From positions 141,932-205,931 of IMG/VR virus record IMGVR_UViG_3300002835_000007: DNA of 64,000 nucleotides; one strand, written 5' to 3'. Below, in pieces: positions 1-64,000 of the stretch. The notes under the pieces were generated by a model. It had not been told where the DNA came from and made no database searches. It saw only the letters and a list, made by a program, of their open reading frames with translations. The translations under genes were made by a program, and so were the position numbers. How positions within the stretch are numbered: position 1 is the first letter of the stretch; every line of letters starts with the position of its first letter.

Positions 1-12
1 TAAGTGAAATAA

Positions 13-177
13 TTATTGTTTATCTATTTCTTCTTTAAATTCTTTAACCACTTCTGGTAAATTAAGGAAGTAACTTCTAACACGTTTACCTAAATCCATA
101 TCATTTGGATTTTCTTTAACTAAATTTTTAATGTCAGTTAACGCTGCTTCTACTAATTCTAATTTCATATTTTTCAT
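13..177 (-). CDS. small hypothetical phage protein (54 aa, not in ORF track)
   Basis: Manual translation MKNMKLELVEAALTDIKNLVKENPNDMDLGKRVRSYFLNLPEVVKEFKEEIDKQ*; PND-x-x-LG-x-x-VR motif seen in small phage proteins; host-type promoter upstream. Confidence 0.7.
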   Translation of the reverse strand: MKNMKLELVEAALTDIKNLVKENPNDMDLGKRVRSYFLNLPEVVKEFKEEIDKQ

Positions 178-194
178 AACAATATTTTTTAACT

Positions 195-223
195 AATGTA
201 CAATAAAAAAACCGAAGATGCAA
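195..223 (-). promoter_or_regulatory. host-sigma-type promoter TTGCAT-N17-TACATT, overlapping the upstream terminator
   Basis: Same 17-nt spacing as the other five host-type promoters listed; lies upstream of 13..177. Confidence 0.45.
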
Positions 224-235
224 ATCCTCGGTTTT
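205..235 (-). terminator. intrinsic terminator after 264..1133
   Basis: Minus strand ACCGAGGAT-TTGC-ATCTTCGGT (one G-U pair) followed by a T run. Confidence 0.75.
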
Positions 236-240
236 AATTT

Positions 241-252
241 ATGTGTTAACTC
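241..252. repeat. left arm of a 12-bp inverted repeat flanking 264..1133
   Basis: ATGTGTTAACTC is the exact reverse complement of GAGTTAACACAT at 1223-1234. Confidence 0.8.
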
Positions 253-263
253 GTTAATTTATT

Positions 264-1133
264 TTATGCTTTTGTGCCGCATTGACCACAAAACTTGTGT
301 CCTTTTCCTAATTTAGCACCACAGTTTGTGCAGTATACTTTTACATTGATATCTTCAACTGTGTTTATTTTTTGTGACACTGGTAACATTTTACATTCAA
401 TAGTGTGAAAAGCCCAGTATTCAAACTTTTTATCCACTGTAACAACCTTTTGGTCAGAAACTGAACCTTGCTCTACTCTACCAGTTTCTATGCTCTTAGA
501 ACGACTCTTTAGCGTTCTAGTTGGATTAGCTTCTTTTGGTGCGTCCATTGATAACATATCATTCATTGAATCAAGTGTTGGTACACTATTACTAACTGAA
601 GAAGTATATAACGCAGTAGACCCAATATGACCAGATGTGTTTGTAATATTAACGCTACCGTTAGGTATAGATGAAGCATACCCACCAATTGTTGTATTGT
701 TTATAGTTCCACCAAAACCTCTAGCAGTATTACTATTTATTGCTAGTGTGTTTAAGTAATTAGGAACTCTTTCTCTGTAGAATTCTACTTTGAAATCACC
801 ATTCTTTTCGATTGCTTTTTTAACTTCTTCAGTATTTGAAACTTCATAAGTATCAAATAAGAATTTTTTAGCAACATCTAAGTATCTGTCTAAGAATACT
901 CTTTGGCCAGGGTTCAATACCAAACCACCTTGTGAAATAGGATTACCATTAAGTATGATTTTAGCCAGAATAACATCCGTTGTTGGATTAAATAATTCGA
1001 TTTGGAACTCTTGTCCCTTTTGTAGATAATACGTTGGCATATCGCCCGTATTGTTGTAGACTTTAAGTCTTGATTTGTTCACAGCAATATTAGCTGTAGG
1101 CACAGATTGTGCCGCAGAATAATTTAAATACAT
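264..1133 (-). CDS. hypothetical protein with C-terminal zinc ribbon
   Basis: 289 aa ending CTNC-x10-CGQC; beta-rich N-terminal domain; low-complexity S/T/N/G linker. Confidence 0.75.
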   Translation of the reverse strand: MYLNYSAAQSVPTANIAVNKSRLKVYNNTGDMPTYYLQKGQEFQIELFNPTTDVILAKIILNGNPISQGGLVLNPGQRVFLDRYLDVAKKFLFDTYEVSNTEEVKKAIEKNGDFKVEFYRERVPNYLNTLAINSNTARGFGGTINNTTIGGYASSIPNGSVNITNTSGHIGSTALYTSSVSNSVPTLDSMNDMLSMDAPKEANPTRTLKSRSKSIETGRVEQGSVSDQKVVTVDKKFEYWAFHTIECKMLPVSQKINTVEDINVKVYCTNCGAKLGKGHKFCGQCGTKA

Positions 1134-1157
1134 TTTAATTAACTTTTAATTTTTGTT

Positions 1158-1234
1158 ATTATTGTACCGATACCTTTGCTGCCTTGACAGCTCTAAACCA
1201 TTTCTGGTCGGGACCAATACGTGAGTTAACACAT
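1158..1234 (-). ncRNA. candidate structured cis-regulatory 5' leader RNA
   Basis: GC-enriched island in AT-rich DNA; hairpins ACCA-GAAA-UGGU and GCUGU-CAAG-GCAGC enclosed by UAUUG/CAAUA; no known family recognised. Confidence 0.45.
1223..1234. repeat. right arm of the 12-bp inverted repeat
   Basis: GAGTTAACACAT, complementary to 241-252. Confidence 0.8.
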
Positions 1235-1235
1235 T

Positions 1236-1244
1236 TATAAATAT
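1236..1244 (-). promoter_or_regulatory. putative late promoter ATATTTATA
   Basis: Motif recurs upstream of about 16 genes in sense orientation. Confidence 0.55.
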
Positions 1245-1259
1245 AGTGAAAAAATGTTT

Positions 1260-1586
1260 TTAGTAAATACCTTTACAAAATATATTTTGTATTTGGTGCC
1301 AATATGTGTCAGCTTCATCTGGAATTGAATCACCAGACATACCTTTTTCTTTAACTTCATTAGCTATTAAATCTTGCTCATGTTTTAAATTATGTAAAGG
1401 TGTATAAATTTTTCGCATAATCTTATACCTAGTTATTCTATCAACGTTTTTTAAGGCTTCTTCAACATTATTAAAGGCTTCTTCAAAAGAATTAATAGTC
1501 ATTTTTTTACAAACATTAGAATAATTTAAATTTTTTTCATCTAAACTAATTTGTTCTCTAATTCTTTTTTTTATAAAACTTTTCAT
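1260..1586 (-). CDS. hypothetical protein, possible internal head protein
   Basis: 108 aa; N-terminus MKSFIKKRIREQISLDE carries I/L-x-E motifs. Confidence 0.65.
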   Translation of the reverse strand: MKSFIKKRIREQISLDEKNLNYSNVCKKMTINSFEEAFNNVEEALKNVDRITRYKIMRKIYTPLHNLKHEQDLIANEVKEKGMSGDSIPDEADTYWHQIQNIFCKGIY

Positions 1587-1587
1587 A

Positions 1588-2991
1588 TTATTGTCCTTTT
1601 CTTAAATCTGATTGATTAACTACGTCAAATTGAATTGCATTTTTAATAGTTGTAGTTTCTAGATTAGATGTAACTAACACGTCTAAGTAATAAGTATTTG
1701 GAATTAAACTAGCAGTATCTAATAAGAAATAGTAATGATTATTTGTTTTTTCTATTGGTTGGAAATCAATAACGGTTAATTCAGCAGCACCTTCAGAAAC
1801 AAATATTCTATATTTAATATCGTCTATTTTTTGTGATTGTTCAACTGTATAAGGTATTCTAGCTGATACTATAACCTTTCTAATGTCACCACGTTTGATT
1901 CTTTCTTTGTTTTGAATACCACTAACAGTAATAGCTGTCTTTTTAGGTAAAAAACTATTGTCGCCAATGTTATAATAATCCATTGAATCTTTTAATACAA
2001 AATCTAAAGAAATATTAGGTCTAGTAACGCCATTAATTGTTATACCAGTCCAAACATCATTAAACATAACACAATCACCATAACTTGATGGTACAATTAT
2101 ATCAATTGAATAAACACCTTTGGTTACATGTTTAACTTTGTTTGATGTGTAAGCTGAAAATAATATATCATTATCATTATAAACATTAACACTAGGTTTT
2201 GAATCTAAGTTAGTTGGGTTACCATTTACATTAACATATAAATATAATTTATTTGGTTTGTCAGTATAAAAATCTGTTCTATCATCATTTATATAATTAG
2301 TATAAACGGTTTCAATAAATGGTTCATAGAATGTTTGTGTGTTGTTTGTGAAAAAACCAACATATTGGTATTGGCTAGTATTTAATAATTCAAATGGGTA
2401 TGCAAATGCTATACCTAAACCATAGTTTGTGTTACCAGTTAAAACACCATTAACATAATCAGTAACATCCATTTCAATGTTTTCATTACCTTTATCAAAA
2501 TGTTGGTAAGTGACAGTAATAGCACTTGGTGAACCAGAATAAACACCAGCACCACCAACCCAATCGTAACCTATTTTTGGTCTTATCCAATTAGATGGAT
2601 TTGTACTGTAACCGTAATCACCAGTAAGTAATATAGGTATTTCATAATCATAACCAACACCATTATCCCAATCTTGGTTGATTTTAAAAAGAATTAAATC
2701 AAAAGATGTAGTCCTATCTTTTGAGCCCATACCAGTATTTAATAAATCTTTATCAAACGAACCAGTATTGGTCATTCTTAATGTGTGTTTTAGATTTGAT
2801 AATTCAGTAAAAGTACCACCAGTATAAAAATTTTTTAACCTTGCTTCATCAAAGTGAAATAAGAATCTAGTGTATTTTTGTTGAGTTAATGCCCCACCAT
2901 AAAATAATTCAGTTACTGGGTTCAAACCAGTATTAACATTAGAGTTACTAATTATAGTATTGCTTTTGTCAAAATATGTGCGTATTACCAT
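1588..2991 (-). CDS. putative virion structural protein (beta-sandwich/Ig-like domains)
   Basis: 467 aa, beta-rich; late motif upstream; adjacent to baseplate gene. Confidence 0.55.
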   Translation of the reverse strand: MVIRTYFDKSNTIISNSNVNTGLNPVTELFYGGALTQQKYTRFLFHFDEARLKNFYTGGTFTELSNLKHTLRMTNTGSFDKDLLNTGMGSKDRTTSFDLILFKINQDWDNGVGYDYEIPILLTGDYGYSTNPSNWIRPKIGYDWVGGAGVYSGSPSAITVTYQHFDKGNENIEMDVTDYVNGVLTGNTNYGLGIAFAYPFELLNTSQYQYVGFFTNNTQTFYEPFIETVYTNYINDDRTDFYTDKPNKLYLYVNVNGNPTNLDSKPSVNVYNDNDILFSAYTSNKVKHVTKGVYSIDIIVPSSYGDCVMFNDVWTGITINGVTRPNISLDFVLKDSMDYYNIGDNSFLPKKTAITVSGIQNKERIKRGDIRKVIVSARIPYTVEQSQKIDDIKYRIFVSEGAAELTVIDFQPIEKTNNHYYFLLDTASLIPNTYYLDVLVTSNLETTTIKNAIQFDVVNQSDLRKGQ

Positions 2992-3004
2992 TTGTTTTTT
3001 ATTA

Positions 3005-3012
3005 ATAAATAT
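3005..3012 (-). promoter_or_regulatory. putative late promoter ATATTTAT
   Basis: 13 nt upstream of ATG at 2991. Confidence 0.6.
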
Positions 3013-3021
3013 CTTAAAATA

Positions 3022-4038
3022 TTAATTAATACGAATGTTTTTAGATAACAATATTTTTTCTAGTTTACCAAATTCTTGTTCAAATGTTTCCATAACACCT
3101 ACTTGGTTACCTTCCGCTTGTATGTCTTCGGCTTTTTTACCATGAGTACTGTGTACGTGTGAAACAATACCGCTTTTTAACAGTTTTAACATGTCTAATA
3201 AAATATCACCAAATGGTATTGGGTGTGCAGCTATATTACGGTCATCACTCATTAAATTATTTATTTGGTCTTTAGACAATAAATCATCTTGATTTAAAAT
3301 GACATTTGGGCTGCCACCGTATGTTAATAAATTTATTTTATTTGACACAATATTAGTGACTGTACCTAACGTGGTCATTTTTTTATCTTTTGAAAAATTA
3401 AAATTATTTTTTATTTGTATGAACCCTTGTGTTGCCAAATTAAATTTAAAATCATAAGGATTATTGTTTTCACCTTTTTTTGAACTCACAAATTTACCAG
3501 CTCTTATTAATATTTCGTTTTCTTTTTGTATGATATCTGTGTTGTATCTACCTTGAATAGTGACATCTTCTGGGTCAGCAAAAACACCTTTTAAACTTGG
3601 TATAATGTTATTGTTTGTTTTTATACTAGTAACTGGTGGGTCTATCTTACCCGTCCCATATGAAAACATTCGTCTAGCAGATATGGACCCTTCATCTTTT
3701 CTTAATTTATCTAATGATGAAATTATTGGTCCTATATAATAAACATCTTGGGTCATTGCACCTTCAAATGTGAAAACAAGCACTGCTTCATCTACTTTAG
3801 GAATAACTGATAAATGTTTTGGTAATAATGGAATAGCTGTTGTCCATATTCTGTTACCTTTAGCGTCTAGTTTAACTCCAGTACCACCAACAGATGGTGT
3901 TGCTGGTATATCTACTTGTATTCTCCCAAAACCATATTCATCATAAATTCCTTTAACGATAGCAATTTGAGCTATCTTAAAAATATTCTTTTGAAATATG
4001 TTTTTATCTGTGACATTAAATTTACCTATAAAATACAT
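3022..4038 (-). CDS. baseplate hub/central spike protein (gp5/gpV-like)
   Basis: N-terminal OB-fold-like D-x-x-x-x-GRIQV...P-x-VDEAVLV; C-terminal HVH motif typical of spike tips. Confidence 0.65.
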   Translation of the reverse strand: MYFIGKFNVTDKNIFQKNIFKIAQIAIVKGIYDEYGFGRIQVDIPATPSVGGTGVKLDAKGNRIWTTAIPLLPKHLSVIPKVDEAVLVFTFEGAMTQDVYYIGPIISSLDKLRKDEGSISARRMFSYGTGKIDPPVTSIKTNNNIIPSLKGVFADPEDVTIQGRYNTDIIQKENEILIRAGKFVSSKKGENNNPYDFKFNLATQGFIQIKNNFNFSKDKKMTTLGTVTNIVSNKINLLTYGGSPNVILNQDDLLSKDQINNLMSDDRNIAAHPIPFGDILLDMLKLLKSGIVSHVHSTHGKKAEDIQAEGNQVGVMETFEQEFGKLEKILLSKNIRIN

Positions 4039-4039
4039 T

Positions 4040-4234
4040 CTAATCTTTTTTTAATCTTTTTAATAATAAAACATTTGCATAATTAAAACGATTTTCAATC
4101 TCAACTAATTCATCAAAATCTTTTAACATCTTTAATTTCAAAGACTCGTAATCAGCTTCCATTTGTTTAACTTCAAACAAAATTTCATTGTTTGTTTTAT
4201 CATCTAAATCTTTATTTTTATTTTCTTCACTCAT
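4040..4234 (-). CDS. hypothetical coiled-coil protein
   Basis: 64-aa ORF packed within the operon. Confidence 0.65.
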   Translation of the reverse strand: MSEENKNKDLDDKTNNEILFEVKQMEADYESLKLKMLKDFDELVEIENRFNYANVLLLKRLKKD

Positions 4235-4246
4235 ATTAAAACTTTT

Positions 4247-4705
4247 TTAAGTCATTATACCATTACCCATGGCCATACCAGTAGTAGCACCTTGTCCAAC
4301 AGTTGGAATACCTAGGTTACCAATAGCAACAGTAGTTACTGGAATACCAGGCGGCAAAGCAACTTGAACTACAGCTTCTGTTTGTAAGGCGTTTACCATT
4401 TCTTCTGCTCTTATTAATTCCATTATTTCTTCAGTGTTTGGACTGTTACTAAAAACATCACCAGTTACTCTACCAGCTTCTGATTGTCTTGCTATAATTC
4501 TAGAAGCAATTGATTTTGCTGACAAACCTGGTCGTAATGAAGCACCTAACATTATCAATGGTGGTGGTAATGGTATTGCTGGTTTTTCTGGTATTTTAAA
4601 AACACTTAGAAGAAGATTTATAATCCCACTTAAATTTCGTAATGAAAAATTAGTACTTGCGTTAGGGGCATTTGGTGTATTTGGTTTACAAGATGTTTTT
4701 GCCAT
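4247..4705 (-). CDS. hypothetical, probable baseplate-associated structural protein
   Basis: 152 aa, Pro/Gly-rich; overlaps the stop of the upstream gene. Confidence 0.55.
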   Translation of the reverse strand: MAKTSCKPNTPNAPNASTNFSLRNLSGIINLLLSVFKIPEKPAIPLPPPLIMLGASLRPGLSAKSIASRIIARQSEAGRVTGDVFSNSPNTEEIMELIRAEEMVNALQTEAVVQVALPPGIPVTTVAIGNLGIPTVGQGATTGMAMGNGIMT

Positions 4706-6126
4706 TATGATAATCCTTTAATAATTCTGATAGCGTCTTGTGGAACTCCAGTTAAGCTCAACAACTGTGCTAACTTATTTTTACTTTTTTCAACAGCTTT
4801 TTTAGCAACAACACTATTTGCTAATTTTGTCATTTCTTTCATCCCTATTGCTAATAATTTTTCTACCACAATATCTGAAACTGTTTTAATCATTTCTTTA
4901 ATTAACCTTTTATTCTTTTTAATAAATTCAACTGGGTCTTTGTATTCACCACTTAAAGTATAAATTATTTTAAAGTTAATAAGAAATATCATTAGTATTT
5001 TAGGTGATAATATAACACTAACAATTGCTTTTGTCAAGCTACTAATTAATTTTTGTATGAAATCTAATTTAACAGAAATTTTATCACTTTGATTTGGTAC
5101 GTTTTTAGCACTTTCATCACTCATTTTATCTATGTTAGCTGTTAATGTTTGTTTTTTATCAACAAACGATGCAGCGTTGTTCATTTCCTCATTAAAAGTG
5201 ATTAACGTATCTGAACCAACAGTGGAAATTGATTCTGTTGATGTTTTTACTTTAATCATACCACTTTGTCTTCTTGCTGAATCTCTTTCTATTGTCGCTA
5301 TTTGTTGATTATCAAAAGTGAAATAACTATCATCTATTTCATCATCACAACCATCATCATTTATTAGTTTATCAACAATATTATTTATTTTACCTTCTTG
5401 GTCTAATTGTTTTTTTGTTTTTGAAATGGTTACAGATATTGAACCGAAAATAACATCCATAATGTTATTAACTACTTTTTGTGCATTGAATAATGTGAGT
5501 GAATCAATAAAATCATTATTTAAATCAGTTAATGTTTTATTGTCATAACTTTGGTTAACTCTAATAGTAAATGTATTATTTGGTCTATTAACGTTACCTA
5601 AAGAATTAAAAGTAATATCTAATATACCTTTCCATGATTGTGTTATACCATCATTTTGAGTAACACCATATAAAAAAGTGTTAAAATCTGAAGAATTTGT
5701 TAATGGTGATGTGATATCATCATATAATAAGATACCAACTTTTGAATTAGCATCTACTTTAAACATATCTAAGAAATCTGCTTTTTTAACTTCAATGTTA
5801 ATACCAGCACCAGTTGATTTTAAAAAACTTGGAATGCTTGGATTAACACCACAACTAACTAGTGTTATTAATTCTCTTTTTAAAGCTGTTTTAACTTTAA
5901 GTTCTATCTCATCGAATGAGTAAGTTAGGATATCAACAACAGAGTCTCTTAACGCTTCGTAACCAATTAATGATTTTATTAAATCGGTTAAAAAGACAAT
6001 AGGGTCTTTACCATTGTTTAATGATGGTAAAGAGTTTATTAATTTCATAATTGGCATTTGCTCTGTTAAAACCCTAGCTGATGCAATATATCCGAAAACT
6101 TTCTTTTTTTGGTCAAGTAATGCCAT
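4705..6126 (-). CDS. hypothetical protein, probably structural
   Basis: 473-aa ORF in the operon with the baseplate spike gene. Confidence 0.6.
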   Translation of the reverse strand: MALLDQKKKVFGYIASARVLTEQMPIMKLINSLPSLNNGKDPIVFLTDLIKSLIGYEALRDSVVDILTYSFDEIELKVKTALKRELITLVSCGVNPSIPSFLKSTGAGINIEVKKADFLDMFKVDANSKVGILLYDDITSPLTNSSDFNTFLYGVTQNDGITQSWKGILDITFNSLGNVNRPNNTFTIRVNQSYDNKTLTDLNNDFIDSLTLFNAQKVVNNIMDVIFGSISVTISKTKKQLDQEGKINNIVDKLINDDGCDDEIDDSYFTFDNQQIATIERDSARRQSGMIKVKTSTESISTVGSDTLITFNEEMNNAASFVDKKQTLTANIDKMSDESAKNVPNQSDKISVKLDFIQKLISSLTKAIVSVILSPKILMIFLINFKIIYTLSGEYKDPVEFIKKNKRLIKEMIKTVSDIVVEKLLAIGMKEMTKLANSVVAKKAVEKSKNKLAQLLSLTGVPQDAIRIIKGLS

Positions 6127-6129
6127 ACA

Positions 6130-6522
6130 TTAAAATAATTCATTGTCGTTATTTTCGTTCAACCCACCATTTTTAATCATTTCTCTAATTGATTTATAAT
6201 CATTTAATGATGCACTGCCTTGGCTTCGTTCATTAATAGTTGATTCAACGTCACCACGATTTTTAATTATATCACTTTGTAATTTAGCGATTTCTAATTT
6301 AATTCTGATTGCTGAGTCTTTTACTTTTAGTAAACTACCTTTTTCTTTTGCTATTTTAGTTAAATCATCAACGTCTACTGGAGAAGCACTAGCTGCTAAT
6401 TCATTGATAGTTTTTTGAGCGTCATTTATTTGTAAACATGCGTCATTATAAGTTTCTTGCATTAAACCTTCTAATGATTCTGTATCGTTAACTTTTACGT
6501 CTTGTTTCTTTTTTCTAGGCAT
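6130..6522 (-). CDS. hypothetical helical protein (weakly small-terminase-like)
   Basis: 130 aa, predicted helical hairpin; late-motif variant GTATTTAT at 6559-6566. Confidence 0.5.
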   Translation of the reverse strand: MPRKKKQDVKVNDTESLEGLMQETYNDACLQINDAQKTINELAASASPVDVDDLTKIAKEKGSLLKVKDSAIRIKLEIAKLQSDIIKNRGDVESTINERSQGSASLNDYKSIREMIKNGGLNENNDNELF

Positions 6523-6596
6523 TTTATTTTAGTTTTAAAATGTTTGTTATCTATATATATAAATACCTAATATATTAAAAAAAATAATGTAAACAT

Positions 6597-7322
6597 CTAT
6601 AAACCATAGTTTTTTAAAACTTCATAAAGTAGTTTATAACGTTTCATTCCAATCCTAATATCTTTAGTTGATAAATTGGTGTAATTCCTCATAGTTTCTA
6701 AGAAAGAATTCTTATTATATTTAGACCCTCCTTCCATTGAAGAGAAGACTAATTCCCAATTTTCTAAAATATCTATTAACGCATAACCAATTTTAATTTC
6801 ATTTTCATTTAATTTTTTCTTATGGTTATTTTCGCTTTCTAATTCTGTTTTAATTTCACCGACTAATTTTTTAATGAAGTCACCCATTTCAACACTATCT
6901 CTATCGATAACGTATGTCAAATCTTCCCTTTCTTCGATGCTATCGTTTAATTCTTCGTAAGATGTTGTTTGTCTAATATATTTTTCATCTTTGATTAGTA
7001 ACCCTAAAATATAGTGTTTACTAATTGTTCCAAAATATGAATAAGCTTTTTTGCCTCTACCACTTTCAAATTTGTGTACTTTTGTCATTAGGAAAGATAA
7101 AGTGTCGCTATGCAACTCTTCAAATGTCTCACCCTTTCTATACAACTTGTACTTTCTAATTATCGACTCTATCATTTTATCGAGTGGCCCTTTAAGCCAC
7201 TCGTTAAAAATTAGATTCCTTTCTGTTTCGTCTGTTGATTCTAAAAATTTGATTACTGCTTCTTCTTCTTCTGGACCAAAGTACATTTCGTTTGTTCTTT
7301 TTCGTCCTCGTTTTGTAACCAT
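6597..7322 (-). CDS. phage RNA polymerase sigma factor (T4 gp55-like)
   Basis: Region-2-like segment DTLSFLMTKVHKFESGRGKKAYSYFGTISKHYI resembles gp55 KF..AFAYFT. Confidence 0.65.
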   Translation of the reverse strand: MVTKRGRKRTNEMYFGPEEEEAVIKFLESTDETERNLIFNEWLKGPLDKMIESIIRKYKLYRKGETFEELHSDTLSFLMTKVHKFESGRGKKAYSYFGTISKHYILGLLIKDEKYIRQTTSYEELNDSIEEREDLTYVIDRDSVEMGDFIKKLVGEIKTELESENNHKKKLNENEIKIGYALIDILENWELVFSSMEGGSKYNKNSFLETMRNYTNLSTKDIRIGMKRYKLLYEVLKNYGL

Positions 7323-7325
7323 TTT

Positions 7326-8120
7326 TTAATTTTGTGAATCATACGTTATATTTCTATCTTTAGCGAAATAATATTCTTTTTTAGCAGTTGCTAACCACCA
7401 TCTTGCCTCAACTGGGTCAATAGTTTCTCTGTAAGATGCAAATAATGAGTCTTTTCTTTGGTTAATATGTTTGTATCCAAATCTAGGGATAACCATAACT
7501 CTAGCGTCTTTAAATGTCATTCTTAATAAGAATTCAGTAATGAAGGTTAATTTAATACTTGGTTTAAATCCTCCGAACTCATCATACATTGATTTTTTCA
7601 TTACAAACCCATCAACATTAAAGTTTTGGTAAGCTAATAGAGCATTGTTATCTAGGATTCCTAATTCATCAGAAAAACTTTGAGCCCATACTGCTTCGTT
7701 TGTAAAACCAATAAACTCATTATTTTCATTAACGTCAATAACGATAGGCATAAAGATATCTACGTTAGTATGTGCTTTTTGATATTCAACAACATTTTTA
7801 AACCAAATATTAGAATATTCATCATCAAGTTCTAAGATTGAGAACCATTCTGTTTTACATACTGACACACCATAATTTATTTGAGATGCGAAATCAGTTT
7901 GTCCATCATTTTCAGCAATAACAACAGAATTGCTATAATCACCAAAATCTAGAGTTTTAATATGTTTTACTACATCACTATTTTTAGGTGCTACAATTAT
8001 TAAAGTTTCTGGTCTAACATTTTGAGTTAAGACACTTTTAATTGCGTTATCTAATAAAGGTTTAGTCACTTCATTTAAAGCGTGCACTGGTAAAATTACA
8101 CTTATATTATTTTTTTCCAT
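7326..8120 (-). CDS. glycosyltransferase family 2
   Basis: ISVILPVH N-terminus; LELDDEY DxD-type motif; NFNVDG. Confidence 0.85.
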   Translation of the reverse strand: MEKNNISVILPVHALNEVTKPLLDNAIKSVLTQNVRPETLIIVAPKNSDVVKHIKTLDFGDYSNSVVIAENDGQTDFASQINYGVSVCKTEWFSILELDDEYSNIWFKNVVEYQKAHTNVDIFMPIVIDVNENNEFIGFTNEAVWAQSFSDELGILDNNALLAYQNFNVDGFVMKKSMYDEFGGFKPSIKLTFITEFLLRMTFKDARVMVIPRFGYKHINQRKDSLFASYRETIDPVEARWWLATAKKEYYFAKDRNITYDSQN

Positions 8121-8141
8121 ATTTTTTAATTTAATATTTTA

Positions 8142-9293
8142 TTATGCGTTAGTTGGTTCAACCTCGCTTAAAGATTCAGTTAATTTTTCTAAAACAATAC
8201 CTAATTCTGCTTTTCTACTTTCAAAAAGTTTAGTATAAACTTCAGATGCAGCAGCGATTTGTTTTTCACTAGTGTATTGACCTTTAGATTCAGCCATACC
8301 ATTTAATAATTCTTGTGGTAATGAATCTTCAAACCAAACTTTTAAATAGTTAGCGATTAGTTCTGGAATGTTTAAAGTTGTGTTAGTCCAAACACCATTA
8401 TTTTTAATTACTTTAACACCACTCTCATTTGTTGTTTCCATCCATTCTGGAACCATGTTAGGTATTTTACCAATTACTGGTGTGTTTGACTCAATTGCTT
8501 CCAATGGGAAAGTACCAAATCCAGATTGGTCATCAATCCAAACAGCTAAACAAGATTTAGATAATTCAGCAGCAAATTGTTTTTTAGGTAACCCTCTTAA
8601 TTCTTTAAATGTAATCCATTTGTAAAGTGGGTATTGTAAGTAGAATGATTTAGCTATTTTAGCAGCTTCACCATGGTTTCTAGTTAAAATAGAAACAACT
8701 GGGATTTTAGGTTTATCACTATCTGTAAAATAATCAGAAATAGATACTGGTACAACATGTGTTTGAATTGAAGGGAATAATGATTTAACATAATCCGCTT
8801 GTTTTTCAGATGTAGTAATTACATCGTTAAATCCGTAATCAACGTTCCATCTTTTACCAATTTGTAACAATTCTAATAAATAATCATAACTTTGTGATAT
8901 AACTATTTTTTTACATGGAAACCCTTTAAGTTGGTCCATAATGTTAGAAAAAATTTCTGGTATAACCACAAAATCAGAAGGTGATATGTTTAACTCTTGC
9001 CCTTCAATTGAAGCGTGAGGTAAAGCAGCATATTCTTCACCTAACCAATCAGCGACACCATTACCTTCTTGGTCACCTCTTAATTTATAATCATTTTTTT
9101 CATGTAACACACATGCACTGTATCCTAAATCATTTAAAATTTTAACGTGTTCGTAAATGTTAGCGATACCAGCGGTTGGGTTACCTTTTGTGTCTAGCAC
9201 AAAGAAATAAACTCTAAAGTTTTTAGTTTCAAAGTTATTTAAAGCCAAAGCTATTTGGCTTATTTGTTCTTCAATTTGTTTTTTTTGTTCCAT
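8142..9293 (-). CDS. glycosyltransferase, GT-B fold (GT4-like)
   Basis: DFVVIPE; C-terminal GFGTFPLEAIESNTPVIG (E-x7-E-like). Confidence 0.8.
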   Translation of the reverse strand: MEQKKQIEEQISQIALALNNFETKNFRVYFFVLDTKGNPTAGIANIYEHVKILNDLGYSACVLHEKNDYKLRGDQEGNGVADWLGEEYAALPHASIEGQELNISPSDFVVIPEIFSNIMDQLKGFPCKKIVISQSYDYLLELLQIGKRWNVDYGFNDVITTSEKQADYVKSLFPSIQTHVVPVSISDYFTDSDKPKIPVVSILTRNHGEAAKIAKSFYLQYPLYKWITFKELRGLPKKQFAAELSKSCLAVWIDDQSGFGTFPLEAIESNTPVIGKIPNMVPEWMETTNESGVKVIKNNGVWTNTTLNIPELIANYLKVWFEDSLPQELLNGMAESKGQYTSEKQIAAASEVYTKLFESRKAELGIVLEKLTESLSEVEPTNA

Positions 9294-9314
9294 ATTTTTA
9301 GTGTTATTATTTGG

Positions 9315-9683
9315 TTATTCTTTTTCTTTTAAAATACCGTAATTATATAATGTATTAAAAGCTATTTTATATCCTAATGAAGTTTTATCTAGAGCTCTTT
9401 CAGCACCTAATGAATCATCGTCAGTATCTTCGGTTGCGTCCATTAATATTTCAATCATAACTCTTAAAATATCGTATTTAGTTGCGTCAATTTCTCTTGG
9501 TCTTTCTCTTTCAACTTCTGTTATTTCAGAACTTAAAACTTTACCATTTTCATCAAGATAAGTTTTAGTTTCTTTTTCAATAATTTTTTTACCAGATTTA
9601 GTTCCGATAGATTTAATTGTGCTTTCTAAAGCATCAACATCGATGTAGTATATGTTACCGCCAAATTCAATCATGTTAATCAA
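9315..9683 (-). CDS. hypothetical protein
   Basis: 122-aa ORF coupled to the upstream gene. Confidence 0.7.
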   Translation of the reverse strand: MINMIEFGGNIYYIDVDALESTIKSIGTKSGKKIIEKETKTYLDENGKVLSSEITEVERERPREIDATKYDILRVMIEILMDATEDTDDDSLGAERALDKTSLGYKIAFNTLYNYGILKEKE

Positions 9684-10281
9684 TTTCTTCGTAATTTGTT
9701 ATTTTAGTATTTAAGATTCTATTTCTTAATTCTTCATTATTAATAAAGTCCAATATTGAATCAATCTCATAATCAGACACAACGTCTTTGTTATAAGAAG
9801 ATTTAACTTTGATACTTATTTTACCGCTTGGTTTTAATTCTAATGTTTTAGGATTAGCTGTGATTAAAACATCTACATCGTCCCATTTTTCATCGTAGTT
9901 TAGAACAAATTTTATGTTTTTAATTCGGCAGCCAGTTTTTGATAAAAAGAAGAAAGTTGAAGGAATGCTTTTTTCCACTTCTCTGCTTATTAAGATAATT
10001 TCATGTTCTCCTTCATCTTCAATATCTGTTAAGAAATTATTGAAATGATTCATTAAACCATCTGACATCTGGTCAGCATGACCAAAAATTTCTAGAGGTG
10101 CTTCTAAATATAGAAACCTATTAAGTTTATTGATGTCATCAAACTTAAAATGTTCAATTAAATTGAAACTGGTAACATCATCATTTGTGATGTCAATTTC
10201 TTCAATATACTTATTATATGTATAAGCAAATTGACCGATAAAATCTCGCAATACCTCGTTTATAGTAATACCTATCTTCAT
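9676..10281 (-). CDS. 5'(3')-deoxyribonucleotidase-like HAD protein with degenerate motif I
   Basis: MKIGITINEVLRD aligns to KxIxIDxDGVLxD; DVLI..NP C-terminus. Confidence 0.6.
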   Translation of the reverse strand: MKIGITINEVLRDFIGQFAYTYNKYIEEIDITNDDVTSFNLIEHFKFDDINKLNRFLYLEAPLEIFGHADQMSDGLMNHFNNFLTDIEDEGEHEIILISREVEKSIPSTFFFLSKTGCRIKNIKFVLNYDEKWDDVDVLITANPKTLELKPSGKISIKVKSSYNKDVVSDYEIDSILDFINNEELRNRILNTKITNYEEID

Positions 10282-10287
10282 GCTACC

Positions 10288-10316
10288 AATTTAATTGATA
10301 GGTGGTGATAAGTAAA
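10288..10316 (-). promoter_or_regulatory. host-type promoter TTTACT-N17-TAAATT, probably giving a leaderless mRNA
   Basis: -10 element ends 6 nt before ATG 10281. Confidence 0.45.
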
Positions 10317-10325
10317 GTTAAAAAT

Positions 10326-11219
10326 TTATTTTTTTGTAAAAAATGATAAAACTTTACCAAAAATACTTTTTTCTTTAATAATCTGAGATTTTGGTGACTC
10401 TGGTTTTACTATTTGTGTTTGTCTGGATTTTTCATCTAACAGTCTTTTTTTTCTATTGTCATATAACTTGATGAAATAAGAAGTCAACCTATGTCTAACA
10501 ACTTCATCAGCATTAAATTCAACGACACCAACACCTTCTTCTGGATTGTTTTTAACGTCTTCAATTAACGCTTCTAACGCACTATCGCTTTCATCTTTTA
10601 AATCTATTTGTCCAGTATCACCCAAAGCAACTACTTTAGTATTTTCAGAAAAACGTGTTAAGAATGTTTTAGAGTTTTTATGTCTAACGTTTTGGTATTC
10701 ATCAATGATAATAATACAGTTAGAAAAAGACCTACCACGAATAGAACCAAACACTTCCATTTTGATGTACCCAGCTTCCATTAATTTGTTAGTAAGTTCT
10801 TCACCAATCAATTTATAAAAAGCATCAAAGTAAGACATCATAATGAATTTAAGTTTGTCTTTTTCATCACCAGGCAGCGTACCCAAATCTTCACCTTTTA
10901 ATTGTTCAACAGACTTAACTAATTTAATTTCACGATAAATTTCTGGATTGTTTTTAAGTAACAATAATGCTTCGGCAACACTTAAAAGTGTTTTACCAGT
11001 GCCAGCTGGACCAGTACAAAAAGTCACGTCATTGGTCTTAATTGAATTGGTTAACTTCTTTTGCGTCTCATTTTTGTGTTTTATATCAATTTTAATTTGA
11101 GATAATAAAACCGTTGGTCCTTTGGTAAAACTTTCGTCTTCTGTTGTAATTTTTTTAGCTCTAGTGCTAGTAGTTCTAGTAGTTCTAGTAGTTTTTGTTG
11201 CAATAGGTTTTTTGTTCAT
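10326..11219 (-). CDS. phoH: PhoH-family ATPase
   Basis: GPAGTGKT, IRGRSF, IIIDEYQN, GDTGQID. Confidence 0.93.
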   Translation of the reverse strand: MNKKPIATKTTRTTRTTSTRAKKITTEDESFTKGPTVLLSQIKIDIKHKNETQKKLTNSIKTNDVTFCTGPAGTGKTLLSVAEALLLLKNNPEIYREIKLVKSVEQLKGEDLGTLPGDEKDKLKFIMMSYFDAFYKLIGEELTNKLMEAGYIKMEVFGSIRGRSFSNCIIIIDEYQNVRHKNSKTFLTRFSENTKVVALGDTGQIDLKDESDSALEALIEDVKNNPEEGVGVVEFNADEVVRHRLTSYFIKLYDNRKKRLLDEKSRQTQIVKPESPKSQIIKEKSIFGKVLSFFTKK

Positions 11220-11232
11220 ATATAACTTTATT

Positions 11233-11280
11233 ATAAATATCTTCTAATTTAATATTAGTTAAAAATTTTAACTTTGTCAA
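11233..11280 (-). promoter_or_regulatory. tandem host-type (TTGACA-N17-TAATAT, 11252-11280) and late-type (ATATTTAT, 11233-11240) promoters for phoH
   Basis: Both motifs read directly in the intergenic region. Confidence 0.6.
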
Positions 11281-11282
11281 TC

Positions 11283-11726
11283 TTATTTATAATTTTCAAC
11301 AACATCACTACAAACACCAATAGCTGAAGAAACATCTTCATTATGTAGCTCTGGCATAACAGCAATGCTATTTCTTATTGGTTGTTTATTTGGAAAAGCC
11401 CATATGTAATTAAGGCTTGTTAATGTAACGGTATCATTTTCATGCCAAAAATAATTAAAAGGAAAGAATTCAAAATTAGCATTGAAATAGGTCATCGCTT
11501 CTATGTTTTTACAGTGAATCCATAATTTTGAAATCCTATCTCGAAACCATCTAAAATCAACACCATATTGTGGTTCATCATGACCTAACCAGAAAATATT
11601 GTCTTTGTACCAAACATCAACTTCAACATCATAACCTTTGGATATTGCTAAGTCAATGTAAGTTGGTTCGTTCTCCCAACTCTCCATTTTTCCATTTATG
11701 TTACCTCTATGTGATATTAACTTCAT
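11283..11726 (-). CDS. glycerophosphodiester phosphodiesterase (GDPD/PLC-like) protein
   Basis: True start probably MKLISHRGN at 11726 (ATGA overlap); HRG, EN, GYDVEVDVW, LGHD. Confidence 0.8.
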   Translation of the reverse strand: MKLISHRGNINGKMESWENEPTYIDLAISKGYDVEVDVWYKDNIFWLGHDEPQYGVDFRWFRDRISKLWIHCKNIEAMTYFNANFEFFPFNYFWHENDTVTLTSLNYIWAFPNKQPIRNSIAVMPELHNEDVSSAIGVCSDVVENYK

Positions 11727-12367
11727 ATTAAATTCTTTTCTGAAAATGATTCTAAAATAAGCGGCATTGATGTTTGGCTCAAATGCATATGTGAACCTTC
11801 CCAATTATCCAAATATTCTGGTTTAGTTATTTTATTTTCACCTATCATTTTATAAAATATTGTTACAAATTCAATACCATTTTGGTTACACAATTCTTCT
11901 AAGTATCTGTTAAATTCTTCAGTAACTAAGTTTCTTTCTAAACAAGTACCAAATGAAGGTCCGCCAGTATATTGTTTTGACTCATGCCATGACGCAATTG
12001 GACCCCATGCGATAACTTTAAGACCAGCTTCTTTATATCTTAATAAAACACTAAAATATCTATCAACGCATTCTTTAACTATTTCATTAACAGTTTTAGT
12101 TTGCGATTCCATTTGTTTAATTAAATGAGCTCTAATATCAACTTCACCAAAACAAAATAAAACATAATCATTATCAATATTAACATTATAATTAATTATT
12201 TCATCAATTACTGGCATTTTATTTTCAAGTTGGTAAGCGGTTGCTGGCCCAATTCTGTAACTTTTAAAAAATGGAGTTATGTCATCAGACCTTTGTGGCC
12301 ATATTGGTTGCATTTCTTCTTTACCACTGAAAACAGCAGAGTGACTATCACCTATACAATGTATCAT
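11723..12367 (-). CDS. SGNH/GDSL hydrolase or O-acyltransferase family protein
   Basis: IGDSHS block I; GEVD; D-x-x-x-x-H-L-S C-terminal block. Confidence 0.75.
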   Translation of the reverse strand: MIHCIGDSHSAVFSGKEEMQPIWPQRSDDITPFFKSYRIGPATAYQLENKMPVIDEIINYNVNIDNDYVLFCFGEVDIRAHLIKQMESQTKTVNEIVKECVDRYFSVLLRYKEAGLKVIAWGPIASWHESKQYTGGPSFGTCLERNLVTEEFNRYLEELCNQNGIEFVTIFYKMIGENKITKPEYLDNWEGSHMHLSQTSMPLILESFSEKNLI

Positions 12368-13331
12368 AATTCATAATGTTTTTACTTAAATTGTTATAAA
12401 AATTAATTTCATCTTGTTCACCATTTTCACCACCAATAGCCCATGGGTTTTGATTAGCATAAACAGTATTAAACATAGGGTGAATACCAAATCCATTTTT
12501 AACAAATAAAAACTTTTTATTGTTATCCCTTTTGTATTTATTTAACGCTATTTCATCGTATGCGTCCACTGTTGGTTGTGATAATATATTAACCCATTCA
12601 GATGTTTTTATAAAAAACATACTATTAGTGAAATATGGTGAATGGATTTCAAATAATTCATAATTATTATCGGAAGTGAATTTATCAATATTTTTTAAAA
12701 TATAGTTATTAATTTCCATCTGAGCTTCATATGAAATCCTAAGTGGGTGAATACCTTTTGTAATAGTGTTTAATGAATTTAAACCTTCGTAAAACTTATT
12801 ATAATCCCATTCAGTAGCGTTTATTGTAAACTGATTCAAAGGTGTGTAGTCTACATTCCATAAACCATTTGGCATTGGTCTGTTTAAAAAATGTTTATAA
12901 ACAATATCTCTAACTGATAAATCATCAATAAAATCATTAATAAAAAAATCACATGATGGAATATTATTAGACATAGTTGGTGATAAAGTTAATACTTCAT
13001 CATTGTTTAACATATCAACATTTTCAATTAGGTAATCCCAAACATAATTGTTAATAAAACAATCTTCATCTAATTTAACTGAATATTCAGTATCAGTTGA
13101 AATAGCAATTCTTATTTTATTTAAGTAATTATGATGTCCGTTAATTACATGTATTGTATATTCAATACCTAAACTATCACATTTATTAACCCAATCATTG
13201 TCATGGGTTGCTAAAACATTTAATTTTAATTTTAGTTTATTTTCTGGTTTTATTTTAGATAAAAAATAGAACATTAAATTTGAGTAATCTAATCTATTGT
13301 GTGATAAATAATTTATAGTTATTGTTTTCAT
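12348..13331 (-). CDS. putative glycosyltransferase (GT-A-like)
   Basis: YSVKLDEDCFI DxD motif; glycan-island context. Confidence 0.6.
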   Translation of the reverse strand: MKTITINYLSHNRLDYSNLMFYFLSKIKPENKLKLKLNVLATHDNDWVNKCDSLGIEYTIHVINGHHNYLNKIRIAISTDTEYSVKLDEDCFINNYVWDYLIENVDMLNNDEVLTLSPTMSNNIPSCDFFINDFIDDLSVRDIVYKHFLNRPMPNGLWNVDYTPLNQFTINATEWDYNKFYEGLNSLNTITKGIHPLRISYEAQMEINNYILKNIDKFTSDNNYELFEIHSPYFTNSMFFIKTSEWVNILSQPTVDAYDEIALNKYKRDNNKKFLFVKNGFGIHPMFNTVYANQNPWAIGGENGEQDEINFYNNLSKNIMNYDTLYR

Positions 13332-14119
13332 TTCATATAATTTTGTCTAATGAATTGTTTTAATTCACAATTTTTATGGTAATTAACTCTTTTAACAGAG
13401 AAATAACCTTGATTGAATTTTTCAACAATTTGATTTATTGTAATTACCCAATTATAATTAGGTTTATTTGATGGGTCGTAAGTACCAAAGTAAGGTGGAA
13501 ACTCCCATTGTTGTCCGCTAAGTAAAATCATATAAGGTAGAAAAATATTTATCATATCATCATTAGGGTAATATTCTAAACATTTGTCTAAATGCTGCTT
13601 AGCCAATAACATAACTTCTTTTGTTACTGTCATACATTCCCAATTAGCACTCATAGGTAATTCTATATTATATTCAAGATATAAATTTTTAGGGTCCCAA
13701 CGACCATATGGTTGCTGTAATGGAAACCCTACAATAGTTTTGTCTGAGTCTTTTCCGTTATATGATGAAACCCAATCTTCAGTATTTAAAAATTGTGCAT
13801 AATTAACACCTTTTTCAAAGTTAATTCCATTTATAAAGTATTGGTTAGCTGAAACTAAACAGAAGTGTTCAAAACTATTTATTTCATCTTCACTTATATT
13901 TCTAATTAAATCAATCAACGCACCAAAAATAAAGTTAGAATGATTTAAAGGACCAAGCATATGACGCATTCTAATTTTAGGGTGGTCTAATGTTGGGTGA
14001 TTAATCATGAAATCACAATTATCATGGAAATAAGATATGTTATCTATCATATCATCAACATCTTCAATCGTGTGTGTTGTTGAGTGAGCAAATATTATAA
14101 ACGCTGTTTTAGATTTCAT
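13328..14119 (-). CDS. putative glycosyltransferase (core-2/GT14-like)
   Basis: AFIIFAH N-terminus; FEHFCLVSANQYFI; WEC. Confidence 0.5.
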   Translation of the reverse strand: MKSKTAFIIFAHSTTHTIEDVDDMIDNISYFHDNCDFMINHPTLDHPKIRMRHMLGPLNHSNFIFGALIDLIRNISEDEINSFEHFCLVSANQYFINGINFEKGVNYAQFLNTEDWVSSYNGKDSDKTIVGFPLQQPYGRWDPKNLYLEYNIELPMSANWECMTVTKEVMLLAKQHLDKCLEYYPNDDMINIFLPYMILLSGQQWEFPPYFGTYDPSNKPNYNWVITINQIVEKFNQGYFSVKRVNYHKNCELKQFIRQNYMK

Positions 14120-15107
14120 TTATAGTTTTAATTAATTCATCAATTCTGTTGTATATTGCTTGTTGCACTTCAGAATCTAAATTGTTATAATTCAATTTAT
14201 TTTTAAGTTCAATAAATCTAGGTTCAGAGAAAACATAATGACCACTTATGTTTATGATTTCTTCTTTGTTATCTTCTGGTATAAAATCAGAGTCAACCCA
14301 TTTTACCCATCTTTTTGATTCATAACAAATCTCATAAAATTCATCTAGTAATTCTATATGATTAGTTTTAATTATGTTTAAAATAATTTTTGTTTCTATT
14401 TGTCCAAATTCTGGGGCAATATTGATACAGTTTAACCCATTATTAAATTTCGATTTAACTAATTCATTTGTTAGGTAATCACCATTATGTTCTTTTGAAA
14501 TCATGCCATGATTTTTGGCAACTTTAACCATTTCAATTAATCTATCTTGATTGAAACTACCAATATTTGTGTTACCTTTTAATGCTGTTCCAGATTGGAT
14601 TACAGCGTATTTAATTTGACCATATATGTCTAATGGTAGTAATTCTTTTAAGTCTTCTAAAAGATTGTTTAATTCTACTTCATTTGTTGGTCTGATTGCT
14701 TCTTCAGTTCCAACCTCAAATAACATGTTTGGATTTAATCTATAACCTTTTAAAATAAATTCAACTGTGGCTAATAACCCATCACGGTATTCTTTATGTT
14801 TTTTCCAAACATCAACATGTATAATGTCGAAATATTTGCAATCTTCAATAAAAGAATCCATACCGTCATCTTCACTATATCCTTGTGATGGACCAGAATG
14901 GTCTCTTACTAATAAGATTTTATTAGATTTGCTTCTTACGTATTCGCAGAAGTCTTTAGTTGTCCAATTGTTAACATAACCACCATTAAACTCTACTTGT
15001 CTTCTAGATGGTATTAATCCAATTTCAACGTTATTTTCATTTGAGTAATTAATAATTGCGTCAACAATATTTTTACTCATCGGTCCTATAAATATTTTTG
15101 GTTTCAT
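14109..15107 (-). CDS. GatZ/KbaZ-like TIM-barrel (tagatose-6-P epimerase/aldolase-like)
   Basis: SRRQV, RDHSGP (cf. GGDHLGP), IHVD, FEVGTEE, KEHNGDY, INIAPEFG. Confidence 0.7.
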   Translation of the reverse strand: MKPKIFIGPMSKNIVDAIINYSNENNVEIGLIPSRRQVEFNGGYVNNWTTKDFCEYVRSKSNKILLVRDHSGPSQGYSEDDGMDSFIEDCKYFDIIHVDVWKKHKEYRDGLLATVEFILKGYRLNPNMLFEVGTEEAIRPTNEVELNNLLEDLKELLPLDIYGQIKYAVIQSGTALKGNTNIGSFNQDRLIEMVKVAKNHGMISKEHNGDYLTNELVKSKFNNGLNCINIAPEFGQIETKIILNIIKTNHIELLDEFYEICYESKRWVKWVDSDFIPEDNKEEIINISGHYVFSEPRFIELKNKLNYNNLDSEVQQAIYNRIDELIKTINEI

Positions 15108-15119
15108 ACACCAAATATA

Positions 15120-16670
15120 TTATTTATAAAACACTTTGTAAAGATTAAAGCGACCAAAATAATATAAAAACTCACCCATCTTGTAATCATGTAATGGCGA
15201 CATGTTTAACCATATGATTGCTGTCAGTGTTTGAACCTTTTTTAAATCTAACCCATTGTCAAAAATCCACTTATGTAACTTTTCTCTACAATTAGTTAAA
15301 ATATCACTTCTTAAAATATCGCATTTAATACCGTTTGATGATTTTTTAACTGAGAATAATTCTTGATGGACAATATCGTGATTGAATAATAAATTGTGAT
15401 TTAATTTAGCTAAATCATAATAGATGTCACCATTTTTTAAATCACCTCCAAAGTCTTGTCTCCAATCTAATAACACAAATTCACGATTACCTTTATAAAT
15501 AATATTATCTAAAATGTAATCACCATGAAATTGATAATAAGTGTCTGAACATAACCAGTTTTCATTTATTTCTTTTATCATATCAATAACTGGTGGTACT
15601 ACCATACCATTGATGGTAATCTCTTCATCACTTATTTTATTATCATTAAATAATTTTTGTAATCGTTCATAAGTTTTATCAAAATAAAACTTTTTAGTTA
15701 TTTCTTTAAAGTCTTCAGACTGACCATGTTTAACCCATAGGTTGTTTTTACTCCAATCTAAAAAATCTTCAAAAATAATTTCATTTACTGACGTTGCTAA
15801 TAAATCACCAGCAGCATATTCGTATTTGTAAAAATTATCTTTACTGTCAATCAATTTAGGTGTTAACCCAGATAGTTGTTTACATCGTTCAACTCTGTTA
15901 GCACAAACTGTTTTATTATAGAAAAATTTAATAACGAAATCATTAAATAAAAAGATTGATTCATCTACTTTATCTAACAATTCAAATTTGTCGTATATAA
16001 CTTCTCTAGCGTGTTTTAATTCAAATACATTACCTATGTCTAACCAATTGAAATATTCTTTTGTTTCCCATTTAATATTCATTCGATTGATTGCGTGACA
16101 ATCGCTTAATGTTGTATCGCTAGTATCTGCTTCATATTCCTCTTGTAATGAATCCCAAAACAATTTATAATCTTTTATACCAGCAAGTCCAATATAAGCA
16201 AATTTAGAGGTTAAATCTCCTTTGTCATTTATCATTCTATTAGGAATAAAAGATAAAGTTCTATATTGTGAATTGTTTTCTTTGAATTGACAAGCCAACC
16301 AGTTTTCTGTTGGTTCTTTAATTTCTTCAGTTATTATAGTATCTGCTGCATGAAATATAAATGGACATTGTAATTCATTTTTAGCTTTTAACATTGAGTA
16401 ACCAAGAGATGAACCTTCACCTTCATATTTATCAACTTCGATAAATGTAATTTTTCTTTCTGGATAAGCTAGTGTTAAAAAATCTTTAACTTGTTCTCCA
16501 AAATAACCAACAGTTACAACTAATTCAACTTCTTTAGGGTATGCTTCTACGATATATGATATCGCTGGTTTTTTACCAACTCTAACTAAACATTTATTAG
16601 TGTATTTAGTTAAATCACCTAATCTAGAACCAACACCACTAGTGGTTATTAAAACTTTATACTCGACCAT
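15120..16670 (-). CDS. nucleotidyltransferase fused to kinase-like (APH/choline-kinase) domain
   Basis: SGVGSRLG..TNKCL, HAADT, WLDIG; C-terminal HGDYILDNI, DWR, YDLAKL. Confidence 0.85.
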   Translation of the reverse strand: MVEYKVLITTSGVGSRLGDLTKYTNKCLVRVGKKPAISYIVEAYPKEVELVVTVGYFGEQVKDFLTLAYPERKITFIEVDKYEGEGSSLGYSMLKAKNELQCPFIFHAADTIITEEIKEPTENWLACQFKENNSQYRTLSFIPNRMINDKGDLTSKFAYIGLAGIKDYKLFWDSLQEEYEADTSDTTLSDCHAINRMNIKWETKEYFNWLDIGNVFELKHAREVIYDKFELLDKVDESIFLFNDFVIKFFYNKTVCANRVERCKQLSGLTPKLIDSKDNFYKYEYAAGDLLATSVNEIIFEDFLDWSKNNLWVKHGQSEDFKEITKKFYFDKTYERLQKLFNDNKISDEEITINGMVVPPVIDMIKEINENWLCSDTYYQFHGDYILDNIIYKGNREFVLLDWRQDFGGDLKNGDIYYDLAKLNHNLLFNHDIVHQELFSVKKSSNGIKCDILRSDILTNCREKLHKWIFDNGLDLKKVQTLTAIIWLNMSPLHDYKMGEFLYYFGRFNLYKVFYK

Positions 16671-17010
16671 ATTTATCTTCTATTCTAATAACGTCATCTA
16701 GAAAATTTGTAGAACTTTCTAAATACAAACTGTCAACGATTGCCGACATTCTATGAACTACAAATGGTTCAATTGTGTAATACTCACCTTCATTTAAAAT
16801 CATTTCAGTTAAGGTGTCTTTGTCTGGGCCAATTTCAAATTTAATTTGACCTTTTAAAACATAAAAAGATTCATGTTTTTTTTCATGGTACTGTAAGCTG
16901 CAACTATTTCCAGCTGTCATGAATAATTCTTTAACTACGTAATTTTCATTAACTTCAATCCATTTTTCCCATCCCCATGGTTTATCAACTTTTGTAACTT
17001 CTTTTTTCAT
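16657..17010 (-). CDS. cupin (mannose-6-P-isomerase C-terminal-like)
   Basis: KPWG, SLQYHEKKHESFYVLKG, HRM. Confidence 0.85.
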   Translation of the reverse strand: MKKEVTKVDKPWGWEKWIEVNENYVVKELFMTAGNSCSLQYHEKKHESFYVLKGQIKFEIGPDKDTLTEMILNEGEYYTIEPFVVHRMSAIVDSLYLESSTNFLDDVIRIEDKYGRV

Positions 17011-17011
17011 A

Positions 17012-17371
17012 TTATAAATCTTTTATTGAATTAATACCTTCATTTCTTTTAAGGTTTATGGCTATTGCTGTGTCATATTCTTTGTCTTTTTTTCTATCAT
17101 TGACAACGACTCTAATTCCACCTCCTAGACCCATTATCAATTGGTCATAAAAGATACCTAACTCAGCTAATTGTTTAACGGTTATATCTCTAACACCTTC
17201 ACGTCTTCCAGTTGTTAAAATAATGTTATAACCTTTTCTATCCCATTCGGATAACTTTTCTAAAGTACCATCTAAAAGTCTAGGTGTTTTAGTAAATTGC
17301 TCTGCAATGTTTTCGGAATGCTCAATGAGTGTTCCGTCAATGTCTAAAAAAATTGTTTTTGGTCTATTCAT
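17012..17371 (-). CDS. HAD phosphatase (capsule-biosynthesis phosphatase-like)
   Basis: IFLDIDGTL, TTGR, YDQLIMG, ND. Confidence 0.85.
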   Translation of the reverse strand: MNRPKTIFLDIDGTLIEHSENIAEQFTKTPRLLDGTLEKLSEWDRKGYNIILTTGRREGVRDITVKQLAELGIFYDQLIMGLGGGIRVVVNDRKKDKEYDTAIAINLKRNEGINSIKDL

Positions 17372-17387
17372 AATTTTATTTTTTTAA

Positions 17388-18080
17388 TTATAATCTGTTT
17401 TTGTCAACATGTGAAGCATAAAATTTTTCTACTGGAAATTGCCAATCTGTTTTGTGTGGTGGTAACCCAGATTTTCCACTAGGGCTTTCGTTAAAAAGTA
17501 CATCACCAAATAAAGAGCATTGTGTTAAATCATAGCCTTGTTCTTCAAAAAAGAAACCATAACAACCTTCACAATAACCAGTTTCTGCTTTATTATTTGG
17601 TAAAAATTTATTAGCCCCCATTTCTAGCATTCTTTTCATTACTTTATTTTTACAGAAAAAAATAGGACCATAACAACCGCTACCTTCATTAAGATAATTA
17701 TACTCAGATTCTAATGTTATTCTTTCACCCCATGTATTAAAATTACCTAACACTCTGTCAAAATTCATTAAAGTTACTAAATCACGTTCTTTAAGATAAT
17801 CTAAATTAGCTTTAACTCTCATTGAATCATGCAAGAAGAAATAAAATTCTTCATTAGGGTATTTGTTGTAAGCATGCCAATAAGCACCTACCATCCAATT
17901 ATTATTATTTACGTCTTCAATTATAACATCATATTCTTTTAATATTTCAAAATATGATTTATCGTTTGAATCACTATCAACAACAACTATCTTTTCAGTT
18001 GGATGATAGGTTCTAATATCTTTAACTAATTGAATAATAAAAGGAAAATTTGGATTATATTTGCATGGTATAACAAACAT
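17388..18080 (-). CDS. putative glycosyltransferase (GT-A-like)
   Basis: FVIPC, VVVDSDS, FFLHDSM, ER-like ETG..EG. Confidence 0.6.
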   Translation of the reverse strand: MFVIPCKYNPNFPFIIQLVKDIRTYHPTEKIVVVDSDSNDKSYFEILKEYDVIIEDVNNNNWMVGAYWHAYNKYPNEEFYFFLHDSMRVKANLDYLKERDLVTLMNFDRVLGNFNTWGERITLESEYNYLNEGSGCYGPIFFCKNKVMKRMLEMGANKFLPNNKAETGYCEGCYGFFFEEQGYDLTQCSLFGDVLFNESPSGKSGLPPHKTDWQFPVEKFYASHVDKNRL

Positions 18081-18736
18081 TATAAATAATTTTTTTCTTC
18101 ATATCTATGTAAATGTCTTTCATAGACGTTTATGTTTGAGTTGTGTGCTGATTTGTTCTCACCGTCAACCATCATTAACCAAAATTCAGCATTATGTCTA
18201 ATTGTTAAAATTGCTTTAGCATCTGCTTTTGAAATTTCATCAATTAATGGTAGTTTTTTAATATGGTTTGAGTTAGCCCACCAGAAATTACCAGAATAAT
18301 GTTTTGTTGGTTCTGTAACTAAATCAACACCATATGTGTCATAATTTTCTAATTCTTTTACCGCTTGTTCATGCTGCTCAACATTAAAGTATAACATGTA
18401 CTTACGCCAATCAATTATACATTCATTATTAGGCCATGTAACACCTTTTGTATGAACATATAAAATTTTATCATTAGTTATTGTGTTTTTACAATGTGTT
18501 TCTATTTGTTTCAACGTATAGAACTCACCAATATTAATATCCGATATTTGGTTAATTTTTAGATTCCAATTTGTTGGGATGTTTAATTCACCATTACCTA
18601 CAACACATACATTTATAGAATCTGCTGTGTTAATTAAATTTGTTTTTGTTAATGACTCAAATATTTCATTGACAACTTCTTGGTAGTTACCAATAGTTGC
18701 AACATGAACAAATACTATTATCTTATCCTTTAACAT
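18080..18736 (-). CDS. putative glycosyltransferase-like protein
   Basis: Probable start MLKDK at 18736; LYVHTKG, WRKYM, HYSGNFWW motifs of a virus-associated family. Confidence 0.55.
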   Translation of the reverse strand: MLKDKIIVFVHVATIGNYQEVVNEIFESLTKTNLINTADSINVCVVGNGELNIPTNWNLKINQISDINIGEFYTLKQIETHCKNTITNDKILYVHTKGVTWPNNECIIDWRKYMLYFNVEQHEQAVKELENYDTYGVDLVTEPTKHYSGNFWWANSNHIKKLPLIDEISKADAKAILTIRHNAEFWLMMVDGENKSAHNSNINVYERHLHRYEEKNYL

Positions 18737-19367
18737 AACGATATACAGAAATTCCTTTTTTATAAATTGTTTCGCTAATAAAGTCTTTTTCATGTTTTAA
18801 TTCAGTAATTAACCCATTTTTTAATTTTCTATCAAATTCATCTGAACCAACATTAACAACTGTGTCATGGTAAATTACATAAGCGTTATCATCTAAAAAA
18901 GGTAATACTAATTCAGTATCTAATTTAATCCCATGTTCTGTATGGTCACCATCAATAAAAACCATTTGGAATTTAATATTTAAGCTTTCTAACCACTTTC
19001 TTGCTTCTTCTGAATGACTATCACCAAAAAAACTTTTTAATTCACCAGAGTTCTTTAAATGATTAAAATTATTATCTCTAGCGTTAGGGTTGCCATCATA
19101 ACTAATCGATGGATGTACATTTAAATCCATTACATAAACATCTTTAATTTTTAAAAAGTCAGTAAAGATTCTAGTGTTCCCACCAGCAGCAACACCTATT
19201 TCTAGGAAATTATTAATTTCAGAGTTTTGATAAGTGTTTAAAAACTCTGTTATTTCTTCTGGACATTGTTGTAATTCATAACCTCCTTTGAAGTTCCCTC
19301 CAAATACTTCTACGCTGTCTGAACCAGCGTTTAATACGAAATCTAATATTTCTTCTTTTGTTCTCAT
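18723..19367 (-). CDS. class I SAM methyltransferase (Methyltransf_24-like)
   Basis: FLEIGVAAGG, GDS, VFIDGDH, YHD. Confidence 0.85.
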   Translation of the reverse strand: MRTKEEILDFVLNAGSDSVEVFGGNFKGGYELQQCPEEITEFLNTYQNSEINNFLEIGVAAGGNTRIFTDFLKIKDVYVMDLNVHPSISYDGNPNARDNNFNHLKNSGELKSFFGDSHSEEARKWLESLNIKFQMVFIDGDHTEHGIKLDTELVLPFLDDNAYVIYHDTVVNVGSDEFDRKLKNGLITELKHEKDFISETIYKKGISVYRYVKG

Positions 19368-19370
19368 ATT

Positions 19371-19691
19371 TTAATTTATATATTTATCATTATTTGCTGA
19401 TGGAGTTTTAACAACAACTGTAACAACATCAGTTATACATTTGAAATCGGTGGATTCATTTGGTTGAATGGTTATAATATCATCTTTTACATATTTTACT
19501 CCATTCATTTCAACTTCACCTTCAACAATTACAGTGATTTCAGTTGCTATTTTATGGTGGTGTTTTTCTTCATAATCACCAGTTTTGTATCTTTTAACAG
19601 CAACTTCAAAATCTTCAGTTGTGTTTAATGTTGGTTCAAAATTACCAACAAACCAACCTTTAAAAAATTCGTTTAAATTTGTTATTGTCAT
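19371..19691 (-). CDS. cupin
   Basis: KGWFVGNF, HHHKIATEITVIVEG. Confidence 0.85.
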   Translation of the reverse strand: MTITNLNEFFKGWFVGNFEPTLNTTEDFEVAVKRYKTGDYEEKHHHKIATEITVIVEGEVEMNGVKYVKDDIITIQPNESTDFKCITDVVTVVVKTPSANNDKYIN

Positions 19692-19692
19692 T

Positions 19693-20400
19693 TTAATAAG
19701 TTAATAAAACACCAGTATCTTGAACCATGGTTCTGTTAGCATCGTTCCATTCTTCAAAATCCCATTTGTTTGTTGTCATATCATCATAAAAACGTCTAAC
19801 TTCTTTTAATCTAATATCCCAAATATTATCAATAACAATTAACGTTTCTTTATGTGAAAACTTTAATGCATGTTCCCAGTCTTTTTTAGCACCTTCATAT
19901 GAATGGTCGCCATCAATAAAGATTAAATCGTAACCACCTTCTGGTGCTATACTTTCTAAGATATTATGGTTCATTTCAAACAATTCTTCGTTGGTGTGGT
20001 TTAAAAAATCTTTAAAAACAATACCTTCATCTGTCAATTTCCATTCGTCATAATCAGTCTTATATGGATACCAGTACATTGGTTTGATTCGGCTAGGTAA
20101 ATGTGTAGTTACACCCATACCATCATATCCACCTTTTTTGATATCAAAAGTATGTATTATACCTTCATTTGGGGTTAAATACGTATCCATACCGTTAGAC
20201 ATCGATATAGTACTATCGTAATGGTATGAACCAATTTCTAATATGCTATTAGGTTTTACCATTCTTACTAATGTGTTTAAACATGCTCTACAATGTGTTG
20301 CACATCCAGCATATTTTGTACCTTGAAGGATACCATTTTCTGGTCCTTTATCAATGTAGTAATCTTTAAAATTTTCTTTAATAAATTCTATTTTATTCAT
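19693..20400 (-). CDS. class I SAM methyltransferase (Methyltransf_24-like)
   Basis: Probable start MNKIEF at 20400; ILEIGS, LIFIDGDHSYEG, IDN. Confidence 0.85.
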   Translation of the reverse strand: MNKIEFIKENFKDYYIDKGPENGILQGTKYAGCATHCRACLNTLVRMVKPNSILEIGSYHYDSTISMSNGMDTYLTPNEGIIHTFDIKKGGYDGMGVTTHLPSRIKPMYWYPYKTDYDEWKLTDEGIVFKDFLNHTNEELFEMNHNILESIAPEGGYDLIFIDGDHSYEGAKKDWEHALKFSHKETLIVIDNIWDIRLKEVRRFYDDMTTNKWDFEEWNDANRTMVQDTGVLLTY

Positions 20401-20414
20401 GTTTTTATTTTTAT

Positions 20415-21302
20415 TTAGTCCCAATGAAATGTACCGATACAAACATTTGAGTTAGTTATTATATTATTTTTAATTTCTTCACTTGTCCAATGTAATCTAA
20501 TTATTTTTTCATTTAATTCATGTAAAATATTAATATAGTTTAAAACATTGTCAGAATTTATGGTTGTTATTATGTATTCATAATTGTGGTTTTCTTTATC
20601 AAGTAACTCGCTAAATTTAATTTCTTTATCAATCAAAGTATCAATATTTACAAATTCTTTTAAATTATTAATTAACAAAAAAGTACAATATAATTGATAC
20701 TCAAAAAATATTTTATTATTTAGAAATAATGTTATATTTTTTGAATACTTTTGTTTTAAAAAAGTTATTAAACTTTCAACATGATTACGTTCAAAAAACC
20801 AATAACTTTTTAAAAAGAACCATTTATTGTTTTCAGTTAAATCAAAAATATCGTTGCATGTTGATGTAACATTTCGTTGTAAATCATAATGTATTTTATC
20901 AGAATATATTATTGGTTTATTTTTTAAATCATTAAAAATGTCTTCAAAATAAAATTCTTTTAAACATAAGTTTTCGCTATCAAACACTATATAGTCAGTG
21001 TCAACACATGTGTATGCAAATAATTTTTTAATTGACTGTAATGGGTATTTTGTATTGAAGAAACTTTGGTCGTCATTGTAGTACTCACCATCAACATTAA
21101 ACATTAATTCTTTTAGAGTTACTATTCTAACATTTAAATGTCTGTATTGATTAACCAACCCACTAAATAAATCTAGTTCATTAGAAGCAACAATAAAATT
21201 AATGGTAACTTTATTTTTATCTAAACAAAATTCATTAAACGAATTTAAAAAATTAACATTGTAATTATAATGTTTATTATATGTTGGAATTACTATATTC
21301 AT
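20415..21302 (-). CDS. putative glycosyltransferase (GT-A-like)
   Basis: IVIPTY, QSIKKL, YIVFDSE, FFEY. Confidence 0.6.
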   Translation of the reverse strand: MNIVIPTYNKHYNYNVNFLNSFNEFCLDKNKVTINFIVASNELDLFSGLVNQYRHLNVRIVTLKELMFNVDGEYYNDDQSFFNTKYPLQSIKKLFAYTCVDTDYIVFDSENLCLKEFYFEDIFNDLKNKPIIYSDKIHYDLQRNVTSTCNDIFDLTENNKWFFLKSYWFFERNHVESLITFLKQKYSKNITLFLNNKIFFEYQLYCTFLLINNLKEFVNIDTLIDKEIKFSELLDKENHNYEYIITTINSDNVLNYINILHELNEKIIRLHWTSEEIKNNIITNSNVCIGTFHWD

Positions 21303-21303
21303 G

Positions 21304-22677
21304 TTAAGATGTAAAGTTTTCTAAATAAGTTTTTAAATCTTCTGGAGTTCCTAAACCCCACATTTTATTAATATTATATGGTTTAAATTTAAACCCATCT
21401 AAAATTGCTTCATTGTAAACTGGTGCAACATAAAATTCATTATTAACTCTAACATTTTTTTCAATCATTTGTTCAGCGTATTTAACATAATCTGAACCTT
21501 TATTCCAATAATAAATCCCAACCGTTGCAATGTCGCTTATAGGTTTCTTTTCGGCAATCTCAGTGATGAAACCATTTTCATCTAATTTAGCAAAAGACCA
21601 TTTAGGGTGTGTCGCTTTAAACGTTAACATACCACCATCTAAGTTGTCATTTGTCATTGAATAATAAAAGCTATTGCTATCCCATTCAACAAATTGGTCA
21701 GAATTAGCGATTAATAAATGTTTATCGTTATTAATAAATTCTTTAGCTAATAACGTTGTGCATGCAGCACCTTCAGTTACACCATCAACTTGTACTATTT
21801 CACAATTAGGTGTAATCAAATTTAACAAATATTTTAAGTTGTATTTTTCGTAATGTTCTTTTTGAACAATATAAATAAAATTAGCTTTAATATTAAGGTT
21901 TTCCACAACTACTTGAATCATTGGTTTGTGGTCAACTTCAATCAATGGTTTAGGGAATGTATAACCAGCAGAACTAAATCTAGAACCAGCACCAGCCATA
22001 GGTATTAAGATGTTGAAATCATCAGACTCCCATTTATTATTGATTTTAGAGACTTCTGTAACGTTTTTAACCAAATTTGATATCTTACTATATGTGACAT
22101 CATTTGGTGTTTCTACAGCACATAAAAAGGCCCCAGAATCAATTGCTGCTTGTCTTCCATGGAAACTATCTTCAACAACTATTGTTTCATTTGGTTTAAC
22201 ACCAGCGTGAACCATAGCTTTTAAATAAATCTCTGGGTGTGGTTTTGAAGTTTTAACATCTTCATTACCAAAATAATGGTCTACATATTCAATAAGACCA
22301 GTTTTATATAACATCAATTTAATTGATTCTCGTATTGAATTTGAAGCAACGTATACTTTGTACCCATCTGTTTTAAGTTTTCTTAAAACATTTTTTAATT
22401 CCATTGATTCAGTCAACGTTTCTTTAATCACGTCAGATGTCATTTTTTGTTTCATTTCCCAAACATACTTATGTTGAGATTCTGGTAGACCTTTTTCCTT
22501 TGTTAATAAATCTAACTTAACGTTAGTTGGTAGTCCATCGTATTTATTCAAATGTTCATCTCTAGTGATGATAAATTTTTTGTCAACTAATTCAATAGCT
22601 TTATTTAAAGATTCATAGTGTATTTCTTTTGCGTCAACTAAAACACCATCTAAATCAAATATAATTAATTTAACCAT
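21304..22677 (-). CDS. HAD phosphatase fused to nucleotidyltransferase (BcbE/GT2_BcE-like C-terminal domain)
   Basis: FDLDGVL, KPHPEIY, EDS; ILIPMAGAGSRF..PKPLI, GAACT, NSDQ, EFYVAP, GLGTPEDL. Confidence 0.88.
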   Translation of the reverse strand: MVKLIIFDLDGVLVDAKEIHYESLNKAIELVDKKFIITRDEHLNKYDGLPTNVKLDLLTKEKGLPESQHKYVWEMKQKMTSDVIKETLTESMELKNVLRKLKTDGYKVYVASNSIRESIKLMLYKTGLIEYVDHYFGNEDVKTSKPHPEIYLKAMVHAGVKPNETIVVEDSFHGRQAAIDSGAFLCAVETPNDVTYSKISNLVKNVTEVSKINNKWESDDFNILIPMAGAGSRFSSAGYTFPKPLIEVDHKPMIQVVVENLNIKANFIYIVQKEHYEKYNLKYLLNLITPNCEIVQVDGVTEGAACTTLLAKEFINNDKHLLIANSDQFVEWDSNSFYYSMTNDNLDGGMLTFKATHPKWSFAKLDENGFITEIAEKKPISDIATVGIYYWNKGSDYVKYAEQMIEKNVRVNNEFYVAPVYNEAILDGFKFKPYNINKMWGLGTPEDLKTYLENFTS

Positions 22678-23360
22678 AATTTTTTATCATTTAATATTTC
22701 TATTTTATCATTGCTAGTTTCGTCAAAAACTTTGTCCTTGCTTGGTTTGATTATTTGAACGCTAGAATTTGGATTCATGTTAAAGTCATATTTAAGTCTT
22801 ACTTGTTTTGACCATAAAACATCTTCACCTTGTCCCCATATTAAATTTTCATCTAATGGGTATTCTAACATAACTTCTTTTTTAGCAATCCAATAAGCAC
22901 CAGAAATATACATATATTTTGATAAATGTGTAATATCATAAGGTATTAAACATTCTCGTTGAATAAAATTATCCATTTTATTATCATTATGTGGCCAAAT
23001 ACACCAATCTCTGAACCTTTCACCATTTAAGTTAATGATTCTATCCATTCTAATTTTGAAGTCATTGCCAGCGATTAATTGACCTTCATACCAACCTTCA
23101 TTTAATCTAATGTAATCGTGAAAATATACAACATTTTCATATTTAGCCTCACGTGTGATTAGATTTTTTTTTGCTGTTATCCACATTGGTTTTATGTTTT
23201 CATTAAAAACAATAACCCTTGTATTTTTTCTATTGATTGTTGAGTGACCTATGATGATTATTTCATAGTTAGGTATGTTTTCTTTTTCTATTGAATTGAT
23301 AATGTCATTTAACATACCATCATTATCTCCGCCAGTTACTATACCAAAAGTAAAATCCAT
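22665..23360 (-). CDS. glycosyltransferase family 2-like
   Basis: FTFGIVT, KKN, YFHDYI, GEDVLWS. Confidence 0.75.
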   Translation of the reverse strand: MDFTFGIVTGGDNDGMLNDIINSIEKENIPNYEIIIIGHSTINRKNTRVIVFNENIKPMWITAKKNLITREAKYENVVYFHDYIRLNEGWYEGQLIAGNDFKIRMDRIINLNGERFRDWCIWPHNDNKMDNFIQRECLIPYDITHLSKYMYISGAYWIAKKEVMLEYPLDENLIWGQGEDVLWSKQVRLKYDFNMNPNSSVQIIKPSKDKVFDETSNDKIEILNDKKLWLN

Positions 23361-24211
23361 TATTTAAAAATTTTAGTGTTCTTATATATCCAATCTTCTG
23401 CAATTAAAAATTCTTTTGCTTTTTCAAAGTTTTCTGTAATTGCTGGAAGCATATTGTTGTATTGTTCTAAAGATAATAAATTTAATTTTGAAAGTAAATC
23501 TTCTACATCATTAAAAATAATCATCCCATCTAAATTAAAAAAATCACCTATAGATGGACAACCCCAATAAATTGGGACGGTGCCAGTAACAAAACTATCC
23601 ATTAATTTTTCGGTAAAATAGTAATCTGAACGACTATTTTCAATTATCAAAGAAAACGCATAATCTTTTAATGATTCTAACTTATAATCAATTGGGTTAT
23701 AACCTCTACCATACGCATCTAATCCAATATTATTTGCTCTTAAAACATCTATCGATGCATGTCTTAATCTATGACCTTCAGTTTGTCGTTTGTCTGATGC
23801 AATTATTGATAGTAATTTTGTTTTATCATAAATGCTTTGGTCTTCTTCTTTTATCCAGCAGCCACAATGTGGGTAAAACAATGCGTTTGAACAGCTATCT
23901 AATAAGTTTTTGTCATAGGTCAACACATTTTTAAAGTGACCATGATTAGAACTAACCCATTCATAAATCGCTGGGTTTATCGCTCTAGGTTCCATTAACA
24001 TACCTATTTTGTTATTGTTAACTATATTGACACTATTGTTTAAAGAGTTATCTGTAATAAACAAAATTTCTTCTTGACTGATGTTTCTACTTCTATCCCA
24101 ATTAATAAATTTAGAAATTTGATAATCGGTTGTGTATTTTGCGTGTGCAAAATTTATATCTATTATTTTTACGTTATTTAAACACATATTTAAGTTCTTT
24201 ATGTGGGCCAT
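23360..24211 (-). CDS. glycosyltransferase family 10 (fucosyltransferase-like)
   Basis: YAFSLIIENS..DYYFTEKLMD..GTVPIYWG GT10 signature. Confidence 0.85.
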   Translation of the reverse strand: MAHIKNLNMCLNNVKIIDINFAHAKYTTDYQISKFINWDRSRNISQEEILFITDNSLNNSVNIVNNNKIGMLMEPRAINPAIYEWVSSNHGHFKNVLTYDKNLLDSCSNALFYPHCGCWIKEEDQSIYDKTKLLSIIASDKRQTEGHRLRHASIDVLRANNIGLDAYGRGYNPIDYKLESLKDYAFSLIIENSRSDYYFTEKLMDSFVTGTVPIYWGCPSIGDFFNLDGMIIFNDVEDLLSKLNLLSLEQYNNMLPAITENFEKAKEFLIAEDWIYKNTKIFK

Positions 24212-24995
24212 TTATATCTGAAAACTCCATAGATATTAAATCAATTTCATCACCAGATAAAAATTTATCGTTTAATTCTTTTTCGCTTATACCAAATTGC
24301 AACCCGTGTCTATTATTGAATGTATCATTAACTAGATTAGCTGGTATACTAACTAACTTAGATTCAGTAAATGATTTAACAGTTTTTGGGATGGAATCAG
24401 TCACAACAAATCTTTGTAAAAAAGCTTCTAATGTGTTTGGGTTTCTAAAATCAATCTCAATCAACAAATCTTTTATAAAAGTTGTGTTAAAAATATGACC
24501 ATCTGTTGATAATGGATATTTAAAATCACCATTTTGCTGCTTAGTGTAATCAAATGTCATGTATTCACCATCAACTTCGTGTTCACCTAATTCATAATGC
24601 AAATCAGCTGGGTGTGAATAATTACAATTTTTACCTAATCGTAATGAAAAAATAACAAAATCTTCAACAACTGGTTTTATTATATCTATTTTTCTAGCTA
24701 AAATTTGGTTATAAACAACTGCGTCATCAACCATGAAAGTTGTTGCTTCGATTTCATCATCAATAAGTTTAAATAAATCTTTTCTAAAATTATTTTCATT
24801 AAAGAAATATATACTAGGATATTTTTCAAATAATTTTTGATACCCATATAAGTAATCTTCATTATCTGTTTTATACAAAACACTAATTTTGTCAAATAAA
24901 AGTGGAGCATTTGTTTTTAATGAATCTAACAAAAGATTCAATTGACATGCTCTATTTTTAGAAAAAATTATTAATTGATTTTTATAGTTTTTCAT
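24174..24995 (-). CDS. putative glycosyltransferase (GT-A-like)
   Basis: IIFSKNRACQL, FMVDD, SLRLG, YPLSTDG, NPN.LE. Confidence 0.7.
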   Translation of the reverse strand: MKNYKNQLIIFSKNRACQLNLLLDSLKTNAPLLFDKISVLYKTDNEDYLYGYQKLFEKYPSIYFFNENNFRKDLFKLIDDEIEATTFMVDDAVVYNQILARKIDIIKPVVEDFVIFSLRLGKNCNYSHPADLHYELGEHEVDGEYMTFDYTKQQNGDFKYPLSTDGHIFNTTFIKDLLIEIDFRNPNTLEAFLQRFVVTDSIPKTVKSFTESKLVSIPANLVNDTFNNRHGLQFGISEKELNDKFLSGDEIDLISMEFSDINGPHKELKYVFK

Positions 24996-25615
24996 TCGTT
25001 AAAAAAATTTGAATAATCTACGTTACGATTTTGTATATCACTAAACCCAGCTGTTTGTTTAGCCATGTTAGGATAAAAACCGTATGCGTTAAATCTGTTA
25101 TGTAATTCAGCATAATATGCGTCAACTTGTTTTTTTCTTTTAGTTAACACAGACTCTATAATTTCAAACATGCTGCTGTTAATTGCAACACATTGTAATG
25201 CAACAGTAAAGTTTAACTTGATAACTTTATCATTAATTAGATGTGGTGGTTGGCCATAGACATGGTTGCCTCCAAAATAAATGAAATCCCAATCAGATGG
25301 CACATTATTAATATATTCATCTAATTTTAAAATTTCATCCGTAAAATAAACATCATCTTCTAAAATAAGCACATTTTTAACGTTCTCTTCTTTACATTTT
25401 TTTATTATCTGAAGATGTGATTCTAATACACCTAATTCACCAGCTAATAAAGGTATTTCATTAGACATGATAGTTGTTCCATCAATAGCTGAAAAGCGTT
25501 CAACCTCTTCAATACCATATTTTTCTAATTCTTTTTTAAAAGAATCAAATCTATCTGGTCTTCTATCTAAATTAATCACATATACCTTATCAAAATATTT
25601 CTTAAAATCTATCAT
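24992..25615 (-). CDS. glycosyltransferase family 25
   Basis: YVINLDRRPDR, FSAIDG, GVLESH, LILEDD. Confidence 0.9.
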   Translation of the reverse strand: MIDFKKYFDKVYVINLDRRPDRFDSFKKELEKYGIEEVERFSAIDGTTIMSNEIPLLAGELGVLESHLQIIKKCKEENVKNVLILEDDVYFTDEILKLDEYINNVPSDWDFIYFGGNHVYGQPPHLINDKVIKLNFTVALQCVAINSSMFEIIESVLTKRKKQVDAYYAELHNRFNAYGFYPNMAKQTAGFSDIQNRNVDYSNFFNE

Positions 25616-26568
25616 TTTTTGGCTTTTTGTTCATATTTTTTATCAAGTTCTTTTACTCTATATGCGTCAAGAATATCGTTACCGTCTGTTTTAATTTTAG
25701 CGTTGAACTTGATTACGTAATAACCATTGTATTCAACTATTTTGTCATAAGAAATATTGTCATATTCATATTCTAAATAATCATCTGTACCTAATGTTTT
25801 ATATGTGATAAAATTAATTTCATTAAAGTCTAACATTGTTGAATTGATGCCATCATTCATGATTTTTTTAACTTCACTAATAAACAAACGACTAGTTCTA
25901 TTGTATTCATCTGGATATTTACTTACATAAAATTCTAATAATTTATTAGTTTTATCTATTGTTCTAACATTCATTTTTAACGTAAAGTTTTCTAAATAAA
26001 AGTTAGGTAAATTTTCTCTGATGATTATTATAGGACGTTCAGATTTATTTGTAGCAAAATAATTAATAGACTCAATAATACCATGTGTTGCAACTAAGTC
26101 ACCATTTTCATTTGTTGATTGAATAACTTCATCGAATAAAGATATATTATCGTTATTCATTGCTTGGTTACTACCTATTACAATTTCTGAGTTATCAACA
26201 ACCATTTCTAATTTATAATCATCAGATGGGTCTAATTTAACTTTTTTAAGTCCTAGTTTTTTATTAACTTTTTTAGTTTTAACAATAGGCATCCCATCTT
26301 CGTCATACCCTACAATTTCAGCAGTAACACCTTCACTTTCTTTTAGTATTTTATATGTTCTCCATCTAAGGTTCATAACTTCTTGAGTTATCTCACCTTG
26401 TTTTAATGAGTCAGCCAATTGACCTTGGGTATTTCGTTGGGTTTGATTTACATCTGAACCCAACGTTTCGCCTTGCTGCCCTAAAGCATTTTTTTCAACA
26501 TTACTCATAGCTAATGTTAACATAGCCATTCGTCTGTTAAACCATTGTTTTAATTTATTAAAAACCAT
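25612..26568 (-). CDS. hypothetical protein
   Basis: 318-aa ORF with no recognised motif. Confidence 0.7.
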   Translation of the reverse strand: MVFNKLKQWFNRRMAMLTLAMSNVEKNALGQQGETLGSDVNQTQRNTQGQLADSLKQGEITQEVMNLRWRTYKILKESEGVTAEIVGYDEDGMPIVKTKKVNKKLGLKKVKLDPSDDYKLEMVVDNSEIVIGSNQAMNNDNISLFDEVIQSTNENGDLVATHGIIESINYFATNKSERPIIIIRENLPNFYLENFTLKMNVRTIDKTNKLLEFYVSKYPDEYNRTSRLFISEVKKIMNDGINSTMLDFNEINFITYKTLGTDDYLEYEYDNISYDKIVEYNGYYVIKFNAKIKTDGNDILDAYRVKELDKKYEQKAKK

Positions 26569-26569
26569 A

Positions 26570-28219
26570 TTAATCTAAAATTAATTCGTATTGTTGTTTA
26601 ATTTCTTTAACAACATTATCACTTTTAAATTTATCGATATCTTCTGGAATGTCATGTAAATTTTTACTTAAAATATTACCAGATGAATCAACATCATATA
26701 TCCAACCTTTTTTACCACACATCCATCCTTCGATAGTTGTTCTACCTAATAAGATACCAGCTGTTTCATCACATTTATGAATATATTGCTCAACATTTGA
26801 TGTTGGACCATGATATTTAACATGTGGTTCGTTTTCAATCATACTAGGTAAGTAATTATCGTTTTCTTTACCAACAAGCCATAATTCTTGATTGTTTTCT
26901 TTGGTAGTGTTAATAAGGTCTTGAATAGTTTGTTTTCTAAGATAATCAATAGTACCAACAAATAAAATTCTTTTCTTATCTCTCTTTTCAGTTGATTTAA
27001 TTGGTTTAAACTTTTCTTCGTTTATAGGATTATAAATAACTTCAACTTTATCAGTTTCGATATTAAAATTCTTAACAATATGTTCTTTAATTTCTGGTCT
27101 TATCGCAATGTATTTTTTAATTTGTGGAGATAACACTGGTTCCTCTAAATTAATCACTTCAGAGTGAATAGAACAAATAACTGGAGTCTCTGGATATAAT
27201 CTAAGTAAATGCTCAGTAACTGGTTTATGGTTTAAATGGATTACATCAAATTCAATATTTGAAACTTTATACAAAGTATTTGGTTGAGAGGTAACATCAC
27301 CTTCTGGAGTTTTTAATAGCCATTTACCATCACCTAATTTAAAACCTGGCGGTTCTTGTAATGAATATAATTTGATACCTAATTGTTTTGCTGCTTTAGC
27401 CAAAGGTTCGCCAATACTTGAACACACACTTACGTTACAACCATCTTTAACCAACTTTTTAGCCAATTCAAAAACATATAATTCAGAACCAGTATAATTA
27501 GCAAAACTTAAACATCCAATAAGAACATCTAATTTCTCATTTTTTCTTAATTGTTTTTTAATATTAACTGGTAGTTTATCTTTAAATGCTTCAGCGAATT
27601 GTTGTCTATTAGACTCCCATTGTTCGTTTGTCATACCTATAGACAAGTGATTAACTCTAATAGATGTAATTACACCTACCTTAACACCTTTTAGATGATT
27701 CTCAAAACAAAATGTTACATCATAAAAGTGGAAACCTTCTACTGATTCATTAAACTTAATTTTCATTTTAGTTTTATCAACAGCAAAAAACAAACCGTCA
27801 ACAATAACAACTTCTTCAACTGATTGACCTAAATCTTCAGAGTAAGAAGATAACCATGATTTACCTTCATGTGTATGCTGTACTCTACCATACATTTTTT
27901 TAGATTTAACCCACCATTGGCCAGTCTCTGACATGTATTTAGTTCCAGCAACACCAATGATACCATATTCTGGATTCTTTTCAAACGTTTTTAATAATTT
28001 GTTACCCCATTGTTTAGTTTCAATAGTTAAATCATCATGACAAAAAACAACAATATCGTTTGTAGCCATTTTTAAGCCACGATTGTAAGCTTTTGTTAAC
28101 GATTCACCATTATTGATTATTTCTATCACCTCAATGTGTTTATGAAGCCCAGATGACTTTATAAGATGTTCTTTATGTTCTGGATTTGATTGTCTGGTAC
28201 AATATACTACTGTAATCAT
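26570..28219 (-). CDS. bifunctional glycosyltransferase (GT2-like N-terminus, GT4-like C-terminus)
   Basis: AYN.G, FCHDD, DGLF, FHFYD; TGSELY, ILFVG, GRTTIEG. Confidence 0.85.
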   Translation of the reverse strand: MITVVYCTRQSNPEHKEHLIKSSGLHKHIEVIEIINNGESLTKAYNRGLKMATNDIVVFCHDDLTIETKQWGNKLLKTFEKNPEYGIIGVAGTKYMSETGQWWVKSKKMYGRVQHTHEGKSWLSSYSEDLGQSVEEVVIVDGLFFAVDKTKMKIKFNESVEGFHFYDVTFCFENHLKGVKVGVITSIRVNHLSIGMTNEQWESNRQQFAEAFKDKLPVNIKKQLRKNEKLDVLIGCLSFANYTGSELYVFELAKKLVKDGCNVSVCSSIGEPLAKAAKQLGIKLYSLQEPPGFKLGDGKWLLKTPEGDVTSQPNTLYKVSNIEFDVIHLNHKPVTEHLLRLYPETPVICSIHSEVINLEEPVLSPQIKKYIAIRPEIKEHIVKNFNIETDKVEVIYNPINEEKFKPIKSTEKRDKKRILFVGTIDYLRKQTIQDLINTTKENNQELWLVGKENDNYLPSMIENEPHVKYHGPTSNVEQYIHKCDETAGILLGRTTIEGWMCGKKGWIYDVDSSGNILSKNLHDIPEDIDKFKSDNVVKEIKQQYELILD

Positions 28220-28476
28220 TTTCTAGTTAAATTATATTTTGTTATGAAATCTTCATAACTTATTTTTTCGATAGTATTATCACTAAACCCTACGTTTGGT
28301 GAAAATAGAACAAAACCCTCAGTAGATAAATCTATTGAAGGTTCTAATGCGTCTACTGCTGGTCTTTCATATTTCCAATGATTTTCATCATCAGAAATAT
28401 TTATAAATCTTCCATTGAAGATACCAGCTGTTTTAGCATGTTCTTTTAATGTTTCTATAAATTCTGCTCTAATCAT
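28216..28476 (-). CDS. hypothetical protein
   Basis: 86 aa with ATGA overlaps on both sides. Confidence 0.6.
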   Translation of the reverse strand: MIRAEFIETLKEHAKTAGIFNGRFINISDDENHWKYERPAVDALEPSIDLSTEGFVLFSPNVGFSDNTIEKISYEDFITKYNLTRK

Positions 28477-29063
28477 TTTACACCAGTTGAACCGAAACCA
28501 CCAGAACCACGTTCTGTGTTTTCGTCTATGTTATCTACTTTATTTAAATTAATAAAGTTTTTGCCGATTACAGAAGCAATAACTGCTTGTGCAATTCTAT
28601 CACCATGACTAATAGTAAAAGCTTCATCGCCATGGTTGATTAAAATAACTTTAACTTCGCCACGATAGTCAGCATCCACAGTTCCAGGTGAGTTCAAAAC
28701 AGTTACACCATTTTTAGCAGCCAAACCACTTCTAGGTCTAACTTGAATTTCAAAATTCTCTGGAATTTCAAAATATAAACCAGTAGGGATAATTCTAACA
28801 CCATGTGAAGGTATAGTAATCGGTGAATCTAAATTAGCTCTTAAATCAAAACCAGATGAACCAGAAGTTGCATATTCTGGGTCTTGGTTATTTGATTCGT
28901 TTTTAAAATTAAATTTAATTTTATGAGCATCATAATTAATACTAAATTTATCAGCGTTAAATTCGTTATCAAAATCTTCTTGCGTGTAACCACTATCTGG
29001 GTCAGCAATTAACAAGATTTTGTTTCTCATGTCTGCTATTAAGTCTTCGTTATCTAAACTCAT
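28473..29063 (-). CDS. dut: trimeric dUTPase with N-terminal extension
   Basis: SGFDL, RPRSGLA, GTVDADYRGE, RIAQ, RGSGGFGSTG; probable start MSLDN at 29063. Confidence 0.95.
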   Translation of the reverse strand: MSLDNEDLIADMRNKILLIADPDSGYTQEDFDNEFNADKFSINYDAHKIKFNFKNESNNQDPEYATSGSSGFDLRANLDSPITIPSHGVRIIPTGLYFEIPENFEIQVRPRSGLAAKNGVTVLNSPGTVDADYRGEVKVILINHGDEAFTISHGDRIAQAVIASVIGKNFINLNKVDNIDENTERGSGGFGSTGVK

Positions 29064-29064
29064 A

Positions 29065-29628
29065 TTACTTTTTAGTTTTTTCATTTTTAACAGCAAACAA
29101 TACAGCTGTTTTTAATAAATCACCTAACATTGAGTTATGATACTCAACCATTTTATCATCACTTTTATCTAAATTAATGATTGCGGTGTATTCTTGTTCA
29201 GTTAACTGGATACCGTGTGACATAGTATAATAAACACTTCTTTCACCCACTCTCATAGATGTTAAGTCTTCATTAAATTCGTACATTTTTCCTTGGTTTT
29301 TTCTGTGCCATTCTGAATCACATGGCTTGTAAAGATTTGCTTTACCAATTTGGTGAAGAAGACAAACTTTCAATAATGAGTTTTGGTCAACTTTTTCTTC
29401 TTCTGGTAATGCGTTATTGAATTTTACAGCGTAAGACCCTACTCTAAGAAGGTGGTCGATTAAACCACCTTCAAAAGCATTGTGTAGGTCTGCCATTGTT
29501 GACGCTGGAGCTTTAATAAAAGACTCCCCTAAGAATTTCATGAATTCATCATTCATGAAACCTAATTTTGTTGCAGTGTCAAAATATTTTTTTGTGTTAG
29601 CAACAATTTTTTCTTGTGTTAATGACAT
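29065..29628 (-). CDS. HD-domain-like protein (HD replaced by HQ)
   Basis: PAS..HNAFEGGLIDH, LLHQIGK, AI..H-equivalent region. Confidence 0.75.
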   Translation of the reverse strand: MSLTQEKIVANTKKYFDTATKLGFMNDEFMKFLGESFIKAPASTMADLHNAFEGGLIDHLLRVGSYAVKFNNALPEEEKVDQNSLLKVCLLHQIGKANLYKPCDSEWHRKNQGKMYEFNEDLTSMRVGERSVYYTMSHGIQLTEQEYTAIINLDKSDDKMVEYHNSMLGDLLKTAVLFAVKNEKTKK

Positions 29629-29659
29629 ATTATTTTATTTTATTAGTTTTATATTTACT

Positions 29660-29688
29660 AATATACTAACAAAATACGAATAAATCAA
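29660..29688 (-). promoter_or_regulatory. host-type promoter TTGATT-N17-TATATT
   Basis: Same hexamers and spacing as the helicase promoter. Confidence 0.65.
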
Positions 29689-29691
29689 TAT

Positions 29692-30150
29692 TTATTTTTG
29701 AAGTTTTTCAAAAACTTCAGATTTATTTATAGGTGCATATAAATGGTTTTCTTGTTCATTTAAAACACTTGGTGGTACACTAGGTGTTATTGGTTTTTTA
29801 GTTTCCAAATCATCCATAAAATCTTTAGCGTTACTTAAAATTTCTTTAATGTTTTTAGTTCCTTTTTCTTTTTTATGCGTTTCTATTCTTTCATTATCAA
29901 CAATAGCTATTTCATCTTCATCTCTTTCACCATGCGGAACCAAAGTAGGTCTACCCATTGTTGTTCGTCTCATTCTGTCCATAAGTTCAGTACGTTTCAT
30001 AACGTCCAAGATATGTTTAGCTGATTCATCTTCTTTAGGTGTTTCAGTTAATACTTGTTTAGATTCAACTTTAAGTTCTTCTTTTTCATCTTCTCTTAAT
30101 AACTCAATCATAAAGTTAAATAAAAGTTTAATATCGTCTTTTCTACTCAT
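29692..30150 (-). CDS. hypothetical charged protein
   Basis: 152 aa, coupled to the upstream gene. Confidence 0.65.
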   Translation of the reverse strand: MSRKDDIKLLFNFMIELLREDEKEELKVESKQVLTETPKEDESAKHILDVMKRTELMDRMRRTTMGRPTLVPHGERDEDEIAIVDNERIETHKKEKGTKNIKEILSNAKDFMDDLETKKPITPSVPPSVLNEQENHLYAPINKSEVFEKLQK

Positions 30151-31421
30151 TATGCTATTTCTTTTTCTTCTTTTGTTATTGTTTTTTGTTTAGCAGCAAT
30201 AAGGTTTAAATACAATTCACGTCTTTGTTCGGTTACTTTATTCAATGAATAAGTATCTTTAACTGTGTTGTGTAAATTATCTTGTAATTGTTTAACAATA
30301 TCTTGATTTTGAATTAATTTTTTAATTGACGCATACCAATCTTTATGGTTTTTAACTTCATCAATCAAGATGCCATTACCATCTTCTTCAAACCCACCAC
30401 CAAATTTAACAGCGTTTTTAATATCTATTGTATAAGGTCCAAAATTTTGAGCGATAATTGCTTTATGGTGGAAACCAGCTTCAATTACTTTTAATTGACT
30501 TTTAACCTTATTAAAGATATTTTCTTCTAGCGGTGCTAACGATACGTCAAATAAATTATAGTTAGTAGCGTAAGTAGAAATAGGTTTAGTCCAAACACGT
30601 CTATACGCTTCGTTATTAATCCCTTCAAATTCAGAATTAGGTATAAATTTCATTAAGAAATCTTTATATTCTGGACTAACTGATTTATAGTCATCAGTAA
30701 AGATTCTTTCATATGAATACCAAACACTTTCCATTGGGCTAATGTTTCTAGTTCTTTGTTCACCAGTTGTTGGGTCAATTTCAGTGTGGGTTCCTCTAAT
30801 ATCAAATCCACATAACACAAATTGAACTTTATCAATTAATTTATCTGTTGTAAGTTTAGCGACAATACCTTTTAAAATTTCTAAATCTTTTAAATGCGAT
30901 GAACCACCTAACCACCCAATTCTAAGTCTTCCATTTGATGGTTCTAAGTTAGGGGTGAATTGTTTTTCTGTTGGTTCGATTGCGTTAGCTAAAACGTGAA
31001 CATTTTTATTAAATTTAGCAATTTCATTAGCGAATAAAGTTGTTGTAGTTGTTACATTTTCAGCTAATTTAATGTTATTTAAAATCATCTCATCGATTTT
31101 ATGTGCTTTGATTAAATGATACGCTGGGTGATGTTCACCTGGAGACCAATAATCATCTAAATCCATAATGGTAACAATACCTAAAGATTTTAATTTTTCT
31201 AATAACGGACCCATTTGTTCATAATTACCTAATGTTCTATGGTAATGGATAATATCATATTGTTTTAACCATTCGTCATTGTTTAATTGTGGCTCATAAT
31301 CAACGTCAACGTGAAATTCAGTTGGGTAGTTATTTTCTAATGCGATATGAGGGTTTGTGCTTCTGTAATATGAAACACCAGTTCTGTCACTTGGTACTAC
31401 TAGTACTTTTAATTTTTTCAT
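30150..31421 (-). CDS. glycosyltransferase, GT-B (GT4-like)
   Basis: GVSYYRS..PH, DLDDYW, IGWLGGSSH, DVSLAPL..FN.VKS.LKVIEAG. Confidence 0.85.
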   Translation of the reverse strand: MKKLKVLVVPSDRTGVSYYRSTNPHIALENNYPTEFHVDVDYEPQLNNDEWLKQYDIIHYHRTLGNYEQMGPLLEKLKSLGIVTIMDLDDYWSPGEHHPAYHLIKAHKIDEMILNNIKLAENVTTTTTLFANEIAKFNKNVHVLANAIEPTEKQFTPNLEPSNGRLRIGWLGGSSHLKDLEILKGIVAKLTTDKLIDKVQFVLCGFDIRGTHTEIDPTTGEQRTRNISPMESVWYSYERIFTDDYKSVSPEYKDFLMKFIPNSEFEGINNEAYRRVWTKPISTYATNYNLFDVSLAPLEENIFNKVKSQLKVIEAGFHHKAIIAQNFGPYTIDIKNAVKFGGGFEEDGNGILIDEVKNHKDWYASIKKLIQNQDIVKQLQDNLHNTVKDTYSLNKVTEQRRELYLNLIAAKQKTITKEEKEIA

Positions 31422-31455
31422 AAAATTTATTTAAAAACTTTTTATTAATATTTTA

Positions 31456-31483
31456 ATTATAAGAATAAAATTTTATATGTAAA
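31456..31483 (-). promoter_or_regulatory. possible host-type promoter TTTACA-N16-TATAAT
   Basis: Just downstream of a terminator, at the head of the GT4 operon. Confidence 0.45.
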
Positions 31484-31484
31484 T

Positions 31485-31513
31485 AAAAAAGGGGTCTTTA
31501 AACCCCTTTTTTT
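31485..31513. terminator. intrinsic terminator (symmetrical)
   Basis: A6-GGGGT-CTTTAA-ACCCC-T7. Confidence 0.85.
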
Positions 31514-32102
31514 ATATTTTTTTCTTTGTTTGTAATTTACCTTCTTTTATCAGTAAATTTATTGTCTTTGCAATTGTGGTTTCTGTTATTCTTTTTTCGT
31601 AAGATTCTTTAAAGTATTCAGCAACCGCTTCCTTAACCATAGACTTTAACATGTTAGGGTCTATAGTCATTTGTTGTTGGTAACTACCAGAAGATTCACG
31701 TAATGGAACACTTGGTGATTTAAATTTAGATTGTGGTTTTTCAACCAATTCACCTAAGTCTTCCAATGAAAAACTAGATGGTGGTCCTTGTAATTGTGGT
31801 ATTGGATTTTTAATCATAGCCTCTTTTATCGCTTGAGGCAAATTTGAAGCCATTACTTGTTCAGCTGTATACATTTGTGGTTGCATACTAGATGATGATT
31901 GTGGAGAAAATTGTTCATAAATTGGTTCTCTTTCATCTCTTTCATCATAAGCTGGTTGTTGATAACTATCGTAGTCTTCTCTAACAGATTTATTACTAGA
32001 TTTTATTGGAGTAGTGTTTTCTTCTACTTTGTTCATAACAGTTTTAGCCTTTGCTAAAATACTTTTAAGTGCTGCTAAATTAACTGGTGCTGGTGTATCC
32101 AT
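31512..32102 (-). CDS. hypothetical protein, possible internal head/core protein
   Basis: 196 aa, disordered S/Q/P-rich; VRE, LRE, IKE motifs. Confidence 0.65.
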   Translation of the reverse strand: MDTPAPVNLAALKSILAKAKTVMNKVEENTTPIKSSNKSVREDYDSYQQPAYDERDEREPIYEQFSPQSSSSMQPQMYTAEQVMASNLPQAIKEAMIKNPIPQLQGPPSSFSLEDLGELVEKPQSKFKSPSVPLRESSGSYQQQMTIDPNMLKSMVKEAVAEYFKESYEKRITETTIAKTINLLIKEGKLQTKKKI

Positions 32103-32103
32103 A

Positions 32104-32895
32104 TTATACGTTATTTAGTTCATCTTTATTTTCTATATCATTATTTTCTATCTCACCATCTTGTGGTTCTTGAGTTTGTTTTTGTTGCAACTGTTTTTGT
32201 TGCAACTGTTTTTGTTGTTGTCTTTCTTTAAATTTATCAAACTCTACTTTTTGTAATTCTTTTTTCTCTACGTCTTGTTGTTGTTGTGCTGCTTGTTGTC
32301 TATTACCAAAGTTTTGTTTTTGTTGTTGTAATCTTGCTTGTGTATCTTTTTCGGCTTTTTGTTTTTGTTTTTCTTTATTAGCTACAGTACTATCAGCGTA
32401 TTGATATGAACCAAGAGCAGCAATTTTTTCTGTACTTTTCACAGATGGTGAATTATTACCAGTCTTATTAAATCTTGCAATTATCGGTGTACCATCTGCT
32501 CTATAACCAGAAGTATAAGGTTTTGGTTCTTGATAAAAAGGCACTTTTGAAACTTTAATATCACTCATTCTGTTCAAATCAAATTTTTTCCAACCAGTAG
32601 CACTACGTGCTTCATTTGATGGACTTGAAGATTTACCGTTTTTAGAAACTTGGTACGCATCAATTAATCCGTTATCAGCTGTTGAGACATTTCTTTGAGT
32701 TACTTGAACCCATCTATTAGAAACTTCACCATCTTTTCCTTGATAATTAAACGACACGTAATAAAATTTACCTTGTTTGTTTGGGTCACCATTCAAAATA
32801 TTATCAACATCACTAGTTGACACCGCTTCGTTTAGTTGTGTCAACCTAATGATTTCTTCTAATATAACTGATTGATATAGATTGTAAAGTTTCAT
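32104..32895 (-). CDS. WYL-like domain protein with Gln/Lys-rich tail
   Basis: VSFNY..G..S.RWV...LIDAYQ...GWKKFDLNRMSDIKV resembles the WYL Sm-like fold. Confidence 0.55.
   Translation of the reverse strand: MKLYNLYQSVILEEIIRLTQLNEAVSTSDVDNILNGDPNKQGKFYYVSFNYQGKDGEVSNRWVQVTQRNVSTADNGLIDAYQVSKNGKSSSPSNEARSATGWKKFDLNRMSDIKVSKVPFYQEPKPYTSGYRADGTPIIARFNKTGNNSPSVKSTEKIAALGSYQYADSTVANKEKQKQKAEKDTQARLQQQKQNFGNRQQAAQQQQDVEKKELQKVEFDKFKERQQQKQLQQKQLQQKQTQEPQDGEIENNDIENKDELNNV
32180..32225. repeat. 15-nt coding tandem repeat (QQKQL)
   Basis: tgttgcaactgtttt repeated. Confidence 0.7.
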
Positions 32896-32907
32896 TAATT
32901 ATTTTTT

Positions 32908-33366
32908 TTAAAATATAATTTTTCCAGTGTTAAACGCTGTTAAGGAAGGTTTAGCATATTGAAAACCAATACTAGGACCTGGAGTTGGACCAGGACCATA
33001 ACCAAATGTGGTACTATTAAGTTGTAATTGTGCGTTACGTCCAGAATCCGTAATTCCTAAAACACCGTCTCTATCTTCTTTACTACCACCATCATAATTT
33101 AATCTAGCAACAACACCTTTATATGTGTTTGTAACGTCTATTTGTTGATTTGTACCTTTACCGTAACTAGGTGTTATTGTATCAGCTTTAGCGTTTGTAT
33201 GTGTTAGACTATATATACCACCAAACATACCAGTAATGGCTGGATTTTTGTAAGGGCCAACATATACTTTACCAGTACCAACTTTAGATTGTTGAATTAA
33301 CCATAAACGTTGAGCTATTGCTGCTTTTTCTAACGGAGTTTGACCGTAAATATAAGGAGTTGGCAT
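32908..33366 (-). CDS. hypothetical G/T/Y/P-rich protein, paralogue A
   Basis: Begins MPTPYIYGQTPLEK, identical to the neighbour. Confidence 0.75.
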   Translation of the reverse strand: MPTPYIYGQTPLEKAAIAQRLWLIQQSKVGTGKVYVGPYKNPAITGMFGGIYSLTHTNAKADTITPSYGKGTNQQIDVTNTYKGVVARLNYDGGSKEDRDGVLGITDSGRNAQLQLNSTTFGYGPGPTPGPSIGFQYAKPSLTAFNTGKIIF

Positions 33367-33372
33367 ATATTA

Positions 33373-33849
33373 TTAAATAATATTTACTTGTCCTTTATTA
33401 GCTGTCATATCTGGTTGTTTATCGTACTCTTTGTAATTTAATACTTTAGTACCATATCCCCATGTAGTAGAGTTTAAAAGTTGTTGTTTTTCTCTACCAA
33501 GTCCACCATTAGTTACATTTCCTTTTATATCTTCTAAACTACCACCAGCATAATTAATTCTAGCAGTAACACCTTTATATGTGTCTACAACATCAATTTG
33601 GTTACCAGTACCTTTACCTAAATAAGGTGATACTGTGTCAGCTTTAGCGTTTGTATGTGTTACACTATATTTATCACCTTGATTACCAGTAATATCTGGG
33701 TTTTTATATGGTCCAGCATATGGGTATTTACCAGTACCAACTTTAGATTGTTGAATTAACCAAAGTCTACCAGAGTTACCATATGATGGATTACCATTTA
33801 TTGCGAATTTTTCTAACGGAGTTTGACCGTAAATGTAAGGAGTTGGCAT
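33373..33849 (-). CDS. hypothetical G/T/Y/P-rich protein, paralogue B
   Basis: Shares RLWLIQQSKVGTGK, THTNAKADT and TYKGV.AR.NY.GGS.ED with A. Confidence 0.75.
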   Translation of the reverse strand: MPTPYIYGQTPLEKFAINGNPSYGNSGRLWLIQQSKVGTGKYPYAGPYKNPDITGNQGDKYSVTHTNAKADTVSPYLGKGTGNQIDVVDTYKGVTARINYAGGSLEDIKGNVTNGGLGREKQQLLNSTTWGYGTKVLNYKEYDKQPDMTANKGQVNII

Positions 33850-33853
33850 AATT

Positions 33854-34276
33854 TTATAAATTTATTTTTTTGTTATTGTTATTCATGTACTCTATTAAAT
33901 ATTTCATTGTTGAAATTTCTTCCTTTAAAGCGTCAGAAATAGATAAAATAGTACCGTTTTTATCATGACTTTTTTTAGCAACATTAGGTGTTGGTACTTC
34001 TGTAGGGTTTTTTTCCTTTTGATGAACGTTTTTTGGACTAGTAACGTCTTGAACATTTCTTTTTAATTCGTCTTTTTTTTGTTCTTGGTGAACTAAGTTT
34101 TCGACTTCTCTTAATCTATTTTCACCACCTAATCTATTATATTCAGAACAATTTTTCTGTACTTCACATAACTCTTTAGCTTGTTTTAAACGTGTTTCTT
34201 CAGTAGCATAAGCTTTATACTTCTTTGTTTCGTTGTCTATAGTTAAATTATTATCTTTTATTGCTCTGTTAGCCAT
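33854..34276 (-). CDS. hypothetical protein, possible internal head protein
   Basis: 140 aa; C-terminal LKEEISTMKYLIE. Confidence 0.65.
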   Translation of the reverse strand: MANRAIKDNNLTIDNETKKYKAYATEETRLKQAKELCEVQKNCSEYNRLGGENRLREVENLVHQEQKKDELKRNVQDVTSPKNVHQKEKNPTEVPTPNVAKKSHDKNGTILSISDALKEEISTMKYLIEYMNNNNKKINL

Positions 34277-34277
34277 G

Positions 34278-34769
34278 TTAAATGTTTTTTGTTTTTGAAG
34301 GGTTATTCTTTTTGTCTTCTAAAGCTTTTAACAATTGTTCTATTTGTTCTTCAGATAATTCTAAATCAGAAATTTTATCCATAACTTTTTCAACATCTGG
34401 GTTATAGTTTTTAGGTTTTACATCTGAATCTTTACCTTTTTTTACTAAGTCTTCAATTAATTCTTCAATATTTTCTTTTGTTAAAATGTTTTTTTTATTT
34501 TCAGATAAACCATAATTAAGTGTAATACCACCAGTTCTAATACCACCAAAGCTGTAAACAGCAAACCATGGAATATTTTGTCTATATCTACCAAAAACTA
34601 CATCAGTAAATGTTGAAATACCCTTTTCGTAAGTAGAATCGTCATTATAAGGTTTTTCAATAGGTCCAGTTTGTATTTCTCTATTGCCTATGATGTTTAT
34701 ATCACTTCCGCTGCTAGTGAAATCACCACCTACTAATTCATCTAATTGTTTTTTAGTTATTCTTTTCAT
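34278..34769 (-). CDS. hypothetical protein, possible internal head protein
   Basis: 163 aa; first gene after a late motif; LDE, LSE motifs. Confidence 0.65.
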   Translation of the reverse strand: MKRITKKQLDELVGGDFTSSGSDINIIGNREIQTGPIEKPYNDDSTYEKGISTFTDVVFGRYRQNIPWFAVYSFGGIRTGGITLNYGLSENKKNILTKENIEELIEDLVKKGKDSDVKPKNYNPDVEKVMDKISDLELSEEQIEQLLKALEDKKNNPSKTKNI

Positions 34770-34784
34770 AAAAAATCTTTATTT

Positions 34785-34815
34785 ATAAATATATTCATTT
34801 CTTTTAATATTTATA
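34785..34815. promoter_or_regulatory. back-to-back late promoters
   Basis: ATATTTAT on minus (34785-34792) and ATATTTATA on plus (34807-34815) between divergent genes. Confidence 0.65.
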
Positions 34816-34829
34816 ATAAAAAGAATAAA

Positions 34830-37800
34830 ATGAGTGGATTTAGAACAAAATTAGATTTTTCAGACAATAGACAAGCAAAACAAAGACCTATAACTAGAAC
34901 AGTTTTATCTGGTGGTACGTCATTTGGTTTACCTTTTAATTTGTTACCTAGTGGACCAAATTTAACAACTAGTGCTATTACTGGAAATTATACTTATATA
35001 GCAAGTACGTTTTCTGGTAATAATACAACAACAGTTTATAATTGGTCAGACCCAAGAATGCAATTAGGTGTTTCAGCTTTATCTGCGTTAACTTCATCAA
35101 CATCTGGTTTAACACAAAATACTGGTGCTGTTTGGACACCTAATACAACAACAGTAATCGATGGGAACACAGTTGCTTTGACTTATTCTGGTGTTAATTT
35201 TGACATTTCAGTAGTAACAATAGCACAATTAACTCCATCAACATATAGTGGTACTATAACAACAAATAACTTTGATGTTTATACTGCTTCAACGTTAGAT
35301 TATACTGGTAGAACAATATGGGTTGATGTTTCTGGTATAACTAGAACTGAAAAATTAATAATTTCAGATAATCCACAAGTTGGATATGTTTGGACTTGTT
35401 TGGATTCAGAAGGTATGGGTGGTTGGGTTTTTAATTCAAGTGCCACAACAGCAACAATATGGACTGCTGGTACTGGTGCTAATTCAGCTGTATTAGGTGG
35501 TTCTAATGGTATTGCCAGTGGTTCTACTTCTGTATCTGAAGGTGTTAATACAAGAGCTGGTGGTATAGCTTCACACGCTGAAGGTGGTGGTACACAAGCG
35601 TTAGGTGATTTGTCTCATGCTGAAGGTGAAGATACAATAGCTAGTAATACAGCAGCACATGCTGAAGGTGTTAATACAATTGCAAGTGGTGTTTATTCAC
35701 ATGCTGAAGGTAGTAATACAATAGCTAGTAATGCTAGAAGTCATGCTGAAGGTTATTTATCAATAGCAAGTGGTGTTGTTTCTCACGCTGAAGGTGAGAG
35801 TACAACCGCAAGTGGTGGTAATTCGCATGCTGAAGGTCATAGTACAATAGCGAGTGGAAATACATCACATGCTGAAGGTGGTAATACGGTAGCTGGTGGT
35901 GGTTATTCACATGCTGAAGGAAAAGATACAATAGCTAGTGGTTATAGAAGTCATGCTGAAGGTAATATTACTATTGCAAGTGGTGATACATCACATGCTG
36001 AGGGTTCTGGTTCGATAGCTGGTGGTGATAGTTCGCATGCCGAAGGTTCTAATACAATAGCTTCTGCGTCTCAATCACATGCTGAAGGTTCTAGTACAAT
36101 CGCAAGTGGTTCTACATCACACGCTGAGGGTCAAAATACAATAGCTGGTGGTAGTGTATCTCACGCTGAAGGTAGTGGTACAATAGCTAGTGGGTTTGCA
36201 TCCCATGCTGAGGGTAGTGACACAATAGCGTATGGTACAAATTCACACGCTGGTGGTTATAGTTCACGTACTGACAGTAATTATAGTTTTATTCATTCGA
36301 ATCAATCAGTTATATCTAGTGGGGGTGAAAACAGTTATATTTTAGGTGGTAAAGAGAATTATATAGAATTATCCGATTATTCTGGTATTTTAGGTGGTAG
36401 ATATAATATTTTAGGTATAGCTCAACCAGGTTTTAACGCAAATGCTGAAAATTCTTTTATTGGTGGTGGTTATTCCAATATTATTTATGAGGCAACAAAT
36501 AACTCAACAATATTGGGTGGTAGAGAGAATGAAATACATAAATATAGTAATGACTCAGCTATAGTTGGTGGTCGTAATAATGAGATATCTGGTGGTTCGA
36601 TTAGTTCTGGTATTTTTGTTGGTACTGGTAATACAATATCTAATATTTCTAAATACGCTGCAATCATTGCTGGTCGAAACAATACAATTTCTGGTCACTC
36701 AAATTCAGTAATAGTTGGAGGTTTTAATAACTTTATTGATTTCTGTTTAAATAACTATGGTGATTCATCTAATGAATCTATAATTGGTGGTGCTAATAAT
36801 TCAATTTATGTTGCTGATAATTCATTTATTGCTGGTGGTAATAATAACTTAATTGATGGTAGAACAGCTGGTATAGGTAGTGTTAGTAGTTTTATACTAG
36901 GTGGTGTGAATTGTTCTGCTTTTACTAGTGTTCGTTCTGGTATAATTGGTGGTCTTAATAATAGTATAAAACCTTCTTATTGTAGTTATGTTTCAAGTTC
37001 AATTATTATTGGTGGTGAGGAAAATGAATATAATCCTAGTACCAGTCTTATTAGTGGTAGTGGTGCTAGAGTTACAATTATTGGTGGGTATCAAAATAAA
37101 GTAACTGGTGAAGGTGTTTCTGATGTTTCAATATTTGGTGGATATAAGAATCTTTATACTAGTCATGTTGGTAATGGTGGCAATGCTAATACTATTGTAG
37201 GTGGGTCTGGGAATACTATGAATAGTAGGTCCACTTATTTTGGTCAAGACATATCTTATGCTAGTATTTTAGGTGGTGCTGGAAATAATATATCTTCTGA
37301 TGTTAGTGTTGCTTCAGTATTACAATTATCTAGTTATTCTAATATAACTGGTGGTTTTGAAAACACTATAACTGGTAGTTCTAATTCGTTTATTGGTGGT
37401 GGTACTGGAAATGTTATTAAAGACGCTGCAAATGATTCAGTAATATTAGGTGGTAAACTAAACAGTATCGAAAGAGGATTTGCTAATTATGCTACTACTA
37501 TTAGTTCAGCAATAATTGCTGGGTCTGGTAATACAATTAATGGTCATTTTTATTCAGCTATATTGGCTGGTATGGGTAATACTATACATTTTGATTTAGC
37601 TGGAACTGAAGGAAAGAGTAATGAAACTATTTTAGGTGGTGCTTTTAATACTATATCTGCATCAACATCTTCTAGTATCGTTGGAGGGACATATAATGAA
37701 ATACAAAATTACACTTCGTCAATTATTTTAGGTGGATTACGTAATAGATTGCTTGATTTTAGTACTGACACCATTTATAATTCTGGTACTGGTGGTGACA

Positions 37801-39665
37801 ATGTTGATGGTAATGATGTGACAAACTTTAGCACAATAATTGGTGGTGTTGATAACACAATTACTGGTAAAACTGCTCATTGTACAATTTTAGGAGGGTC
37901 TGGTAATACAATAAATGGTCATGCTACTTCTAATACAAATTATAATTCAGCTATAATTGGTGGTAGAAGAAATGTTATTAACCAATATGTTAGTAGAAGC
38001 GTTATTTTAGGTGGTAGTGATATTACAGCGACAACAAGTGATTATGTTTATGTACCTAATTTAATTGTTAATAGTGGCGGTACAGCATCTAAATTAGGTA
38101 TAAATACAAAAACACCAGAATATGTTATTGATGCTAGAGCTAATAATGCTAGACTTGTTTTGGCTGATATTTACACTGGTGATGATTTACCTTTTAAGAG
38201 TTTTGTTTTTTCAGCTAATAGTACCAACGTACCACAAATAGCGGCTGCTACTAATAGTTATTTAGGTGGTTTTGGGTTATCTTTACAAATGGGTGTTTTG
38301 GGTGATGATTCAATATCAACAGCCACTTCAGAATTGGTTGGACTTTCTGGTGATACATATTTAAGTTCATCACAAAAAACAAACAACTTAAACATCATTA
38401 ATAGAAGTGGTGGTAGTGGTACTAACAATATAAGAATGTATGCTGGTATAAATAGTGTTAGTGCAGCAGCAGTACCAGATTTTCAGATTCAAGGTGATGG
38501 TACAAATAGAGGTTATATTGGTATTCAAACTGGTAATCCACAATATTTGATTGATGCTAGAGGAACTGGAAATAGATTATTTTATAGTAGTACTGGTGTA
38601 GGTAATATAACTCTTTCAGCAACAACTGGTCTACCAAGTGTTGGAGTGGTTGCTGGTACAGCTAATACCGCAAATAAATTAGCTTCGATAAGTATGGGTG
38701 CTAGAGCTTGGGATGATGCTATATATACAGTATATGGTTATCAAGGTGATGCATTCATATATGCTGGTATTTTTACAAATGGGTTAAATATTATTTCAAA
38801 TGATGGTTCAACATCTGGTACTGGTGCTGATTATATTAGATTCTATGCTGGTCAAACTTCTGGTGCTGGTGCTTCTAATAACCCAGATTTACATATACAA
38901 GGTTCTGGTTCATCTAGAGGTTATGTTGCTATTAATGTACCTCACAATCAAGACCCTACACAAAGATTAGATGTTAATGGTAACGCTAGATTTAGAGGTG
39001 TTGGTTCGTCAGCTTCAGCTGGTGCATTACATTATACTTCTGATGGTACATTAACTACAAATACATCAGACGAAAGATTAAAAACAAACATTGAAACACT
39101 TACTAATGCGTTGGATAAAGTAAATCAATTAAGAGGTGTAAAATATAATTGGACTGAAGAACCGAATGGTGATGTTAGGATAGGTTTAATAGCACAAGAA
39201 GTTAATAGTATAGTTCCAGAGTTAACTTTTGTGAATAAAAACACAGAAGAAGAATATATGGGTGTGCATTATGATAATGTAGTTGCTTTATTAATCGAGG
39301 CAGTAAAAGAATTATCGTCTGGTGTTACAACATCAAATAATACTCATTTAGAAACACAAACAATATTAGCTGAAGATAATAACATTGAATTAAATTTCAA
39401 TGGAACGCAAGAAACATCATTAGGTGGTGGTTTAAGTGTATTACATGCAAAAGGTCAAGACCAATCAGCTGATTTGATAACTGATGCTAACGGTAATTTC
39501 ATCACAAACAACGATTTTAAACCTAATGCATTAACAATACCTTTATACACACCAACATCATCTAACGATACTGCTGGTAGTGAAGGTAACATAACGAGAG
39601 ATGATAACTATATGTACGTTAAAACTAGTACTGGTTGGAAAAGAACTAATTTAGAAAACTTCTAA
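34830..39665 (+). CDS. giant tail fibre/adhesin with beta-roll repeats and peptidase S74 chaperone domain
   Basis: True start MSGFRTK at 34830; 14-aa SHAEG repeats; I-x-GG-x-x-N repeats; SDERLK..LRGV..W..GLIAQEV..LIEAVKEL. Confidence 0.85.
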   Translation: MSGFRTKLDFSDNRQAKQRPITRTVLSGGTSFGLPFNLLPSGPNLTTSAITGNYTYIASTFSGNNTTTVYNWSDPRMQLGVSALSALTSSTSGLTQNTGAVWTPNTTTVIDGNTVALTYSGVNFDISVVTIAQLTPSTYSGTITTNNFDVYTASTLDYTGRTIWVDVSGITRTEKLIISDNPQVGYVWTCLDSEGMGGWVFNSSATTATIWTAGTGANSAVLGGSNGIASGSTSVSEGVNTRAGGIASHAEGGGTQALGDLSHAEGEDTIASNTAAHAEGVNTIASGVYSHAEGSNTIASNARSHAEGYLSIASGVVSHAEGESTTASGGNSHAEGHSTIASGNTSHAEGGNTVAGGGYSHAEGKDTIASGYRSHAEGNITIASGDTSHAEGSGSIAGGDSSHAEGSNTIASASQSHAEGSSTIASGSTSHAEGQNTIAGGSVSHAEGSGTIASGFASHAEGSDTIAYGTNSHAGGYSSRTDSNYSFIHSNQSVISSGGENSYILGGKENYIELSDYSGILGGRYNILGIAQPGFNANAENSFIGGGYSNIIYEATNNSTILGGRENEIHKYSNDSAIVGGRNNEISGGSISSGIFVGTGNTISNISKYAAIIAGRNNTISGHSNSVIVGGFNNFIDFCLNNYGDSSNESIIGGANNSIYVADNSFIAGGNNNLIDGRTAGIGSVSSFILGGVNCSAFTSVRSGIIGGLNNSIKPSYCSYVSSSIIIGGEENEYNPSTSLISGSGARVTIIGGYQNKVTGEGVSDVSIFGGYKNLYTSHVGNGGNANTIVGGSGNTMNSRSTYFGQDISYASILGGAGNNISSDVSVASVLQLSSYSNITGGFENTITGSSNSFIGGGTGNVIKDAANDSVILGGKLNSIERGFANYATTISSAIIAGSGNTINGHFYSAILAGMGNTIHFDLAGTEGKSNETILGGAFNTISASTSSSIVGGTYNEIQNYTSSIILGGLRNRLLDFSTDTIYNSGTGGDNVDGNDVTNFSTIIGGVDNTITGKTAHCTILGGSGNTINGHATSNTNYNSAIIGGRRNVINQYVSRSVILGGSDITATTSDYVYVPNLIVNSGGTASKLGINTKTPEYVIDARANNARLVLADIYTGDDLPFKSFVFSANSTNVPQIAAATNSYLGGFGLSLQMGVLGDDSISTATSELVGLSGDTYLSSSQKTNNLNIINRSGGSGTNNIRMYAGINSVSAAAVPDFQIQGDGTNRGYIGIQTGNPQYLIDARGTGNRLFYSSTGVGNITLSATTGLPSVGVVAGTANTANKLASISMGARAWDDAIYTVYGYQGDAFIYAGIFTNGLNIISNDGSTSGTGADYIRFYAGQTSGAGASNNPDLHIQGSGSSRGYVAINVPHNQDPTQRLDVNGNARFRGVGSSASAGALHYTSDGTLTTNTSDERLKTNIETLTNALDKVNQLRGVKYNWTEEPNGDVRIGLIAQEVNSIVPELTFVNKNTEEEYMGVHYDNVVALLIEAVKELSSGVTTSNNTHLETQTILAEDNNIELNFNGTQETSLGGGLSVLHAKGQDQSADLITDANGNFITNNDFKPNALTIPLYTPTSSNDTAGSEGNITRDDNYMYVKTSTGWKRTNLENF
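35535..36257 (+). repeat. 42-nt-period coding repeat (SHAEGxxTIASGxx, 16 HAEG copies plus 2 variants)
   Basis: Counted in the translation; in frame, with synonymous variation. Confidence 0.9.
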
Positions 39666-41560
39666 TGGGAAATATTAAAAACTTCAATTTTAACAAATTA
39701 GATTTAAAATTATCAAATTCTGATTACTGGGATTTTATAATAACATCTGATGATTATAACGCTTGTGGTGCTGGTGGTGGAGGTGGTGCTGGTTGTGGAG
39801 CAGCAGTTAACTTTAATTTTGGTAAAATAGAAACATTTAAAAATAGTGCACATACTTCAACAACAATAATTAGTTTATCTACTTGGTCTGGTGCTATAAA
39901 TACTGGTTATACATTTGATACTTTTGGTTTAACTGGTATTGATAATGGGTATGTGACTTTTGAAAGGAACACTGGTGATACTACAAATCAAACACTAGTT
40001 GAAGCTTTGACTGGAAGTACTTTAATTTTGGAAAAAGACAACAAAAAAATGTTTATGAATAAAGTTACTGGTACTACTGAAGAATACGATTATACAACAT
40101 ATGCTGTTACTGGTGTTACTAACCCTTTTGTTCAATTTTGTGGTGGGTTTTATCAAGGTTTTTATAAAATAGATGGATATGATTACGAAGTTTTACCAGT
40201 AAGAATGAATATAGGATGGTCATCTGAATTCGTATTGAATCCAAATTTTCAAGAATATCCAGGTGAGTGTCATAATTCTAATTCCAAAATATTAAATCAA
40301 GATTTCCCAAATAATAAAGGATTTTTCTTCTATATGGGTACTAGAGCTGAAAATAAATTTTGGAATGTATGGGAAGGTGCTGATACTGGATGTACTAGCA
40401 CATGTGTAGTACCTACTGGTTGTACTGATACATTAAGTCCATGGTGTACACCTATAAAAGAAACTGATGTTAGAATTATAGGAGATTACGGTATTGCAAT
40501 ACCATTGTCGCCACCGCCAGTACAGATAGATTTAATCACAAATCAATTTTTAATTTATGGTAGGTCAACGTGTAAACCACATGAAAGATTATCTGGTGAT
40601 TCAGCATCTTTTTTAATTGATGAGTTTGGAGAATATATTGTTACTGAAAAAGATGAAAAAATTATTGTTTCGGAATCAACTAGATTTTTAATATTAAATA
40701 ATGATTCAACTGAAATAAGTTCGTCTTGTGGTAGATGTGGTTGTAACCCATGTTCTAGTGGTTGCGATGGGTTAGGAACTCAAACCGCATGTTCGTATGA
40801 CGGAAAAGGTATTGTTGTTGTTAAAAACACAAAAAGAGTAACCAATACTCAAAACCCATTTTTAATTTATGGTAGAGCTGCTAGTAATAAATGTAATTGT
40901 TATTCGTGCAGCGGTGAAAGTGATGGGTTAGGAAGAGACACTGTTTGTACTTTTAGCGGTTTTACATCTGATATTACGGAATTAAATAATCAAATAGACG
41001 TTATTGATAATGCTATAGGTTTTAGAGTAAAAGATGATGGTAGTATTGGTTATAGATTATTAACTTATACTGGTCAATGTGTTACCGCTAGTACTGGTGT
41101 CGTATCTTATGTTACTGGTGCCACAATTGAAGAGGGTTATTCAGCACCAAATACTGTCCCAGAAGACATGTGGACACATGTGGTAATTAAATATGAATCA
41201 CAAGATTATTTAGATGATTGTGACTTAAAAATAGCAAAACCAAGAAAGGGTAGATTATCTTTTTATATTAACAGTAAATTAATTTATTGGGTAGATGAAT
41301 TTGATGAATTTATCGCTAAAAGACTAAACGAATATAAAGATAAACAAGTAGGTGTTCCGTTTAATTTTAGTTTAGGTGGTGGGTCTCAAGGGTTATTAGA
41401 GAGTCAAACTTTTGATGGGTTAGATTTTAACGATAGAGGGTTATTAATTGAAGAAAATTTTGCTGGAACATTCATTGGTAAAATATCTAAATTTAAATTC
41501 TATGTTTGTCCATTAAGCTATGAAGGTATAGTTGAAAAATATGGTGACATGTGGAATTAA
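39665..41560 (+). CDS. Cys-rich putative virion protein with LamG-like C-terminal part
   Basis: 631 aa, about 22 Cys; WTHVVIKY..LSFYIN; TAATG overlap with the fibre gene. Confidence 0.55.
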   Translation: MGNIKNFNFNKLDLKLSNSDYWDFIITSDDYNACGAGGGGGAGCGAAVNFNFGKIETFKNSAHTSTTIISLSTWSGAINTGYTFDTFGLTGIDNGYVTFERNTGDTTNQTLVEALTGSTLILEKDNKKMFMNKVTGTTEEYDYTTYAVTGVTNPFVQFCGGFYQGFYKIDGYDYEVLPVRMNIGWSSEFVLNPNFQEYPGECHNSNSKILNQDFPNNKGFFFYMGTRAENKFWNVWEGADTGCTSTCVVPTGCTDTLSPWCTPIKETDVRIIGDYGIAIPLSPPPVQIDLITNQFLIYGRSTCKPHERLSGDSASFLIDEFGEYIVTEKDEKIIVSESTRFLILNNDSTEISSSCGRCGCNPCSSGCDGLGTQTACSYDGKGIVVVKNTKRVTNTQNPFLIYGRAASNKCNCYSCSGESDGLGRDTVCTFSGFTSDITELNNQIDVIDNAIGFRVKDDGSIGYRLLTYTGQCVTASTGVVSYVTGATIEEGYSAPNTVPEDMWTHVVIKYESQDYLDDCDLKIAKPRKGRLSFYINSKLIYWVDEFDEFIAKRLNEYKDKQVGVPFNFSLGGGSQGLLESQTFDGLDFNDRGLLIEENFAGTFIGKISKFKFYVCPLSYEGIVEKYGDMWN

Positions 41561-41624
41561 TTAATTAATAATTGAATATGCTATACAAAGTAAAATTTTA
41601 TCATATTTATTAAAAAACGTAAAA

Positions 41625-42941
41625 ATGTTAAATAAAAAAATAAATCAATTTTCTGCGGATACAGCTATTCAAGGTACTGAATTAATCCTAATAATGGATT
41701 CTGGGACAACCAAAAATATGGTTGTTGATGACTTAAAAGAGTATGTGTTAAGTGGTGCGACAGATGTGTTCGTAACTGGTGGTACTTATTCTAATAGTAC
41801 CATTACATTTAGTAACAATACTGGTGGAACATTTAGTGTTTCTGGTATTAGCAGTAGTTCAAATATTTCTGATTCAATTTATACTGTTAATGATAATTTA
41901 AATGCCAATAATACAACAACCGCAACTACATCTGTTATGGTTTATGGTGTTAATGTGTTTACTGGTGTAACATCAACTAATTATGCAACTAAATTGCCGC
42001 AACCAGTTACTGGAAAAAGTGTAAAAGTAATTAATAATGGTTCTACATTATTACATATATTTCCTTCTAATATTGGTGGTCAAGTAAATAATTTACCAAT
42101 AAACACACCAGCGGTTATACCACCAGATGGTAATTTATATGAATTCATTTGTATTAAGAATCCATTACCAGGTGCGTGGACGTTTTCAACACCAGCAACT
42201 GGTCAATATGATAGTGGTGAAATAACAATTTCAATTAGTGCATTAACTAAAAGTGGGTCCAATCCAGTGATAACTGCATATAATTCTAATTATGTTGGGG
42301 CTGGTCCTAATTTTAATAGTACTAATTGGGGTTACGATGGTAAAAATAAATCAGCTATTTTAAGTAGTTATTATAATGGTGATTATTATTTAGCATTCAG
42401 ACCAGAAACACCATGGAAAGGTATTAGTAAGATTAAAATTTATACTAATTTAATTGATAGTAATAGAACAAGAAGTACTTTAGCTAGGGTAGCGGCTGGT
42501 GGTGAATCTGATTATTATTCACCATATGATGGTTCTATATTAAATACTAGACTTGGTGCGGCTAATGGTGAATTACTTAGAGTGTATACGAATAAAGTTA
42601 TATCTGGTGTTGCCGTATCTGCCAGTACAATATACACATCAGCAAATATCGGGGACGCTGGGACATTATGGGGTGAAAAAGTAGCTAATACTGATTCATA
42701 TTCAAATGTTAGTTTAGGTACTGAAGGTGGTACATTTATAGGGAATAAACCATTAAACTCTACAGCTTATCCTTATTATCAAACTTGGGATATTTCTGAT
42801 AATGAAATAAACACTGGTGATATTGTTGATGTATTTTATTCGTCTTATATTTCATTTCAAATACAACCATTTGCTTACGACTTTAATTATGGTACAATAC
42901 CAGATTTTAAATTCAGATTTATAATCGAATACTACCAATAA
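41625..42941 (+). CDS. putative virion fibre/decoration protein
   Basis: KKINQF..D N-terminus; VTGGTY shaft module; late motif at 41603. Confidence 0.6.
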   Translation: MLNKKINQFSADTAIQGTELILIMDSGTTKNMVVDDLKEYVLSGATDVFVTGGTYSNSTITFSNNTGGTFSVSGISSSSNISDSIYTVNDNLNANNTTTATTSVMVYGVNVFTGVTSTNYATKLPQPVTGKSVKVINNGSTLLHIFPSNIGGQVNNLPINTPAVIPPDGNLYEFICIKNPLPGAWTFSTPATGQYDSGEITISISALTKSGSNPVITAYNSNYVGAGPNFNSTNWGYDGKNKSAILSSYYNGDYYLAFRPETPWKGISKIKIYTNLIDSNRTRSTLARVAAGGESDYYSPYDGSILNTRLGAANGELLRVYTNKVISGVAVSASTIYTSANIGDAGTLWGEKVANTDSYSNVSLGTEGGTFIGNKPLNSTAYPYYQTWDISDNEINTGDIVDVFYSSYISFQIQPFAYDFNYGTIPDFKFRFIIEYYQ

Positions 42942-42977
42942 ACAATAAGTTTAAATATTTATATAAAAACTAATAAA

Positions 42978-45900
42978 ATGATAATTCTAAGAATATTAAA
43001 TAGCCCTTATGCTAACGATTTAACCAGAAATGCTACATTGTCACATCAAGATGTTGATAGTAACTTTATATACCTAAAAGGTCATATAATTTATGAAGCT
43101 GAAAATAGTGGAGGATTAGTTACATTAAAAAAATATAACGGAGAAACTATTACTTTTAGTGCTTCAACTGGTGGTTCTGGTGGCTCTGGTGGTTCTGATT
43201 CATATTGGACATCTGGTTCAACTGGTGTTGGTTCAATAAAAGCTATTAACACTACTGGGTTAGACGCAACTGGAACTAATGCTGTAGCAATAAATCATGC
43301 AACATTGGCTAGTGGACAATTTTCTTTAGCTACTGGTGTTGACACTATTGCTAGTGGTGCCTCTTCTTCTACATTTGGTGTTGAGACTATTGCTGGAGGT
43401 GTTGCTTCACATGCAGAGGGTTTTCAAACAAGAGCATTTGGTTATGCGTCACATTCAGAAGGAAACGATACAATAGCAAGAGGTGATTATTCACATGCTG
43501 AAGGTTGGTCGTCTATGGCAACTGGTGCTACATCACATGCAGAAGGTGAATTAACTAAAGCATATGGTTCAGCGTCACATGCTGAAGGTGGTAGTACTAT
43601 TGCGAGTGGTATCGCTTCACATGCTGAAGGTAACGGAACAATTGCAAGTGGTGATATGTCACATGCTGAAGGTACTGGTACATTAGCAAGTGGTGATAGT
43701 TCACATGCTGGTGGTGAAGGTGTGGGTTCTAATTATGTTGTAGCTGATGGTATTTCTTCATTCGCCCATCAATTTGTAAGTGGTAATGGACAATTTGGAA
43801 CTGGCAATTATGGTACATATGCTAATTATTCAGCTATTTTAGGTGGTAAAGACCATTATATGTATTCTGGTTCTACTAGTGGTGTTATAATGGGTGGTAA
43901 TGGTCATATATTATTTGGTATAAGTATTAACTCTGGTATTTTTGGTGGTGATGCTAATTTATTGATTGATACGTTTAACGGTGTTGCTTTGGGTGGTACT
44001 GAAAATGGTACAATACAAGCGGACAGTTCAGCTGTTATTGGTGGTTATAATAACCTTATCGATGCATTTGCATATTATGGTCCAGCATATGGATTTATTG
44101 CTGGTGGTTCAAATAACAAAATACAAACTGGTGGTGGTGTTTCTGATGAATCAAGTGCTATTATTGGAGGTAATGGAAACACTATCATAGGTGATAATCA
44201 ATATAACGGTATATATAACTCTTTTGACTCTACACTTACAAATCAAGATACATCAACAATTATTGGTTCATATGAATCTTATATAAATGATAATACTGGT
44301 GGTTTAGAATCAAATAACAATGCTATTATAAACGCTTCAAATTCATATATTAATGGTTATGGTATATCACATGCAAACATTTTAGGTGGTGCAAATAATA
44401 GTATTTATCAAGCTGTTGATGGAGTAAATCAACCTAATTATACATCAATACTTAATGGTTACGGTAACCAAATTTTAGATAGTGATACAGCTGTTATTTT
44501 TAATGGATTTACAAACTCTATTAGTGGTAATAGTAAACAATCAACAATATTAAATGGACAATTTCACTCAATAACTTCATCTAAATTTGCAGCTATTATT
44601 GGTGGTAATTCAAACGAAATGGCTGATAGTGATGGTTCTGCTCTTATTGGTGGTTCTGATAACAGTATTTTATCTGATAGCAATCCAGCATTTACGAGAT
44701 ATTACAACGCTATTATTGGTGGTACTGGTAACACTATTAATAATTCTGAATTATCATTTATCTTAGGTGGTTATAAAAATGTTATCCCATACGGTAAAAT
44801 AGGCGTTGTTATTTTAGGTGGTGAAAATATAACTGGTTCAACAAACAATACAGTTTATGTTCAAAGATTAAATATTAAAAATGCTGCTAATGACAATACT
44901 ACAACTAGATTTTTAACATTAGATGCTAATAATAACATTGCTTATAGGAATTTAAGTAGTATTAGTGGTTCTAGTAGTGGTTCAACTGGTGGTGATACAT
45001 TATGGGCTTCTGGTACGACTGGTATTGGTTCAATAAAGGCTATTAATAGTACTGGGTTAGATGCAAATGGTGATTATGCTGTTGCGATAAACAATTCAAC
45101 AATGGCTGATGGTGATAATTCATTTGCTGCTGGTTATTCAACGTGGGCTAGAGGTATTTCTTCAATGTCGGTTGGACAAAATACTGAATCGTTTGGTGAT
45201 TATTCATTTGCTGGTGGTCATAACACAATTGCTACTGGTAATTTATCTTTTATATGGTCTACAGAATCTACCGTTACTGGTATTAGAAGTGCGGTTATTG
45301 GTGGTTCTTATATAAATGGGTTAAGTGCTGATACGGTTTATGTACCATATTTAAATGTCCAGTCTGCAACAACTGATAATTCAATAACTACAATGTTAGT
45401 TAGAAATGGTGATGGTTTTGTTAGAACTAGACAGATACCTCTAGATGTTTTTGTGACTGGTGGTACTTATAATGCTGGTGCAGCTACGTTTAGAAATAAC
45501 ACTGGTGGTACATTTAGTGTAACTGGTTTTAAAACAAGTGATACGTTTGTAACTGGAGGTACATATAGTAATTTTACTGGAACAGCTATATTTACTAATA
45601 ATAGTGGTAGTACATTTAATGTAACTGGATTCAGTACTGGTTCAACATCTGTGACTGGGTTTACATATTTAAATAATAATTTAACTGTTAAACAATCTAG
45701 TGGTGATTTATCTGTTAATATCAATACAATGACTGGTTTAACAATAAATGGTAATTTAACTTATACTGGTCAAGCAAATAACCCAGTTTATACTGCTGGT
45801 ACTGTAACTGCTACACATACACCAAACTGGAATAATAGCAACATACAACATGTTATATTATCAGCTGCAACGACAACAATTGCAAATGGTACTAACGTTA

Positions 45901-46094
45901 AGAATGGTGCGGTTTATACTATGATTGTTAAACAAAATGCGACTGGTTCTAGAGTGGTAACTTGGGGTTCTCAGTACAAATGGCAATCTGGTATTGCACC
46001 AATATTAACATCAATATCAAATGCTGTTGATATATTTACATTTATAAGTGACGGTACAGACTTGTATGGTCTAATAGCAAAAGATTTTAGATAA
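42978..46094 (+). CDS. second tail fibre/adhesin with SHAEG and GGxxN repeats
   Basis: L(S/T)H..VDSNF N-terminus; 7 HAEG/HSEG repeats; C-terminal phage-fibre domain IVKQ..TGSR.VTW..YKW..P..T..AVDIF. Confidence 0.8.
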   Translation: MIILRILNSPYANDLTRNATLSHQDVDSNFIYLKGHIIYEAENSGGLVTLKKYNGETITFSASTGGSGGSGGSDSYWTSGSTGVGSIKAINTTGLDATGTNAVAINHATLASGQFSLATGVDTIASGASSSTFGVETIAGGVASHAEGFQTRAFGYASHSEGNDTIARGDYSHAEGWSSMATGATSHAEGELTKAYGSASHAEGGSTIASGIASHAEGNGTIASGDMSHAEGTGTLASGDSSHAGGEGVGSNYVVADGISSFAHQFVSGNGQFGTGNYGTYANYSAILGGKDHYMYSGSTSGVIMGGNGHILFGISINSGIFGGDANLLIDTFNGVALGGTENGTIQADSSAVIGGYNNLIDAFAYYGPAYGFIAGGSNNKIQTGGGVSDESSAIIGGNGNTIIGDNQYNGIYNSFDSTLTNQDTSTIIGSYESYINDNTGGLESNNNAIINASNSYINGYGISHANILGGANNSIYQAVDGVNQPNYTSILNGYGNQILDSDTAVIFNGFTNSISGNSKQSTILNGQFHSITSSKFAAIIGGNSNEMADSDGSALIGGSDNSILSDSNPAFTRYYNAIIGGTGNTINNSELSFILGGYKNVIPYGKIGVVILGGENITGSTNNTVYVQRLNIKNAANDNTTTRFLTLDANNNIAYRNLSSISGSSSGSTGGDTLWASGTTGIGSIKAINSTGLDANGDYAVAINNSTMADGDNSFAAGYSTWARGISSMSVGQNTESFGDYSFAGGHNTIATGNLSFIWSTESTVTGIRSAVIGGSYINGLSADTVYVPYLNVQSATTDNSITTMLVRNGDGFVRTRQIPLDVFVTGGTYNAGAATFRNNTGGTFSVTGFKTSDTFVTGGTYSNFTGTAIFTNNSGSTFNVTGFSTGSTSVTGFTYLNNNLTVKQSSGDLSVNINTMTGLTINGNLTYTGQANNPVYTAGTVTATHTPNWNNSNIQHVILSAATTTIANGTNVKNGAVYTMIVKQNATGSRVVTWGSQYKWQSGIAPILTSISNAVDIFTFISDGTDLYGLIAKDFR
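43407..43715 (+). repeat. 42-nt-period coding repeat (SHAEG, 7 copies plus SHAGG)
   Basis: Same unit as 35535-36257. Confidence 0.85.
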
Positions 46095-46939
46095 TGTTTA
46101 ACATACCATTTAATTATAGAGAAGGATATAGTTCTGGTGACCCGATACCAGTTTTTGGGTCAGCCAAGGCTATTCTATGGGTTGATTCTTTAAAAGGTGT
46201 TTTTAATGGTTTTCCATATAGTGCAGCAACTTTAAATAATACTAATATTAGATTATGGCAAGACCAAACAATATATGGTAATAATTTAACTGCTAACACT
46301 TCGACTTCACCTACTTATTCAGCAACTACATTCTCACCTAGTGGTACGTCATCTTCATTCCCATTCATGAGATTTTCCGATATTAATTCAGAACGTTTAG
46401 AAATACCTAGAACAGCTAGTTTGCAAGCAATTAGTACTGGGTTTACATTGTTTTTTGTTATGAGAAAAAACCCATTAAGAACGTGGAGTGCTGGTAACCC
46501 TATAATTGAATACAACGCTGCTTGGTCTAGTGAAAGCGAGGGATTTGGTGTTGATGCTGATGCTGGTCCAAATTTTATGCAGTTATGGTATTATAATAAT
46601 TCATTTAATGTTACAACCGCTGAAATACCATGGGGTAGTGGTGGTGTTAATGAAGACCATTTTTATTATTATACGTTTAGAATGAGTGCTGGTACTATTA
46701 CTGCTTATGCTGGGTCAACACTTAGAGATACAATAGTTGCTGTAGGTTCTAATAAAACAATGAAGACTGTTTCAAGTAACGGTAAGTTTTCTATTGCTGG
46801 TGGTTATAATGGTACTACATTTGCTCAAGCAACTGCTTTAGATGTTGCAGAGGTTTTACTCTACGATGGTGCTGTACCTAATGCTGGTTTAACAACTGTG
46901 TGGAATTATTTTAAATCTAAATATGGATTTATCGGTTAA
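46094..46939 (+). CDS. LamG/concanavalin-A-like virion protein
   Basis: LW.D, W.DQ..GNN, FTLFFV, VAEVLLYD..L..YF..KYG. Confidence 0.75.
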   Translation: MFNIPFNYREGYSSGDPIPVFGSAKAILWVDSLKGVFNGFPYSAATLNNTNIRLWQDQTIYGNNLTANTSTSPTYSATTFSPSGTSSSFPFMRFSDINSERLEIPRTASLQAISTGFTLFFVMRKNPLRTWSAGNPIIEYNAAWSSESEGFGVDADAGPNFMQLWYYNNSFNVTTAEIPWGSGGVNEDHFYYYTFRMSAGTITAYAGSTLRDTIVAVGSNKTMKTVSSNGKFSIAGGYNGTTFAQATALDVAEVLLYDGAVPNAGLTTVWNYFKSKYGFIG

Positions 46940-46956
46940 AAAAGATATTTATAATT

Positions 46957-47331
46957 ATGGAATTCTATATTAATAAAAACGCAACATTACCAAAATTAAA
47001 ACTTGAACTAATCAAGGATGGTAGAAATGATTTTAACAAATTTCACGATAAAATCCAAAATGCTAATATAACATTTACTATGTCTGATGTTGTTACTGGT
47101 GTTAAACGTGTTGCATGTAGTAATGCGTCTATTGAACAAGTTTTACCTAAAGGTGACTGTAATTGTGATGAGTTTTATTTAGTTTATCAATTTACATCAA
47201 AACAAACGTCTATTGGTGGTAGATACATTGGTCAATTTGAAATTGAATTTTTAGATGGTAGTGGAACGCTTATTGTTCCTATCAGAGAAGAACTATTTAT
47301 AAATGTTTTAGAGGGGTCAATTAAAAAATAA
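46957..47331 (+). CDS. BppU-like Ig-fold baseplate/structural protein
   Basis: FYINKNATLP.L..EL, ITFTM, YQF..T...G.Y.GQFEI.F.DG. Confidence 0.6.
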   Translation: MEFYINKNATLPKLKLELIKDGRNDFNKFHDKIQNANITFTMSDVVTGVKRVACSNASIEQVLPKGDCNCDEFYLVYQFTSKQTSIGGRYIGQFEIEFLDGSGTLIVPIREELFINVLEGSIKK

Positions 47332-47332
47332 C

Positions 47333-47428
47333 TTGACAATCTGAAATTAATTTCGTAACTTTGTAATGTACAAAGTTAAAAAAAATGTTGTATTATTTCT
47401 TGAATTGTATTACTTTTGTTTGTATATT
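47333..47428 (+). promoter_or_regulatory. tandem host-type promoters for DNA polymerase
   Basis: TTGACA-N17-TAACTTTG (47333-47363); TTG-N20-TACTTTTG (47388-47418); TTGAAT-N17-TATATT (47400-47428). Confidence 0.7.
47356..47378. repeat. perfect 10-bp inverted repeat over the -10 element
   Basis: TAACTTTGTA-ATG-TACAAAGTTA. Confidence 0.8.
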
Positions 47429-47444
47429 AATGAAAAAATAATTT

Positions 47445-50400
47445 ATGAGTAGTACAAAAACAAAAGTAAGTAATGAGGAAATAGAAACCTTTTTGCAAGG
47501 TTCAAACCCAGAAAAATACATTGTAGCTATAGAATCTAACTACAGTGAACCAACAGTTACGTTGGTTGTCAATGACCCAGAAAGCGGTAAATACTTATAC
47601 AATGATACCTATAAACCGTTCTTATGGTTTAAAGAAGAAGTAACTTCTATGATTTATGGCGGTAAACGCCTTAAAATCATGCAAGCTTGTCGTGACTATG
47701 GTATTAAAATCACAAAACTTAATACTAGCAGCGAAGATGGTTATACACCAGAACGCATGGAAGATGGATATAAGTACATGGCTACTTGTAAACATTCTTA
47801 CAACAACCTTTTAAAGTTTTTTAAAGAGGGTGGTATAGATGTATTTAGTGATAAACACATTGACCCAAATGATGATAAGTCACCAATGTTTAGAAGTTTC
47901 TTTGTTATGTTTAGCCCTACTGAACAATACCTTATCCAAAGTGGTAAAAGATTGTTCAATGGAATGGATGACTATGATGATGTCCATAGATTTCAATTTG
48001 ACTTAGAGACTGAAGGATTGTTTGCAAGTAAAAATGCAATCTTTCAGATAGGTGTACGTGATAACAAAGGACTAGAAGGTGTTTTAGAAACTATTGGTTC
48101 TACTTCTGTTGATAAACGTAATAGTGAGAGAGAAAACATTGAGAAGTTCTTTAAAATTATCGATGCAGTTCAACCAGACATTATTACTGGTTATAACTCT
48201 GAGAACTTTGACTGGCCTTTCTTATTTGAACGTGCTGAACGTTTATCTATTCCAATTACAGAGTTAGCTATTACACTTAATAGGTTATCTAAGATTAAAA
48301 GAAAAGATTCGTCACTTAAATTAGGTGGTGAAACTGAAAGATATAAACAAACACATATGTTTGGTTATAACATCATGGATATTTCACATGCTGTACGTAG
48401 AGCAATGGCTATTAACTCTGAGATTAAATCTTGGGGTTTGAAGTATATTACTCAATATTCTGAAATTGCAAAACCTAATCGTGTTTATGTTCCAGGTGAT
48501 AAAATAAACACAACATGGGCTGATAAGGTAAACCAATACGCATTTAACAATACTGATGGTGATTGGTATATAATTACTGATAAAAAACCATTAAAAGATG
48601 GTTACAGAATAGTTAAAGGTGATTATATTGTTCAGAGATATCTTTGTGATGACTTATGGGAAACTGAACAGATTGATAATATTTTCAATCAAGCATCTTT
48701 CCTTATTGCTAAAATGTTACCTACAACTTTTATGCGTAGTTCTACGATGGGTACTGCTGGTCAATGGAAACTTATCATGGCTGCATGGTCTTATGAAAGA
48801 GGATTAGCTATCCCAGCTGGGTTACCTAAAAGAGATTTTACTGGTGGTTTATCTCGTCTATTGGAAGTTGGTTATGCTAGAGGTGTTGTTAAGTTAGACT
48901 TTGCTGCACTATACCCTAAGATTCAGTTAACTCACTTAATCTTCCCAGACTTAGATATTTCTGGTGTGATGGAAGGAATGTTAACATACGTTGTTGATAC
49001 ACGTGATAAGTTTAAATTCTTGACTGGTACTGAAAAGAAAAAAGCTAAGAAACTTGAAATGCTGATTAAACCAGACCCTAAAACAATGACCCCAGAAGAA
49101 ATAGCTGAAATACAAGCTAGAGTTGCAGCTATGAGTAAAGAAGAGTTAAATGAAATAAAACAAAAAATTGCTGAGCATAAAGCATTGGCTAACATTTATG
49201 ATAAGAAACAGTTACCTCTTAAAATATTGGCTAACTCATGGTTTGGTTCATATGGTGCACCATATATCTTTAACTGGGGTGATACTGACTCTGCGGAAGA
49301 AACAACTTGTCGTGGTCGTCAATACTTACGTCTTATGGTGCGTCACTTCACTGAAAAACATGGTTTTAGAGCTCTTGTAGGTGATACTGATGGTTTCAAC
49401 TTTGCTTTTCCAGATAACATTGATGAAATAAAATATGTTGCTAAGGGTTCACACTGGAAAACTGTTGATGATGGAGGGAAAGAATTAATTGGGTTGGATG
49501 CTGTATTGGCAGAATTCAATGAGAATTACATGGAAGGTCGTATGGGTCTAGATATCGATGATATTTGTAACTCAACAATCAACTTTGCTCGTAAGAACTA
49601 TGCGAATGATATAGGTGGTAAGATTAAGTTGGTTGGTAACTCGGTTAAATCTAAAAAGATGTCAGTTTACATTGAAGAATTTTTAGGGAAAGGAATTAGA
49701 ATGTTATTGGATGGTGATGGTTATAGTTTTATTAACTTATACCATGAATATGTTGATAAGATTTATAATTATCAAATTCCGCTTGTTAAGATGGCTTCAA
49801 AAGCAAAAGTGAAGTCAAGCATCAACGAATACAAAAAGAAGTCTTTAACGAAGAATAAAGCTGGTAATCCGATGCCTAAACAAGCACACATGGAGTTAAT
49901 AATGCAAAGCAATTTGGATGTTAATTTAGGTGATGTAATGTATTATATTAACACTGGTTCAGCAAAGTCTCATGGTGATTTAAAAACTGTTGATAAAAAC
50001 AAAATGACCAAAAAAGAAAAACAAGCATTTTTTGAAGCTAATGGTCATTACCCACCAGTTGATAAAGTTGTTGAGTTAAATTGTAAACTTATCGACCAAG
50101 ATACAGTTGAACGTGATTTTGAGAACATTAAAGAAATGGAAATGCTTAAAAAAGCTTTGGTTGCGATGGAAGAGAATGAAGAAAAAGACACTGAAGAGTA
50201 TAAAAACATTCAAAAAAGAATACAAGAAATAGATAACAACCTATATACTGATGAGTATAACGTTGCTCGTTATTTAGATGCATTTAATAAGAAAGTTAAA
50301 CCTCTTTTAGTTTGTTTTAATCCAGATGTTCGTTCAAAAATATTATTAGATATTGTTAAAGTAAAAGACAAGACTACTAAAAAAGCTGTTGAGCGATTAA

Positions 50401-51311
50401 AAGAAAGAGTTATATTCACAAAAGGTGAATGTGAACTAGTTTCTGGAATGCCATTTAAAGATAGCGACCAAGATTCATATGAAGACCTTATGAGAATGGA
50501 AGATAAAGAAATCAAATTCTGGGATAAGGTTAATAAAGTTCCAAATAACATGGAAGTGGAAGAATGGGAAGAAATAAGAGCTGATTACCATGAAAGAATG
50601 AGAATAGCAAAAGAAGAAGGTATTCAGCATGAAAAAGAACTTTTAGATAAAATGTTCAAACATTTAGAATTAAGTGCTTTAATTGGTATCAGAAAAAATG
50701 GTGATTTAGGACTTGAAATTCTAAACATTGTTGGTATTGATGATGAAGGTTCTGGTATGTTAATTTCTAGAAAATGGGGTGAACCACTTTATCATATTAC
50801 AGATGTGTTTAAATATCAAAAAGAAGCTACTGAAAGAGATAAATATTATAATATAACTGGTAATGAGAATGATGATAATAGATATGAACAATGGTTAGAT
50901 TATATTGCAGAATGTGAAGTTATGACTGGTAAAACACATACTTATTCTGATTATGAAGAAGCACCATGTGATTTTGACCCAGTAATACATGAAGAAGAAA
51001 TTAAGTCTATTATTCAAACTGTTAGTAAAAAATTAGAGTCTATTGTTGCTGCAAATACAGAAGTTATCAAACCTAAAAGAAAATATTCGGAAAACGAAGA
51101 AGATGAAGATGATGACTTAGAAGAGGATGAAAATGGTAACATCATCAGAAATGACGAAGATTTACAATTAGATGATGAGTATGATGACACTTTCGGTGAA
51201 ATGCCAGAAGAATATCTAGATATGTTAGCTAGTGTGAATGGTGTGGATAAAGAACCAGAACTACAAGTAGAAACTAAACAAGAAGAACCAGAAGATGAAT
51301 GGGGATTCTAA
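47445..51311 (+). CDS. polB: family B DNA polymerase with 3'-5' exonuclease
   Basis: FDLETEG, YNSENFD, YLCDD; DFAALYP, KILANSWFG, GDTDG, KNY. Confidence 0.95.
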   Translation: MSSTKTKVSNEEIETFLQGSNPEKYIVAIESNYSEPTVTLVVNDPESGKYLYNDTYKPFLWFKEEVTSMIYGGKRLKIMQACRDYGIKITKLNTSSEDGYTPERMEDGYKYMATCKHSYNNLLKFFKEGGIDVFSDKHIDPNDDKSPMFRSFFVMFSPTEQYLIQSGKRLFNGMDDYDDVHRFQFDLETEGLFASKNAIFQIGVRDNKGLEGVLETIGSTSVDKRNSERENIEKFFKIIDAVQPDIITGYNSENFDWPFLFERAERLSIPITELAITLNRLSKIKRKDSSLKLGGETERYKQTHMFGYNIMDISHAVRRAMAINSEIKSWGLKYITQYSEIAKPNRVYVPGDKINTTWADKVNQYAFNNTDGDWYIITDKKPLKDGYRIVKGDYIVQRYLCDDLWETEQIDNIFNQASFLIAKMLPTTFMRSSTMGTAGQWKLIMAAWSYERGLAIPAGLPKRDFTGGLSRLLEVGYARGVVKLDFAALYPKIQLTHLIFPDLDISGVMEGMLTYVVDTRDKFKFLTGTEKKKAKKLEMLIKPDPKTMTPEEIAEIQARVAAMSKEELNEIKQKIAEHKALANIYDKKQLPLKILANSWFGSYGAPYIFNWGDTDSAEETTCRGRQYLRLMVRHFTEKHGFRALVGDTDGFNFAFPDNIDEIKYVAKGSHWKTVDDGGKELIGLDAVLAEFNENYMEGRMGLDIDDICNSTINFARKNYANDIGGKIKLVGNSVKSKKMSVYIEEFLGKGIRMLLDGDGYSFINLYHEYVDKIYNYQIPLVKMASKAKVKSSINEYKKKSLTKNKAGNPMPKQAHMELIMQSNLDVNLGDVMYYINTGSAKSHGDLKTVDKNKMTKKEKQAFFEANGHYPPVDKVVELNCKLIDQDTVERDFENIKEMEMLKKALVAMEENEEKDTEEYKNIQKRIQEIDNNLYTDEYNVARYLDAFNKKVKPLLVCFNPDVRSKILLDIVKVKDKTTKKAVERLKERVIFTKGECELVSGMPFKDSDQDSYEDLMRMEDKEIKFWDKVNKVPNNMEVEEWEEIRADYHERMRIAKEEGIQHEKELLDKMFKHLELSALIGIRKNGDLGLEILNIVGIDDEGSGMLISRKWGEPLYHITDVFKYQKEATERDKYYNITGNENDDNRYEQWLDYIAECEVMTGKTHTYSDYEEAPCDFDPVIHEEEIKSIIQTVSKKLESIVAANTEVIKPKRKYSENEEDEDDDLEEDENGNIIRNDEDLQLDDEYDDTFGEMPEEYLDMLASVNGVDKEPELQVETKQEEPEDEWGF

Positions 51312-51316
51312 TAAAT

Positions 51317-51348
51317 AAAAAAGGGGCGATTAAGCCCCTTTTCTTTTT
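51317..51348. terminator. bidirectional intrinsic terminator between convergent genes
   Basis: A6-GGGGC-GATTAA-GCCCC-TTTTCTTTTT. Confidence 0.9.
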
Positions 51349-52493
51349 TAATATACCCAGAACCCCATAGGTCTGAATTTCATTGCTTTATTTAAGTTCT
51401 CAGCTTCATTAGCACCTCTTTCTAATTGTTTAGTAGATGATAGTCTTTCTAATCTAGCGTCTAATCTTTCTAACACAGCTTTTTTCTCATCATTTCCTTC
51501 AGATAGTAATGAATCATAATCCATAGTTCTTTCAGCTCCTTCAACACCTACAATACCCCCAAATTTACCTCTAACTCTACCTAAAGTTCTTTTACCTTCA
51601 GCTATAAATAATTGACGAACAAGTGTTTTAGTTGGTTCGTTAAAGTCAGCATAATCTAATTTAGATAATGGGACTTGATTAGGCATTTTGATAATATCTG
51701 GATTGTCTTGTCTACATTGGTCAACATTATCTGGGTTAGTGTCGTAATAAAAATACCATACTTGACATCCAGTCATATTAATAGAACTACCAACACCACC
51801 GATACCTTGTCCAAATGATAATTTAGAACCTGGGGTGCTCATTAAATGTAATAATTTTGTTCCGTCTGGTCCAGCAGTTATTTTATGAACCAATTCACTT
51901 CTAACAATACGATTTTTTAAATTCATATCGGCAGCTGTTAATAAAATATCAAATGCTGGTGCTATGTAATAACCAGAACGAGCAGCACCACCAGCACCAC
52001 CAGTACCTAAACCACCACCCATTTGTGCGAATCCACCACCAAATCCGTAGTCAATACCACCATAGTTAGCTAGTAACGCTTGGCTTGTTGCTGGTGGTGT
52101 AATCCATAATACTTCATTTATTTCACGACCAGCTGGAATTTGGTAAACTTGTCTACCAGATTCTAACGTAACAAAATCTTTTTTAAGTTCCCATGGACCT
52201 CTTGTCTGTAAACCTACTTGTTTAGAGTAAGCATACGTATATTGTGTCATGAAATCAAAATTTCTAACACTCAACGCAAATGCCATATCCAATGTGTCTA
52301 TACTTTGACCAATCAATGATTGCCATTGATGTTCAATTAACCATTCTTGAACATATTGTGCGTAATCTTCAATACAAATCTCTAATAACGTACATAATTG
52401 GTCATCCGTTAATTCAATTTGACGTGTAGGGGCACCCAATGAGTGTCTTAACTGTCTGAATAGTTTTTCTTTTTCTTCTAAACTAACTCCCAT
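51348..52493 (-). CDS. neck/head-tail adaptor protein (T4 gp13-like)
   Basis: LG.P...IEL.DDQL; Gly-rich loop; KRTLGRVRGKF.G; late motif at 52511-52518. Confidence 0.7.
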   Translation of the reverse strand: MGVSLEEKEKLFRQLRHSLGAPTRQIELTDDQLCTLLEICIEDYAQYVQEWLIEHQWQSLIGQSIDTLDMAFALSVRNFDFMTQYTYAYSKQVGLQTRGPWELKKDFVTLESGRQVYQIPAGREINEVLWITPPATSQALLANYGGIDYGFGGGFAQMGGGLGTGGAGGAARSGYYIAPAFDILLTAADMNLKNRIVRSELVHKITAGPDGTKLLHLMSTPGSKLSFGQGIGGVGSSINMTGCQVWYFYYDTNPDNVDQCRQDNPDIIKMPNQVPLSKLDYADFNEPTKTLVRQLFIAEGKRTLGRVRGKFGGIVGVEGAERTMDYDSLLSEGNDEKKAVLERLDARLERLSSTKQLERGANEAENLNKAMKFRPMGFWVY

Positions 52494-52532
52494 AATTTAT
52501 TTATTTACTTATAAATATGAGAATAAACACAA

Positions 52533-52787
52533 TTATGCTAAAAATTTCTTTGTTAATTCAGCAGCTTCTGTAATACTTTTAAACGAAACGTTTGGAATCA
52601 ATAATTGATTACCAACTTTAACGATAGGAACTTCATCAGCATTAGAAATTTTTCTTACTTTTTCAAATTCTTCAACATTTTCATCTAATTGAATATCGAC
52701 ATCTCTAAATTCAATACCTTCATTAGTTAAAATTTCTTTTAATTCTGCACAATAAGGACAGCCATTAAATCCATAAATAGTTACCAT
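52533..52787 (-). CDS. glutaredoxin (NrdH-like)
   Basis: CPYC, VP cis-Pro motif. Confidence 0.92.
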   Translation of the reverse strand: MVTIYGFNGCPYCAELKEILTNEGIEFRDVDIQLDENVEEFEKVRKISNADEVPIVKVGNQLLIPNVSFKSITEAAELTKKFLA

Positions 52788-52792
52788 ATTTT

Positions 52793-54631
52793 TTAATCTA
52801 TTAATTGTTCTGCTAATAAAGCAGTTATTTCATCTTCTGTTCTTGTTTTTTCACCCATAATAGTTGAAATCACATCTTTTTTATTTCTAAGCATTTCCCA
52901 CATTCTTGTTGAGATAGTATCCTCAAACAATTGGTAGTAAACGTTTACATCATTATTTTGACCAATACGATATGCTCTATCTTCAGCTTGTTCATTGTTA
53001 CCTGGCACCCAATCAAACGAATTAAATATAACAACGGTTGCTTCAGTCAATGTAATACCAACACCAGCACTTTTGATGTTTCCAACAAAAACTTTTATTT
53101 TGTCATTGTTTTGGAATTGGTCAACTGAATGTTGTTTTTTGGTAGATGACATAAGACCATTGTGTCTTACAGCAATTTTACCAAAATGATTTGCAATTGT
53201 TTCTAACTCATCTGAGAATGATGTAAATATAATAACTTTTCTACCCATTTCAATAGCGTTTTCAACCATTTCAATAGTGTATTGAATTGCTTCATTGGCG
53301 ATAAACTGTCTTAACAAAATAAGTTCAACCAAATCTTTTTGAGATTCGTTAGTTCTTTTACCTTGTTTCTTTTTAAGCTCAACATATTCATCCCATAATT
53401 GTTCATACATTCTCCAACCTTTAGCATCTAATTGATGATACATTGGAGTAACGATTTTGTCTGGCATGTCGATAGCGTCTGTTTTCAAACGTCTTAATAA
53501 GATGTTTTTGGTTTTGTTTGACAATTCTTCTAGATTTGACGCACCATCTGTTAACCAGATTTGCTTTCTTTGGCCATTTTTAAGCGTTCTAAAGAACTGT
53601 CTACCTTCACAGTATCTTACAGCATAGTGTTTCCAATTATCTGCGATAGGAGACTTAATTATCTTTAAAAGATTAAAAAAGTCCATAGGTCTATTTGCGA
53701 CTGGAGTACCAGTAAGAAGCCATACTTTTGGTATATTATACTTGACGCATACATCAACCATGATTTTACCTCTAATACTTTCATTGTTTTTCAAGTTATG
53801 TGCTTCATCGACAATACATAAATCAAATTTTTCATTAACCATATCTCTAATTAAGATAGGTTCTTTTTCACCCTCTTTTTTCTTTTTAGGTGTTTCTAAA
53901 GTATGAAAATTCTTTAATATGTCGAAGTTTATTATTGTGAATTTACTAGAATCCCATTTTTTACCATCAATGATTGTGGTTTCATTACAGAACACTTTTA
54001 TTTCACGTTCCCAGTTTATTTTTGTTGATGATGTAGTTACGATAAGAATTTTATCAGCACCACTTTCTATTGCAGCGATGATTGATTGCATCGATTTACC
54101 TAAACCCATGTCATCGGCTAATATACAACCATTTCTAGATAATAGAAATTTAATTCCGTCTTCTTGGTGTTTGTATAAACTTTTCCCGTATTGGCTTAGA
54201 ATATCATTGTATTTAGTAAAATCAACATCAACATGTATCTGTTCAAAATATGGGTCATCAGTTACTTGTGTTTTTGGTAACCAATACATTTTTGATTCCT
54301 TTTGATTTTGTTTTATTTTACCGTATATGTGAAAACTTTTATCTGTGTCAGCTAATATAAATTCAATAAGAACTTTTTCTGGTATAAATGATAACTCATC
54401 TAACTTTTTAAGTTCTTCCCCTAAATAAGGTGTAATACCTATAACTCTATTAATATATTGTGGTTCTTTATCGTGATTCTCTACGATATATCTAGATTGA
54501 TTCTCTGTTAATTGAATCTTTTTATTCTTAATGAATTCGTTTTTAAGTTTTTTAATATACGGATTTATACCCTCATATCCTTCTAGTAAAGATAAGGCTG
54601 AATGGCTTTTTAAATCATTAATATCAATCAC
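52793..54631 (-). CDS. SNF2-family (SMARCAL1/HARP-like) helicase
   Basis: LADDMGLGKS, DEAH, LTGTP..NRP, GVGITL, QAEDRAYRIGQ. Confidence 0.93.
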   Translation of the reverse strand: MIDINDLKSHSALSLLEGYEGINPYIKKLKNEFIKNKKIQLTENQSRYIVENHDKEPQYINRVIGITPYLGEELKKLDELSFIPEKVLIEFILADTDKSFHIYGKIKQNQKESKMYWLPKTQVTDDPYFEQIHVDVDFTKYNDILSQYGKSLYKHQEDGIKFLLSRNGCILADDMGLGKSMQSIIAAIESGADKILIVTTSSTKINWEREIKVFCNETTIIDGKKWDSSKFTIINFDILKNFHTLETPKKKKEGEKEPILIRDMVNEKFDLCIVDEAHNLKNNESIRGKIMVDVCVKYNIPKVWLLTGTPVANRPMDFFNLLKIIKSPIADNWKHYAVRYCEGRQFFRTLKNGQRKQIWLTDGASNLEELSNKTKNILLRRLKTDAIDMPDKIVTPMYHQLDAKGWRMYEQLWDEYVELKKKQGKRTNESQKDLVELILLRQFIANEAIQYTIEMVENAIEMGRKVIIFTSFSDELETIANHFGKIAVRHNGLMSSTKKQHSVDQFQNNDKIKVFVGNIKSAGVGITLTEATVVIFNSFDWVPGNNEQAEDRAYRIGQNNDVNVYYQLFEDTISTRMWEMLRNKKDVISTIMGEKTRTEDEITALLAEQLID

Positions 54632-54667
54632 TTTTATTTGTTTATTTAAACAATGTTATAATATTTA

Positions 54668-54696
54668 AATATAATAAATTTTTAAATAAAAATCAA
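54668..54696 (-). promoter_or_regulatory. host-type promoter TTGATT-N17-TATATT
   Basis: Upstream of the helicase; back-to-back with late motif 54724-54732 on plus. Confidence 0.65.
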
Positions 54697-54741
54697 TAGT
54701 TGTGATTATTATTTATTAGATTAATATTTATAAATAAAGAT

Positions 54742-55260
54742 ATGGGAAATAACAAAATAACACCGATTACTAGGATAAATAAATTCTTCTCAAATGAGGA
54801 TTTTAATCTAGAAATTTCTATGGGTAGAGAGGCCGTAGAAGGTGATGGTAATTTTACTATAATTTTATATAGTGTTGATAGAGAAATGTCAGCATCTGAT
54901 AATGTATATGGTGAAGCACCTATTGATGGTATTAAGTTTTTACCGCCAGTTGAACTTAAAGTGGCTCCGATGATGGCCGCAGCAGAAAATAAAGCATACA
55001 ATGAAGGTATGTTAAGATATTTACAAGATGGTCAATTTACATTTGGTATTTATGATAGTCAATTAAGTGAATTAGATACAAATATTTATTATGGTGATTA
55101 TATAGGTTACCCAGTAAGCGAAACGGAAATAAGATACTTTAGTGTTGTTAATGACGGTATTAAAAATTATGATAATCAACACACAATAATGGGATACAAA
55201 GCAGCATATAGAACGATTGTTTGTGCAGCAGTTGATTCTAGCGAATTTAATGGAATGTAA
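54742..55260 (+). CDS. head completion/neck protein (gp14-like)
   Basis: G..IILY.V......NVYGE..KF..P motif; late motif upstream. Confidence 0.6.
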   Translation: MGNNKITPITRINKFFSNEDFNLEISMGREAVEGDGNFTIILYSVDREMSASDNVYGEAPIDGIKFLPPVELKVAPMMAAAENKAYNEGMLRYLQDGQFTFGIYDSQLSELDTNIYYGDYIGYPVSETEIRYFSVVNDGIKNYDNQHTIMGYKAAYRTIVCAAVDSSEFNGM

Positions 55261-55266
55261 TAAACA

Positions 55267-56325
55267 ATGAGTGTACCTAAAGGATTTAAAACGGGAATAA
55301 AAATTACAAATCAGAAAGTAGGTCCAGAAAGACGACAAGAAATTTTGGATGGGATTGCTGATAATGGTACCTTTTTACCTAGAGGTGTCCTAGAGGAAGA
55401 TATGGACCAAACTTTCTTAGAGTTTATAAACAGCGATAAAAGGATATCTTTAAATATCGATGGTAAGAAAGTTCCAGTTATATTTTTAACTATTCAAAGA
55501 TGGACAGAGTTTAGCAAAACATGGCAATTTTCCGATAAATTTAAAAACATTGAATTACCATTTATTACAATTGTTAGAAAACCAGATATTCAACAAGGTC
55601 AAAACCAAGCTGGGTTATGGAATATTCCAGTAAATAGAACTTATACATATATGAAGGTTCCTACTTGGGACGGTGTTAGACGTGGTGTTGATGTTTATAA
55701 AGTACCGCAACCTACTTCAGTTGATATGTCATATGAAGTGAGATTGTTTACTAACAGAATGAAAGATTTGAATGAGTTTAATAGATTAATTCAAAGAGCT
55801 TTTCAATCTAGACAGTGTTACATAAACGTAAATGGCCACCCTATGCCGCTGCATTTAGAGTCAATCGGTGATGAAAGTAATATTGATGATTTTGAAAATA
55901 GAAGATTTTATGTTCAATTGTTTGAAATGAAGTTGTTAGGTTATATTTTAGATGAAAATGATTATGAAATAGTGCCAACAATAAACAGACAAATGGTTAC
56001 TTTAGAAATAGCTACTGACAAAATATACAATGACGTTATATTTGAACCAGTTAAAAGAGGTAATTCCCTTACTTTTAACTTTTTATTCAAATCAAAATCT
56101 GAACCTAGATTTTCATTTGTATCACAATATGGTGCTTATATAACGCAATTAAAAGATGTTGTGGACATAAATAGGATAGTCATTTCAATTAATGGTTCTG
56201 TTGTTTTTGATGGCACAGTTTTAACCACACCAATTACTATAAATGGTAGTGATACTGTTGTAATAAGAATTTATAAAAACTTCTATTCAAATGGAAGTTT
56301 TAGATTAATAGGAAGTACATTGTAA
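55267..56325 (+). CDS. tail completion/terminator protein (gp15-like)
   Basis: VPVIF..RW, LPFITI.R, P..VD..YEV.LFT. Confidence 0.6.
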   Translation: MSVPKGFKTGIKITNQKVGPERRQEILDGIADNGTFLPRGVLEEDMDQTFLEFINSDKRISLNIDGKKVPVIFLTIQRWTEFSKTWQFSDKFKNIELPFITIVRKPDIQQGQNQAGLWNIPVNRTYTYMKVPTWDGVRRGVDVYKVPQPTSVDMSYEVRLFTNRMKDLNEFNRLIQRAFQSRQCYINVNGHPMPLHLESIGDESNIDDFENRRFYVQLFEMKLLGYILDENDYEIVPTINRQMVTLEIATDKIYNDVIFEPVKRGNSLTFNFLFKSKSEPRFSFVSQYGAYITQLKDVVDINRIVISINGSVVFDGTVLTTPITINGSDTVVIRIYKNFYSNGSFRLIGSTL

Positions 56326-57131
56326 TGGGATATCTGTATAATTATGACGTAAATGAAACTTTTATTATTGAAGCTTTATCATTAAGTGGTGATATACCTA
56401 CAGTTTCAGCATGTACCGCAATTTTTAGTAATTCATTCGCTTCATGTAGCGGTGATACCCAAATTATTATGGGTACTGGAACTATAATATTTGATGGTAA
56501 TGTTAGTGGTGAAAATATTAGTGGAAATACTTTTAACGCTGCAACATATTATAGTGGTAGTACAAATCTTTTTGACATAATAATATCGACTACTTCAAAT
56601 CAATCAATAACTGGGGGTACATTTAATAATAATACAGATACTTTAACTTTATTTAAGGGTAATGGTAGTTCTTTAAATATAACTGGCGTTACTGATTATT
56701 ATATTACTGGTGGTACATTTAATAAAACAACAAAAATTTTAAGTTACACTAGAAATGATAACCAAAAAATAGATGTTGAACTACCAGTTAGAACTTTTTT
56801 AAGTAATACTGGTCAAACGATATCTAACCAAACATTAATTATTGATACAGTAACTGCAATTAAAGATAATTCTAACACATTTTTTGTTTCATATGTTAAC
56901 GCATACAATAGTTCTACTAACTATGGGTTCTGGAAAAGAACATTGGCATTAAATAAAACATCTGGTGTGTTAACAATAATAGGTGAAAATTCTGATTTTG
57001 ATAGAATTTCTAGTGGAATGACACCAAACTCAATTGTTTACTCTGCAAATAGTGGTAATTTATCAATTATTATTAGTGGTGAAACAGCAAAAAATTATAC
57101 ATGGTCTTCAAATTGGGAGATTATAAGCTAA
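56325..57131 (+). CDS. putative fibre/decoration protein
   Basis: S/T/G/N-rich; ITGGTF modules; SAC-x10-CSGDTQI. Confidence 0.6.
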   Translation: MGYLYNYDVNETFIIEALSLSGDIPTVSACTAIFSNSFASCSGDTQIIMGTGTIIFDGNVSGENISGNTFNAATYYSGSTNLFDIIISTTSNQSITGGTFNNNTDTLTLFKGNGSSLNITGVTDYYITGGTFNKTTKILSYTRNDNQKIDVELPVRTFLSNTGQTISNQTLIIDTVTAIKDNSNTFFVSYVNAYNSSTNYGFWKRTLALNKTSGVLTIIGENSDFDRISSGMTPNSIVYSANSGNLSIIISGETAKNYTWSSNWEIIS

Positions 57132-57159
57132 GGTTTAATATTTATAAATAAATAAGTAG

Positions 57160-57807
57160 ATGGCAACTAACATTAGGTCGATATCAATTGGTGTAATTCT
57201 TATACAAAATGGGAATGGTGTTCCAACACACATTTCCTCTAAGGGTACATTGTTCGTAAATTTAGATACAGCAATATTATACATCAATAAAGATGGTATT
57301 GCTACATGGGAAACAAATAACAGTGGGGGTTTTACTTTAACTCAAAACCAATTTAATGCTATTACTGGTGCTACATCACCTAGTAGTACTAATGTCTTTG
57401 CTACTATATCTGATATAGTAAGTTCTGCTTTTACTGGTGGTACTGTAAATGGTTTAACAACCTTTACTGCTGGTTTATCAGCAACTACAATAAGTGCTTG
57501 TACATCAGTACAGACAAATAAATTAATTAGTTGTAGTGGTGACACTCAAATTAGTTTATCTAGTGGTCAAACAATTTTTAACACTAATCTAACACCAAAC
57601 TTAGACGCTACTATTGATGTTGGTACTTCATCTAAAAGATTTAGAGATATAAATACTGTTAGTGGAACATCTACTGTTTGGACTTCAACTATTAAAGTGA
57701 CAACACCTACATTAGATTTAGGTAATGATTCTCTAGGTAATTTAAGACAAATCACAGCAAATAATTCAATAATACAAGATGACGCTCTTTTGGGTGGAAC
57801 TTATTAA
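57160..57807 (+). CDS. putative short fibre protein
   Basis: GVP..KG.L..N.....LY..W motif; SAC-x10-CSGDTQI; ends LGGTY; late motif 57138. Confidence 0.6.
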   Translation: MATNIRSISIGVILIQNGNGVPTHISSKGTLFVNLDTAILYINKDGIATWETNNSGGFTLTQNQFNAITGATSPSSTNVFATISDIVSSAFTGGTVNGLTTFTAGLSATTISACTSVQTNKLISCSGDTQISLSSGQTIFNTNLTPNLDATIDVGTSSKRFRDINTVSGTSTVWTSTIKVTTPTLDLGNDSLGNLRQITANNSIIQDDALLGGTY

Positions 57808-57840
57808 AAAAATAATATATTTATATAAAAACAATTAAAA

Positions 57841-59250
57841 ATGGCAAATAGAAATACTAGGTTTATACTAAAAAATAATGCAAATTCGTCAGCTCCTTTT
57901 TCTGGTGCTACGCTATATGCTGGTGAACCAATTGTTAATACCGCTGCTGGTATTATGATGTTATCTGGTGTAACTACTGGTACAAATGACTGGGTTCCAG
58001 CTGGTACTGGTGGTAACGCAAACTTTTTTGAAGTAGGTTCTAATCTTTATAATTTAAAAATTAGAAATCAGATTACATCATATGGTGGTCTTACTAACTT
58101 AACTGGTAAATTTTTATCTGGTACTACAAATGGTTTTGTTGTTGCTGATATTAGTACAATTTCTGGTGTTGATACTTACGTAACTGGATTAACTTACTCA
58201 AATAACATTTTAACCGTTAAACAAAACCAAGGTCAATCTGATTTATCGGTTCTTGTTAATACAATGACTGGGTTGACGGTTAATGGTACTCTATCTGCCA
58301 CTACATTAAATTTAACAAATGGTACTGTAAGTAGTGCTGCTAGTAGTGCTAATGATATCGTTAATTATAGTAGTTTAACTTCTTATACACAAAATAACGA
58401 CATTTATGTTACAGCTGGTACTATTTCTTATACTGGTCCTAGTGGTTCGTTACTATTGAATAGAAGAAATACAACAGACGTAACGATTACTGGGTTAAGC
58501 GACATTTATGTAACTGGTGGTACATTTAATGCTGGTACAATTACATTAACTAATAATAATAATAGTTCTTTTAGTGTTACTGGTTTAGCTACAACTGATA
58601 CATTTGTTACTGGATTTACTTATTCACCTACAACAAATACGTTTACAATTAAACAAAATCAAGGTCAAGCTGATTTACCAATTCAATTTACTACAGTTTC
58701 TGGTTTAACATTATCTAATTTAACAGCTGGTAGAGTTGTTTATGTTGGTACTAATGGTTTGTTAACAGACGAAGCTGGGTTTACTTACAACGCTTCTACA
58801 AATGCATTTAGTGTACCTTCTGATGGTTCAGTTAGTGTTGGTACTGGTGGGTTAAGTGTTGCTGGTGATGCAGTTGTTCAAGGTTCATTAACAGTATTTG
58901 GTCCTTCCATTTCAGCATTTACTAGTCAATTATATGTAGAAGATGATAACATCACACTTAACTATAACCCTACTGGAAATACTACGTCTACTTCGTTAGG
59001 TGCTGGTTGGACAATTCAAGATGGTTCTGGTATTGCAAACACAGCAACAACTTTAAATATTGGTTTATCATACACAAACGCTAATTTAAGCCCTAACACT
59101 GAATATACTTCTTCAACTGGTAATGCGAATAGAAACATATTCACACAAGTTGGTGATATTATAATTAGAAATACTAACTATGACAAAAACTCACCAAATG
59201 GTGTGAGAGTATTGGCTGAAAACGATGTTTTAGATGGCGGTACTTATTAA
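57841..59250 (+). CDS. fibre protein with Mtd-N/hyaluronidase-N-like N-terminus
   Basis: FILK..P..L.AGE..NTA.G; four VTG shaft modules; ends DGGTY; late motif 57817. Confidence 0.7.
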   Translation: MANRNTRFILKNNANSSAPFSGATLYAGEPIVNTAAGIMMLSGVTTGTNDWVPAGTGGNANFFEVGSNLYNLKIRNQITSYGGLTNLTGKFLSGTTNGFVVADISTISGVDTYVTGLTYSNNILTVKQNQGQSDLSVLVNTMTGLTVNGTLSATTLNLTNGTVSSAASSANDIVNYSSLTSYTQNNDIYVTAGTISYTGPSGSLLLNRRNTTDVTITGLSDIYVTGGTFNAGTITLTNNNNSSFSVTGLATTDTFVTGFTYSPTTNTFTIKQNQGQADLPIQFTTVSGLTLSNLTAGRVVYVGTNGLLTDEAGFTYNASTNAFSVPSDGSVSVGTGGLSVAGDAVVQGSLTVFGPSISAFTSQLYVEDDNITLNYNPTGNTTSTSLGAGWTIQDGSGIANTATTLNIGLSYTNANLSPNTEYTSSTGNANRNIFTQVGDIIIRNTNYDKNSPNGVRVLAENDVLDGGTY

Positions 59251-59279
59251 AAGATTTACTTTAAAAATATCATAATTAT

Positions 59280-59316
59280 AATATGCACAATTTAACGATT
59301 GTGCATATTTATTTTA
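59280..59316 (+). terminator. 12-bp hairpin terminator overlapping a late motif
   Basis: AATATGCACAAT-TTAACG-ATTGTGCATATT then TATTTT; ATATTTAT at 59305-59312. Confidence 0.6.
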
Positions 59317-59380
59317 TAGAGGTTACATAACCCATACACATAACTCTTTATAGAGATTTTTAAGACATACCATTATATAC

Positions 59381-61276
59381 ATGGCAAATAGAAATAATAC
59401 GTTTTTACTTAAACGTTCAAATGTTGCTGGAAAAGTACCAGCAGCTGGTGATTTAAGACTTGGTGAGTTAGCTATAAATACAGCTGACGGAATATTATAC
59501 GCTTCTGGAACGACAGCAAATTCAATCCTTCCAATAGGTTGGGATAGAGTTGCTAGGACTGGTGACACAATGACTGGTAGTTTATACGCACCTTCTATTT
59601 CTGCCACAACAATATCTGCTACTACATATCTTAACTTACCTTCATCAACGTTTACTGGTGGTACAGTAACTGGACCAACTAATTTTACAAACGGATTAAC
59701 AGCCAATACTATGAGTGCTACAACTTATTATGGTGATGGTTCTAATCTAACTGGTATATCGGCAGTAGCGACTGAATTCGTGGTTAATTGTCGTAACCAA
59801 AGTGGTTCAGATATGTATAGAGGTCAAGTAGTGTATATGAATGGGTCAACGGGGAATAAACCTACAATACTATTAGCACAAGCGAACTCTGAGATGACAT
59901 CAGCCAGAACATTTGGTGTGTTAAAAAATGATATTGCAAACAATGGTTTTGGTGATGTAGTAACAATTGGTTCAATAACTAATTTAGATACAAGAACTTC
60001 TGCAACACATCCATTCACAATAGATACTTTATCTGATGGACAAACAATTTATTTATCCCCAACTAATGCTGGTTATATTACAAATGTTAAACCATACGCA
60101 CCAAATCATTTAGTTTATATTGGTAAGGTAGTTAGAACTTCTCCAACTAATGGATATATAGAATATCAAATTCAAAATGGGTATGAATTAGATGAATTAC
60201 ACGATGTTAAAATAACTGGGGTAACATATGGTGATTTGTTAACATATTCAGCATATAATGGTAGTAATGTTTGGGTTAATAGTAAAACTCTTAATGGTTC
60301 TTATACTGTAACTGGTGATACAAGTGTTGGTGGTCAGATGAAAGCTACAACAGTTTCAGCTACAACATATTTTAATTTACCAATTGACATAAGAGTAACT
60401 GGGGGTACTTATAGTTCTGGAACTGCTACATTTACCAATAACACTGGTGGTACATTTACTGTAACTGGTTTCAGTACTGGTGGTGGTAGTACATTTAGTG
60501 GTGGGACTGTTACTGGTCCAACAACATTTACGAATGGTTTAACTGCAACAACTATTTCTGCTACTACATATTTTAATTTACCAATTGACATAAGAGTCAC
60601 TGGTGGTACTTATACTAGTGGTACCGCTACATTTACTAACAATACTGGTGGTACATTTACAGTAACTGGTTTCAGTACTGGTGGTGGTACTTTTACTGGT
60701 GGTACTGTAGCTGGAGCAACTTACTTCACTGGTGGTGTAAGTGCAAATACTTTAACAGCATCTGGAACTGGTCAAAATATTTTAACTGTTATTGGTTCTG
60801 GGAATAGTACGACATCACCTATATTTAGCGTTGTTGGTTCTCAAGGTGAGTTATTTAGTGTTACCGATTCATTAACTGGTTCATTATTTAGTGTCAACGA
60901 TATTTCTGGTTTACCAATTGTCGAGGTGTTCTCTGATAATACTATTTTAATGGGTAGTTATCAAGCACCTTCATTAAATACAACTGTAAAAGTAACACTT
61001 ACAGCTGGTACGAATACAGTTTATTCAATTCCAACAAGTGGTTATACTGGAGCATTCTTTGATTACACAGTGATAAGTTCAACTGGTGCTAGAGCTGGAA
61101 CAATTATGTCTATATGGAGTGGTACAACAGCACAATCTACTGATGTATCAACAAACGATATAGGAACAACAGCTGGTATTTCATTCTCAGTTGCAGTAGT
61201 TGGTAGTAATGCAGTGTTAAGTAGTTCAGCAACAACTGCTGGATGGACATTAAAAACAATTGTAAGAAGTATATAA
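59381..61276 (+). CDS. fibre protein with Mtd-N-like N-terminus and internal duplication
   Basis: LKRS...GKVP...L..GELAINTADG; central domain RGQVVY..A.A...FGV..G.V..G; VTGGTY modules. Confidence 0.75.
   Translation: MANRNNTFLLKRSNVAGKVPAAGDLRLGELAINTADGILYASGTTANSILPIGWDRVARTGDTMTGSLYAPSISATTISATTYLNLPSSTFTGGTVTGPTNFTNGLTANTMSATTYYGDGSNLTGISAVATEFVVNCRNQSGSDMYRGQVVYMNGSTGNKPTILLAQANSEMTSARTFGVLKNDIANNGFGDVVTIGSITNLDTRTSATHPFTIDTLSDGQTIYLSPTNAGYITNVKPYAPNHLVYIGKVVRTSPTNGYIEYQIQNGYELDELHDVKITGVTYGDLLTYSAYNGSNVWVNSKTLNGSYTVTGDTSVGGQMKATTVSATTYFNLPIDIRVTGGTYSSGTATFTNNTGGTFTVTGFSTGGGSTFSGGTVTGPTTFTNGLTATTISATTYFNLPIDIRVTGGTYTSGTATFTNNTGGTFTVTGFSTGGGTFTGGTVAGATYFTGGVSANTLTASGTGQNILTVIGSGNSTTSPIFSVVGSQGELFSVTDSLTGSLFSVNDISGLPIVEVFSDNTILMGSYQAPSLNTTVKVTLTAGTNTVYSIPTSGYTGAFFDYTVISSTGARAGTIMSIWSGTTAQSTDVSTNDIGTTAGISFSVAVVGSNAVLSSSATTAGWTLKTIVRSI
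60359..60715 (+). repeat. 201-nt-period direct duplication
   Basis: Units start at 60359 and 60560; long identical stretches (acatattttaatttaccaattgacataagagt). Confidence 0.85.
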
Positions 61277-61277
61277 C

Positions 61278-61973
61278 ATGGCATTTAGATATTCACCCAA
61301 AATAGTAACCGATGGTCTTATATTTAATGTAGACGCAGCTAATCCAAAATCATTTGTTAGTGGTGGTACAGTATGGAATGATTTAAGTAAATCTAGTGCT
61401 AAAGGTAGTTTAACAAACGGACCGACTTATAATTCAGCTAATGGTGGTAGTATAGTGTTTGATAATACTGATGATTTTATTGATTATGGTACAACTAATA
61501 TTATTTTACCAGTAAATATAACACTATCAGCTTGGATTTATCAAACAACTACAGCTGGTTATAAAAATATAATAACAAAGGAAGGTGCTACAAACGATTT
61601 AGATTATGGATTAACGACTTCTCCTAATGGTAATTTATATTTTTGGTTTCATAATGGTAGTTTTAGAATACATGAAACCACTACAAATATAATAAATTCA
61701 ATTAATACTTGGTATAATGTAGTTTCAGTATTTGATGATACTAATAATACTGTAAAAATGTATGTTAATGGTGTGTTAATATATAATCAACCAGAAAATA
61801 CTTCATTATTAGCACATTCTAATAGTAAATTATTTGTTGGTTGGAGAAATCAATTTATATCTGGTCAAGCGTTTAGTGGAAGAATTAGTCAAGTACAACT
61901 TTACAATAAAGCATTATCAGATTCTGAAGTTTTACAAAATTATAACACATTAAAATCAAGATTTGGGAAATAA
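61278..61973 (+). CDS. LamG/concanavalin-A-like protein 1
   Basis: GL...DA.N..S, W.DLS, NGG.IVFD, W.N.V, YNKALS..EVLQNYN. Confidence 0.85.
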   Translation: MAFRYSPKIVTDGLIFNVDAANPKSFVSGGTVWNDLSKSSAKGSLTNGPTYNSANGGSIVFDNTDDFIDYGTTNIILPVNITLSAWIYQTTTAGYKNIITKEGATNDLDYGLTTSPNGNLYFWFHNGSFRIHETTTNIINSINTWYNVVSVFDDTNNTVKMYVNGVLIYNQPENTSLLAHSNSKLFVGWRNQFISGQAFSGRISQVQLYNKALSDSEVLQNYNTLKSRFGK

Positions 61974-62638
61974 TGGCTGGAAGAATATCATATTACGGTG
62001 GAATAGTTAAAGATAGGTTAGTATTAGATTTAGATGCTGGTAAAAAAGCGTCTTATGTTAGTGGAAGTACAGCATGGAACGATATTAGCTACACAAATAA
62101 TAATTCTACATTGGTAAATAGTCCAGTGTTTAGTTCAAATAATGGTGGTACTATATTATTTGATGGTTTTGATGATTACGCAACAATTAATTCAGCAACA
62201 ACAATTAATTCAGCAACTGAGTTTACATTTAGTATTTGGGTTAAATCTAGTGTAATTGCTACTGAACAAATGTTATTTCAATGTGCTAATGCCTCTTTAA
62301 GTGGTTGGAATTTTGAAATTTATCAAAGTAAATTTTTACTTCAATGCTATCCTGGAGGTGGGTTTACACAAGCGACAACTGTAATGTCATCAAATGTTTG
62401 GTATAATCTAGTTGCTACATATAGTAATGGTAGTCAAGTATTTTATAATAATGGGTCTCAGAATGGTACCGCTAGTAGAACATTCACACCTTCATCAGCT
62501 CAAATAGTTATTGGTAAATGGATAAATCAACCATTACCATTAACTGGTAATATAGGTCAAATATTATTTTATAATAAAGCGTTATCAGCTACAGAAGTCT
62601 TACAAAACTATAATGCAACAAAAGGTAGATATTTATAA
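61973..62638 (+). CDS. LamG/concanavalin-A-like protein 2
   Basis: Paralogous to 61278; same terminal motifs. Confidence 0.85.
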   Translation: MAGRISYYGGIVKDRLVLDLDAGKKASYVSGSTAWNDISYTNNNSTLVNSPVFSSNNGGTILFDGFDDYATINSATTINSATEFTFSIWVKSSVIATEQMLFQCANASLSGWNFEIYQSKFLLQCYPGGGFTQATTVMSSNVWYNLVATYSNGSQVFYNNGSQNGTASRTFTPSSAQIVIGKWINQPLPLTGNIGQILFYNKALSATEVLQNYNATKGRYL

Positions 62639-62641
62639 ATT

Positions 62642-62914
62642 ATGGAAACAAATTTAAATGATTACGAAAACAGAAAATTCATGATATTTAATGTATCTGA
62701 ATTAGTACTTATTGATTTTACTCAAGTACAAGAAACATCAATTGATACAGTTAGAAAATCAATCGATGGTACCAAAACATTTGTTAAATGGGATTCAGTT
62801 GAAATACCTTCATCGGTATTAGATTTAACAACAAGTGAAGGACCATATACTTATGATGAAATATCAATAATATTAAATGGCCCAGAATGGACTGATGATA
62901 GACCAATGCCATGA
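62642..62914 (+). CDS. small acidic hypothetical protein
   Basis: 90 aa; own late motif at 62629-62637; ATGA overlap with the next gene. Confidence 0.7.
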   Translation: METNLNDYENRKFMIFNVSELVLIDFTQVQETSIDTVRKSIDGTKTFVKWDSVEIPSSVLDLTTSEGPYTYDEISIILNGPEWTDDRPMP

Positions 62915-63606
62915 GTACAGCTAAAAATTATAGAGGACCTAACATTATTAAAGATGGATTGGTGTTGTATTTAGATGTTGCTACTAATAATTCATATAAT
63001 AGATATATTTCAACTGCAACTTGGAGAGATATTTCTGGCAATGGAAATAATGGAACATTAGTAAATGGTCCTACATTTAGTAGTTCTAATGGTGGTAATA
63101 TAGTATTTGATGGTACAGATGACTACTTTAATATCGCTAATCAAATATCAGATGTTATGAACACAATCGATATTTGGCTTAATATGAAATCAACATCACC
63201 TTGCCCTATTTTATATTATGGTTTAGACTCATTTGATTCAAATGTTTGGACATGGGGTATTGCAGTGTTCCCTTCATCAACACATGGTTTTAATGAAGGA
63301 CCATTAAGTTACCCAACAACAAGTTTATATACTGATACAGTAGATTTAAACGTATGGAAAAATTTCACATTAGTCAGAAATGATAATGGTAATGTTAAAT
63401 TATATAAAAACGGTGTTTTAGTTGGTACTAAAGTTGGTGGTGGAACTACTAGTGTTAGAAATGTTAGCGATAGATTATATATCGGTAAAGCTGGGTCAAC
63501 ATATGGTAATTATAGTATAGGTTCTATTAAGATTTATAATAAAGCTTTAACAGCAACAGAAGTCTTGCAAAACTATAATGCAACAAAATCTAGATTTGGA
63601 TTATAG
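62911..63606 (+). CDS. LamG/concanavalin-A-like protein 3
   Basis: Paralogous to 61278 and 61973. Confidence 0.85.
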   Translation: MSTAKNYRGPNIIKDGLVLYLDVATNNSYNRYISTATWRDISGNGNNGTLVNGPTFSSSNGGNIVFDGTDDYFNIANQISDVMNTIDIWLNMKSTSPCPILYYGLDSFDSNVWTWGIAVFPSSTHGFNEGPLSYPTTSLYTDTVDLNVWKNFTLVRNDNGNVKLYKNGVLVGTKVGGGTTSVRNVSDRLYIGKAGSTYGNYSIGSIKIYNKALTATEVLQNYNATKSRFGL

Positions 63607-63671
63607 TTTATTTTAACAACTCAATATATTTATTATAAAATAACATTACTGGATAGGGAAAGTAAAAAATT

Positions 63672-64000
63672 ATGCCGAACGAATTTAACATTAAGAATGG
63701 ATTTATATCCAATTCAGACTCTAGAATTATTGGTGGGTTAACCGCAACTACAATATCAGCAACAACATTATTTGGTAATGGTAGTAACCTTACTGGAATA
63801 CCTTCATTTACTGGTGGAACTATTGCTGGTGCAACTAGATTCACTGGCGGTTTAACCGCAAACACAATATCAGCAACAACATATTTTAATTTACCAACAG
63901 ACGTAAGTGTAACTGGTGCTACTTATTCTAATAACACATTTACATATACCAATAACACTGGTGGTACATTCAGCACATTGTTTAATACAATGACTGGATT
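63672..64000 (+). CDS. partial fibre protein running off the window (not in ORF track)
   Basis: Manual translation MPNEFNIKNGF...TISATTYFNLPTDVSVTGATYSNNTFTYTNNTGGTF..., open to the end; late motif 63626. Confidence 0.8.
   Translation, partial: MPNEFNIKNGFISNSDSRIIGGLTATTISATTLFGNGSNLTGIPSFTGGTIAGATRFTGGLTANTISATTYFNLPTDVSVTGATYSNNTFTYTNNTGGTFSTLFNTMTG

What the first reader, a model, noticed from the sequence alone, without database searches (positions are those of the whole stretch)
14109..17371. Four-gene module suggesting synthesis of a nucleotide-activated ketohexose
Seen as contiguous co-oriented genes: HAD phosphatase, cupin, nucleotidyltransferase-kinase fusion (516 aa) and GatZ/KbaZ-like TIM barrel. 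From recall, an NTP-transferase/kinase protein plus a small HAD (BcbE/BcbF, KfoE-like) occurs in loci for fructose-branched capsules (Pasteurella B/E, E. coli K4). GatZ-family proteins act on fructose-6-P/tagatose-6-P. Inference: ketose-6-P is epimerised, phosphorylated, dephosphorylated and nucleotidylated to give NDP-fructose/tagatose or a related rare ketose. A GatZ-like enzyme in a phage glycan pathway is unfamiliar to me.
Basis: partly seen in the sequence, partly recalled or inferred. Interest (0 to 1): 0.72.

Follow-up and report, generated by a model that had tools for sequence, protein, structure and literature searches.

The report
Phage four-gene nucleotide-sugar synthesis cassette
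A large marine phage carries a tightly packed four-gene unit, conserved in well over a hundred other phages and in many uncultured bacteria, that most likely reshapes a common sugar phosphate and activates it into a still unidentified, possibly rare, nucleotide sugar for the neighbouring glycosyltransferases.

Summary
Four co-oriented, near-contiguous minus-strand genes at 14109-17371 encode a small HAD phosphatase, a PMI-type cupin, a 516-aa nucleotidyltransferase/APH-kinase fusion and a 332-aa GatZ-like barrel.

They form a real functional unit. The 80 best of 177 IMG/VR relatives of the fusion carry the GatZ-like gene in 79 cases and the cupin in 77. All four parts also occur fused to each other elsewhere.

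The kinase/phosphatase/transferase half is a distant relative of the phage AfhE/AfhF system (RB69, HY126). That system turns arabinose-5-P into UDP-arabinofuranose by anomeric phosphorylation, removal of the distal phosphate, then nucleotidylation. The new feature is the front end: a GatZ-type enzyme with its metal and catalytic residues intact, plus a PMI-like isomerase, in place of a SIS isomerase.

The best reading is ketose-6-P, then a C4-remodelled ketose-P, then probably an aldose-P, then the bisphosphate, the sugar-1-P and the NDP-sugar. The product is unresolved. Because an aldose-ketose isomerase is always present, I favour an aldohexose of the talo/galacto series.

The LicA/LicC choline alternative is not supported. 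I class this as a new variant of a recently characterised kind.

The parts
17012..17371 (-). Small cap-less HAD phosphatase (119 aa); proposed to remove the distal (C6-type) phosphate from the sugar bisphosphate
   Evidence: Pfam Acid_phosphat_B 5.7e-8, HAD_PNKP and Hydrolase_3. NCBIfam Cof-type 3.8e-7, HAD-IIIA 3.5e-6, GmhB 0.011, and no TIGR01689 hit. It is 37% identical to the S-SRM01 gp302 HAD (4.7e-12). Motifs DIDGT, TGR and ND..K are conserved in 50 relatives.
16657..17010 (-). PMI-type cupin (117 aa); proposed ketose-P / aldose-P isomerase
   Evidence: PF01050 MannoseP_isomer 1.8e-8, above the curated cut-off. TIGR01479 GMP_PMI C-terminal region 8.7e-10. phrog_7851 8.7e-25. PWG, S38, Q40, H42, E47 and H86 are at least 90% conserved in 85 relatives.
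15987..16670 (-). N-terminal nucleotidyltransferase domain of the 516-aa fusion (about aa 1-228); proposed sugar-1-P + NTP -> NDP-sugar
   Evidence: NCBIfam archaeal GlmU-type NTase 4.2e-11, and AglF, RmlA and MurU models. PDB LicC 1.7e-7. VIA-align Z 24.5 to RmlA 4ecm, 23.9 to LicC and 20.8 to MurU. Foldseek results.
15120..15986 (-). C-terminal APH-fold kinase domain of the fusion (about aa 229-516); proposed anomeric kinase acting on a sugar phosphate
   Evidence: APH hit across the catalytic loop in 20/21 relatives. Z 15.1 to APH(4)-Ia. Invariant H382-G-D384...N389 and D402. It is 33% identical to the S-SRM01 gp301 kinase part (7e-11) and 29% over 203 aa to the Brevibacillus APH-like protein (1.4e-14). 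Both of those match the RB69 gp52 kinase (1.7e-25 and 2.9e-12). hhalign to RB69 gp52 gives 8.5e-5.
14109..15107 (-). GatZ-like class II aldolase-fold TIM barrel (332 aa); proposed metal-dependent C4 epimerase (retro-aldol/aldol) of a ketose phosphate
   Evidence: Foldseek top hits are 3txv and 2fiq. The family profile hits KbaY-type 8q57 at 3e-5 and 3txv at 7e-4. 12 of 25 relatives hit PF08013. hhalign to E. coli GatZ aligns D69-H70, E135 and H207 with D87-H88, E171 and H257, and all are invariant.
13328..14119 (-). 263-aa protein overlapping the GatZ-like gene by 11 nt; possible GT-A type glycosyltransferase (lead only)
   Evidence: No Pfam hit. Atlas feature neighbours include the Branch/DUF3405/STELLO glycosyltransferase families. 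It is found with the module in 15/80 viral loci and in L087.
12348..13331 (-). 327-aa protein, 4-nt overlap with the previous gene; possible GT2/GT7-like glycosyltransferase (lead only)
   Evidence: No Pfam hit. Atlas feature neighbours are the Glycos_transf_2 and Glyco_transf_7C families. It is found with the module in 23/80 viral loci and in L006 and L087.

Best explanation
The four genes form a self-contained route from a central-metabolism ketose phosphate to a nucleotide-activated sugar, which the glycosyltransferases of the surrounding island (about 11.7-28.2 kb) then use.

Back end (homology supported, chemistry by analogy). The fusion's C-terminal APH-fold kinase phosphorylates the anomeric hydroxyl of a sugar that already carries a distal phosphate. 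The small HAD removes the distal phosphate. The fusion's N-terminal domain then couples the sugar-1-phosphate to an NTP. This kinase/phosphatase pair replaces a phosphomutase, as in the phage AfhE/AfhF route to UDP-arabinofuranose and in NDP-heptose synthesis.

Front end (inferred). The GatZ-like enzyme keeps the Asp-His, Glu and His metal/catalytic set of the GatZ/KbaZ fructose-6-P/tagatose-6-P 4-epimerases. I propose that it inverts C4 of a ketose-6-phosphate, most simply fructose-6-P to tagatose-6-P, or otherwise remakes the C3-C4 bond. The PMI-like cupin then converts the ketose phosphate to the matching aldose phosphate.

Most likely product class: an NDP-aldohexose of the talo/galacto series, for example NDP-D-talose if PMI stereochemistry is kept. 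The nucleotide is unknown.

My confidence in the cassette logic is about 0.75. My confidence in an aldose rather than a ketose product is about 0.5-0.55. My confidence in the specific talo/galacto hexose is about 0.3.
For: A functional unit:
- Tight or overlapping junctions.
- Co-occurrence with the fusion in 79/80 (GatZ-like), 77/80 (cupin) and at least 52/80 (HAD) viral loci, with the order cupin-fusion-GatZ-like almost fixed.
- The same trio in Legionellales, Flavobacteriaceae, Saccharibacteria, Gribaldobacteria, cyanobacteria, Bdellovibrionota, Planctomycetota, Verrucomicrobiota and an archaeon.
- Fusion proteins that join the parts in several combinations.
- Where the 119-aa HAD is missing, a 178-aa KdsC-like phosphatase is present in 15/23 loci. 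KdsC-type enzymes remove distal phosphates.

Back end:
- The architecture is identical to AfhE (NTase N-domain, APH-like kinase C-domain) plus AfhF (small HAD). Their activities are reported in PMC13326640, citing He et al. 2026.
- Chains of homology link the window proteins to RB69 gp51/52/53 through S-SRM01, S-SKS1 and Brevibacillus.
- Catalytic motifs are intact.
- Cultured cyanophages carry the same back end with other front ends: S-SRM01 uses a SIS isomerase, and S-SKS1 uses a transaldolase.

Front end:
- GatZ fold and conserved D69-H70, E135 and H207.
- E. coli GatZ/KbaZ are F6P/T6P 4-epimerases whose Zn site was predicted by modelling (PMC11907403).
- No GatY/KbaY-type aldolase partner in the record.
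- The cupin passes the PF01050 cut-off and keeps the PWG and Q/H/E/H residues.

Context:
- GT2, GT4, GT10 and GT25 enzymes, O-methyltransferases and a second NTase in the same co-oriented block.
Against: No enzyme of this module has been assayed, and substrate, product and nucleotide are all inferred.

The GatZ-like protein is only 14-16% identical to solved GatZ proteins and is about 90 aa shorter. It replaces two GatZ signature residues (E44 to I32, K279 to N229) and has its own invariant R35-R36. Its substrate may therefore not be fructose-6-P.

A close homologue (48-54%) stands alone beside sdhAB in a clade of small marine Flavobacteriaceae genomes in which the fusion was not found. The enzyme can therefore work outside this pathway.

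Similarity to AfhE is remote: direct BLASTP to the RB69 kinase gives only E 0.006. The module HAD does not match TIGR01689.

The Pasteurella bcbE/F/G genetics links a related set of genes to a ketose (fructose) side chain. Some bacterial versions add a shikimate-dehydrogenase-like gene inside the module, which hints at redox steps not modelled here.
Confidence: 0.6

Rival explanations
1. One reading: the product is a nucleotide-activated ketohexose such as NDP-tagatofuranose or NDP-fructofuranose. The kinase phosphorylates the anomeric O2 of a ketofuranose-6-phosphate, giving a 2,6-bisphosphate. The HAD removes the 6-phosphate and the transferase makes the NDP-ketose. The cupin has a side role or acts on another branch.
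For: GatZ-type enzymes act on ketose-6-phosphates. D-fructofuranose-6-P is D-arabinofuranose-5-P with an extra hydroxymethyl group on the anomeric carbon (established sugar stereochemistry), so an AfhE-like kinase could plausibly accept it. [quoted passage not shown] BcbF names TIGR01689, the family that RB69 gp51 and the S-SKS1 HAD hit. BcbE-like proteins belong to the nucleotide-diphospho-sugar transferase superfamily (PMC11641403). The KdsC-like phosphatases in the bacterial versions act on ketose-type sugar acids.
Against: A PMI-type aldose-ketose isomerase accompanies the fusion in 77/80 viral loci and in the bacterial loci, and a ketose product from fructose-6-P does not need one. The only biochemically defined relative makes an aldose nucleotide. 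No BcbE/F/G sequence was compared here and no NDP-fructose has been demonstrated in the papers I read. The module HAD is not a TIGR01689 member.
Confidence: 0.22
2. The GatZ-like protein works as a true aldolase or aldol-transfer enzyme rather than a C4 epimerase. It would build or cut a ketose phosphate of another chain length (pentulose, heptulose or octulose), so the final NDP-sugar is not a hexose.
For: The fold is shared with the class II FBP/TBP/sulfofructose-P/YdjI aldolases, and epimerisation itself goes through C3-C4 cleavage. In phage S-SKS1 the equivalent slot next to the kinase/HAD/NTase set is held by a transaldolase, another enzyme acting on the C3-C4 bond. The substrate-lining residues differ from GatZ. 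The enterobacterial distant relatives sit next to a transaldolase in a PTS operon.
Against: It lacks the second histidine metal ligand of true class II aldolases (GTAHG becomes GTALKG) and shares the GatZ-type H-x-x-D-Y motif. GatZ/KbaZ gave epimerase but FbaA/GatY/KbaY gave no tagatose in vivo. No second substrate-supplying enzyme is conserved in the module.
Confidence: 0.13
3. The NDP-sugar is made for hypermodification of the phage's own DNA, as in RB69, DLP3 and HY126 (arabinosyl-5-hydroxycytosine), rather than for a surface or virion glycan. This is a rival about use, not about chemistry.
For: The characterised AfhE/AfhF relatives serve DNA glycosylation. The record encodes a thymidylate-synthase-family protein (PF00303, 2.4e-86, genome 124683-125933).
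Against: That PF00303 gene scores like a canonical ThyA and lies about 30 kb from the module (genome 124.7-125.9 kb against about 156-159 kb). tblastn with the RB69 5hodCMP synthase found nothing. The module sits in a block of GT2/GT4/GT10/GT25 enzymes, sugar O-methyltransferases and a GDSL-like protein typical of polysaccharide loci. In bacteria the same module lies beside Wzm/Wzt exporters. The record is only about 58% complete, so absence of a gene is weak evidence.
Confidence: 0.1
4. The fusion is a LicC/LicA-like enzyme that activates phosphocholine or another amino-alcohol phosphate, and the neighbours are unrelated.
For: The best PDB sequence hit of the fusion is LicC (1.7e-7). JGI names many homologues 'choline kinase'. 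The APH fold includes the choline kinases.
Against: By structure LicC is no better a match than RmlA, GlmU, GalU or MurU. Only the generic APH model hits the kinase domain, and no choline-kinase model does. The fusion is physically fused in other organisms to the GatZ-like and cupin sugar-phosphate enzymes and is homologous to sugar-phosphate kinases of the AfhE type. No lic-type transporter or transferase was seen among the neighbours scanned.
Confidence: 0.03

Closest known systems
AfhE/AfhF UDP-arabinofuranose route of phages HY126, RB69 (gp55, gp52:53, gp51) and DLP3 (PMC13326640; He et al. 2026 as cited there)
   Same: A bifunctional protein with an N-terminal RmlA/MurU/LicC-like nucleotidyltransferase and a C-terminal APH-like kinase, beside a roughly 120-aa HAD phosphatase and a ketose-P/aldose-P isomerase. 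It is phage-encoded. The step order is anomeric kinase, distal phosphatase, then transferase. Homology is traceable through intermediates.
   Different: Sequence similarity is remote. The isomerase here is a PMI-type cupin, not a SIS arabinose-5-P isomerase, and no SIS domain was found in the record. An extra GatZ-like enzyme is present. The module HAD is outside TIGR01689. The context is a glycosyltransferase island rather than a 5-hydroxycytosine DNA-modification cluster.
GatZ/KbaZ family (PF08013, TIGR02810): fructose-6-P/tagatose-6-P 4-epimerases, PDB 2fiq and 3txv
   Same: These are the best structural matches. The Asp-His, Glu and His metal/catalytic residues and the H-x-x-D-Y motif are conserved. 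The second His ligand of true class II aldolases is absent.
   Different: Identity is 14-16%. The protein is 332 aa against about 420 aa and gets no Pfam hit on its own. Signature residues E44 and K279 are replaced by I32 and N229, and R35-R36 are invariant. The context is anabolic (glycan) rather than galactitol/GalNAc catabolism.
NDP-heptose pathway (GmhA, HldE or HddA, GmhB, HldC or HddC)
   Same: The same four-step logic (established knowledge): ketose-P isomerase, anomeric kinase, HAD-IIIA phosphatase for the distal phosphate, then nucleotidyltransferase. The module HAD gives weak GmhB hits.
   Different: All catalysts come from different families (cupin vs SIS, APH vs PfkB/GHMP). A separate, conventional heptose set lies next to the module in the relative L001, so the module is not a heptose pathway there.
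Type II PMI-GMP enzymes (AlgA/ManC/XanB; TIGR01479)
   Same: The cupin matches their C-terminal mannose-6-P isomerase domain above Pfam's cut-off, and a nucleotidyltransferase is encoded beside it.
   Different: Here the cupin is a free-standing 117-aa protein, and the step between isomerase and transferase is done by a kinase plus a phosphatase, not a phosphomannomutase.
Pasteurella multocida BcbE/BcbF/BcbG (type B capsule fructose side chain) and other bacterial kinase/HAD/NTase sets
   Same: Small HAD (TIGR01689 is named after EcbF/BcbF) next to a nucleotide-diphospho-sugar transferase-superfamily protein. Genetics links them to the addition of a ketohexose. The same set is seen as separate genes in Brevibacillus and Caballeronia.
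   Different: The Bcb proteins were not compared by sequence here. The module HAD fails the TIGR01689 model. Neither the Pasteurella paper nor the Brevibacillus and Caballeronia loci show a GatZ-like or cupin partner.
MupP/AmgK/MurU MurNAc recycling (established knowledge; MurU structures 4y7t/4y7u)
   Same: A HAD phosphatase, an APH-family anomeric sugar kinase and a MurU-type uridylyltransferase give an NDP-sugar without a mutase. MurU is among the top structural matches.
   Different: There the order is phosphatase first, on a 6-phosphate, then kinase on the free sugar. The proteins are separate and the function is salvage.

Membership tests
GatZ/KbaZ family (PF08013 / TIGR02810) | Class II aldolase-type TIM barrel closest to solved GatZ-family structures | tested here: met
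   Foldseek top hits are 3txv (2.5e-13) and 2fiq (9e-13) at TMq 0.75, ahead of all FBP/TBP aldolases; model pLDDT 91.6.
GatZ/KbaZ family (PF08013 / TIGR02810) | Match to the family HMM above its curated cut-off | tested here: not met
   No Pfam hit for the window protein. NCBIfam KbaZ scores 16 bits against a cut-off of 707. Only 12 of 25 relatives give weak PF08013 hits, the best 1.9e-6.
GatZ/KbaZ family (PF08013 / TIGR02810) | Catalytic Asp and metal ligands His, Glu, His (E. coli GatZ D87, H88, E171, H257; predicted by modelling in PMC11907403) | tested here: met
   hhalign to E. coli GatZ aligns D69-H70, E135 and H207. All are invariant in 25 relatives.
GatZ/KbaZ family (PF08013 / TIGR02810) | Family signature residues that separate GatZ from aldolases (E44, K279; C20 not alignable) | tested here: not met
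   These align to I32 and N229, both invariant in this family.
GatZ/KbaZ family (PF08013 / TIGR02810) | Fructose-6-P/tagatose-6-P 4-epimerase activity | not testable with these tools
   Needs an enzyme assay.
AfhE-type bifunctional sugar-phosphate kinase / NDP-sugar pyrophosphorylase | N-terminal RmlA/MurU/LicC-like nucleotidyltransferase fused to a C-terminal APH-fold kinase | tested here: met
   AF2 model with pLDDT 92. Z 24.5/23.9/20.8 to RmlA/LicC/MurU for residues 1-247, and Z 15.1 to APH(4)-Ia for the remainder. H-G-D...N and D motifs are invariant.
AfhE-type bifunctional sugar-phosphate kinase / NDP-sugar pyrophosphorylase | Sequence homology to RB69 gp52:53 | tested here: inconclusive
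   Direct comparison gives BLASTP E 0.006 (kinase) and hhalign 8.5e-5 (kinase) and 5.6e-3 (NTase). Transitive links are strong: window to S-SRM01 7e-11, S-SRM01 to RB69 1.7e-25, window to Brevibacillus 1.4e-14, Brevibacillus to RB69 2.9e-12.
AfhE-type bifunctional sugar-phosphate kinase / NDP-sugar pyrophosphorylase | Adjacent small HAD phosphatase and a ketose-P/aldose-P isomerase | tested here: met
   HAD and cupin lie directly upstream. The isomerase belongs to a different fold family (cupin, not SIS).
AfhE-type bifunctional sugar-phosphate kinase / NDP-sugar pyrophosphorylase | Arabinose-5-P 1-kinase and UDP-arabinose pyrophosphorylase activities | not testable with these tools
   Needs an enzyme assay; given the different front end, arabinose is not expected here.
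AfhF / TIGR01689 (EcbF-BcbF capsule biosynthesis phosphatase) | Match to the TIGR01689 HMM | tested here: not met
   No hit at E<=1 for the module HAD. RB69 gp51 (3.8e-13), the S-SKS1 HAD (1e-26) and this phage's second HAD (5.5e-8) do hit, though all below the 162-bit cut-off.
AfhF / TIGR01689 (EcbF-BcbF capsule biosynthesis phosphatase) | HAD catalytic motifs in a cap-less protein of about 120 aa | tested here: met
   D10-x-D12-G-T14, T54-G-R56, N91-D92 and K94 are conserved in 50 relatives. It is 30% identical to the phage's TIGR01689-like HAD (1e-9).
Type II PMI cupin domain (PF01050) | HMM match above the curated cut-off, plus the PWG motif and the Q/H...E...H residues taken here to be the metal ligands | tested here: met
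   35 bits against a cut-off of 23.6. P11-W12-G13, Q40, H42, E47 and H86 are at least 90% conserved in 85 relatives.
Type II PMI cupin domain (PF01050) | Mannose-6-P/fructose-6-P isomerase activity | not testable with these tools
   Needs an enzyme assay; the real substrate pair may differ.
LicC/LicA phosphocholine activation | Specific similarity to LicC and to choline kinase, plus a lic-type gene context | tested here: not met
   The LicC match is no better than the matches to sugar-1-P transferases. Only the generic APH model hits the kinase domain. The neighbours are sugar-phosphate enzymes and glycosyltransferases.

The most novel reading that the evidence does not exclude
The cassette makes a nucleotide sugar with no described biosynthetic route, such as NDP-D-talose or NDP-D-tagatofuranose, straight from fructose-6-phosphate. 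It would use the first GatZ-type C4 epimerase known to be recruited to glycan anabolism. This route would be widespread in uncultured marine phages, candidate-phyla bacteria and predatory bacteria, and so would mark a common but unrecognised rare-sugar decoration. A search of the held papers for GDP-/UDP-talose and UDP-/CDP-/GDP-tagatose found only two passing mentions of GDP-D-talose, in papers on unrelated subjects, which I did not open.
Probability: 0.4. Interest if true: 0.75.

Novelty: new variant of a known kind. Interest (0 to 1): 0.62.

Why it matters
The kinase/phosphatase/transferase way of activating a phosphosugar without a mutase was shown biochemically in phages only in 2025-2026, for UDP-arabinofuranose used in DNA modification.

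This module shows the same back end coupled to a different, two-enzyme front end, and placed in a glycan island. Cultured cyanophages show two further front ends. Together these point to a modular toolkit in which swapping the upstream enzyme changes the sugar.

The GatZ-like/cupin version is very common in environmental viruses (177 IMG/VR contigs) and occurs in many uncultured bacterial phyla, yet no member has been studied.

Identifying its product would:
- name a sugar that phages install during infection;
- give a function to thousands of proteins now labelled 'hypothetical' or 'choline kinase';
- extend the known role of GatZ-type epimerases from catabolism to biosynthesis;
- perhaps provide a short enzymatic route to a rare nucleotide sugar.

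Tried and rejected
- **Kinase-domain substrate class.** Foldseek and AFDB searches of the whole fusion returned only nucleotidyltransferase matches. A kinase-only profile against PDB sequences found nothing meaningful.
- **Literature.** Searches for GatZ plus nucleotidyltransferase, for kfoE/kfoD and for NDP-talose/tagatose gave nothing that describes this module. The primary AfhE/AfhF paper is not in the library.
- **Is the stand-alone GatZ-like gene of marine Flavobacteriaceae a replacement aldolase?** Rejected: those genomes have a canonical class II FBA. The locus is syntenic in one clade beside sdhAB and says little about the substrate.
- **Is GatZ-like a chaperone subunit for a GatY/KbaY aldolase?** Rejected: no PF01116 protein in the record (record 58% complete), and no such family emerged as a conserved neighbour when the ORFs of 23 module-bearing loci were clustered.
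- **T4-like core genes and 5hodCMP synthase.** tblastn with RB69 proteins found only a second HAD.
- **Promoter and terminator scan.** Counts were at chance level.
- **Reaching a Pasteurella bcb locus.** Sampling 401 Gammaproteobacteria for TIGR01689 gave two unnamed hits and no usable context. BcbE/F/G and E. coli K4 Kfo proteins were therefore never compared by sequence.

Full report
**Where the window lies.** The window is the last 64 kb of a 205,931-bp single-contig virus record. IMG/VR classes it as linear and CheckV puts it at 58% complete. GC content is about 29%. Almost every gene from about 0.3 to 34.8 kb is on the minus strand.

**The observation.** The ORF listing reproduces the reported genes and coordinates exactly, all on the minus strand:
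- HAD, 17371..17012 (119 aa)
- cupin, 17010..16657 (117 aa)
- fusion, 16670..15120 (516 aa)
- GatZ-like, 15107..14109 (332 aa)

The junctions are a 1-nt gap, a 14-nt overlap and a 12-nt gap. The next gene overlaps the GatZ-like gene by 11 nt.

**HAD.** It hits Acid_phosphat_B (5.7e-8), HAD_PNKP and HAD-IIIA models. It carries the DxDGT, T-G-R and N-D..K motifs, which are conserved in 50 relatives.

**Cupin.** It passes Pfam's cut-off for the C-terminal mannose-6-phosphate isomerase domain (35 bits against 23.6). It keeps PWG, Q40, H42, E47 and H86 across 85 relatives.

**Fusion.** Its HMM hits are weak (APH 1e-3, NTP_transf_3 4e-3; archaeal GlmU-type NTase 4e-11). The AF2 model is confident (pLDDT 92). 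The N-terminal 230 residues superpose on RmlA, LicC, GlmU, GalU and MurU with Z 21-24.5. The remainder superposes on APH(4)-Ia with Z 15.1. The kinase catalytic-loop motifs are invariant.

**GatZ-like protein.** It has no Pfam hit of its own. Its model (pLDDT 91.6) matches the GatZ-family structures 3txv and 2fiq best (2.5e-13 and 9e-13, TMq 0.75). Class II FBP/TBP aldolases follow. A family profile hits KbaY-type and GatZ-type PDB chains, and 12 of 25 relatives touch PF08013.

**One unit, not four neighbours.**
- IMG/VR holds 177 contigs that encode a relative of the fusion. In the 80 best, tblastn finds the GatZ-like gene in 79, the cupin in 77 and the small HAD in 52. The order cupin-fusion-GatZ-like is almost fixed, and the HAD sits at either end.
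- The same set appears at 50-60% identity in a 598-kb phage-like contig that carries gp32, and in a 309-kb contig.
- At 30-50% identity it appears in Legionellales, a Flavobacteriaceae MAG, Saccharibacteria, Gribaldobacteria (beside Wzm/Wzt), Peregrinibacteria, Yanofskybacteria, a cyanobacterium, Bdellovibrionota, Planctomycetota, Verrucomicrobiota and an archaeon.
- I clustered the neighbours across 23 such loci. Where the 119-aa HAD is absent, a 178-aa HAD is present in 15 loci. It is KdsC-like (1.3e-19), a family that removes distal phosphates from sugar acids.
- A search of 1.8 billion representative proteins found natural fusions: GatZ-like+fusion (854 aa), fusion+GatZ-like (897 aa, with Pfam NTP_transf_3+APH+GatZ_KbaZ), GatZ-like...cupin+fusion (1390 aa) and GatZ-like+HAD (448 aa).

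**The back end has a characterised relative.** A 2026 NAR paper (PMC13326640) summarises work on phages HY126, RB69 and DLP3. A SIS isomerase makes arabinose-5-P. The bifunctional AfhE has an N-terminal MurU/LicC-like transferase and a C-terminal APH-like kinase. AfhE phosphorylates arabinose-5-P to the 1,5-bisphosphate. The small Mg-dependent HAD AfhF removes the 5-phosphate. AfhE then forms UDP-arabinofuranose.

I fetched the RB69 genes.
- Direct similarity to the window proteins is remote: kinase BLASTP 0.006, hhalign 8.5e-5; HAD none.
- Intermediates connect them firmly. The window fusion matches S-SRM01 gp301 (7e-11 and 4e-6), and gp301 matches RB69 gp52 (1.7e-25) and gp53 (4.5e-7).
- The window kinase matches a Brevibacillus APH-like protein (1.4e-14), which matches RB69 gp52 (2.9e-12).
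- The window HAD matches the S-SRM01 HAD (4.7e-12) and the phage's own second HAD (1e-9). That second HAD matches RB69 gp51 (3.7e-10).

Cultured cyanophages show the same back end with other front ends:
- S-SRM01 has two SDR epimerases, a SIS protein, the fusion, a HAD and then glycosyltransferases.
- S-SKS1 has a transferase, a kinase, a HAD and a transaldolase.

Brevibacillus and Caballeronia carry kinase/HAD/transferase sets in glycan or natural-product loci. This is a general phosphosugar-to-NDP-sugar device with exchangeable upstream enzymes.

**The front end.** E. coli GatZ and KbaZ were long annotated as aldolase chaperones. They are in fact fructose-6-P/tagatose-6-P C4 epimerases. Their modelled Zn site is H88, H257 and E171, with D87 as the base. 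They differ from true aldolases at E44, K279 and C20 (PMC11907403).

A profile alignment of this family to E. coli GatZ gives the following:
- D69-H70, E135 and H207 sit on the catalytic and metal positions, and H97/D99 on H122/D124. All are invariant.
- Like GatZ, the family lacks the second histidine of true aldolases and has the H-x-x-D-Y motif.
- E44 and K279 are replaced by invariant I32 and N229, and R35-R36 are invariant.

I conclude that the chemistry is the same, metal-dependent cleavage and re-formation of the C3-C4 bond of a 2-ketose, in a distinct subfamily whose substrate may differ. No GatY/KbaY-type partner is encoded in the record.

**Proposed mechanism.** A ketose-6-phosphate, most simply fructose-6-P, is epimerised at C4 by the GatZ-like enzyme. 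The cupin isomerises it to the aldose-6-phosphate. The kinase domain phosphorylates it at C1. The HAD removes the distal phosphate, and the transferase domain nucleotidylates the sugar-1-phosphate.
- Shown: the folds, the conserved catalytic residues, the genetic linkage, and homology of the back end to AfhE/AfhF-type proteins.
- Inferred: every substrate, the order of the front-end steps, and the nucleotide.

If PMI stereochemistry is retained, the product would be NDP-D-talose. NDP-D-galactose (pyranose or furanose) is the other simple outcome.

**The ketose alternative deserves weight.** Pasteurella multocida type B capsule bears a fructose side chain. bcbE and bcbG mutants lose it, and bcbF is predicted to take part (PMC13552107). 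BcbF gives its name to TIGR01689, which RB69 gp51, the S-SKS1 HAD and this phage's second HAD hit. BcbE-like proteins belong to the nucleotide-diphospho-sugar transferase superfamily. Fructofuranose-6-P is arabinofuranose-5-P with a hydroxymethyl group on the anomeric carbon, so activation of a ketofuranose by such enzymes is chemically reasonable.

Against this reading for the present module:
- Its own HAD does not match TIGR01689.
- A PMI-type isomerase is almost always present.
- I could not obtain the Bcb sequences to compare.

I put the ketose reading at about 0.2 and the aldose reading at about 0.5. The rest goes to other chain lengths or aldolase-type roles.

**The choline rival.** The LicA/LicC reading rests only on generic transferase similarity and automatic names. 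The fusions to sugar-phosphate enzymes and the sugar-kinase relatives contradict it.

**Context and use.** The co-oriented block from about 11.7 to 28.2 kb holds, in coordinate order:
- a GDSL-like protein;
- two probable GT-A glycosyltransferases that overlap the module (Atlas leads only);
- the module itself;
- a weak GT2-like protein;
- two Methyltransf_24 proteins;
- DUF6492;
- a 457-aa HAD_2+NTP_transferase fusion;
- GT10 and GT25 enzymes;
- a GT2_5+GT4 protein.

The close relative L087 is syntenic. A role in a surface or virion glycan is therefore more likely than DNA hypermodification. The record has a canonical-looking ThyA about 30 kb away, and no homologue of the RB69 5hodCMP synthase was found. 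The record is incomplete, so this is not proof.

**Caveats.**
- A 48-54% identical GatZ-like gene stands alone beside sdhAB in one clade of 1.8-2.1-Mb marine Flavobacteriaceae genomes. Those genomes have a normal FBA and a separate cupin PMI, and the fusion was not found with this query. The enzyme can serve another pathway.
- Enterobacteria have a 417-aa distant relative in a fructose-type PTS/transaldolase operon.
- Some relatives of the GatZ-like protein carry a C-terminal SnoaL_2 domain.
- Seven bacterial modules include a shikimate-dehydrogenase-like gene.
- Some fusions join the GatZ-like domain to an aminotransferase, a GFO/IDH/MocA oxidoreductase or a methyltransferase. The pathway has tailoring variants that this model does not explain.

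**Verdict.** This is a new variant of a recently characterised kind of sugar-activation cassette. It is widespread and unstudied, and its product is unknown and possibly a rare sugar nucleotide. Interest 0.62.

Noticed in passing
window 21304-22677 (-): A 457-aa fusion of a beta-phosphoglucomutase-like HAD_2 domain (6.5e-32) and an NTP_transferase domain (1e-11). Its transferase part is 28-31% identical to the transferases of the S-SKS1, Brevibacillus and Caballeronia kinase/HAD/NTase sets. It looks like a second, different mutase-plus-transferase route to an NDP-sugar in the same island.
   Followed up: partly
own genome G000:C1:45659-46024 (L091 9660-10025), outside the window: A second small HAD (121 aa). 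Unlike the module HAD, it hits TIGR01689 EcbF-BcbF (5.5e-8) and is 31% identical to RB69 gp51. It lies beside an RNase R-like RNB protein (661 aa) and a DPBB protein, not beside sugar genes.
   Followed up: partly
loci L008-L027, L050, L063 (marine Flavobacteriaceae SAGs/MAGs), match at about 8001-8975: A stand-alone 325-aa GatZ-like gene, 48-54% identical to the phage protein. It sits at a fixed chromosomal position next to sdhB/sdhA in about 16 genomes of one clade. It diverges faster (66-98%) than sdhAB (91-100%). The fusion was not found in four of these genomes. Its function there is unknown.
   Followed up: partly
L081 7935-9188 (Klebsiella sp.) and similar loci L058, L064, L068, L082, L083, L085: A 417-aa divergent GatZ relative (27-30% identical to the window protein; TIGR02810 only 1e-10). 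In L081 it lies in an operon with a multiphosphoryl PTS protein, fructose-type IIB and IIC components and a transaldolase. This is probably a catabolic ketose-phosphate epimerase for an unidentified PTS sugar.
   Followed up: no
L087 10001-11311 and about 40 of the 120 best homologues (P0137-P0231): Many close relatives of the GatZ-like protein are about 436 aa long and carry a C-terminal SnoaL_2 (NTF2-like) domain. In the window this domain is cleanly absent. L087 also has an SDR epimerase and a 313-aa gene that the window lacks.
   Followed up: partly
L023 7393-8010, L037 11805-12656 and five other bacterial loci: A shikimate-dehydrogenase-like gene (Shikimate_dh_N, 2e-12 to 6e-11) sits inside or right after the module in 7 of 23 loci. 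This suggests an extra redox step on the sugar phosphate in those variants.
   Followed up: no
proteins P0246, P0247, P0250, P0264 (representative library): GatZ-like domains fused to a class I/II aminotransferase, a GFO/IDH/MocA oxidoreductase or a methyltransferase. I did not check whether these are real fusions or gene-calling artefacts.
   Followed up: no
RB69 p051 (L088 7709-8095), S-SKS1 SWZG_00040 (L090 7527-7883), phrog_1238: These small HAD phosphatases are annotated 'phosphoheptose isomerase' in RefSeq and PHROGs, and phrog_7851 labels the cupin family 'cysteine dioxygenase'. Both labels look like misannotations that hide this kind of cassette.
   Followed up: partly
window 17387-17415 (-): The best sigma-70-like match of the 18-kb scan (TTCACA-17-TATAAT, 11/12) lies just upstream of the HAD start codon. 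The total number of such matches is at chance level, and this consensus may not apply to the unknown host.
   Followed up: no
window 10326-11219 (-), 6597-7322 (-), and 34746-51311 (+): A PhoH-like gene (1.3e-52) just downstream of the island, and a protein with a weak Sigma70_r2 hit. From 34.7 kb the strand switches, with very large ORFs (1639, 631, 438, 1038 and 1288 aa) that I did not examine; they are presumably virion or other large phage proteins.
   Followed up: no
own genome G000:C1:124683-125933: A 428-aa ORF with a strong thymidylate synthase match (PF00303, 2.4e-86), longer than a plain ThyA. I did not examine it for an extra domain or for hydroxymethylase-type changes.
   Followed up: no

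What the first reader, a model, noticed from the sequence alone, without database searches (positions are those of the whole stretch)
41625..64000. Modular fibre construction kit: one ~30-aa shaft module shared by at least six genes
Seen: D-x-x-VTG(G)T(Y/F)..T.TF(T)NN.GGTF.VTG recurs in 41625 (1 copy), 42978 (2-3), 56325 (2, diverged), 57841 (about 4), 59381 (2, a 201-nt duplication) and 63672 (at least 1). TISATTY(F/L)NLP and NTMTG linkers are also shared, with DNA identity between genes (acatattttaatttaccaa at about 60364, 60565 and 63879; aatacaatgactgg at about 45723, 58259 and 63984). The genes differ in N-terminal anchors and C-terminal heads. Inference: homologous shaft DNA lets heads be swapped by recombination, producing a multi-fibre virion without a DGR or invertase.
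Basis: partly seen in the sequence, partly recalled or inferred. Interest (0 to 1): 0.6.

Follow-up and report, generated by a model that had tools for sequence, protein, structure and literature searches.

The report
Shuffled tail-fibre kit of a lake jumbo phage
A roughly 355-kb freshwater jumbo phage builds at least seven fibre genes from three short uncatalogued repeat modules, and comparison with about 80 related contigs shows whole binding domains swapped between phages with the breakpoints at those modules; this is a clean new example of a known way phages change host range.

Summary
Profile searches find a ~30-aa module M1 (VTGGTY...TNNTGGTF.VTG), its homologous variant M3 (ending NT[MV]TGLT) and an unrelated module M2 (TGGTV...ISATTY.NLP) in genes at 41625, 42978, 56325, 57160, 57841, 59381 and 63672. 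They occur nowhere else in the 206-kb contig. No Pfam, NCBIfam, PHROG or PDB entry matches them, yet about 1,500 metagenomic protein clusters carry them.

DNA identity between the genes of this genome is what codon bias plus amino-acid conservation predicts, and exact matches are at most 24 nt. So there is no sign of exchange among the genome's own genes.

Exchange between phages is clear. In related contigs the same non-repeat domains recur in many combinations, always separated by modules. An internal domain of the 59381 gene is 100% identical in DNA over about 660 nt to a contig whose flanks are 76-93% identical or unalignable, and both edges lie in M2 modules. The head of the same gene is 95-100% identical in phages with 73-80% identical backbones.

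A near-identical genome (99.98%) has only the core of one lectin-like (LamG) gene replaced.

The principle is known from T-even fibres. The module family, the phage group and the recency of the swaps are new.

The parts
34746..39665 (+). Gene A, 1639 aa. A long fibre with about 16 YadA-head-like 14-aa repeats (SHAEG motif, 42-nt period, 35448-36341) and a C-terminal Peptidase_S74 chaperone domain. It lies outside the finding but shares its repeat block with gene D.
   Evidence: Pfam PF13884 at 1.2e-17 and PF05658; PHROG tail-fibre families. Repeat family D1.
39665..41560 (+). Gene B, 631 aa. A conserved protein of unknown function that marks the left border of the first variable fibre slot.
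   Evidence: 23 related loci at 40-100% amino-acid identity. No family hit.
41625..42941 (+). Gene C, 438 aa: a short N-terminal anchor, one M1 (41760-41849) and a 363-aa head of unknown fold.
   Evidence: Apart from a second contig of the same phage (L062), no homologue in the 22 other loci found with gene B.
42978..46094 (+). Gene D, 1038 aa: a conserved N-terminal anchor (aa 1-60), YadA-head-like repeats (43284-43757), M1 (45441-45530), M1 (45540-45632), M3 (45651-45758) and a head matching PHROG 9017 'tail fiber'.
   Evidence: In relatives the same N-terminal anchor and head occur in different architectures.
46094..46939 (+). Gene E, 281 aa, weakly similar to the LamG paralogues.
   Evidence: blastp against gene L, 25% identity over 137 aa. 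The L063 homologue carries an extra M2 and M1 tail.
46957..47331 (+). Gene F, 124 aa. A conserved protein that marks the right border of the first variable slot. In four relatives B is followed directly by F.
   Evidence: loci L079-L082.
55267..56325 (+). Gene G, 352 aa. A conserved protein just upstream of the second fibre cluster, used here as the synteny anchor.
   Evidence: 51 related IMG/VR loci at 47-100% amino-acid identity.
56325..57131 (+). Gene H, 268 aa: anchor N2, M2 (56475-56555), M1 (56604-56690), M1 (56691-56780) and a head.
   Evidence: In relatives the same N2 anchor carries architectures of 218 to 1588 aa.
57160..57807 (+). Gene I, 215 aa: an anchor, one M2 (57433-57516) and a head.
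   Evidence: (D12).
57841..59250 (+). Gene J, 469 aa: anchor N0, M3 (58180-58293), M1 (58399-58497), M1 (58501-58587), M3 (58606-58722) and head C1.
   Evidence: In relatives the anchor and head are conserved, but the module string varies (3113, 113, 11131, 31113, 13, 331131 and others).
59381..61276 (+). Gene K, 631 aa: anchor N0, M2 (59558-59641), M2 (59654-59734), internal domain I7 (59735-60304), M2 (60305-60382), M1 (60383-60472), M2 (60497-60583), M1 (60584-60673), M2 (60695-60775) and head C8 (60776-61273). It contains the 201-nt M2+M1 duplication.
   Evidence: Homotrimer model for aa 300-631: score 0.93 against best control 0.00.
59735..60304 (+). Cassette I7, the internal domain of K. 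It is 100% identical in DNA to L086 over about 59669-60330 and 96-100% identical to L031, L085 and L087, although the backbones are 72-85% identical.
   Evidence: Found at 94-100% amino-acid identity in at least 13 protein clusters of 523-1081 aa. The fold model resembles phage capsid-decoration proteins and the phi29 head-fibre base.
60776..61273 (+). Cassette C8, the head of K. It is 95-100% identical in DNA to L047/L058 and L018, whose backbones are 73-80% identical. In L018 and L010 it sits in a different gene.
61278..63606 (+). Three LamG (Laminin_G_3) paralogues, L (61278-61973), M (61973-62638) and O (62911-63606), plus the 90-aa gene N. The LamG proteins have conserved N-terminal (aa 11-70) and C-terminal (aa 201-230) ends and a variable core. 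The core of O (63134-63531) is replaced in the 99.98%-identical contig L011.
   Evidence: Pfam PF13385..
63672..63998 (+). Gene P, cut by the contig end: M2 (63711-63776), M2 (63810-63896) and an M1/M3 hybrid (63909-63998).

Best explanation
The window holds two hypervariable fibre-gene islands (41625-46939 and 56325 to the contig end) of an uncultivated freshwater jumbo phage. Its genome is about 355 kb, and relatives encode a contractile-tail sheath.

Each fibre protein has a conserved N-terminal anchor, then beta-strand repeat modules (M1, M3, M2) alternating with globular domains, then a C-terminal head. The modules act as shaft or linker segments. Because they are conserved in sequence across genes and across phages, they are also the places where recombination between related phages joins different domains in frame. 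The recombination is presumed to happen during co-infection.

The result is a shared pool of receptor-binding cassettes that is reassorted across the lineage. The cassettes include internal domains, heads, module copy number and the cores of the adjacent LamG genes.

Shown here: the modules; the combinatorial architectures; near-identical cassettes in diverged backbones with edges at the modules; and a copy-number polymorphism of the M2+M1 unit.

Inferred: that the proteins are tail fibres on one virion; that the crossover is driven by homology or microhomology; and that the swaps change host range.
For: Modules.

Family size: the M2+M1 profile hits 1,529 cluster representatives, 989 of them at 1e-10 or better, with up to 20 copies per protein. 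No catalogued family matches.

Architectures: in 51 loci found with anchor G, plus L008-L010, the same domain clusters (I7, I9, I11, C8, C4, C6, C20, C26) occur in different combinations and under different anchors, always separated by modules. The B-F slot holds between 0 and about 6 fibre genes.

Recent transfer: against L086, DNA is 100% identical over 59669-60330, the left flank is 76-93% identical and the right flank is unalignable. The edges lie in M2 at 59654-59734 and at 60305-60382. Similar blocks occur with L031 (96-100% against a backbone of about 76-79%), L085 (92% against 72-75%, ending at 60367) and L047/L018 (head 95-100% against 73-80%).

Junction positions: in 13 proteins sharing I7 at 94% identity or more, all right-hand junctions lie in M2c, within 4 aa of it, or in the next modules. 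Nine left-hand junctions lie in M2a or within 5 aa of the end of M2b. Across all loci, homology-break ends fall inside a module in 46% of cases against 29% for random positions, and none of 500 randomisations reached the observed value.

Unit polymorphism: P0070, in two independent assemblies (L088, L089), lacks one 201-nt unit in a 98-99.8% identical background.

No homogenisation within the genome.

Fibre nature: S74 chaperone, YadA-like repeats and PHROG tail-fibre hits. tblastn hits of K and D to annotated tail fibres. Homotrimer model: score 0.93 against best control 0.00, runs agree in at least 45% of their contacts, partner pLDDT at least 74; the mark was reached by 20 of 30 solved pairs and 1 of 23 single chains in the calibration, which holds only roughly here because three copies and my own alignment were used.

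Natural populations: at least 15 lake or freshwater runs from 2016-2024 hold half or more of the locus. Their contigs run on into unlike sequence at 58506, 60479, 60513, 60629, 60672 (modules), 60173-60219 (end of I7) and 61430, 61946, 63036, 63081, 63581 (LamG ends).
Against: No experiment links these proteins to the virion or to host range.

The trimer model's confident interface starts only at about K aa 436. The shaft role and the fold of M1 and M2 are therefore not shown. The AF2 monomer model is all-beta but has pLDDT 44.7.

Junctions next to a domain are partly inevitable, because modules flank every domain. The HSP-end statistic uses non-independent loci and includes repeat-to-repeat alignments.

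Identity runs between modules are short, at most 24 nt between genes of this genome. Classical homologous recombination would be inefficient on such runs. No recombinase was found in the 58% of the genome that is held.

All relatives are metagenome contigs. Assemblers can join strains across a shared identical cassette, so some specific combinations may be chimeric.
Confidence: 0.72

Rival explanations
1. Selection filter rather than homology. Recombination is illegitimate and lands anywhere, but only chimeras joined in the repeat linkers fold into working trimers, so only those are seen. On this view the modules are structural spacers, not recombination substrates.
For: Exact identity between modules is short, at most 24 nt between genes. 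Codon-level identity is at the level codon bias predicts. Some junctions lie 3-5 aa outside a module, at the domain edge. The identity-block edges against L047 and L018 are gradual.
Against: Both edges of the 100%-identical I7 block fall inside M2 copies, where the two partners are still alignable. The loss or gain of the 201-nt unit is exactly in register. [quoted passage not shown] The two explanations are not exclusive.
Confidence: 0.3
2. Gene conversion driven by homing endonucleases. Double-strand breaks made by mobile endonucleases next to the fibre genes start the repair that copies a neighbour's cassette. The modules only set where the conversion tract ends.
For: Relatives carry an Endonuclease_7 gene (L010 5066-5449) or a GIY-YIG/NUMOD3 gene (L085 5040-5810) exactly between the J-like and K-like genes. 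The 92% block shared with L085 starts at 59246, next to that insertion point.
Against: This window has no such gene in the J-K spacer (59251-59380). Most relatives with swapped cassettes show none (loci). The I7 and head blocks have edges far from that spacer.
Confidence: 0.12
3. Assembly artefact. The mosaics are chimeric contigs made when short-read assemblers cross from one strain to another through shared repeats or shared identical cassettes.
For: All relatives are metagenome contigs. Many end inside this locus, including the window's own contig and L011, L047, L019 and L050. Logan contigs are fragmented here, and 36-59% of what was laid runs on into unlike sequence.
Against: A chimera through a cassette still requires the identical cassette to exist in both strains, so the sharing itself is real. 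The same alleles recur in independent samples and assemblers: K in the window and L011, and P0070 in an ENA and a Logan assembly. Module repeats within a genome are only 76-89% identical with exact runs of at most 32 nt, too short to mislead k=141 assemblies.
Confidence: 0.1
4. Programmed variation within one genome, as in a shufflon, silent-cassette or DGR-type system, switches heads during infection cycles.
For: There are many direct repeats and several paralogous LamG genes with conserved ends. One near-identical genome differs only in one LamG core.
Against: The 206-kb contig has no reverse transcriptase or serine recombinase. All modules are direct repeats inside expressed genes, so recombination in cis would delete genes rather than swap heads. 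The replacement LamG core has no copy in the contig. Module copies are not homogenised within the genome. The differences are wholesale, not adenine-specific.
Confidence: 0.03

Closest known systems
T-even (T4 superfamily) long-tail-fibre locus: gp37 fibrous motifs and gp38 adhesins with glycine-rich motifs separating hypervariable segments (Tetart et al. 1996, 1998; Trojet et al. 2011, PMC3157838)
   Same: Conserved short motifs alternate with variable receptor-binding segments. [quoted passage not shown] Swapping of interchangeable fibrous motifs was proposed to explain the locus's plasticity. A small adhesin gene follows the fibre gene.
   Different: There is no sequence relationship (no Pfam or PHROG hit). 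The modules here are 30-aa beta repeats that occur up to 20 times per protein. Whole globular domains inside the fibre are the cassettes. The adjacent small genes are LamG lectin-like proteins, not gp38.
Streptococcus thermophilus phage antireceptor: variable region VR2 and domains separated by collagen-like repeats (Duplessis and Moineau 2001, as cited in PMC5601072)
   Same: Repeat DNA separates distinct domains of the host-range protein, and the variable region follows the host rather than the phage group.
   Different: Those are Gly-X-Y collagen repeats in one gene of small siphophages. Here there are three non-collagen modules across at least seven genes of a jumbo phage.
General RBP modularity and horizontal transfer (E. 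coli tailspikes, PMC10408124; Alteromonas phages sharing tail fibres, PMC10579305)
   Same: N-terminal anchors are conserved and distal parts are exchanged between distantly related phages (titles and abstracts only).
   Different: Those cases exchange whole C-terminal or whole-gene modules. Here exchange units are also internal domains and repeat copy number, with repeat modules marking the edges.
Fibre shafts built from short pseudo-repeats (adenovirus triple beta-spiral, T4 gp12/gp34/gp37), from my own knowledge
   Same: Short beta-strand repeats with conserved Gly and Thr residues, strung in variable number ahead of a trimeric head.
   Different: Not tested. No sequence match to any PDB chain, and the M1/M2 fold was not predicted with confidence.

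Membership tests
Phage tail fibre / receptor-binding protein (generic) | Homology to known tail-fibre or tailspike proteins or domains | tested here: met
   Gene A: Peptidase_S74 at 1.2e-17 and PHROG tail-fibre families. Gene D head: PHROG 9017. K and D segments hit annotated tail fibres or spikes of Pseudomonas phage Rollin, Flavobacterium phage immuto and others. The repeat modules themselves hit nothing.
Phage tail fibre / receptor-binding protein (generic) | Homotrimeric assembly | tested here: inconclusive
   Model of K aa 300-631 in three copies: score 0.93 against best control 0.00, runs agree in at least 45% of contacts, partner pLDDT at least 74. In the calibration 20 of 30 solved pairs and 1 of 23 single chains reached the mark, which holds only roughly here. 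This is a prediction only. The confident interface covers the last M2 and the head, not the M1/M2 shaft.
Phage tail fibre / receptor-binding protein (generic) | Presence on the virion and binding to a host receptor | not testable with these tools
   The phage is uncultivated and the host is unknown.
T-even gp37/gp38-type mosaic adhesin locus | Sequence homology to gp37, gp38 or their motifs | tested here: not met
   No Pfam, PHROG or NCBIfam hit of that kind. It works like this system but is not a member.
T-even gp37/gp38-type mosaic adhesin locus | Variable segments flanked by conserved motifs, with exchange junctions at those motifs | tested here: met
Diversity-generating retroelement target | Reverse transcriptase plus template/variable repeat pair with adenine-specific changes | tested here: not met
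   No RVT_1 hit in the 206-kb contig. The variants differ by wholesale replacement. The genome is only about 58% covered.
Invertase-driven fibre switching (Mu Gin / P1 Cin type) | Serine recombinase and inverted repeats flanking alternative fibre ends | tested here: not met
   No resolvase hit. The modules are direct repeats on one strand. The genome is only about 58% covered.
Laminin_G_3 (PF13385) lectin-like proteins | Pfam match above the gathering score | tested here: met
   L scores 84 bits, M 66 bits and O 48 bits against a cut-off of 27.6.

The most novel reading that the evidence does not exclude
M1, M2 and M3 are an undescribed fibre-shaft repeat family that works as universal in-frame junction sites. 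Through them, a lake-wide community of jumbo phages whose backbones differ by 15-28% shares one pool of receptor-binding cassettes. Single domains sweep through that pool at 100% DNA identity. Host-range evolution in this lineage would then be a population-level combinatorial process acting on internal fibre domains and LamG cores, and not only on fibre tips.
Probability: 0.45. Interest if true: 0.65.

Novelty: new member of a known kind. Interest (0 to 1): 0.5.

Why it matters
Tail-fibre mosaicism is the main route by which phages change host range. Most well-resolved cases come from cultured coliphages and dairy phages.

Here an uncultivated freshwater jumbo-phage lineage gives an unusually clean natural record. 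Cassettes identical at the DNA level sit in backbones that differ by a quarter of their bases, and the edges are resolved to individual 30-aa modules.

The module family has about 1,500 protein clusters and no Pfam, PHROG or PDB entry. It would be worth defining as a domain family. That would improve annotation of fibre genes in aquatic viromes. It would also show where contigs break, since many contigs, including this one, end in this locus.

The conserved modules also point to natural in-frame junction sites for fibre domains. This could be tested once a host is found.

Tried and rejected
Near-DNA search of the locus against GenBank phages found no match. tblastn of the K shaft (aa 300-480) against GenBank phages also found none, though the low-complexity filter may hide it.

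Pfam at E up to 1, NCBIfam, PHROGs and a PDB profile search for the modules gave nothing meaningful.

The ESM Atlas look-alike search for the K shaft returned only viral hypothetical proteins, with TM scores of 0.33 or less.

The AF2 monomer model of K aa 300-631 had pLDDT 44.7 and was not usable for fold search.

The idea that DNA identity between the genome's own fibre genes shows gene conversion was rejected by the codon test and by comparing modules with those of other genomes.

DGR, invertase and RecA were searched for in the contig and not found. No tRNA genes were found in the window.

The joints reported by read laying (for example 58530 to 60690, which would fuse J to K) have only 20 nt on the shorter side and come from contigs. 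I do not count them as evidence.

The two complete relatives (362,532 and 353,143 bp, with terminal repeats) have few or no strong M2+M1 units. Richness in modules is therefore specific to a lineage, not to the family.

The first literature search was too general to be useful.

Full report
CONTEXT

The window is the last 64 kb of a 205,931-bp linear IMG/VR viral contig that CheckV rates 58% complete. GC content is about 30%. Two relatives found through a conserved neighbour gene are complete genomes with terminal repeats, 362,532 and 353,143 bp long. This is therefore a jumbo phage of about 355 kb.

Relatives encode a 950-aa protein with a weak Phage_sheath_1 hit just after the fibre genes, which suggests a contractile tail. 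The locus is held by at least 15 lake-water or freshwater metagenome runs from 2016 to 2024. GenBank phages have no near-DNA match. The family-B DNA polymerase at 47445-51311 is only 24% identical to those of Salinibacter phages. The host is unknown. Bacteroidota is a guess, based on those hits and on hits to Flavobacterium phage fibres.

THE OBSERVATION

A regex and an HMM built from seven seed copies confirm the D-x-x-VTGGTY...TNNTGGTF.VTG module, called M1 here, in genes 41625, 42978, 57841, 59381 and 63672. Per-copy E-values range from 1e-13 to 3e-19. Nothing else in the six-frame translation of the whole contig scores below E 0.1.

Profiles iterated on relatives resolve three modules:
- M1, about 30 aa.
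- M3, about 37 aa, with an M1-like start and an NT[MV]TGLT.NG tail.
- M2, about 29 aa: TGGTV.G.T.FT.GL.A.TISATTY.NLP.

M1 and M3 are homologous (hhalign probability 98%). M2 is unrelated to them.

Writing each module by its number, the architectures in the window are:
- C (41625): anchor-1-head.
- D (42978): anchor, YadA-like repeats, 1-1-3-head.
- H (56325): anchor-2-1-1-head.
- I (57160): anchor-2-head.
- J (57841): anchor-3-1-1-3-head.
- K (59381): anchor-2-2-[domain I7]-2-1-2-1-2-head.
- P (63672): 2-2-(1/3 hybrid), cut by the contig end.

WITHIN THE GENOME: NO SIGN OF EXCHANGE

At residues conserved between two M1 copies in different genes, the number of identical codons equals what the codon usage of these genes predicts: 13 observed against 12.0 expected, 12 against 11.5, and 16 against 13.7. 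Only the tandem duplication inside K exceeds expectation, at 23 against 17.2.

Exact matches between genes are 14-24 nt long, against 11-15 nt between unrelated genes. M1 copies in different genes of this genome are 76-78% identical in DNA, while their best matches in other phages are 82-88% identical. The paralogous modules are therefore old and are not being homogenised.

BETWEEN PHAGES: EXTENSIVE AND RECENT EXCHANGE

Using the conserved 352-aa gene G (55267-56325) as anchor, I fetched 51 related loci at 47-100% amino-acid identity. Three more contigs came from protein look-ups. I annotated every ORF with the three profiles and clustered the non-repeat segments.

The anchors stay put while everything distal to them is reassorted.
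- The K-position gene appears in at least 13 architectures. K's head, C8, also occurs behind a different N-terminus (L008), in a separate third gene (L018, L010), and behind other internal domains (L047).
- The H-position anchor carries proteins from 218 to 1588 aa.
- J keeps its anchor and head but varies its module string.
- The other island, between conserved genes B and F, holds between 0 and about 6 fibre genes in 23 relatives.

Identity profiles show that some swaps are very recent.
- Against L086, DNA is 100% identical from about 59669 to 60330. The left flank is 76-93% identical and the right flank decays to noise. The two edges lie in M2 copies at 59654-59734 and 60305-60382.
- The same I7 block is 96-100% identical to L031 (backbone about 76-79%). 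Against L085, whose backbone is 72-75% identical, the wider block 59246-60367 is 92% identical and its I7 core reaches 96-100%. L087 is 100% identical over 59749-60259.
- I7 occurs at 94-100% amino-acid identity in at least 13 protein clusters of 523-1081 aa. In all 13 the right-hand junction lies in the next M2, within 4 aa of it, or in the following modules. Nine left-hand junctions lie in M2a or within 5 aa of the end of M2b.
- The head C8 (60812-61290) is 95-100% identical to L047, L058 and L018, whose backbones are 73-80% identical. In L018 the block runs about 25 codons into the following LamG gene.
- P0070, found in two independent assemblies, is K minus exactly one 201-nt M2+M1 unit, in a 98-99.8% identical background.

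Across all loci, homology-break ends fall inside a module in 46% of cases, against 29% for random positions in the same genes. None of 500 randomisations reached the observed value. The loci are related and repeat-to-repeat alignments are included, so this figure is only supportive.

Logan contigs from four lake runs that match the window then run on into unlike sequence at module positions, at the end of I7 and at the LamG ends. These are contigs rather than reads, which makes this weak support.

LamG GENES

Genes L, M and O are Laminin_G_3 proteins with conserved N- and C-terminal ends and a variable core. Contig L011 is 99.98% identical to the window over 17.9 kb. Only the core of O (63134-63531) is replaced there by an unrelated LamG core, after which identity returns to 100%. 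The replacement has no copy in the 206-kb contig. The same logic of conserved ends and an exchangeable middle therefore applies to these genes.

STRUCTURE

A three-copy model of K aa 300-631 passed the control test. The score was 0.93 against a best control of 0.00. The runs agree in at least 45% of their contacts and the partner pLDDT is at least 74. In the calibration, 20 of 30 solved pairs and 1 of 23 single chains reached the mark, and that calibration holds only roughly here.

The confident interface runs from about K aa 436 to the C-terminus, that is, the last M2 plus the head. The AF2 monomer model is all-beta, with three strands per M1, but has pLDDT 44.7. The shaft role of M1 and M2 therefore remains an inference.

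The I7 model (pLDDT 67) resembles phage capsid-decoration proteins and the base of the phi29 head fibre (best E 3e-4, TM by target 0.53-0.65). This is a lead only.

MECHANISM

Most likely, the fibres are trimers in which conserved repeat modules space out the globular binding domains. When related phages co-infect a cell, recombination within these conserved modules produces in-frame chimeras.

Shown: the cassette sharing and where its edges lie. Inferred: the dependence on homology, the location on the virion and the effect on host range.

The main rival is selection for foldable junctions after illegitimate recombination, and the two are not exclusive. Homing-endonuclease genes sit between the J-like and K-like genes in two relatives and could start such events. 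Assembly chimerism could inflate the number of combinations, but it cannot create the shared identical cassettes. No RT, serine recombinase or RecA was found in the part of the genome that is held.

COMPARISON AND NOVELTY

[quoted passage not shown] It also matches the domains separated by collagen-like repeats in S. thermophilus phage antireceptors (PMC5601072). There is no sequence relationship to either.

What is new is the module family: about 1,529 clusters at 50% identity, with up to 20 copies per protein and proteins up to 2,673 aa, and no Pfam, NCBIfam, PHROG or PDB match. The phage lineage, the internal-domain cassettes and the recency of the swaps are also new.

Verdict: a new member of a known kind, of moderate interest.

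Noticed in passing
window 63134-63531 (gene O, 62911-63606) against L011 17868-18304: A contig 99.98% identical over 17.9 kb differs only by wholesale replacement of the core of one LamG gene. The conserved 5' and 3' ends of the gene are identical. The replacement core has no copy in the 206-kb contig.
   Followed up: partly
L010 5066-5449; L085 5040-5810: Relatives carry homing-endonuclease-like genes (Endonuclease_7; GIY-YIG/NUMOD3) exactly between the J-like and K-like fibre genes. The window has only a 130-nt spacer there (59251-59380).
   Followed up: no
window 35448-36341 and 43284-43757: Genes A and D share a second repeat system: 14-aa SHAEG-type units with a 42-nt period and a weak YadA_head match, about 16 copies in A and 6 in D. 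Gene A ends in a Peptidase_S74 intramolecular-chaperone domain.
   Followed up: partly
window 64000 (contig end); L011, L047, L019, L038, L050 ends: The window's contig and several related IMG/VR contigs end inside or just after the module-bearing fibre genes. This suggests that assemblies break here because of repeats and strain heterogeneity.
   Followed up: no
window 59735-60304 (K aa 119-308): The internal cassette I7 is a very widespread domain: 2,683 proteins at E 1e-8 or better, many on 25-60-kb phage contigs. Its medium-confidence model resembles trimeric capsid-decoration proteins and the phi29 head-fibre base.
   Followed up: partly
window 60344-60745; L088 and L089: The 201-nt M2+M1 tandem duplication in gene K is polymorphic. 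Two independent assemblies carry the single-unit allele in a 98-99.8% identical background.
   Followed up: yes
window 57841-57990 and 59381-59560: Genes J and K start with the same type of N-terminal anchor (MANRN...LKR...GE(L/P)(A/I).NT..G). From memory it looks like the Mtd_N type of fibre N-terminus, but Pfam gave no hit. Two different fibres may therefore dock at the same kind of site.
   Followed up: no
window 47445-51311: The family-B DNA polymerase of 1288 aa has a long acidic C-terminal extension and sits between the two fibre islands. Its closest GenBank phage relatives are Salinibacter phages, at 24% identity.
   Followed up: no
window 58530 to 60690 (read laying joints, runs X10 and X14): Contigs from two lake runs suggest a form that joins an M1 of gene J to the distal shaft of gene K, skipping 2159 nt. 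Only 20 nt lie on the shorter side, so this may be a repeat artefact.
   Followed up: no
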